From NCBI GenBank assembly GCA_043811375.1, contig JBDRNJ010000071.1, forward strand, positions 1 through 29,116: a DNA stretch of 29,116 bases. Direction: 5' to 3'. The notes beneath the pieces were generated by a model. It was not told the DNA's origin. It worked only from the letters and a program-made list of their open reading frames with translations, and ran no database searches. Below, piece after piece: positions 1-29,116 of the stretch. This stretch comes from a bacterium. Lineage in GTDB: Bacteria > Zixibacteria > MSB-5A5 > GN15 > FEB-12. The position numbers were made by a program, and so were the translations under genes. How positions within the stretch are numbered: the first letter of the stretch is position 1; every line of letters begins with the position of its first letter.

Positions 1-141
1 GCGGAGATATTGGAGCAGCGGGAACGAATCAAGACAGAAACAATCAGGAAACGGAGAGAATCATACCGAAAAGCCATTGCAATGAGGCAAAGTGTGTCTT
101 AGCTTAAGGAGCAACGTGTCCGACTTGTTTGACGACATACA
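1..141 (+). mobile_element. Right end of an IS3/IS481-type (rve integrase-core) insertion sequence: transposase C-terminus (1-102) and terminal inverted repeat
   Basis: Frame 1 reads AEILEQRERIKTETIRKRRESYRKAIAMRQSVS* (stop 100-102), which resembles the 'ILxxRERIKxxTIxxRR' tail of these transposases. It is followed by ...TTTGACGACATACA, ending in ACA at 141. Confidence 0.7.
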
Positions 142-753
142 ATCCGTTCAATCTGTTTTGGGCTGACGGCAGTGCTGTTGGTTTCTTGTGGCAGTGACAC
201 AGGAGGACACGGCGCCAGTTCCGAGGAGGTTGCGCAGTTAGTCGCCAAACACAATGTCGTTAGAGACTGGGTCGCGTTATCCTCAGGTATGGGTGACGAG
301 TACCGCTCTTCTGGTCCATACACAATTGAAATCGAAGAGGTAGTGACATCTAACTTAAATGTACCCATTCTGTTTGTCGGCTGGTTGGACGACATATGGA
401 AAACTGATTCCGGCTACACCTGCTACTTTGAGGTTCTGTGGTGTTGGTTCTTCGGCACGATAGTGAACATGGAGTTGCATTGCGACCGCGCGCAGGTGGA
501 CTACTTCTTGTCCTATTCTGACAGTGGAATGTCGATTGCCAGCGGTTACGCTGTTGTAGCTGAATTGTCCGAGTTTTGGCGCCCCAAATTTGGCGTGAGT
601 ACCATGATTGACGAAGAGGACCCATACAGCAGTGAGGTCATAGCTAATTTCCCGATGGTTGTTGTTCTGCGGGGAACTCTGACCGAAGCTCTGTACGTTG
701 AGGATGTCTCTGAATTGAGAGATCACCTGCGTAGCAGAGCCTTAGAGAAATAG
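142..753 (+). CDS. Hypothetical lipoprotein, probably 5'-truncated by the IS
   Basis: The frame is open from the IS end: IRSICFGLTAVLLVS-C-GSD is a signal peptide plus lipobox with no ATG. An in-frame TGA lies at 130-132 inside the IS end. The ORF track starts at GTG 172. Confidence 0.6.
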   Translation: MRSICFGLTAVLLVSCGSDTGGHGASSEEVAQLVAKHNVVRDWVALSSGMGDEYRSSGPYTIEIEEVVTSNLNVPILFVGWLDDIWKTDSGYTCYFEVLWCWFFGTIVNMELHCDRAQVDYFLSYSDSGMSIASGYAVVAELSEFWRPKFGVSTMIDEEDPYSSEVIANFPMVVVLRGTLTEALYVEDVSELRDHLRSRALEK

Positions 754-853
754 TGGGGAACGGTCGGGGAATTAGCTCCACAGGACGAAGTACGTAGTCC
801 AGGAGACAGCCCTTGTTATCAGATCCGGGTAATCAATCTGCCCTGATTCCACC

Positions 854-1207
854 TTAATCCTCCGCAGGGTTTGATGGTGCCGATTTGACAAAGCGCGCTT
901 TCTCCAACGCAGACACGACAAATCCAATCCCGACTAAGATGTCTATAGGTTGCCATGTGGCTCGGCTTAGGTGTACTGGTATGACAGGATTGAAAAGGAG
1001 AGCCACAGCTCCGTATAGCCAAGGCTCTATACGACGCTCTACCGAAGCCGCCCCCCAAGCGCTACCGACGGCAACGGCGCAAACAACCCAACGAAGAAGA
1101 GTATAGTAGTCATAACTATGTGGCTCAGTTGCCCAGAACAGCAGTGCTGCCGCTACTACGTTCGCTCCTGACCAGAGGGCGACTTGGCCCTTCGTGATCC
1201 CTCGCAT
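854..1207 (-). CDS. DUF6804-like small membrane protein
   Basis: Motifs YDYYTLLRWVVC...LLFNPVIPVHLSRATWQPID. GGAGGT RBS precedes ATG 1207 (MRGITK...). Confidence 0.75.
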   Translation of the reverse strand: MRGITKGQVALWSGANVVAAALLFWATEPHSYDYYTLLRWVVCAVAVGSAWGAASVERRIEPWLYGAVALLFNPVIPVHLSRATWQPIDILVGIGFVVSALEKARFVKSAPSNPAED

Positions 1208-1329
1208 CGGTCCACCTCCCACGTTACAGTTTCCAACAGTTCTTTCTGGCGATCCGCGCACACCAGCGGTAACAGGATCGCCGGTATCAATTCGTTGTCT
1301 GACCAGTTGTCTACGCTCCCTACCGCTGG

Positions 1330-1358
1330 AGTATAGACAAACCGGGTTTGGAGGTCAA
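1330..1358 (-). promoter_or_regulatory. sigma70-type promoter TTGACC-17-TATACT
   Basis: Near-consensus hexamers with a 17-bp spacer upstream of the DUF6804 gene, immediately beyond repeat copy A. Confidence 0.7.
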
Positions 1359-1380
1359 ATGGAATTGATGGGGTGGCGCT

Positions 1381-1459
1381 ACCCCCCACCTCCCCCCTCT
1401 GGATGGGACCCAATATATATAAGTGGGTTCCCATGCTTTTGAAATGCGGATGGGTTTTT
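1381..1459. repeat. Junction element copy A
   Basis: C-tract, ATGGGACCCA (1403-1412), 11 nt, TGGGTTCCCAT (1424-1434), then TTTTGAAATGCGGATGGGTTTTT. Confidence 0.9.
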
Positions 1460-1471
1460 GGAATTGGCCAT

Positions 1472-1501
1472 GAAAAGAGGCTCCCCGGATTGAAGAGCCT
1501 C
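1472..1501 (-). terminator. Conserved-loop intrinsic terminator
   Basis: GAGGCTC-cccggattgaa-GAGCCTC with a U-tract on the minus strand, about 30 nt after the stop at 1534. Confidence 0.75.
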
Positions 1502-1533
1502 GCGTGTAGTCCAGTTTGTGTTTGCTGTCGGTG

Positions 1534-2310
1534 CTACGGGCAATCGGCCGGGTCAGGGCCGCCCCGGAAGAGGTAGGCAACCAAATGGCTCAGATCGGCA
1601 ACATCAAACGAATCATCGCCATTCACATCACCCTCTGTGGGACATTGGGGCGGCAGGCCGCCCGTGAAGAGGTACCAAACCAACGAGGTCAGGTCACCCA
1701 CGTTAACATTGCCGTTGTAGTCTACATCACCACGAATCCCGTCAGTGTTGCAGCAGCCAATAGTGAAACAGTGAGGACCATCCCAGGTCGGAGCATAGTG
1801 TTCAGTTAGAGTGGTCCACGCCCAGGTCGACCAGGGCCAGTGCACCATAGTATCCGCCACCGTATCTAAGCAGATTGTCTGGCCCAGCAGAGAAGAGTCG
1901 TCCGGTATTTCAATCGTGATGCTCCAGGCTACATGATCGTAGACAATCCAGAATCCTCCCGCCGAGTCTTCACCATAGAAAGATACTGTGTCAGCGCCGA
2001 TCCCGTCCGTTCCCGAGTGAGAGATTGACCGGTCTCCGAAAGGCAGCCATCCCGGGAGATACCGTCCGTAGGTTGTATCCCAGTAGGCGCCGTCGGGTGA
2101 GTAGAGACGGAAAGCATTATTGTAGACAAACAGACCACCGGTATGGCTGGTGTCAATCTGCACTCTCAGACGAAACTCAACTGTGCGCCCAACAGGAACA
2201 TGGTTGCCGCTCGAAGGGATGGCTTCAGACAGGGATATGGCGTCCTGTGCCTGGCCGGTGGCAGAAAGTGCCAACAGAGCTATCGCCAGCATGGTTGTTA
2301 ACCGCATCAT
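1534..2310 (-). CDS. Secreted protein: cohesin-like beta-sandwich domain plus C-terminal dockerin-like tag
   Basis: Signal peptide MMRLTTMLAIALLALSATGQA; GGAGG RBS before ATG 2310; tail CCNTDGIRGDVDYNGNVNVGDLTSLVWYLF...GDVNGDDSFDVADLSHLVAYLF. The cohesin-like label is inference. Confidence 0.8.
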   Translation of the reverse strand: MMRLTTMLAIALLALSATGQAQDAISLSEAIPSSGNHVPVGRTVEFRLRVQIDTSHTGGLFVYNNAFRLYSPDGAYWDTTYGRYLPGWLPFGDRSISHSGTDGIGADTVSFYGEDSAGGFWIVYDHVAWSITIEIPDDSSLLGQTICLDTVADTMVHWPWSTWAWTTLTEHYAPTWDGPHCFTIGCCNTDGIRGDVDYNGNVNVGDLTSLVWYLFTGGLPPQCPTEGDVNGDDSFDVADLSHLVAYLFRGGPDPADCP

Positions 2311-2343
2311 ATGCCTCCAATCTCTGATTTGTCCCATTACTGT

Positions 2344-3681
2344 CTAAGGGCACGGTGGTGGCGCAGGACCACCCTGGAATAAGTAGGCCACCAGGTACGT
2401 CAGGTCACCGACGTCAATGCCGCCGCTGCCGTCCACGTCGCCTTCGGTCTCGCACGGAGGTGGATCGCCACCCTGGAATAGATAGGCAACAAGGTACGTG
2501 AGGTCGCCGACGTCGATTGCACCGGTGTTATCAACATCACCACGTTTGTCACAACAACCTGGAGGAGGATTGAAAATGGCCAGCCCCTCATTGATTAAGC
2601 GTGTATGGCTGAAAATAAAAGTGTCATTTTCTGGAAGGTTAATAGGGGTTTTCACACTTATAAGGTTGGTGTCTGAATACTGCGGCCTTGCCCAGCTCTC
2701 AAAGATGAGATGATCTGGCTGACCGATTGCTGAATTGACCTCGTTAATCCAATCAATCGCGCCCTCGTAATAGACTTCATCAGTGTACTGCCCAAACAGG
2801 AAGAGTTGGGTCGTGAACGAAAGATCAATCAGGATAGGGGCAAAGGAGATGTTATGGGCATGAAGAAAAGTCTCCAATTCCAGCAGATCTGCCTTTGCCT
2901 GGGCGAGGGTTACTCTACCATAGATTGGTCCCGCATAGTCGATAATCCTGAGTCCGTGCACATCCAGATGAATGAACGGTAGATTGATACCCAGGTTTTC
3001 CAACTCTGCCACATATGTTTTGATTGCTTCGACATCCACCTCGGGATAGAGAATAATCTGCCCAACAATGATAGAGGGGGCTGCGCTGTTCATCAGGGTG
3101 ATAAAGTCCGCAACCATGGCGGCTATTTCAGCTAAACTTTCAGTTTTACATTCGGGTCCCTCGGAAGGAGGGTAGATGGGGGCATACCATCTTCTGATGG
3201 GTTCATCTATGGCTATATAGCGGACTGTTCCCCCATTAGCTTGCACGTTGACAATGGCATCCACTGTCCAGTTGAAGGCGTTTTGCGCAGCTGTCTGCAT
3301 CTCCAAACTACAGTCCGCAGGCGTTCCCGACGGCGTTTGCGGCAAGATGCCCGCGCCCTCAATGCAAATGTCAATCCCCCACTCATCCAATTTGGAGAAC
3401 GCCTGAACCTGGGCAAAATTGGTTAGGATGTTAGAGTTGCAAAGACCGCCCATGCAAGGCCATGAGTTAACATGGTGAGTGAGAAACTGAAACACGTCAA
3501 TTCTTGTTCGGGCGGAATCCCACTGTGCTGGGTTGGTGAATAACTGCAGCATGTCGGCGCTTCCTATGGCGGGTCCATACCACACTTCACCGCTGTCCGC
3601 GGGTTCGCTGTGGACGGAGGGGCACACAATGGTAGATGCGAGCAGAATCAGCATGGCTGTGAGTGAGAATATTGTCTTCAT
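2344..3681 (-). CDS. Secreted protein, putative glycoside-hydrolase-like alpha/beta barrel plus dockerin-like tag
   Basis: Signal peptide; alternating beta/alpha pattern with 'YIAIDEP' and 'LIFESW' acidic strand ends; duplicated dockerin EF-hand tail. The GH call is tentative. Confidence 0.75.
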   Translation of the reverse strand: MKTIFSLTAMLILLASTIVCPSVHSEPADSGEVWYGPAIGSADMLQLFTNPAQWDSARTRIDVFQFLTHHVNSWPCMGGLCNSNILTNFAQVQAFSKLDEWGIDICIEGAGILPQTPSGTPADCSLEMQTAAQNAFNWTVDAIVNVQANGGTVRYIAIDEPIRRWYAPIYPPSEGPECKTESLAEIAAMVADFITLMNSAAPSIIVGQIILYPEVDVEAIKTYVAELENLGINLPFIHLDVHGLRIIDYAGPIYGRVTLAQAKADLLELETFLHAHNISFAPILIDLSFTTQLFLFGQYTDEVYYEGAIDWINEVNSAIGQPDHLIFESWARPQYSDTNLISVKTPINLPENDTFIFSHTRLINEGLAIFNPPPGCCDKRGDVDNTGAIDVGDLTYLVAYLFQGGDPPPCETEGDVDGSGGIDVGDLTYLVAYLFQGGPAPPPCP

Positions 3682-3799
3682 AACTTCAGGGGTGGGTTAC
3701 TCTCATGTCAGTAAGATACATTATATCGATAGATTTACAAGAGAGTATCAGGCAATGGAATCCCTCAGGCGCGTTCCGCAGGAGAAAAGCCAGTAATAT

Positions 3800-3826
3800 T
3801 GGTGGAGGTGGGGGGGATCGAACCCC
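3800..3826 (-). other. 3'-terminal fragment of tmRNA (or a tRNA-Ala-like gene); att-site duplication
   Basis: Minus strand GGGGTTCGATCCCCCCCACCTCCACCA is a T-arm, acceptor 3' strand and CCA. No matching 5' half lies upstream. Confidence 0.75.
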
Positions 3827-3859
3827 ATACTCGCGTTGTGGCACAAGGAGTTACATCCT

Positions 3860-3879
3860 ATTGTGACCATATTGTGACC
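3860..3879. repeat. Tandem direct repeat ATTGTGACC-AT-ATTGTGACC, integrase arm-type site-like
   Basis: Perfect 9-bp direct repeat with 11-bp period, about 35 bp from the tmRNA fragment. Confidence 0.55.
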
Positions 3880-3904
3880 GTTTTTTGATGGTTCCCAATT
3901 CCTC

Positions 3905-4018
3905 CTATGGAGTTCTTTTCGGCTGCTTATTATGCTTCTCTTTTTCCTTTTGTTTCTCTTTGCTTTTCTTCTGTTTCTGACTCTTATCCTTGTCTTTTTT
4001 TCCGCCTTTGTCTCCCAT
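3905..4018 (-). CDS. 37-aa lysine-rich small protein (MGDKGGKKDKDKSQKQKK...)
   Basis: Strong RBS AAAGGAGA 6 nt before ATG 4018; strongly biased basic composition. Confidence 0.65.
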   Translation of the reverse strand: MGDKGGKKDKDKSQKQKKSKEKQKEKEKHNKQPKRTP

Positions 4019-4129
4019 GGAATATCTCCTTTCAGTTTGATCTTGGTCGTTTCGCAACCATCCCGGCACTGGAATAACCAGTACCGGGGGTACGTTGCCG
4101 GACGAGGGCGTCCGAGCCACCCGACCGTT

Positions 4130-4873
4130 TTATTTCTTATCGCCTGTCAGCGATGTGCCCAAATCCTTGAGTTTATCCGTCGCTTCAGTCTTAATCTTCT
4201 CGATACCCTGATCCTTCAAATCGGTGAGGTTCTTCCCGAACCCCGCCGGAAACAAACCGCTCCCGGACGTCAGCGCTTTGGTGATGAGCGTCTTCACCAC
4301 CGTGGCCGTTATCTCGCTTATTTTCGCTCCGTTATCACTGCCGACATCACGCAATGAGAAATTGTCGATCTTAAACGACTTCTCAGTTTTGTTTCCCAGA
4401 AGATCAAGCGAGCCGGTTACGTTTATATCGCGCAGGGCGATCAGACCGATGCGGAATTTCTGGGATTCTCCCGATGATGACATATCCAACTGCTTGATAT
4501 GGTCGAGCAGTACCTGATAATTTCCCTTGTTATCAATCTGTTCGAGATTGAGCGTGATACCCTCGATGATAAACGAGTCCACAATAACTTCATCGTCCAG
4601 CACCGACCCGGCATCGACATCAAACATCCCTTTGCGAAGCATCAGAAAATTATCCGCCGTGAATCCTTCCGGGTTGCTGATCTCGAGGTTGTTTAATTCC
4701 AGACTGCCGCCGCCGATTTCGAGGGAGGCTGAACCGAGGTTGGTTTCCACGCCGAGGGCATAGGCGGAGCCGGTTTCAACCGCTTTTTCGACCAGCATAT
4801 TGCGGACAAAGTATACGACCACCAGCGCGACAATCACCAGGACCACTGCCGAAAGAACCATTTTCTTCAACAT
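4130..4873 (-). CDS. AsmA-family / AsmA-like membrane-anchored protein
   Basis: N-terminal TM anchor, then 'LGVETNLGSASLEIGGGSLELNNLEISNPEGF' and 'DEVIVDSFIIEGITLNLEQ...GN'. GGAG RBS before ATG 4873. Confidence 0.75.
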   Translation of the reverse strand: MLKKMVLSAVVLVIVALVVVYFVRNMLVEKAVETGSAYALGVETNLGSASLEIGGGSLELNNLEISNPEGFTADNFLMLRKGMFDVDAGSVLDDEVIVDSFIIEGITLNLEQIDNKGNYQVLLDHIKQLDMSSSGESQKFRIGLIALRDINVTGSLDLLGNKTEKSFKIDNFSLRDVGSDNGAKISEITATVVKTLITKALTSGSGLFPAGFGKNLTDLKDQGIEKIKTEATDKLKDLGTSLTGDKK

Positions 4874-5078
4874 AGCTACTACTCCGTTTATAAATTTTCC
4901 GCCGAACTCAAACCGCCACCGGCGCATCTGCCACTGCGATGAATATAGGGGTCGACGGTATTGATTTCAATAAACAAAAACTGTCCAGGTTTTAGGATTG
5001 ATTTACGAGCCTGATATGCCATCTTTCTTAGTACCTCTTCCAGACTACTTCCAGCAACTCAAGTAACATTACTTGGAT

Positions 5079-5108
5079 ATGATACTACACAGATGAGCAG
5101 TATGTCAA
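5079..5108 (-). promoter_or_regulatory. sigma70-type promoter TTGACA-18-TATCAT
   Basis: Consensus -35 immediately beyond repeat copy B, pointing to the AsmA-like gene. Confidence 0.55.
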
Positions 5109-5130
5109 CATATTTTATTCACCGCAAGCC

Positions 5131-5207
5131 ACCCCCACGCCCACCCTTTAGGAGTCCCAAGGTTGAGAATGTGGGTTCCCATACGTTTGAAATGTGGACG
5201 GTTTTTT
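5131..5207. repeat. Junction element copy B
   Basis: C-tract, TTT-AGGAGTCCCA (5150-5159), 12 nt, TGGGTTCCCAT (5172-5182), then TTTGAAATGTGGACGGTTTTTT. Confidence 0.9.
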
Positions 5208-5217
5208 CGGAACGGCC

Positions 5218-5254
5218 CAAAACAACGCGAGGCTCCCGGGGGCAGAAGCCTCGC
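5218..5254 (-). terminator. Intrinsic terminator (variant of the conserved hairpin)
   Basis: GCGAGGCT-cccgggggcaga-AGCCTCGC followed on the minus strand by GTTGTTTTG. Confidence 0.7.
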
Positions 5255-5314
5255 TGTTATCCAGTGCGTCGAAAGTGTGCTCGGCGGGTGAAGGGGATTT
5301 GGTATTGTCGATTC

Positions 5315-8300
5315 CTACGGGCAAGCGGCCGGGTCTGGGCCACCCTGGAACAAGTAAGCCACTAACCAGGTCAGGTCACCTACATCAATGCCGCTGCTGC
5401 CGTCCACATCGCCTTCCTCCAGGCAGGGCGGTGTGTCTCCACTCTGGAACAGATAAGCCACCAGGAAAGTAAGGTCACCAACGTCCAGCCCCATGGAGTA
5501 GTCAGCGTCACCGCGAAGGTCGTCATGGTTGCAGCAGTTGCCGGTTGTGAAGGCAGCATAGACGCCGGTTTCTGTAATAGTCGCAGTTACTGACTTGTAG
5601 ACGGTGTCGACACAACCGCCGACCAGTTCCCAGCGGCATATGGCGGCGTGCCATCTGTAAATTCGGAGAGTCGGCGCCAACTGAGTGGCAGCGATGGAGT
5701 CACCAAGGTCCGGGTCGTAGTAGAAAATCCCCAGGCGGTTGGTGCCATAGAGGGGAGCACCATCATGGAAACACCAGGAGATGGCATCTCCGCCTTGAAG
5801 GGCCGGAGCACTGATGCCATCACGTACCGGCGTGTACTGGGTGGAGAGAATAGTGAGGCTCCGTCCGGAGCCGTTGGCAGAATCCAGCGACAGTCGGCAG
5901 CTGCCGCCCGGCCCGGAGCCGTAAAACACGGTATCGGTCTCAATGGTAGTAAGGACAACGAACGGGTTCATTACCGCATACTCGGTGTTAACCGAGTCAT
6001 AGGCATTGAGAATAATCCAGCCGGATCGACCAGGCACATTAGCGACCAGAGCGTGGTATCTGGTGCCGTTGAGAGTCAAGGGGTAGGTTGAGACGTAGTC
6101 GGTGTCATCGGAGACAACAAGGATATAGGGAGTATCAGTCGGGAGGTTGGTGGCATAGAGGCTGAACTCCAGGTCGTCCCCGGAAGGATCGATGGAGTGG
6201 GTGTAGGGATAGTAACCGACGATAGGTTCCATGTCGAGCAGCAGAATACCGGCGCTGTCCACCGGTTGGCCGCTTGATACGAGCCAGCCCTTTTGGTCAG
6301 TGGTATTACGACCGCCACCGCCCTTAGGGCACACGAACGTGCTCCGTCTCTCGGCGAACACCATGCCGCGGGAGGGGTAGAAGCCACGGAGGCGGATCAA
6401 GCCTTCCGGACAGCTACGTCCGGCGTTGATACAGCTGACAACACCTTCCCACGGCCGGAAATCGGTGCACATGGTTACCGGGCAATGGTATACACTGGCA
6501 CCGGTACATGACCCCACGCGGGTTTGCATCAGCGGTTCCGTGGCGCCGTGCTCTTGGGGCCAAATGGTGATATTCATCAGCGCCCCGACATCGTAATCAA
6601 GGTTTGACAGGTCGTCATTGGGACCCGTGAGGTACCCTTGGAGGGTGTACTCTGTTGGAAGGGTGATGTACGCACTCAGGCCAGTTTCACCGATGCCGCC
6701 AAAGCGGTCCTGGAACCAGTCGGCACATCCCATGTGACGGAAATGCCAGTGCTGAGTGTTCTGGCCTAAGGGACAGGCATACTCAACGACGCTGCGGGAC
6801 AGCTCAGTTCCTCGATCGAGGTCGTAGTCATCTTCCATGACTCCGTATACCGGCGTATGGGAGACTCGATGTCCATCGGCATCCTCGTACTCATCCCCAA
6901 AGCCAAAAAGATAGTGTCCCAGCTCATGGACTTTGACTTTGAAGTCGGTGGCTTCAGTCATGTCCAGAGGGTGCTCGTGCGATGTTCCATAAACCGAATA
7001 GAGGGCGCTGTGCCAGAACACTTTGGGAGGCACCTCGATAGACCGACCGGCGCAGGCATACCCTGTGGTCGCCCAGGCACAGAAGTGCCCATCCATTGCT
7101 GCACTGGGAGTAATGTCATTAGCGAGATAGATGCGCATGTCGGCTCGCTCCCAGCGCACCCGATTGTCATAGATGTGTACTTCACCGAGACGGACCTGGC
7201 CGTCGAAGACATCGTAAAGGAAGTTGGACACATGCCGGAGGCCCTCAGCCACACCATCCAAGTATTCCGGACTGGCGTCCCACTGTATGGAGACCGCGAG
7301 ATCAAAGGCCACCTCGGTGTGATCAAGCTGGATAGTCTGTGCGATAGCCGCATTTATCTCATTGTAGGAAACGGCACCGCTACTTTCAGAGAATGAAGCG
7401 TTGTCGACATAGACCTTGGCCAGGGTTGTGGGCAGGTAGTCCGGATGGATGAGTGCATCTTGTACATATATCTGTCTTTGAACTTTAATGGAATCTCCGA
7501 CGCGGAGACAGGCCACAATACGGCCGACATCATTGGTTGTATAGTATCCGAGCAGAGTCTGGGTCATGGCGGGGGGATCGTTAGCGACGCGGTAGACGGT
7601 GAATTCCTTGTTGGGAACGGGATCTCCATCAGCGTTCAGAATGTTCAGTATTTTGACCATAAGGTCTTTGTCAGGACATTGCAGCACGTCCACAGGGATG
7701 AAGGCAGTATTGTTGGATTCATCACATTCAGTAACTTGGTCCCAGTTGTCTACCACCACTCCGAGGTTCGCCGGACCCACAGGGTAACCGACGGAGATGC
7801 TCATAGCGGGGTTGATACTTATGCCGGACGTATCATTGGGCTGCACGATGGGGATGACCTCGACGCCGGTCAGGAGCAACGAATCGGTACTGGTGATGAC
7901 AGTATCCTCGGAAAGGTAAAAAGCAACGTAGTTGGTGTCATTGGCGGTGTCGCCGACGTTTTCGACCACGAGTTCAAGACGGGGGCCGACAGCTTCGCCG
8001 GGAAAGACAGCCGGAGGTTCGGCCAAGGTGAAGTGGTGTACTCTCAGGTCAGGACAGGCGGCGGACTCAACGATATCATAGCAGTAGGGGCCTCCCCAAC
8101 TGGGGGTGGTGGTATCACTACCGGACAATTGCCAGATCCACAGTCCGTTCAGTGGGAACCAGGACGAGTCGAGGCACAGTTTCTTGCCAATATGCGAGTC
8201 GTCAACTTGGGTCGTGATGGTCAAAACTACATCGTTGTAATCCATGGGGAGACAATTGGCCAGGGACGCGGCGCTGAGGGCGATAGTGTCGTCGTTGGTG

Positions 8301-8602
8301 CCATCGACGCTGTATCCATTAGTTAACACGAGAAGGTCGAAATACATGTCAAGGCCGCCGGCGGTGTCGTAGGTTGGTATCGTCCAGGCGGCATTTTCGG
8401 GTGAGTAGAGGCGGATGCCGTGGGTAATGCCGACCAGGGTCGTATCGGCATCATTATGCAGGTGGACATTGAAGGTAATAGACTCATTGGGAATGATCGT
8501 ACTGCCGGGTCCAGCTCCGGGGCCAGTCGCTGATATGGTGACACCAGCCCCTATGTCGGAGGGCATCATAAGCGCTGCTACCGTCAGGATGCCGGCCTTC
8601 AT
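5315..8602 (-). CDS. Secreted multidomain metallopeptidase: cohesin-like domain, CARDB, CLCA-like HExxH peptidase and dockerin-like tag
   Basis: Signal peptide from MKAGIL (start uncertain; the ORF extends to 8656). CARDB end 'VTECDESNN'; 'HELGHYLFGFGDEY' matches the CLCA HExxHxxxGxxDEY motif; dockerin tail. Confidence 0.8.
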   Translation of the reverse strand: MKAGILTVAALMMPSDIGAGVTISATGPGAGPGSTIIPNESITFNVHLHNDADTTLVGITHGIRLYSPENAAWTIPTYDTAGGLDMYFDLLVLTNGYSVDGTNDDTIALSAASLANCLPMDYNDVVLTITTQVDDSHIGKKLCLDSSWFPLNGLWIWQLSGSDTTTPSWGGPYCYDIVESAACPDLRVHHFTLAEPPAVFPGEAVGPRLELVVENVGDTANDTNYVAFYLSEDTVITSTDSLLLTGVEVIPIVQPNDTSGISINPAMSISVGYPVGPANLGVVVDNWDQVTECDESNNTAFIPVDVLQCPDKDLMVKILNILNADGDPVPNKEFTVYRVANDPPAMTQTLLGYYTTNDVGRIVACLRVGDSIKVQRQIYVQDALIHPDYLPTTLAKVYVDNASFSESSGAVSYNEINAAIAQTIQLDHTEVAFDLAVSIQWDASPEYLDGVAEGLRHVSNFLYDVFDGQVRLGEVHIYDNRVRWERADMRIYLANDITPSAAMDGHFCAWATTGYACAGRSIEVPPKVFWHSALYSVYGTSHEHPLDMTEATDFKVKVHELGHYLFGFGDEYEDADGHRVSHTPVYGVMEDDYDLDRGTELSRSVVEYACPLGQNTQHWHFRHMGCADWFQDRFGGIGETGLSAYITLPTEYTLQGYLTGPNDDLSNLDYDVGALMNITIWPQEHGATEPLMQTRVGSCTGASVYHCPVTMCTDFRPWEGVVSCINAGRSCPEGLIRLRGFYPSRGMVFAERRSTFVCPKGGGGRNTTDQKGWLVSSGQPVDSAGILLLDMEPIVGYYPYTHSIDPSGDDLEFSLYATNLPTDTPYILVVSDDTDYVSTYPLTLNGTRYHALVANVPGRSGWIILNAYDSVNTEYAVMNPFVVLTTIETDTVFYGSGPGGSCRLSLDSANGSGRSLTILSTQYTPVRDGISAPALQGGDAISWCFHDGAPLYGTNRLGIFYYDPDLGDSIAATQLAPTLRIYRWHAAICRWELVGGCVDTVYKSVTATITETGVYAAFTTGNCCNHDDLRGDADYSMGLDVGDLTFLVAYLFQSGDTPPCLEEGDVDGSSGIDVGDLTWLVAYLFQGGPDPAACP

Positions 8603-8672
8603 CAGGCCTCTCAAAGGGATAGCTTCTTCCATGGCATTGGTCCTCGCAGGCATCACCCTTAGTAATCACCGT

Positions 8673-8700
8673 AATCTACTAAGAAACGCTCATTTGTCAA
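8673..8700 (-). promoter_or_regulatory. sigma70-type promoter TTGACA-16-TAGATT
   Basis: Consensus -35 immediately beyond repeat copy C. Confidence 0.55.
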
Positions 8701-8714
8701 GGAGTTACGGGCAT

Positions 8715-8785
8715 ACCACCCCCCTTTCGATGGGACCCATTTTACGAAGTTGGGTTCCCATCGGTCTCAAATGTCTACGGTTTTT
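8715..8785. repeat. Junction element copy C
   Basis: CCCCCCTTTCG-ATGGGACCCA (8730-8739), TTTTACGAAGT, TGGGTTCCCAT (8751-8761), ...AAATGTCTACGGTTTTT. The core is almost identical to copy E. Confidence 0.9.
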
Positions 8786-8796
8786 CAGATTCACCC

Positions 8797-8832
8797 AAAA
8801 CAACACGAGGCTCCTCGGATTGAAGAGCCTCG
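8797..8832 (-). terminator. Conserved-loop intrinsic terminator
   Basis: CGAGGCTC-ctcggattgaa-GAGCCTCG with a minus-strand TGTTGTTTTG tail. Confidence 0.75.
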
Positions 8833-8877
8833 CTGTCATCCACCGCGCCGATAGCGTGCTCGGCGGCTAAAGGGGAT

Positions 8878-11800
8878 TTAACACGGTGGTGGTGGTGGGC
8901 CACCCTGGAATAAATACGATACCAGCCAGGTCAAGTCGCCCACGTCGATACCACCGCTGCCGTCGACATCGCCCTCTTCCATACATGGCGGCGCCGGACC
9001 ACCCTGGAAGAGATAGGCTACTAAGTAAGTAAGGTCACCGACGTCCACCCCCATAGTGTAATCGGCATCACCGCGAATGCCATCATGGTTGCAACACCCC
9101 ACCTGGACTGAATCTTCGTTGCTCATCTCCGAGACTATTTTGGATCCATCGATTGATGACACCCGGTAGTAGCGTTTCTCATCCGGGCTCACCGGACGAG
9201 TATCGTACCACTGAAAGCCGGTCAGTTCAGGATCGGCATCGATGGCAACGGTGTCAATCGCGGTATGGCCTGTATCGATGGACCCCGTATCAGAGAAGAT
9301 GTAGTATCCGCGAATCCTCTCAACACCGCCGGTAGTGTCCGTAGTTGGTATTGTCCAAGTCAATCTGGCTGTCGTATCAGCGCTCGAGACAACTGTCGCT
9401 GTCAAATCGTTGACTGGTACGGGTGGATATTCGTCAATGCAGTAAGCGAATGTCGCTCCACCGATGATTTCACTGGGATTGTCCTCGCGAACGAAGTGGG
9501 TACTTACGACAGCGGAGTCGTTATGTTGTGGGAACGGTGCCACAAGAGTAACTTCCAACTCGACACTGCTATCCGGTTCGAGCCAGAAAGGACCCTCATC
9601 TTCAAAAGAGACAGTCCACCCGGTCGGGAGTGCCGCCAATGTAGCCGAATCGAAAACTGGCATGAAATTGGCAGTATCGTCCGTAGGGTTATATCCGTTG
9701 ATTACTGAACGGAAAACAGAGGTATCGCTGAGCCACTGATCGTTGTTGGGAGCAGGTTTTGGTAGGTTCTGACCCGCCCGTTGGTACATCGCATTCATGT
9801 TGATTTGGGCTACATTGTTATCTGGCAGATTAACATCGTAGTGAGGTGGGTCGCCGAGGACATGTAGGACCGCCCCGACACAGTAATGCTTATACTTAGT
9901 ATGACCAGGATCGGCGTCGGGCGGTACCAACCATTTCATGCCTACGAGGGCTTTTCCCAAAGGTGGAATGGGAGGAAATATCGCTATATCAATAAAAGTG
10001 GCGGCACCCGGAAAGCGGAGGCCCATACTCGCCTCGACATAGAATCCGCTGACAGTAACATCGGTTATGGTGGCGTTGGTAAGGTTAGTTGCGACAAAAT
10101 ATAGTTTGTTCATTTGGCCAGGCAAGGGGGGGTCTTGTTTGTCGATTGGTCCATTAACGTAGTTGTTGATATAGATGTCAGGGCTTTCCCAGTGAACGGG
10201 ACAATCGGGGTCCGGCTCCGTACCTACATCTGCCACGCAGTCCCGTATCATGACGATCTCGGGACCGGTTGCAATAATCAGTCTAATGAGTCCATTCCAT
10301 GTCGTCAATCTGGGGCAAGTCCAAGATCCGATGGTGTTCGGTTCCACGAACACCATCGGATTTTCCAAACCCTTGGAATCATTGTCTTGATTATGATCAT
10401 GGAGCAGTCGCAAGTAGGCTTTGCCGAGGATATATCCACCTCCATTGACGCGTACCGCGTGTCCCCCTGCAGGGTATTCTCCAATCATCCACCAGAGTCC
10501 CAGTTCTATCGCTTCGCCATCCTCGAAGCGCTGGCGGACCCACTCGAAGTTGATGTATGATGGGTAGGGTTCCGTGTCGTCTTTTGCTATGGAGTTACCG
10601 CATGGGAAATTACCAGGCAGGCCTATGTGAACGGGATGGATTTGAAAATGATGATCCAAATTGTCCGTTAATTCCCCACTAATGTAATCGCACTTGCCGC
10701 CGATCCACTGTGAGAACTTCACTCCACTACCATCTCGGCGATCAATTACAGGCCGGTTCATGTATGTGTCGAGCTGACCGACCAGTGTGTTGTCACCTTT
10801 GAGCCCCATCAGGTGATCATGAGGAACGTTTATAACATCTGTGCCATAGCGATTTTCGAGATACTGGAGGTTGTTAGACACTGCGCAAGGAGCACACTGA
10901 CTATAAGCGCATTCGATATTCACGTCCCACTGTGTCTGGCGAAAGCCAGAGGTAGCTCCTTTTCCTTCAAATTCAACTCGTCCCGGCGGGTCAGGGACGG
11001 ATGTAAAGGGAATCGTATCGATACCTCCTACAGCGATTGTATCTGACTGCACCGGATAGAACACCCTCGGTCCGTCGCCGTGTGAAACTTTTGGCTCAGA
11101 AGTGAATGTAAAGTACATTGAGAGCAAATCAAGTGCCGTGCCGTTGGGGATACCCAGGTCGAAGTTAGTCGATGCTTCACCCCAATGATCGTTAGTATCG
11201 ACTATCAAATTCTGAATCACCCAGCCAGTGTCAGTATAGGCATTGAGATACCCAGCGCTCATACTAAGCGCCTCGGTGAAAGTCTCGATTGCCACACCGA
11301 TGCGACCCCAGGCGGTGTTGTGTGCCACTGAGTCATCCAGCGCCCAATCCATCTGGCTGATGGTTACCCCCGGAAAAGGTTCACCGCAGCACACCTCTGC
11401 CTCGATCATGAAGACAAAATCCACTCCATAGAGATCATACAGTGTGTACCATAGTCCACCGCCCTGGTAGTGAGTTACGGAACGTTCTTCACCCGCATAA
11501 GGTCCGGCTCCGGTGTCGGTCAAGGGATACAACGTATCCCCTTCACCACCGATAGTCTCAAAACAAATGTGGTATTCGTCTCCGGCACTGAATACCAGGT
11601 TGTAGCTTGAAAAGTCTGCCACAGCCCAGCCAAAACTCTCACTCGGCAAGGAACCGTATGGTATAGTGACTGACACCAGAATCGTGCCTGGAAGACCGAA
11701 ACCATCGTCGTCATAGACCGCCACATGCAGGTCCGGCGTTCCGGTCATGTAAGGGCGATACAACTTGATTCGCACCACATTCAAAGTACATGCCGAAACG

Positions 11801-12081
11801 GGGTCGTTGGTGAAATGCACACCAAACCAGTCACTGCTGTCTTGTGGCAGAGGCCAGGCGTAACCTGAGGAGACGGTGTCATCATAGTAGTAATAGGTGG
11901 AGCATGCTCCGTTGGCCGGCGAGTGCAGCTTCTCATCGGTGGGCAAATCAACTTTTCGCAGGTTATTCGAACCCTCAATAATACTGCCATCGTCCGCCAA
12001 AGAGGGCTGAGCGAGAATACAAATGGCCATCGCCACAAAAGCGACAGCCAAAACAGTTGTAAAACAATTGTTACCTTGCAT
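8878..12081 (-). CDS. Secreted multidomain protein with putative papain/C39-like cysteine peptidase, Ig/FN3-like domains and dockerin-like tag
   Basis: Signal peptide; 'QCAPCAVSNNLQYL', 'GGHAVRVNG' and 'LLHD' are consistent with a C-H-D triad; FN3-like 'PPVPVNDLTA...LTWT...YYRVSSID...SEMSNE'; dockerin tail; AAGGA RBS. Confidence 0.75.
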   Translation of the reverse strand: MQGNNCFTTVLAVAFVAMAICILAQPSLADDGSIIEGSNNLRKVDLPTDEKLHSPANGACSTYYYYDDTVSSGYAWPLPQDSSDWFGVHFTNDPVSACTLNVVRIKLYRPYMTGTPDLHVAVYDDDGFGLPGTILVSVTIPYGSLPSESFGWAVADFSSYNLVFSAGDEYHICFETIGGEGDTLYPLTDTGAGPYAGEERSVTHYQGGGLWYTLYDLYGVDFVFMIEAEVCCGEPFPGVTISQMDWALDDSVAHNTAWGRIGVAIETFTEALSMSAGYLNAYTDTGWVIQNLIVDTNDHWGEASTNFDLGIPNGTALDLLSMYFTFTSEPKVSHGDGPRVFYPVQSDTIAVGGIDTIPFTSVPDPPGRVEFEGKGATSGFRQTQWDVNIECAYSQCAPCAVSNNLQYLENRYGTDVINVPHDHLMGLKGDNTLVGQLDTYMNRPVIDRRDGSGVKFSQWIGGKCDYISGELTDNLDHHFQIHPVHIGLPGNFPCGNSIAKDDTEPYPSYINFEWVRQRFEDGEAIELGLWWMIGEYPAGGHAVRVNGGGYILGKAYLRLLHDHNQDNDSKGLENPMVFVEPNTIGSWTCPRLTTWNGLIRLIIATGPEIVMIRDCVADVGTEPDPDCPVHWESPDIYINNYVNGPIDKQDPPLPGQMNKLYFVATNLTNATITDVTVSGFYVEASMGLRFPGAATFIDIAIFPPIPPLGKALVGMKWLVPPDADPGHTKYKHYCVGAVLHVLGDPPHYDVNLPDNNVAQINMNAMYQRAGQNLPKPAPNNDQWLSDTSVFRSVINGYNPTDDTANFMPVFDSATLAALPTGWTVSFEDEGPFWLEPDSSVELEVTLVAPFPQHNDSAVVSTHFVREDNPSEIIGGATFAYCIDEYPPVPVNDLTATVVSSADTTARLTWTIPTTDTTGGVERIRGYYIFSDTGSIDTGHTAIDTVAIDADPELTGFQWYDTRPVSPDEKRYYRVSSIDGSKIVSEMSNEDSVQVGCCNHDGIRGDADYTMGVDVGDLTYLVAYLFQGGPAPPCMEEGDVDGSGGIDVGDLTWLVSYLFQGGPPPPPC

Positions 12082-12289
12082 TGTGTTCCTTCTCTCTTGT
12101 TAACATGAATTGCCCGCCGAAATCGACGTTTTCGGTATACGTTCCCGGAGCTACCAGCACTGTATCCCCGGCTCCACACGCATCAATCCCCGCCTGTAGC
12201 GTCGGCTGATCTGCTGGAACGTGGATTGTGGCGGCATTGAGACTGATAGTAGCGAGAATAAGGCAGCAGCCCAGTATCAATACTCTCAT
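12071..12289 (-). pseudogene. N-terminal fragment of a secreted right-handed beta-helix (pectin-lyase-like) protein
   Basis: GGAG RBS, signal peptide and 'ATIHVPADQPTLQAGIDACGAGDTVLVAPGTYTENVDFGG'. Similarity ends at about 12113 and the frame runs into the leader of the next gene. Confidence 0.8.
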
Positions 12290-12325
12290 GAAATCTCCCC
12301 ATTCATTTCATACTCCTACCACTGC

Positions 12326-12354
12326 AATATAACGAATATGGGCCGGGGAGTCAA
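12326..12354 (-). promoter_or_regulatory. sigma70-type promoter TTGACT-17-TATATT
   Basis: Near-consensus hexamers immediately beyond repeat copy D. Confidence 0.7.
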
Positions 12355-12371
12355 TGGAATTGGTGGTACAG

Positions 12372-12447
12372 CCCCCCCCTACCCCTGTCGACGGGACCCA
12401 AGTATAGATAATTAGGTTCCCATCAGTTTGAAATGCGGATGGTTTTT
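12372..12447. repeat. Junction element copy D
   Basis: C-tract, ACGGGACCCA (12391-12400), 12 nt, TAGGTTCCCAT (12413-12423), then TTTGAAATGCGGATGGTTTTT. No GAGGCTC terminator is attached. Confidence 0.9.
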
Positions 12448-12483
12448 GGGGTTGCCCTTAGCTTCTGCTTCTACCTAATGCCC

Positions 12484-13716
12484 CTATAGCACCGGCACAC
12501 AAGTGGGAACTGGGCCTCCTTGAAAGAGATATGCTACCAGATATGTCAGGTCGCCAACATCGATTGAACTGCTACCATCAACGTTGGCTGCATCCAACAG
12601 GGGAGGCGGGGGACCACTTTGGAACAGGTATGCCACAAGGTAAGTAAGATCGCCTACGTCTACGCCGTCCCCGCTACCGTCGATGTTGCCGCAAGTGAAA
12701 TAGACAATCACCGGCCTGGCGCTCAGTTCAGTTTGCTGGTCTCCGGCATCAACCGTTGCAAGAACTGTGTCCTCACCCTGCTCCAAGCCAGCGGTGAGAA
12801 CCACAGCGAAAGTGCCATCACCGTTGTCGATGACCGGTGAGAGTGTGCCGGGTCCCGTGTTCGACATGGAAACAGAAGCCCCATCCGTAGGTGGGGCACC
12901 CAGGTGGTTGAGCGGAGTAACCGTGACCACGGCTGTATCCGCACCGTCGCCGAGCAGCACTTCCGGTGTAACTGCAACCAGAGAGGAATCCGGATCGGCC
13001 CATTTTTCTGCCAGCCAGGCGTCGTACTGCCCGCGCAACACATCGATGGGATCAGTTGACCCGCTGGTGGTCGTGACCACTTCATACAGGTAAGGACTAC
13101 CGCCATCGCCGATCCGGACAACCTTGATAAACGCTGATATCGCTGACTTGCCGGATGGAAGACAGCGGGTGTCGGCACCGGGAACTTTGGCTGCTTCCAG
13201 GGCAGCCATCAGCTTGTCTTCCAGGGGGCCATTGGTCGTCAGATAGGCTGTTTCCATGCTGTCGACGATTTCCGACCCAAGCAGGATATTCCCCTGTATG
13301 GCGTAGGTCGGACCTATCCGGTGCCCTCTCCAGATATCGCAGCTCGCTCCCGTATGGGCAGCCGAGCTACCGGGACCCGCCAGCGTTACCACACCGTACT
13401 GACGATAATTGGGACGACTCGCATAGTCGTTCGCGACCAGCCAACCGATGATCGAATCCGGTGTCAGTCCCTGCAACAGCAGGTTGTGAGCGTTCACCTG
13501 ATTCTGGCTGAGCCAGTACGCCTGAGTGTGAACAGCCCCGACGCCCTCGATTATATCGTTGATGATTTCAGCGTTATCAATACAAGATGCTCCCGCTCCT
13601 CCGACGGCGCCAGTGACAGTGTCAACAGCTACAATAGAAAAAGTCCCCCAGGTCGCCTCCGGCAACAGAAGCAGCCACACGGCAGCAAATGCCGCCCACG
13701 TTAGTTTTCTTATCAT
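12484..13716 (-). CDS. DUF1028 (Ntn-hydrolase fold) domain, Big_1/invasin-like Ig domain and dockerin-like tag
   Basis: Signal peptide then 'TFSIVAVDTVTG', 'RQYGVV', 'YAIQGNIL', 'LMAALEA'. Ig domain 'ADTAVVTVT...VIDNGDGTF'; dockerin tail; AGGAG RBS. Confidence 0.85.
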   Translation of the reverse strand: MIRKLTWAAFAAVWLLLLPEATWGTFSIVAVDTVTGAVGGAGASCIDNAEIINDIIEGVGAVHTQAYWLSQNQVNAHNLLLQGLTPDSIIGWLVANDYASRPNYRQYGVVTLAGPGSSAAHTGASCDIWRGHRIGPTYAIQGNILLGSEIVDSMETAYLTTNGPLEDKLMAALEAAKVPGADTRCLPSGKSAISAFIKVVRIGDGGSPYLYEVVTTTSGSTDPIDVLRGQYDAWLAEKWADPDSSLVAVTPEVLLGDGADTAVVTVTPLNHLGAPPTDGASVSMSNTGPGTLSPVIDNGDGTFAVVLTAGLEQGEDTVLATVDAGDQQTELSARPVIVYFTCGNIDGSGDGVDVGDLTYLVAYLFQSGPPPPLLDAANVDGSSSIDVGDLTYLVAYLFQGGPVPTCVPVL

Positions 13717-13781
13717 ACTCTACTCCTGGCATGTATCTGCCCGATCAGCCGGAATGGCTGTATCGGAATTTGTTATTGTAT

Positions 13782-13810
13782 AATATAGCACATTTTCGTC
13801 TTTTTGACAA
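13782..13810 (-). promoter_or_regulatory. sigma70-type promoter TTGTCA-17-TATATT with extended -10 TG
   Basis: Hexamers and spacer seen directly upstream of the DUF1028 gene. Confidence 0.6.
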
Positions 13811-13863
13811 GCATCTTCGTCGTTTACCCCTTACCCTGGATTGTGGGGTAATCCGTGACACAT

Positions 13864-13956
13864 GCACAACTTCGACGAACCGCCACCGAAGAAGTGTGCT
13901 TCCAGGTCGGTGATGTCCACCATATCCGCCCGGCTGCTACCGCTAAGATCAACGTT
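13864..13956 (-). pseudogene. Degenerate orphan dockerin-tag remnant
   Basis: Translates as NVDLSGSSRADMVDITDL---EAHFFGGGSSKLC versus the intact NVDGSSSIDVGDLTYLVAYLFQGGPVPTC. Confidence 0.5.
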
Positions 13957-14004
13957 TTCAGTTATGACTTGGTTCATCTTCATGATGATCGACCGTACAC
14001 CACT

Positions 14005-14080
14005 CCCCCCCCCCACCCCTTTCGATGGGACCCATTTTACGAAGTCGGGTTCCCATCAGGTTGAAACGTCGATGGGTTTT
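14005..14080. repeat. Junction element copy E
   Basis: C10-ACCCCTTTCG-ATGGGACCCA (14025-14034), TTTTACGAAGT, CGGGTTCCCAT (14046-14056), then TTGAAACGTCGATGGGTTTT. Confidence 0.9.
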
Positions 14081-14089
14081 CGTTGGCCC

Positions 14090-14127
14090 AAAACAAGAAC
14101 GAGGCTCTCCGGATTGAAGAGCCTCGT
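14090..14127 (-). terminator. Conserved-loop intrinsic terminator
   Basis: ACGAGGCTC-tccggattgaa-GAGCCTCGT with a minus-strand TCTTGTTTTG tail. Confidence 0.75.
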
Positions 14128-14171
14128 CGTGTCAACATCTATCAGCAACTATCATGTTCGTAGGTTAACCG

Positions 14172-14747
14172 CTAACACGGAGGTGGTGCCGGTCCTCCTT
14201 GGAACAAGTACGCCACCAGGTACGTCAGGTCGCCGACGTCAATGCTGCCTGTGCCGTCGACATCACCTTCATCTTCGCATGGGGGTGGTGGACCACCCTG
14301 AAAGAGATAGGCAACAAGATACGTCAGATCGCCAACGTCAATTGCACCGGTGTTGTCAACGTCACCACGTTTGTCACAACAACCAAAACTCTGCCAGTAA
14401 CCTTGATTGATGCTGTAGCTGGCTGATGAGGCGCCACCAGTTGCTGTCTGCGCCAATGTGCTCATCAGGAGAAAGCTGGCCGAGGAAGCGTTGGTTCCGC
14501 CACCGGAGATAACCTGCCAATTGATTTGTTCACCGGACATTGGCGAGGTTGGTGACTGACTGACCGGCAAAGCTGGCTCTGTTGTCGTACTCGCCGTTGG
14601 TGTTGTCGTTGCTGTCAGCGCCTGCTTCTCACCCGTTACCGCTTTTGGCTGGGAAGACTTCGTCTTGTCACCAGCCAGGGCCAGGCTGACCGCAAGCACC
14701 AGACAAAGCAGCAGCGCCAGAATAACTGAACTATTCTGAATCTTCAT
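14172..14747 (-). CDS. Small secreted protein: Thr/Pro linker, 'INWQVISGGG...QGYW' domain and dockerin-like tag
   Basis: Signal peptide; overlaps the upstream gene by 17 nt; dockerin tail. Confidence 0.85.
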   Translation of the reverse strand: MKIQNSSVILALLLCLVLAVSLALAGDKTKSSQPKAVTGEKQALTATTTPTASTTTEPALPVSQSPTSPMSGEQINWQVISGGGTNASSASFLLMSTLAQTATGGASSASYSINQGYWQSFGCCDKRGDVDNTGAIDVGDLTYLVAYLFQGGPPPPCEDEGDVDGTGSIDVGDLTYLVAYLFQGGPAPPPC

Positions 14748-16242
14748 TTAGTGCTTCTCTCCCTTCGGCTCGTTTCAGGTCTTCTTTCATTTCTTCGTAG
14801 TTGACATGCTTCTCTATCGGTTGGCCGTGCACTTCCGGGTTCAGGTAGGTGCCGATCTCGGTCGACGGCTTGTCCACTTCAACCTGAATCCGATTGGTCT
14901 GAGCCCACTTATCGTTGCGGATACCGGTAACCAACCAACTAACTTTCATCCCCGGTTCTCCACCGGCGATACGAAAATGGTTGCCAGAGATTTCATCGGC
15001 CACGTAGACCGGTGCAAAGCTACCTATACAGGTCAATTGATACCGGAAGTCCATGTTGAGCGCGTCAAAGTAATCTGGCAGGGTCACGGTCGCGGTACCG
15101 TTCCCGTCCAGGGTGACATTGCCGTTGTAGATATTCATCATATCCGGTGACTCGACAAAGCTGTGCTGCAGGTATTTGTGCTCGGGATCGACCGGGTGAT
15201 CAATCTTAAACGACCCACCTGATTTGCTCAGGGTCCCGTTAACATGGACGTTGCCGTCGAAATAGCCGGCATATTTTATAGCGGAAGTACCATCAACGAC
15301 GCCGTAGATGGCGTAGACACTCGCGCCCGTGCCACCGTAGGCAGTTGCCCTTACTCCGTAGGAATTCCCACTGGTATTTGATAGGTCGCCGCTGAAAACC
15401 TGTACACCGTAGCGGTCGGAGCCGCCTGTCGGATTATTGTTTACATCTGCATACAGGCCGTATACGGTACCGGTGCCGCCACTGGTGTTCCCAATAAATG
15501 ATCTGACACCATACAGAGATCCGTTTCCCTGCAATAGACCATTGCCCACATACTGCTGAAGTCCACCAACGATTCCTCCATCTTGGTTGAGAACTTCGCT
15601 ATAGTGAGCATAACGTGGACTGGATGTGTTGTATACCCTCGCGGTCCGCAATAGGTAGGAGCTTGTTGGAGGATTATCGTTACCGATAATGATGCCGACA
15701 TTGTTTGCGCGGAAAGTGCTGTCACCGATCTGAACCGACGCCGGCGGGTCGAAGTAGTTGTTCAGTGTGAAGTGATTGTTCTGGCTCAGGGTTGCATAGT
15801 AAGCCGGTGGTTGGGAACCGAGTTTGTTGGCATCCTGCGCCAGTCCGGCCGTATCGGACCGCAGAGCGTGATATGCGTACGACGCCGACACCAGCTTGGT
15901 GCGGGGTATCATCTCCGGGTCGGAGTCGACCGTGATACCCAGTTCTCGGGTGGTGTCAGTAAACAAGTCGTGGGGCAGCACCGGTTGTGGGGGAACGCCC
16001 AGCAGGACCTCAAAGAGGCCGTTGTCGACTTGAACAGTCTGGAAAGCACTGTTCCATTTGTCGGTGCCGACCCCGTCATAGATGATGAATTTCATCAAGA
16101 CCGGACCGTTGTAAGGGGTACCGCTCGAATTGATCAGCCGCCCCTGATAGCTGATCGTCTGAGGTACTTCCGCGGTTGCCAGCGGGATCAGTAGCAGCAG
16201 AAATGAGATTAATGTTGCGATTAGCATTACCATACGAGTCAT
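14731..16242 (-). CDS. Secreted fibre-like surface protein ('VPQTISYQG' N-domain, Gly-rich beta repeats, chaperone-like coiled C-terminus)
   Basis: 'VPQTISYQGRL...NGLFEVLLG...PRTKLVSASYA'; YGVxG repeats; 'GGSFKIDHPVDPEHKYLQHSFVESP' C-terminal domain; AAGGAG RBS. Confidence 0.8.
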   Translation of the reverse strand: MTRMVMLIATLISFLLLLIPLATAEVPQTISYQGRLINSSGTPYNGPVLMKFIIYDGVGTDKWNSAFQTVQVDNGLFEVLLGVPPQPVLPHDLFTDTTRELGITVDSDPEMIPRTKLVSASYAYHALRSDTAGLAQDANKLGSQPPAYYATLSQNNHFTLNNYFDPPASVQIGDSTFRANNVGIIIGNDNPPTSSYLLRTARVYNTSSPRYAHYSEVLNQDGGIVGGLQQYVGNGLLQGNGSLYGVRSFIGNTSGGTGTVYGLYADVNNNPTGGSDRYGVQVFSGDLSNTSGNSYGVRATAYGGTGASVYAIYGVVDGTSAIKYAGYFDGNVHVNGTLSKSGGSFKIDHPVDPEHKYLQHSFVESPDMMNIYNGNVTLDGNGTATVTLPDYFDALNMDFRYQLTCIGSFAPVYVADEISGNHFRIAGGEPGMKVSWLVTGIRNDKWAQTNRIQVEVDKPSTEIGTYLNPEVHGQPIEKHVNYEEMKEDLKRAEGREALNEDSE

Positions 16243-16403
16243 GGTGTTACTCCTTCTGTTGGTTCTATATTATAGGTTATTCTGATTGTTGCCGTGTCTC
16301 CTTCCAATGCTGTCATCAACCTTTTTGCAATAAGGGGGCTTCTCTTATTGAAAAGTCTCTCACTAATCGCGATCAACCGCTATCGTATTAGCCGGTTAAT
16401 CTC

Positions 16404-18569
16404 CTAACATGGCGGTGGGGCACCTCCCTGGAAGAGATAAGCAACCAAATAGGTCAAATCGGCGACGTCGATACTCTTGTCATTGTTGGTGTCACCGGTT
16501 TCGATTATTACCGGAGGTAATCCACCTTGAAATAGGTAGCTGACCAGATATGTGAGGTCACCCACATTAATGTCACCACTATTGTCAGGATCGCCGCGTC
16601 GTCCCATGGCATACACGATAATCTCCGCATTGCCGGCGTATTCATCGGCATCGTTGTAGGCGTAGAAAATGACTCGGCCGGTGTCCTCACAACCGACAGC
16701 ATTATCGTGAGAGACTCCAACCCAGTACTCGGTGGGTGTTGGCACCCATCCAGAATCGCTGACTACGTATGACCATCCCTCGGGCAGGAATGACTGCTGA
16801 TACAGATACAGACTGTCTCCGTATTCGGTCCCGATTGTGAAGCTACGCCAGGTTTCCCCTGCGGTCCGCCTACCGGAGGGCAGTCCATTGACCGGAGGTC
16901 CGGAAGCAGCAGATGTCGGACACTCATGACACGGAGGGTGCGCGTTATCTGAGCAGCCTGGTAAGGTCCCCGGATGATCCCTAACAATATCGGGGCATGG
17001 TATACTGTTCGTACCAAAGGTAAAGGAGTATTCGTTACTGCAAGGGCACTTGTCTTCTTTGTCGCAGATACCGTCGCCGTCGCCATCGGGGTCACCAGTC
17101 TCACACTTATTTTCCTGCCCGGCGGTGACATTCAGTTGGCCGCCGGTACTGCCGTTGGAGCGGAAGACAATCGGCGGGCTGGTCGTCCGGGTGATTAGCC
17201 GTGGCCATACTTCAAACCTGAAGCAACCGTGGCGTTGTGTCTCAGGTGCAATGAACTCCTCACACAACCAGACCGAATCCTCCGGTCCGATAGCAATATC
17301 GTAATGGGCCGGATTAACCGTCCACGGATTGGCTATCCCAAATACGCCACTACCGGCAAAGACGGCACTATCCAGGACGGCATCGAGGCGCAACAAGTTG
17401 CGCACTAAGGCACAGACCTGGAAAGTATTGTTGGCGTAAATCAGATGCTGGGCAGGGACAGTGCTCAGGGAAACCGTGAAATAGTTGGACAGATACTCCC
17501 AGCATCCTAAGTCCATGTGAAGCGCAAGGAAATCCCAATCGGCATCATCAACATTGCCATCGGTATTGTAATCATTGCAGTCATCGCCCACAAAATCCGC
17601 CGGCATCACTTTCAGGCTGCCGTCGTGATCGAGCGACTTGATCGGCACCTGAGCAATCTCCCCGTGGGTTGACATTACCTTGACCAGGTCTGGGCTGCAA
17701 CCGCCGGCTCCAACTGATATGGAAATGAGGCCGTCGGCATCGCTGAGACCGGAGGGAAATACCAGCGGCCAGGTAGTTTCCGAAGCGCAGGGAGTGAGGC
17801 CGGAGACTTCCGAAAAGTCAAGCCAGGCGTTGACGGAACCCTCAATAGGAAGCCCAGTGTTGTCCTTCAGAATAACATTGAACAGGACGTTCCCGGCTGG
17901 CGACAGGATCAGCACCGGATCGGCGGTGGAAAATGTGGGGTCGCCGCCGCTGCAACCACCGACAACCATAGGGACAACCATCGTGTCGCTGAGAGAACCA
18001 TCCCAAGCAAGGAATGTCGCTGTATAGACTCCGAACTGTGATGCTCCAGGTGTCCACTGAAAAGCACCGCTACCGTTCCAATAGTCAACGAAACTGCCTC
18101 CCACCGGGAGGTCTTCCGCGGTTAGTGCCGGTGTGTAGCCGTTGGGGTCAATGGCCGTGACATCAAATGTCAGAACTTGACTCACTTCCCCGCACGGCGC
18201 TTCAATCGACTGAAACTCCGGAGGCAGGTCCTGAAAGATCGTATCCTGCATGGTGCCGGGATGGAATTCGCAGTGGTACGGAAACGGGCCGATACCGTCG
18301 ACAGCTACAAACACGACAGAGTAGCTTTGCCCGGGGGTGTCCATGGTGCCGGAATTCCAAGCCTTGAGTGAAGACGGGTCGGATGATGTTGTGTGGGTAC
18401 CATTAACGAGAGTCCAAGTGACGGTGTCTCCGGCCTGAACCCAGGTGCCGGACGGTGAATAATAGAAATCGCCCACGTCGATGTTATGAATGGTGGCTGT
18501 CGCTGATGTCCACGACATGGCTAACATCACGATAATCGATGTGGCGATGAGTGTGTTCACTCGTGTCAT
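16404..18569 (-). CDS. Secreted protein: cupredoxin (plastocyanin-like) domain, Ig-like domains, Cys-rich segment and dockerin-like tag
   Basis: 'GDTVTW....HTT' and 'YHCEFHPGTM' copper ligands (H, C, H, M); Ig 'FVDYWNGSGAFQWTP'; dockerin tail. Start MTRVNT at 18569. Confidence 0.85.
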   Translation of the reverse strand: MTRVNTLIATSIIVMLAMSWTSATATIHNIDVGDFYYSPSGTWVQAGDTVTWTLVNGTHTTSSDPSSLKAWNSGTMDTPGQSYSVVFVAVDGIGPFPYHCEFHPGTMQDTIFQDLPPEFQSIEAPCGEVSQVLTFDVTAIDPNGYTPALTAEDLPVGGSFVDYWNGSGAFQWTPGASQFGVYTATFLAWDGSLSDTMVVPMVVGGCSGGDPTFSTADPVLILSPAGNVLFNVILKDNTGLPIEGSVNAWLDFSEVSGLTPCASETTWPLVFPSGLSDADGLISISVGAGGCSPDLVKVMSTHGEIAQVPIKSLDHDGSLKVMPADFVGDDCNDYNTDGNVDDADWDFLALHMDLGCWEYLSNYFTVSLSTVPAQHLIYANNTFQVCALVRNLLRLDAVLDSAVFAGSGVFGIANPWTVNPAHYDIAIGPEDSVWLCEEFIAPETQRHGCFRFEVWPRLITRTTSPPIVFRSNGSTGGQLNVTAGQENKCETGDPDGDGDGICDKEDKCPCSNEYSFTFGTNSIPCPDIVRDHPGTLPGCSDNAHPPCHECPTSAASGPPVNGLPSGRRTAGETWRSFTIGTEYGDSLYLYQQSFLPEGWSYVVSDSGWVPTPTEYWVGVSHDNAVGCEDTGRVIFYAYNDADEYAGNAEIIVYAMGRRGDPDNSGDINVGDLTYLVSYLFQGGLPPVIIETGDTNNDKSIDVADLTYLVAYLFQGGAPPPC

Positions 18570-18647
18570 AGTGTTACTTCCTCTACTTCTCAAAGCATCA
18601 AAGGTGTTTGTCAGGTGCTACTCGTATAGTTCGTGCAAACATAACCT

Positions 18648-20816
18648 TTACCTGTTTTGGGCCAGTTCACTGTTGCCGCCACTGGTGCGATTTTGCTGTG
18701 CCAGAATCGTTTCCACCAATGCCTGCATCTGTGCCAGTTGACTCCCCAATGAGTCAATCTTTGCGTTATCGCTCTCGCGGAGTCGATGCAACTCCGCCAA
18801 CTCTGACTCCAGCGACTCTACTGCCGCATGTTTCCGTACGGCAAGCCCGACCATGTCTTTTCTTAGTTTCTCGATCAGTCGGCTCTGGTGGCGAACTGTC
18901 TCCAGTAGATAAAGCGGTACGCGATCATACTTAACAGCATCAGGTTGGCCGTTATTGTCGTAGATGACCAGCTCCGGAATAACCTGGGCCACCTGTTCGG
19001 CAACCAGACCTATATCCGATTCACCGGTCGACTTCCACTCAAACATGACCGGCCGCAGTTCCAAAGCATCCTCCGGCTCCATGTCAAGTGCGCCTATATT
19101 CTTCTTGTACCTGGCGCTTGACGAAGCCCTTAGCAGGACACCGTTGCCATCAACAACTACATTGGTTCCGGTACCTGACGGCATATTTCTCAACCTGGCT
19201 GTTCCGTCAACATCAAGCCGTTCCGTTGGTGTCGATGTCCCGATTCCAACCGTGTCGGTCACGTAAAACACATTTTTTGAAAACGCTCCGTACAGCGAAT
19301 GTGTGCTTCTCCAGGCGTCATCTTTGGAGGCAGCACTATAGATAATTTCATACAGAATCGTGTAGTCATCCCATGTCACTCGGCCATCACCATCAAGGTC
19401 AGCTTCGGCGTATCCGGTTGTAGTCAGGTAGACACTCCCCGACAGGTAGTTCATCATCAACAATAGGTCACTAATATTCACTGATTGATCATCGTTGGCG
19501 TCGCCGGCGCCACCGAGAGTATAGATGCTACCGCTGTCATGAAGTTTGGCCGCCGGGGCCTCGGTACCCAGGCCGGTTTTGCCGCTGACATAAAACACAC
19601 CTTCGGCAGCTGTCCCGTATACCGAATGCGCCTTTCTCCAGGCTTGATCCCTGGTGCTACCACCGATAATCATCTCGTACAGAATCGTAGCGTCCTCCCA
19701 GGTCACACGGCCATCACCGTCCATGTCGGCCTCGGCATACCCGGTTGTGCTCAGGTAAGCAATTTCGTACAGGTAGGCTTTGATCGCGATATAGTCAGTG
19801 AGATTCGTCAAATCGTCATCGTTCGCATCGCCATCGCCGCCAAGCGTATAAATGCTCCCGCTGTCATGCAGGTTCGCTGCCGGGGTCTGCGTACCCAGGC
19901 CGGTCTTGCCAGTGACATAGAACACGTCTTTGGCGATGGCCCCATACAGGGAATGCACGTCACGCCAGGCGTCATCCTTGGTGGCGGCGCTGTAAATGAT
20001 CTCAGATAGAATCGTATAGTCATCCCACGTCACCCGGCCGTCACCGTCCAGATCAGCCTCAGCGTACCCCGTGGTGGTCAGGTAAACGTTTCCCAACAGG
20101 TAGTTAAGCATCAGGACCATGTCTGCGATACCCACCGAGAGGTCGTCATTGGCGTCGCCGGCGCCACCGAGAGTATAGATACTCCCGCTGTCGTGCAGGT
20201 TCGCGGCCGCGCTGTTGGTGCCGATGCCAACCCTGCCGCTGGGGCCATCGACGTCAAAAACGATATTTGCAGCGGGTCCAACTCCATCACGAACGTGGAA
20301 GGTGGCACCGCCGACAGCCATCACGTCGAGAGTGGCCCAGCCAGCGTGACGGTCGGACTCATCTGATTTGATTGAGGTCGTATCCACTACCGCCATCGGA
20401 CCGATGATTGTACCTCCGGAGGCACTGTCGACGGTGCTGACCCGTATACTATACGGAGACGATGTCAGGCGGGTTCGCGGAATGAGCTCCGGGTCGCTGC
20501 CCACTTTGATACCCAGCCATCGGTTGGGCTGGTTAAAAACACTGTCGTCTATTGGGTAAGTTGCCCCGAGTAAAACACTGAAGATGCCACTTACGACTGT
20601 TACAGATGTGTGGAGTTCACTCCATTTCGAAGTTCCACTCGTAGAATCAATGTAAATTGTGAAATCCATTGACACGGTTGTGTCGAGCGGGTCTCCTGAA
20701 CTGTTCGTCAGCTGACCCTGGTAGTTGATCGTTTGCGGCACTCCGGCCACCACCGGCGTGGCCATTACCATCGCTGCAACGATCAGAGTTGTTGTGAGTG
20801 TGATCACTCTTGTCAT
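18648..20816 (-). CDS. Secreted fibre-like protein with three internal dockerin-containing repeats and a C-terminal peptidase S74 intramolecular chaperone plus coiled coil
   Basis: 'VPQTINYQGQL' N-domain; 'GRVGIGT' fibre motifs; 'SSSARYKKNI...LRPVMFEWK...IGLVAEQV..VIPELV' S74 signature; GGAGGT RBS. Confidence 0.85.
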   Translation of the reverse strand: MTRVITLTTTLIVAAMVMATPVVAGVPQTINYQGQLTNSSGDPLDTTVSMDFTIYIDSTSGTSKWSELHTSVTVVSGIFSVLLGATYPIDDSVFNQPNRWLGIKVGSDPELIPRTRLTSSPYSIRVSTVDSASGGTIIGPMAVVDTTSIKSDESDRHAGWATLDVMAVGGATFHVRDGVGPAANIVFDVDGPSGRVGIGTNSAAANLHDSGSIYTLGGAGDANDDLSVGIADMVLMLNYLLGNVYLTTTGYAEADLDGDGRVTWDDYTILSEIIYSAATKDDAWRDVHSLYGAIAKDVFYVTGKTGLGTQTPAANLHDSGSIYTLGGDGDANDDDLTNLTDYIAIKAYLYEIAYLSTTGYAEADMDGDGRVTWEDATILYEMIIGGSTRDQAWRKAHSVYGTAAEGVFYVSGKTGLGTEAPAAKLHDSGSIYTLGGAGDANDDQSVNISDLLLMMNYLSGSVYLTTTGYAEADLDGDGRVTWDDYTILYEIIYSAASKDDAWRSTHSLYGAFSKNVFYVTDTVGIGTSTPTERLDVDGTARLRNMPSGTGTNVVVDGNGVLLRASSSARYKKNIGALDMEPEDALELRPVMFEWKSTGESDIGLVAEQVAQVIPELVIYDNNGQPDAVKYDRVPLYLLETVRHQSRLIEKLRKDMVGLAVRKHAAVESLESELAELHRLRESDNAKIDSLGSQLAQMQALVETILAQQNRTSGGNSELAQNR
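19227..20207 (-). repeat. 3 x 327-bp (109-aa) intragenic tandem repeat
   Basis: LHDSGSIYTLGG.GDANDD...YAEAD.DGDGRVTW.D recurs with an exact 327-bp period (for example 19507, 19834, 20161). Confidence 0.95.
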
Positions 20817-21228
20817 GGTGTTACCTCCATTAGTGTTTCACTAAATACAGATGAGATTCCTAATTGTCGGTAGAAAGTTGTGACAAGGGTTCTGTGTGGG
20901 TCAATGCTGTCGGTCTGTTGGTGCATGCACCAATAATGAGAATCGATCACCTTGTCGTCCTTACCGCGCTTGTCATAACCCGAATCATTCAAGAGTAATG
21001 ACCGAGCCGATCCTGATTTGGCAGGATCATGTTCCGGAAGAAAGCGAGCAGTAATGTTGTCTGCTAATTGATTGTAATATAGCTATTTTGCAATGATGCG
21101 CAAGTAAGAATACCGGCAAGGGCAGGTGAAGTCAACGGAGGGGAAAGGGTGGCGGGGGACTATCGAGATCATAGTGTCGAACCTCATGTCCCATAGCGCT
21201 GCGTAAGAAGCCTGAGCGACTGCCCGGT

Positions 21229-22084
21229 ATGCTGCAGAAAGACGACTTGCTACTTGTCGATCAAGGTTATTTCAAACTCAAAACCCTTGCCAAGATCGTA
21301 GCTAAAGAGGCGTTCTTTCTGACACGGTTCCTTGTTCGCACCGTATTGAAAGATCCGCTCACCCAAGCCCCGATCGATCTGGCAAAGCGTTTGAGCACGT
21401 TGTCGGGCAACGCCTGCGAAATGCAGGTGCTGATGGGCGGCGATAAACTTTACCAGGTTCCTTGTCGGCTGATCGCCCTTCGCGTGAGTGAACAGATCGC
21501 CAATGAGCGACGCAGGCGGCTGAAAAAAGAGGCCAGGAAGAAAGGACGAGCCGTCAGCAAGTACCACCTGCGTATGTGCGACTGGACACTGTTGATTACC
21601 AATGTTCCCAAACGTTCGTTGCCGCTGGAGATGGCCCGTGCGCTCTACACTGTACGCTGGCAGATCGAACTGTTCTTCAAGCAACTCAAATCCATCCTCC
21701 GCGTCCACCAATCCGATACCGGTAAAGAGAACCGCTTACGCTGTGAGCTGTATGGCAAACTGATCGGCGCAGTCCTCATCCATCGCATCCATGCCGCTGA
21801 AACAAACAGGTTATGGAATACCAAACGCAGGGAGGTCAGCATGGATAAACTCTATAAACGCTTTCAGGAACGAGCTTTCACCCTTCTACGTATGCTGCTT
21901 CGCTCTACCGTTGAAGCCATTGCTTACTTAAACGACCAGATTAAATGCATCATTCCCGCTTGCCTTAAGGGACGACAGCGATCACGCCTGACTACTCTCG
22001 AAATACTGGAAACCCAATGCGATCCAATGCTCGAAATTAGGAAGCCCCCCATCGGAACACGGGCCGCTTAGCTTAACACCTATG
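21229..22084 (+). mobile_element. IS4-family element, 5'-truncated transposase (ORF 21229-22071) with right terminal IR
   Basis: 'LLLVDQGYF' and 'LYTVRWQIELFFKQLKS' (YREK motif); only 280 aa, so the N-terminal part is missing. Ends ...CTTAGCTTAACACCTATG (CAT-starting IR on the other strand). Confidence 0.85.
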
Positions 22085-22090
22085 CCGGGC

Positions 22091-22133
22091 ACCCCCCTTT
22101 AGGAGTCCCGGGATATTGAGATTAGGTGCCTAC
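22091..22133. repeat. Junction element copy F (degenerate)
   Basis: ACCCCCCTTT-AGGAGTCCCG, 12 nt, TAGGTGCCTAC. Shares CCCTTTAGGAGTCCC and TTGAGA with copy B. Confidence 0.7.
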
Positions 22134-22303
22134 GAAGCTGGTAAGTCACACGTATTTCTCAGTTCCATTCACTATCACGACTGATTGTGTCCGCATTTCC
22201 AACTCTTCGCATTGTGCTACAAAAGACCGATTGACATCGAGCGGACAGCTACCCTAACTTAACTGAGTGTGCACTCTTTCAGGGGAAGATCAGAAAGAGG
22301 ACC

Positions 22304-22951
22304 ATGGCAAGAGCGATGGCTAACAAGGAGAAAGTCGCCTGGTCCGGCCTTCTTGTGGCAGTTCAGCCCCGGATTCGCCTTATACGCTCCTTTGACGAGC
22401 GGCACCACAGCTACCAAGGGTATGTGCTTCGGATGGACGGAACATTCGGAGAAAAGACCGGGGAGTTTCTGATCGCCGTCGGCAAAGGCGCACACAAGAA
22501 GCAACACTTTGAGACTGGAATGAGACTGAGTGGTTTTTCCGCTCCAGTCGAGGATTCGCGAATGGAAACGGCCGGATTGTACAAGACAAGCGGGATCAAG
22601 GTGCTCATACAGCCTGAGGCAGAACCGGCCTCAGCACTGCCGTTGAAAGGAGTGCCGCCTGATCTGGAGACTTACCGCAACCGTGGTCATCGCCGCCTTG
22701 ATTCAAGGACCTATGAATCCAAATGCTTGACTTGCATCTGGGGCTGCCGAATGCCAGTTGAGATTATCATCGACCAATGGAATCCATCCAAGAAAAAACA
22801 TAGGTTCGAGACATTTTGCTACGGTCCGAAAAGCTGCACGTACTACCGAGCCGGAGCCACCCGGAAAGTGCCCGGCCACCGCGGCATGACATGGGAGGAA
22901 GAGGACTGGGTCGACGATGAGGCCACATCGCACCGGGGACCGGATGATTAG
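22304..22951 (+). CDS. Hypothetical protein with Cys-rich putative metal-binding C-terminal domain
   Basis: GAGGA RBS; upstream TTGACA-18-TAACTT (22231-22260); CLTCIWGC...FCYGPKSC. Confidence 0.75.
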   Translation: MARAMANKEKVAWSGLLVAVQPRIRLIRSFDERHHSYQGYVLRMDGTFGEKTGEFLIAVGKGAHKKQHFETGMRLSGFSAPVEDSRMETAGLYKTSGIKVLIQPEAEPASALPLKGVPPDLETYRNRGHRRLDSRTYESKCLTCIWGCRMPVEIIIDQWNPSKKKHRFETFCYGPKSCTYYRAGATRKVPGHRGMTWEEEDWVDDEATSHRGPDD

Positions 22952-22966
22952 TGTCGTCATTAAGTA

Positions 22967-22995
22967 TTGACAGATGCTCAAATGTGCAGTATCTT
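22967..22995 (+). promoter_or_regulatory. sigma70-type promoter TTGACA-17-TATCTT
   Basis: Near-consensus; no long ORF immediately downstream. Confidence 0.5.
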
Positions 22996-23394
22996 GCAAA
23001 GCCGGGTGGGGGGAGGGAAGAAGGGTGACACTCGTTAGTCTCTCGCTGTGCGAGAATCCCAGGATCAAATCAGTGGATGCGATAGCCAATGCTGTGCTGG
23101 ATGCCGCTGAGAGGGCTGGAAACAGCGCCTGAGTGCATTTCAGGGTGGAGTCGGCGCTTGGGTTCTACCTGAAACGAAATCTCCCCTGTGTGTGCTTAGA
23201 CTGCCTGCCTCAGATAGTCGACCACTGGCTGGAAAGTTCTATAATCGTCCTGCCGGGGGTATTTAAGATTGGAACGGGGTAGATCGCAGGTGTCCGACCA
23301 TGAATGGCGGGCAAACGGCTGACGTTAGGGCTGGTTCTATGAGGTCATAAAGTACATGGATGATAACCCAACAATCAATCAAAGGAGATGAGTA

Positions 23395-23661
23395 ATGGCT
23401 ATTAGTGACGCCGACTACAACCAGGCGCGTGGCATTCTGGCTCGGGCAGGCAGTATGACTGCCCGCAACTCGCACGAAAAGCACACTCAGGGGAACGGCT
23501 CTCCAATCGGTCACGGGCAGGCTCTCCTGAGAGAGGCACGAGACGAGTTCCTCAGGATGGACAATGGAAGCGCCAATCTGAGACAAGGTACAGGTATGAC
23601 CGTGGCTCATTATAACGCCATCCACGATGCAGCGCGTGTTATGGCTGTTCAGACCTGGTAG
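23395..23661 (+). CDS. 88-aa hypothetical protein
   Basis: AAAGGAGA RBS before ATG; tandem stops TAG TGA. Confidence 0.65.
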   Translation: MAISDADYNQARGILARAGSMTARNSHEKHTQGNGSPIGHGQALLREARDEFLRMDNGSANLRQGTGMTVAHYNAIHDAARVMAVQTW

Positions 23662-23730
23662 TGAGGGTGGCGGAGTAACTTCAACGCCATTGCATGCGAT
23701 TAGGTCGTACCGCCACACACCCGAAATCGC

Positions 23731-23759
23731 TTGCCAAATGGGTGATTACTATCTATATT
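23731..23759 (+). promoter_or_regulatory. sigma70-type promoter TTGCCA-17-TATATT
   Basis: Hexamers and spacer seen upstream of the 1293-aa gene. Confidence 0.6.
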
Positions 23760-23875
23760 TACAATTGGCGTAGGTTTGTCGACAATGGTCATATTCCCAG
23801 ATCCGATTGGAGTTTGGTACATATGCCGGTAGTCGGATCAGACGAGGTATCTGAATTTCTGGAAGGAGTAACAAC

Positions 23876-26800
23876 ATGATCCGTTGGGTAATTTGTTTTC
23901 TTGCAACAACTTTACTGACAGCCTCAGCCGCTGTCGCTGATGATGATCAGTTCTGGTCTGATCAATTCGCCACACCCGGCCTGTCTGGAAACATGGTTGG
24001 AGGTGCAGCCAACTGGGGCGACACTTCCCGGGACAGCCTGGGTAGCCTTGCTGGAGCCGTAGGGGAACTTGATATTTATCAGGATCAGATTGTAGCCACC
24101 CTGAGTTCTGCTGAAGTTGATAGCTGTTGGTCCGAAGGGCTTGTGCTTGATCATACTAGTGGACTTGACGGCTCTGCTATTATCCAGATCACAGATACGG
24201 TATTGCTGATGGTTGCTCGGGAGTGGGGATCGTTTGATCTGGTTAGCTTCAGATCGTATGACCGTGGTGATTCATGGGGAACCAAGACAGTGATAAACAA
24301 TTACGGCAATTGCTTGACGCCGTTCCTTTACAAAGCAAGCGACGGTACAATCTGGCTTGGGTGGTGTTCAGATGGTGGCGGCACGTATGACCTGTACTAC
24401 ACCAGAAGTTTCGATGACGGTTTCACATGGGAGACACCATTTATCCACCTTCCGACGGCGACGGCTAACAGTCAATCTATCTCCATATTAGAGACGTCGC
24501 CCGGCACCATACACATATATTATGGCGATAGTACTCGCATCGTGAGTACGGACCATGGTGATAGTTTCAGCGATGCTGATACAATATTCATTGACTACTT
24601 CATGAATACAAGGGCCTTCAAGGATCATTCAGGCCGCTTGTGGCTTGTAGGGTGGTCGGGTACGGAGATAAGGGGGTACTATAGCGATAATAGCGGCGCA
24701 TCCTGGACCCCCTCCATCCTCATTGGTGATGCCAGTACCTCAGCGGATGCAAGTCCAGTGATGCATTCATCAAAGGATGGTACACTCTGGGTTTTCTGGC
24801 ATGCCGGCTTTCCTACAGTTAGTGACAATGATGAGATCTGGTATACAACCAGCGCCGATAGTGGCGTCACGTGGGAACCAGCGCAGAGGATGACCTGTTC
24901 ACCATATAGTGAACTTATCTACTTTCCGTCGGTCATAGTAGTGAATCATGTCCCACAATTCGTTGCCTATGACAGCGACCAGCAAGGACAGTGGGATATC
25001 TACATGGCAGAATCATCTCCCGATATCGATGACGACGGCATTCTCAATGAGGTTGACAATTGTCCCTTCACCCCCAATGCTCTGCAGGAAGACTTCGATG
25101 GTGATGGTGTCGGTGATTCCTGCGACGGCTGCATCGAGACACCGGGTCAATACTGCTTCAATTCCATCTGGGAAGCCTCGTCCGGCGAGTTCCCGGATGA
25201 AATCTGCCCGGAGTGGAGTCTGAGTAATACAGGTAGTCCGGCACCTTATTTTGAGGGAGACACACTTATTTTACAATCGGATGAATTGTCTGATATAGTC
25301 TTATTTGACCAGGCTGCACCTACTTATTCCATCACGGACACTTTGGTTATTGAATTCGAGATGAAATACGTTTCAAGTTCGGTTACGAATCCAGCAAGAG
25401 AGGTTTGTGGTATTGCTCTTCATATGGGCTCACAAGCCGGCAATTATTTGTGGATAGGGCCGGATGATGTATATTTATTGAGTGGCTGGGATACTATTGG
25501 CGATCAAGCGACCGTTGACACCGATGATGATTTTCATATCTACAGGATTGAAATTATCGGATCAACGATCAATGTTCTTTACGACAATACACTAATGCTG
25601 ACCGAAAGCACATTTTCCGACGCCAATTTCGCCGCTCAACCGGTAATCGGCTGGGGTGATCAAACAGCAGGTGCCTCTGGCATTACCAAGTGGTTGTACT
25701 TCTATCACAACGCCTACGCCTTTGACCAGGATTTCGACGGTGACGGCTTTACCGATTCGTGCGACAACTGCCCGGCTATGTACAACCCCGGCCAGGAAGA
25801 CGCAGACGTTAACGGTATCGGCGATGCCTGTCAGGACTTCTTTGTTATCGAGGAGACTGATTCAGCCGACATGTACTCGATAGTCACCACCGATATTGAC
25901 CGTGACAATTACACTGATTTGGTTTATGTGGGCAACCTGACGCCGGGATCGTTTGTCGCCTGGGGCACTCCTGACGATTCGCTGGAGGACCCCGCCAGTT
26001 ACCTGGATATTTCACAGGCTGATCTGGCGGTAGGCTTTTTCAACAGAGATACCCTGCCTGATATAATTGCGGTTACATCCGGATACACCTATGTCCTGAA
26101 GAATCTGGGCGGACGGACGTTCGATGTGGACTCGGTGGTCAACACCAAGAGCCGTGACATAACGCCGGTGGTGGCATTGGGCTACTTCAACAGCGACATC
26201 AACCTGGACATCTTTGTCGGTCCCAGCACCGTCTACTTCGGCGACAGCGCCGGCGCTATTACCGGCTCCAACACTCAGTCGTTTGCAGCTACCGCTGCCG
26301 AAGCCGCTGACTTCGACGGTGACGGTTATGATGATCTACTGATCGTGGAAGGCGACTCGGCCAAGATAATGCTCAATGATCAGGCGGCCGTATTCGGACG
26401 ATCTTCAGCGATGTTCATCGGTCAGGCGTCGCAGGTAGTGCCGCCGGCCAATGAAGTTGCCGACCTGGACAGGGACGGTCTGCATGACGTGGTTGTGATC
26501 ACACCCGATGTTGAGGGCGGGTCGGTGTCGGTTATCAAAGCGGCCCTGGGCGACGGCAACGGTGGCATGACCCGGTCGGACAGCCTGCTCGTTTCGGGCG
26601 TGGCGCACTACGTGAAGTTATCGGATGTCAACCGCGATAACCTGCTCGACCTGATGGTGGCCAATGCTTCCAATCAGGAACTGCTATTATACTGGGGTTC
26701 CGGCGACGGGCAATTCTTCGGGCCGGACACGGTAGCCCTGGGCGGCACCGGGATTACGTTTGCCCTGGCCACCGGTGATTTTGACCGTGACGGTCAGCCC

Positions 26801-27757
26801 GACTTCGTGAGTGGTACTCAGGACGCGGGAACAATCACCCTCGGCTACAGTGACCTGCCCGATCTGGACCTGTTGCCGGACGAGATGGCAGTGACCGGCT
26901 ATACGACGGTGACGGTGCATCTCACTAATCCCCTCGGATATGAGTTGTCACAGCAATATCAGACTATCGCCGGTAGTGATGCCTGGGTATTGGATGTCAA
27001 TGGCGATGACACTCTCGACGAGCAGTTGCTCGATTACAACCTGATGCCGGGCGAGTACATTATCGAGTTTGATCCCAAACCGGGCGTTGATCCCGGCAAC
27101 AATCCTGCTTTTGCGGCGGGGATTCGCATCAACGGTTCGGTTGAGTACATCATGGCGCTGGATTACGCGATCGGTGCTACCACCAGGGACGTTTCGGGCG
27201 GCCCGGACAAGGCGGAGGCGGAGTTCACCTTCTACTACACGGTGGAGGAGGTGTCGTCGATGTTGCCGCCGAACGGCATCCAGGCGCAGACGCGCTGGCC
27301 GGGCTTTGCCTGGGATCGTCTGATAGATTCGACGGGTATCGAGAAGTACCACTTCCAGCTTGATCCTTACTATGACTTCCGCGACCCGCAGATAGATAAC
27401 GATGCGGTTGTTGAACAATACCTGGTACCGGCGAGCCAGCTTGGCCTTGACTCGGTGTTTTACTGGCGGGTGCGGGCTTATGACGGTATGACATGGTCAG
27501 CATACTCGCGGACGTTTGCCGTCTATATCGCTGTCGACGGCTGCTGCCAGGCTTTGCGAGGTGACATTGATGGGAGCGGCCCGGTCGATGTCGGTGACCT
27601 GACTTATCTGGTCGCCTACCTTTTTCAGGGTGGATTACCACCGCCCTGTCTGTCGGAGGGTGATCCGGACGGCTCGAGTGCGATTGATGTTGGTGATCTG
27701 ACGTTTATAGTTGCTTATCTATTCCAGAGCGGAGCCGCCCCAACACCGTGTTGGTAA
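23876..27757 (+). CDS. Large secreted protein: BNR/Asp-box (sialidase-like) propeller, thrombospondin type-3 repeats, ConA-like domain, FG-GAP/VCBS repeats, FN3-like domain and dockerin-like tag
   Basis: Asp-boxes SYDRGDSW, SFDDGFTW, STDHGDSF, SDNSGASW, SADSGVTW. TSP3 'DNCPFTPNALQEDFDGDGVGDSCD'; 'ADFDGDGYDDL' and 'GDFDRDGQPDF'; 'FYWRVRAYDG'; dockerin tail; AAGGAG RBS. Confidence 0.88.
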   Translation: MIRWVICFLATTLLTASAAVADDDQFWSDQFATPGLSGNMVGGAANWGDTSRDSLGSLAGAVGELDIYQDQIVATLSSAEVDSCWSEGLVLDHTSGLDGSAIIQITDTVLLMVAREWGSFDLVSFRSYDRGDSWGTKTVINNYGNCLTPFLYKASDGTIWLGWCSDGGGTYDLYYTRSFDDGFTWETPFIHLPTATANSQSISILETSPGTIHIYYGDSTRIVSTDHGDSFSDADTIFIDYFMNTRAFKDHSGRLWLVGWSGTEIRGYYSDNSGASWTPSILIGDASTSADASPVMHSSKDGTLWVFWHAGFPTVSDNDEIWYTTSADSGVTWEPAQRMTCSPYSELIYFPSVIVVNHVPQFVAYDSDQQGQWDIYMAESSPDIDDDGILNEVDNCPFTPNALQEDFDGDGVGDSCDGCIETPGQYCFNSIWEASSGEFPDEICPEWSLSNTGSPAPYFEGDTLILQSDELSDIVLFDQAAPTYSITDTLVIEFEMKYVSSSVTNPAREVCGIALHMGSQAGNYLWIGPDDVYLLSGWDTIGDQATVDTDDDFHIYRIEIIGSTINVLYDNTLMLTESTFSDANFAAQPVIGWGDQTAGASGITKWLYFYHNAYAFDQDFDGDGFTDSCDNCPAMYNPGQEDADVNGIGDACQDFFVIEETDSADMYSIVTTDIDRDNYTDLVYVGNLTPGSFVAWGTPDDSLEDPASYLDISQADLAVGFFNRDTLPDIIAVTSGYTYVLKNLGGRTFDVDSVVNTKSRDITPVVALGYFNSDINLDIFVGPSTVYFGDSAGAITGSNTQSFAATAAEAADFDGDGYDDLLIVEGDSAKIMLNDQAAVFGRSSAMFIGQASQVVPPANEVADLDRDGLHDVVVITPDVEGGSVSVIKAALGDGNGGMTRSDSLLVSGVAHYVKLSDVNRDNLLDLMVANASNQELLLYWGSGDGQFFGPDTVALGGTGITFALATGDFDRDGQPDFVSGTQDAGTITLGYSDLPDLDLLPDEMAVTGYTTVTVHLTNPLGYELSQQYQTIAGSDAWVLDVNGDDTLDEQLLDYNLMPGEYIIEFDPKPGVDPGNNPAFAAGIRINGSVEYIMALDYAIGATTRDVSGGPDKAEAEFTFYYTVEEVSSMLPPNGIQAQTRWPGFAWDRLIDSTGIEKYHFQLDPYYDFRDPQIDNDAVVEQYLVPASQLGLDSVFYWRVRAYDGMTWSAYSRTFAVYIAVDGCCQALRGDIDGSGPVDVGDLTYLVAYLFQGGLPPPCLSEGDPDGSSAIDVGDLTFIVAYLFQSGAAPTPCW

Positions 27758-27797
27758 GGCGACGTGTCAGAAAAAAACGAACATGAAGTGATCAATT

Positions 27798-27834
27798 CAC
27801 GAGGCTCCTCAATCCGGGAGCCTCGTGTTCTTTT
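27798..27834 (+). terminator. Conserved-loop intrinsic terminator, opposite orientation to the other copies
   Basis: CACGAGGCTCC-tcaatccg-GGAGCCTCGTG-TTCTTTT is the reverse complement of the hairpins at 1477, 8807 and 14101. Confidence 0.85.
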
Positions 27835-27934
27835 GGGCCACTCTGCCTCACTTTTCAACTGCATTCCCTCTTTATATTGCTCATATTGGTTGCCTGGCTC
27901 CGGTCACAACTGAAGTTGACAACTGAGGAAAAAC

Positions 27935-28876
27935 GTGAACGACAACCCCGGCACCACACCATCCGACCGCCCGGTGGTGAGCAATCTCGGCTACATGTTT
28001 GCTGTAATATCCTCTTTCGGAACTGCTATAGCGATCGTTCTGGGCAAATGGAACCTGGAAGCCATCTCGCCGTTGCTGATGAACTGCCTGATCTTTTCTG
28101 TCGCCACCGTTTTTTTGATGGTAACGTACCTGCCGGTCAGAGGTATTCGCAGGATATTCACTCTGACGCGTCAGGGCTGGTTCTGGCTGGCGATGTTTAC
28201 CATCACTTCCTGGCTGGCCATCTGGGCATTCTGGGCCGGCGTGCAGGCGATGGACCCCTCTCTGGCTGCGTTTCTCAATCGTGCCGAGGTGCTGGTGCTT
28301 CTCGTTCTGGGTTTTATATTTCTGAAAGAGCGTTTCACGCGTTTGGAAATATCGGGGGTGTTGCTGTCGATCACTGGAATTGTCATCATGCGTCTGACGC
28401 TTCGCATGGAGTACTCCTATGGTTTCTGGATGGTGCTGCTCAGCGCGCTGCTGTTCGGGTTGACGGAGTTTCTGTCAAAGATCGCGCTGCGGCACGTGGG
28501 GCCGACCAACCTGACATTTATCCGCAACATGTTCATGGCGGCCGTCTACTGGATCGTACTGCGTGCCACCGGGGAGGGGTTGGACGGACTCGACCGCGTC
28601 TGGCCCGGTGTGGTGGCGCTGGGGCTGGTCGGTCCGATCCTGGGACGCCTGATGTATCTGCAGGCGCTCAAACGAATGGCGCTGTCGCGCGTGGCGATTA
28701 TCAGTCAGAGCCAGCCGGTGTTTGTCATATTGATTGCTCTGCTGGCTTTGCACCAGTTACCGACGTTCCGTGAGATAGTCGGCGGCATATTTCTTACGGT
28801 AGGGTGTGTGACGATGATCGTGGCGCGGAATTTCAAGAGGGGGAGAGGCAAAGCCCCTGTAGGGCAGAACCCGTAG
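27935..28876 (+). CDS. DMT/EamA-family transporter
   Basis: About 10 TM segments in two repeats; 'LGFIFLKERF', 'ALKRMALSRVAIISQSQPVF'. Confidence 0.88.
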   Translation: MNDNPGTTPSDRPVVSNLGYMFAVISSFGTAIAIVLGKWNLEAISPLLMNCLIFSVATVFLMVTYLPVRGIRRIFTLTRQGWFWLAMFTITSWLAIWAFWAGVQAMDPSLAAFLNRAEVLVLLVLGFIFLKERFTRLEISGVLLSITGIVIMRLTLRMEYSYGFWMVLLSALLFGLTEFLSKIALRHVGPTNLTFIRNMFMAAVYWIVLRATGEGLDGLDRVWPGVVALGLVGPILGRLMYLQALKRMALSRVAIISQSQPVFVILIALLALHQLPTFREIVGGIFLTVGCVTMIVARNFKRGRGKAPVGQNP

Positions 28877-28916
28877 GGATTATGCCGTGTGTTCATGCAC
28901 ATGAGCATTGTGTTCG

Positions 28917-28970
28917 GTGGACGTCTTCGTCCACAGCAATAGTGGGCGCACGAGGACGTACATCCACCAC
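28917..28970. repeat. Degenerate REP/REPIN-like palindrome
   Basis: GTGGACG-TCTT-CGTCCAC followed by a decayed inverted copy (CACGAGGACGT..ATCCAC). A related hairpin CGGACG-AGGG-CGTCCG lies at 4099-4114. Confidence 0.4.
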
Positions 28971-28985
28971 AGAATACTGGATTCC

Positions 28986-29116
28986 CTAGCTTCACAAACG
29001 AAGTGCAACACCTTATTAAGGTGTTGTTATGGAACAAAGATATGCTCAGATCAACATTGAAGAGCGATGCGAGATTGCCCGTTTACGTACCGCTGGGTGC
29101 TCGATCCGGCAAATCG
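28986..29116 (+). mobile_element. Left end of an IS30-family element (transposase starts at 29029 and runs off the window)
   Basis: MEQRYAQINIEERCEIARLRTAGCSIRQI matches the IS30 N-terminal HTH; preceded by the GAAGTGCAACA IR motif and a perfect 10-bp hairpin at 29006-29026. The left boundary is approximate. Confidence 0.8.

Follow-up and report, generated by a model that had tools for sequence, protein, structure and literature searches.

What is the function of an 85-base DNA motif that recurs ten times in the genome of an uncultured bacterium, mostly adjoining secreted-protein genes? The stretch of 29,116 nucleotides analysed here (the window) holds five full copies of this element (A–E) and one degenerate copy (F). 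A profile-model search of the genome located four further copies, termed C50, C69, C83 and C84. Features of the window are as follows.

1381..1467, + strand: copy A, with C-tract, box 1, 11-nt spacer, box 2 and tail
1477..1501, − strand: terminator-like hairpin between the tail and the cargo stop codon, common to most copies
1534..3681, − strand: two dockerin-tagged genes beyond the tail of A (267 aa and 445 aa)
3800..3879, − strand: att scar of a tmRNA-targeting island, with tmRNA 3'-end duplicate and two 8-bp direct repeats
5128..5212, + strand: copy B, with GGAGTCCC-type box 1 and 12-nt spacer
about 5225–5254: imperfect terminator hairpin after copy B
5315..8656, − strand: gene for a 1113-aa dockerin-tagged CARDB protein
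8715..8792, + strand: copy C
8807..8831, − strand: terminator-like hairpin at copy C
8878..12081, − strand: 1067-aa dockerin-tagged gene, whose ortholog at sister-lineage locus L135 has a different spacer type
12071..12289, − strand: 72-aa stub with its promoter, the truncated N-terminus of a gene from another cargo family
12368..12454, + strand: copy D, without terminator hairpin
12484..13716, − strand: 410-aa DUF1028/invasin-D3 dockerin-tagged gene
14002..14083, + strand: copy E
14101..14125, − strand: terminator-like hairpin at copy E
14172..20816, − strand: four secreted-protein genes, two with a terminal dockerin tag and one with internal dockerin/EF-hand repeats
21192..22084, + strand: truncated DDE_Tnp_1 (IS4-type) transposon remnant, left end judged by eye
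22091..22165, + strand: copy F, left half one base off the phage motif, right half degenerate
23679..27757, + strand: FG-GAP dockerin gene (1293 aa) with promoter region
27800..27825, + strand: hairpin of the same terminator family, element core absent

Composition and arrangement of the element

As an earlier note on this DNA held, the six copies share one strand, starting at 1381, about 5130, 8715, about 12370, about 14005 and 22091. Each is built in the order C-tract, box 1, spacer, box 2 and a GAAATG..GGTTTT tail. The left half comprises the C-tract and a GG(G/A)(A/GT)CCC box, with GGAGTCCC and GGGACCCA as types of box 1. The two boxes form the inverted repeat described previously, box 2 having a single extra T. 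Spacer length had been taken as constant; among 14 full copies it is 11, 12 or 13 nt, and the spacers also fall into several sequence types. The boxes are conserved although spacer and flanks diverge in the alignment of copies, and of 70 alignment cells 6 lose the hairpin pairing across them, while compensatory pairs are absent. Conserved boxes, variable spacers and the lack of compensatory change together fit protein binding to double-stranded DNA.

The array is far from a chance pattern. A strict two-box pattern has five matches in the 29-kb window, two in the remaining 3.53 Mb and none in 300 shuffled windows. Against the model, copies A–E have E-values of 1e-17 to 1e-21 and copy F has 2e-10. 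A −35-like hexamer lies 44–59 bp left of box 1 in A–D, in agreement with the −35 box reported near these copies; the same sequence scan gave none for E and F. The claim that a terminator precedes the site holds in so far as a hairpin accompanies most copies, but the hairpin moves with the element and D is without one. Units of a single gene with its promoter, tag, terminator and site do not describe the array: A–B contains several genes and the tmRNA att scar, and C–D contains the 72-aa stub, which is a deletion or fusion scar. Instead of a dockerin end, copy F faces the beginning of a gene for 215 aa, and is preceded by the IS4-type remnant, which stops 7 bp left of its C-tract. The degenerate copies F, C84, L135c and G008b all face gene starts. 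No tRNA or tmRNA genes were found in the window.

Distribution, breakpoints and islands

Beyond the source genome (G000), the element was found only in the sister lineage and one other genus. It is convincing in two of 150 genomes, G000 and G008; for the sister lineage, represented by metagenome loci and partial records, copy number is a lower bound. A pattern scan of all genomes gave 65 loci, with a good score only at the G008 locus; the rest were rejected as chance or a different REP-type repeat. The corresponding scan of the phylum gave one match in each of 12 other genomes, about as many as the reversed control, and only G008 is real. Ten weak R2 matches in other genomes (E 0.001–0.047), mostly inside ORFs, were set aside as probable chance, less certainly so for the intergenic one in G023. 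In G008 an inverted element pair surrounds one gene.

A MITE- or REP-like repeat, inserting behind terminators by means of an HUH (RAYT-like) or other transposase, would suit both this inverted pair and the two Y1 transposase-like genes in the source genome. Such an origin is highly improbable. There are only ten copies, mutually 70–85% alike and clustered in islands rather than scattered genome-wide, and neither terminal inverted repeats nor target duplications were seen. The REP-type look-alikes have another hairpin (E 0.01 at best), G000 has no IS110, and a Y2 search, of little informative value, was empty. Covariance models gave no Rfam match at E<=1 in the window.

The association with dockerin genes is real but partial. 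Copies A–E do lie downstream of dockerin-tagged genes, 85–157 bp from each stop codon. Across the genome the site adjoins six of 79 dockerin-tagged genes and is absent at 73, and is thus no general dockerin feature. At four of the ten copies, among them three of the four outside the window, the tail side lacks a dockerin gene. Of 19 sites (G008a included), 12 have the tail directed at the end of a dockerin gene, often behind a terminator. A literature search on dockerins in Zixibacteria returned nothing relevant.

Synteny between the window and the sister lineage ends at the C-tract, which upholds the earlier expectation of breakpoints at the element. Between copy C and locus L135, 92% homology begins exactly at the C-tract. 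The 410-aa gene has a 92% ortholog at L135 that adjoins a different core, and orthologous units in the two lineages bear different spacers and cores. The promoter region of the FG-GAP gene, which lacks the element in the window, directly adjoins a full copy at locus L139 of the sister lineage. Breakpoints and IS ends thus gather on the C-tract side. One neighbouring gene has 91% identity across two genera, compared with 72% for their EF-G genes; to judge from such sequence comparisons, genes neighbouring the element do move. Locus L134 was rejected as a filled version of the empty C11 site: the contig is circular, its ends overlapping by 29 bases, and so may be an assembly loop. Contigs from one sequencing run (share 0.07) come from relatives, with no usable junction among them.

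Integrative islands provide a setting for several copies. In an intact island of 13,630 bp, which runs from tRNA-Glu to a 17-bp duplicate, the C69 copy has a 140-aa zinc-finger/helical gene on one side and four cargo genes on the other; it marks the core/cargo border of this PICI-like island. Island genes include a large serine recombinase, a primase domain, a helicase-like gene and a resolvase. The primase-replicase module has CHC2 zinc-finger/primase PHROG matches, and its 554-aa neighbour has no family match. Pfam and PHROG searches of the ten core ORFs gave no AlpA/MerR/Stl regulator or capsid-modifying gene. In the family of the 140-aa protein, a candidate small terminase, HGGxSTG occurs weakly in 17 of 60 relatives (best E 2e-4); the protein itself has no PHROG, Pfam or fold match. 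An obligate tie to its gene was rejected, the element being absent at homologs (31 other loci). Loci L139 and L141 have integrase-type end repeats. Sequences resembling the island end at 3800..3879 recur at seven other places. The idea that the C-tract is a degenerate tmRNA att core was discarded: the element is on the opposite strand and lacks a tmRNA T-loop, the true tmRNA scar being at 3800–3826 on the other strand. The element follows neither tmRNA nor scars. Since the five window units contain only one att scar, simple tandem integration alone fails to explain the array.

The earlier note favoured a dedicated recombination site of an undescribed dockerin-cassette system, in which a trans-acting recombinase moves promoter–gene–terminator–site units. 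A co-oriented array, breakpoints at the element edge and recombinase matches in the genome (ten tyrosine, 12 serine) accord with this, as does the C84 copy, 69 bp behind a tRNA-Ser tyrosine integrase. In integron attC sites, R boxes (RYYYAAC/GTTRRRY) flank L boxes and one box has an extra base, which the extra T recalls. A cassette recombination site is nevertheless rather unlikely. Spacers of 11–13 nt are of several sequence types and differ, with their cores, between orthologous units; four of ten copies are dockerin-free. No recombinase accompanies the site from genome to genome. The element occurs at one of 30 loci of the tRNA-Ser integrase family, that one being C84 itself, and at none of the other 29, which are related integrase loci, so that an obligate tie was rejected. 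The best IntI score (TIGR02249) is 86 bits against a cut-off of 265 in a genome 95% complete. Alignments A2 and A4 have no conserved AAC/GTT columns, in keeping with the earlier exclusion of attC, and GGAGTCCC-type copies fold differently as single-strand hairpins. The broken, uncompensated hairpin argues the same way, and the left half matches a motif next to phage terminase genes.

The phage terminase-region motif and a candidate packaging signal

The GGAGTCCC-type left half is found at at least 120 viral loci, compared with 18 for the reversed pattern. In 73 of 80 retrieved viral matches it lies just upstream of a gene of about 200 aa, mostly at 45–85 bp, followed by one of about 510 aa. 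Each of six large ORFs tested is a terminase large subunit (E<1e-100); of six small ORFs tested, one weakly matches a small terminase. The 73 phages form one related clade (identity 28–100%, median 62%). Their commonest flank, CAC plus a sixth C and then A, is shared by copies F and L135c beyond the searched letters. The GGGACCCA-type left half has four viral matches, of which two lie between terS and terL, a third follows a P2-type terS at about 85 bp, and the fourth is unrelated. By eye, pelagiphages HTVC023P and HTVC027P carry a GGG(A/T)CCC box about 20 and about 110 bases before terL, without a C-tract. A third left-half pattern has 12 viral matches with no clear terminase link. The likeness is confined to the left 16–19 nt: three pattern searches of viral contigs gave no match to the full two-box form. 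The C-tract of the C69 copy points towards the 140-aa gene, an orientation opposite to that of most phage loci. Six of 73 viral contigs end less than 200 bp upstream of the motif and none downstream, with 1.7 expected each, a count biased by terL selection and homopolymer breaks. Against cultured phages, blastn with two element copies gave short chance matches only, and tblastn with two candidate small terminases gave none. No element lies alongside 30 terL loci of the phylum. The terminase-region motif is widespread among phages and apparently undescribed; a literature search combining box motif, terminase and packaging found nothing relevant.

The best explanation, with roughly even chances of being correct, is that the element is a pac-like, phage-type packaging signal at the core/cargo border of satellite-like islands, the array representing piled-up islands minus their cores. 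The likeness of the left half to a motif adjoining phage packaging genes points to this role, which the earlier note had listed among its alternatives. The repeat, its island position, the terminase-motif likeness, the C-tract breakpoints and the recent movement of one cargo gene are directly supported. The following steps are proposed. (i) A small terminase of a helper phage or of the island would bind both inverted boxes. (ii) DNA would be cut at or near the C-tract and packaging would run tailward, so that terminator, gene and promoter travel along. (iii) The C-tract end would be joined, in a recipient or in place, to any sequence present, be it a promoter, IS end, host terminator or integrase stop. 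(iv) The other end may recombine through shared island DNA or the 70–80% identical dockerin-coding ends. (v) Repeated rounds would yield site–cargo–site–cargo arrays. The dockerin link would then be a matter of preferred cargo, outside the mechanism.

The phage motif could also be a late promoter or activator site, as its location before the packaging operon suits a late promoter just as well. On this basis the element would be a phage-derived regulatory site (late promoter or activator dyad), or a passive relic copied by homologous recombination, with no role in transfer. P2-type late activators recognize dyads with 11–12 nt spacers, and the degenerate copies face gene starts. Such an origin is unlikely, given boxes conserved amid diverging spacers and flanks, sharp C-tract breakpoints, and tails turned towards dockerin gene ends in most sites.

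Should the element be a packaging signal, the helper might be the host itself. A domesticated cluster of capsid and terminase genes resembling a gene transfer agent (GTA) would preferentially package pieces of about 3.6–4.4 kb from the C-tract onwards, to be joined into arrays. In G000, genes for portal, terL and major capsid protein occur with no accompanying integrase; across the phylum, 261 of 285 genomes have terL and 98 of 101 have the capsid gene. Three consecutive intervals between copies measure 3748, 3579 and 3662 bp (P=0.016 in a crude, post hoc simulation), and pac-like host sites and non-random GTA packaging have precedent in PMC8443750. This form of helper is improbable: the cluster is phylum-wide and the element is not, no copy lies near the cluster in G000 or seven relatives, D–E spans 1633 bp, units have internal deletions, and the cluster yielded no small terminase. 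It is likewise improbable that the 85-bp signal lets dockerin-tagged promoter–gene–terminator modules hijack the phylum's capsid/terminase cluster, with capsid-sized pieces of about 3.6 kb passed between lineages and stacked as integron-like arrays without any recombinase. A literature search on Zixibacteria gene transfer agents found nothing relevant.

Transfer by conjugation is a further possibility, the element serving as an oriT of relaxase-free islands mobilized in trans. Its inverted repeat adjoins a G-rich tract and is sited in relaxase-free islands, which are common according to bioRxiv 10.64898/2026.01.13.699239. An oriT is very unlikely, as the G/C-tract is variable without a fixed nick sequence, the likeness is to phage terminase regions, and neither of the two relaxase families searched, MOB_P (PF03432) and TrwC (PF08751), was found in G000 or G008, although a helper may reside elsewhere.

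If packaging is the function, secreted-protein genes would travel between cells inside virus particles, part of the phylum's surface-protein repertoire would be exchanged in this way, and packaging signals, not an integron-type recombinase, could build cassette-like arrays. According to PMC11389934, few packaging signals have been recognized in satellites and coreless islands, and locating them is difficult; the element is a concrete candidate. It ties a phage terminase-region motif to chromosomal cargo arrays, predicts the start of particle DNA, and would offer a first substrate with which to test the phylum's domesticated capsid cluster.

Comparison with known systems

Arrays of attC sites are alike in having co-oriented sites after gene ends, an imperfect inverted repeat, one extra base and a variable loop. 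They differ in that the element has no R-box ends, IntI or compensatory pairing, and its units are multi-gene with their own promoters and terminators. Phage pac sites (P22, Sf6, SPP1; PMC9611059) are short cis signals at or next to terminase genes, like the element's left half; the P22 sequence given there is unrelated. The element adds a second inverted box and a tail absent from the phage matches, and recurs in tandem with cargo. Chromosomal pac-like sites (PMC8443750) would direct packaging of adjacent host DNA, as proposed here.

The C69 island has the PICI layout outlined in PMC10085698: tRNA integrase, primase/helicase-like module, small candidate terminase gene and cargo beyond, in 13.6 kb. 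It differs in its large serine recombinase and resolvase, and no AlpA/Stl or capsid gene was detected. Hitcher elements carry only cos/pac, as PMC11389934 describes; a difference here is that most element copies lack any core. Tandem ssrA islands of Dehalococcoides (PMC3146451) resemble the tmRNA 3'-end scars and island-end repeats in the window and other contigs, but the element itself is no att scar. Islands of the iOriT type (bioRxiv 10.64898/2026.01.13.699239) share the logic of a short cis signal kept and a helper hitched; the element differs in resembling phage terminase-region DNA, not an oriT.

Conservation and distribution of the element

The source genome (G000; 3.56 Mb, 95% complete) includes the window as its entire 29,116-bp contig, C71. 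The repeat element comprises a C-tract, two boxes separated by a spacer, and a tail; of the six copies in the window (A–F), all on the + strand, five are full and one is degenerate. The six co-oriented copies described in an earlier note are real; the strict two-box pattern has five matches in the window, two in the remaining genome and none in 300 shuffles. Across 14 aligned full copies, conservation covers both boxes and the blocks GAAATG and GGTTTT. The variable parts are the 6 bases following box 2 and the spacer, whose length (11–13 nt) varies, contrary to the earlier note. Pairing analysis found that box changes break pairs, with none compensated, and this favours a putative protein binding double-stranded DNA over a folded strand. 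A search of Rfam gave no match. The element is real, rare and outside the families and literature searched. Both contig ends (window 1–144 and 28975–29116) are multi-copy repeats common to many other contig ends, and the array may therefore extend beyond the window.

A profile model built from 18 copies was searched against 150 genomes, including G000 and G008, a genome of a different genus. It recovered 10 copies in G000 (A–F and one each on contigs C50, C69, C83 and C84), two in G008, and only ten single matches (E 0.001–0.047) in the remaining 148. When all species genomes were scanned for the exact pattern, 65 loci emerged, and of these the G008 locus alone scored well. Eight metagenome loci comprised three of the G008 locus and five from one assembly, the latter representing a sister lineage (85–93% identity, 7 sites). 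A weak intergenic two-box look-alike (G023:C3:550571-550621, L009; E about 0.001–0.05) follows rnc and faces a small convergent gene.

The proposed association with dockerin genes holds as a preference, not as exclusivity. The site lies behind six of the 79 dockerin-tagged ORFs of G000, and 12 of 19 distinct sites are turned towards the end of a dockerin gene (11 identified by pattern, G008a by locus comparison); the site thus favours such genes without defining or requiring them. One window gene (18648–20816; 722 aa) carries three 327-bp internal dockerin/EF-hand-type repeats and a C-terminal intramolecular chaperone (Peptidase_S74) domain.

Breakpoints and cargo movement

Synteny breakpoints fall in the element, as anticipated. 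In the sister-lineage locus L135, two blocks match the window at 92% (8715–12135 and 12480–13825). The first begins exactly at the C-tract of copy C; past the second lie genes that in G000 are located in the C69 island. Spacers differ between the orthologous units (C versus L135a, D versus L135b). In L139, from the same lineage, a full copy adjoins a promoter region whose window counterpart, that of the gene at 23876, lacks one, and homology ends within the C-tract. The promoter left of D recurs at four other G000 places lacking the element, with homology ending where the C-tract would begin. IS ends, some presumably of the IS3 and IS21 families, adjoin the C-tract side in copies F, L134 and L135a, and at the C50 copy the host terminator runs directly into box 1. 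On the tail side there is no such break: the element runs on into a shared terminator and dockerin end. Because these joins all fall on the C-tract side, that side behaves like the end of a moved DNA piece. A dedicated recombination or insertion site, the earlier note's own reading, is weakened by the variable spacers, by mosaic cores and by the finding of no IntI in a genome search, and is unlikely.

The cargo gene of G008 has a 91% identical counterpart in G000 that lacks a site, against 72% identity for the EF-G genes of the two genomes, which indicates recent transfer. Between L133:4111-7089 and G000:C11:54623-57487, gene bodies are 91% identical across genera, but homology is lost within the part that encodes the dockerin end; such dockerin DNA may serve as a swap anchor for cargo domains. 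The one read run analysed gave only fragments from relatives.

Islands and a possible resident helper

Features of the source genome that bear on mobility:
G000:C69:22008-35694 (L005): intact 13,630-bp integrative element with tRNA-Glu at one boundary and, at the other, a 17-bp duplicate of the tRNA 3' end
G000:C83:24303-25421 and C84:102168-103283: tyrosine integrases, 91% identical, at two different tRNA-Ser genes
Window 3800-3879: tmRNA att scar
Window 3800-3879, C45 (2), C51 (2), C80 (2) and C83: scar family from island ends, marked by paired 8-bp direct repeats and, in most members, a remnant of the tmRNA 3' end
G000:C74 ~16500-32000 (L333): capsid cluster of portal, terL, protease-like, capsid and head-tail genes

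The C69 copy lies within the integrative element. From the tRNA, the order is a large serine recombinase, helicase-like and primase-domain genes, small ORFs, a resolvase, 144-aa and 140-aa genes, the site and four cargo genes. This element has two serine recombinases. The 140-aa protein (CCCH-finger/helical; 90 homologs, no family assignment) is a candidate terminase at most. The C84 copy lies 69 bp behind the integrase, in a locus with only integrase, degenerate site and Ser/Thr kinase; the C83 integrase locus retains a primase/sigma-like core. L139 and L141 share the same integrase-type end repeats. The scar family appears to be a broken-up pile of tmRNA islands; with only one att scar among the window units, tandem integration alone is insufficient for the array. 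An obligate link of the site to the 140-aa gene, the integrase or terL was rejected: the site is absent at 31 other loci of the 140-aa family, 29 related integrase loci and 30 terL loci of the phylum.

A resident domesticated cluster could read the signal. Contig C74 carries genes for a portal, terL and a major capsid protein, and it gave no integrase match. Its terL is matched in 261 of 285 phylum genomes and its capsid gene in 98 of 101, mostly in single copy. The cluster is predicted to be GTA-like; no description of it was found in the literature searched. Small GTAs package ~4 kb, and the A–B, B–C and C–D spacings (3748, 3579 and 3662 bp) lie near this size (P=0.016 in a crude, post hoc simulation). 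Against this, D–E is 1633 bp, window units carry deletions, and a universal cluster contrasts with a rare element, which makes such a helper doubtful. In the sister lineage (L141:4085-5134), a portal-like gene of this cluster is cut by an island end, followed by element and cargo; the break may reflect either a genuine insertion or an error of assembly.

Likeness to a possible phage packaging signal

The left half (C-tract and box 1) was searched in viral contigs, with terminase adjacency predicted beforehand. The GGAGTCCC-type pattern occurs at at least 120 viral loci, and its reverse at 18. At 73 of 80 fetched loci it directly precedes two adjacent genes, of ~200 aa and ~510 aa, and the large ORF is terL in all six tested. 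These 73 phages are relatives of one another. Their terL is closest to those of pelagiphages HTVC027P and HTVC023P, in which a GGG(A/T)CCC box, but no C-tract, lies a short way ahead of terL. The GGGACCCA-type pattern with C-tract has four viral loci: two between terS and terL, one directly behind a P2-type terS and one unrelated. A looser variant gave 12 viral loci without clear terminase link. Against all of G000, the phage 17-mer within one edit finds only copy F, and within two edits F, B and one other place, a partly circular comparison; flanking letters outside the query agree too. Six of 73 viral contigs have an end at most 200 bp upstream of the motif and none has one that close downstream (1.7 expected), a weak and biased signal. 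Across L157-L236 and L299-L301, several phage groups conserve a C-tract + GG(A/G)..CCC motif next to their terminase genes, and the literature searched offered no description of it.

For the packaging-like signal, raised earlier as an alternative, sequence likeness to DNA beside terminase genes is seen in the left half (73/80; 3/4) but not in the two-box form, which occurs in no viral contig searched. The motif's position in these phages would also fit a late promoter, a putative role that lends something to a regulatory site or passive relic, itself slightly less likely than a recombination site. An origin of transfer (oriT) is improbable, and a MITE or REP element very improbable.

On the likeliest reading, which stands at about even odds, satellite-like (hitcher) islands carry the element as a pac-like signal. 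Terminase would bind the boxes and cut near the C-tract, and packaging towards the tail would carry terminator, gene and promoter along. Site–cargo arrays would then arise as the cut end joined other DNA, island cores were deleted and recombination took place through dockerin-coding ends; we infer each of these steps as well as their order.

PICIs are described in PMC10085698 as carrying, in order, an integrase, a regulator, a primase-replicase and a small terminase gene (terS), beyond which accessory genes lie. PMC9611059 places pac sites in or near terS in P22 and SPP1, and hitchers are expected, according to PMC11389934, to share cos/pac motifs with their helpers. To this class of signals the element may be assigned by the sequence likeness of its left half only.
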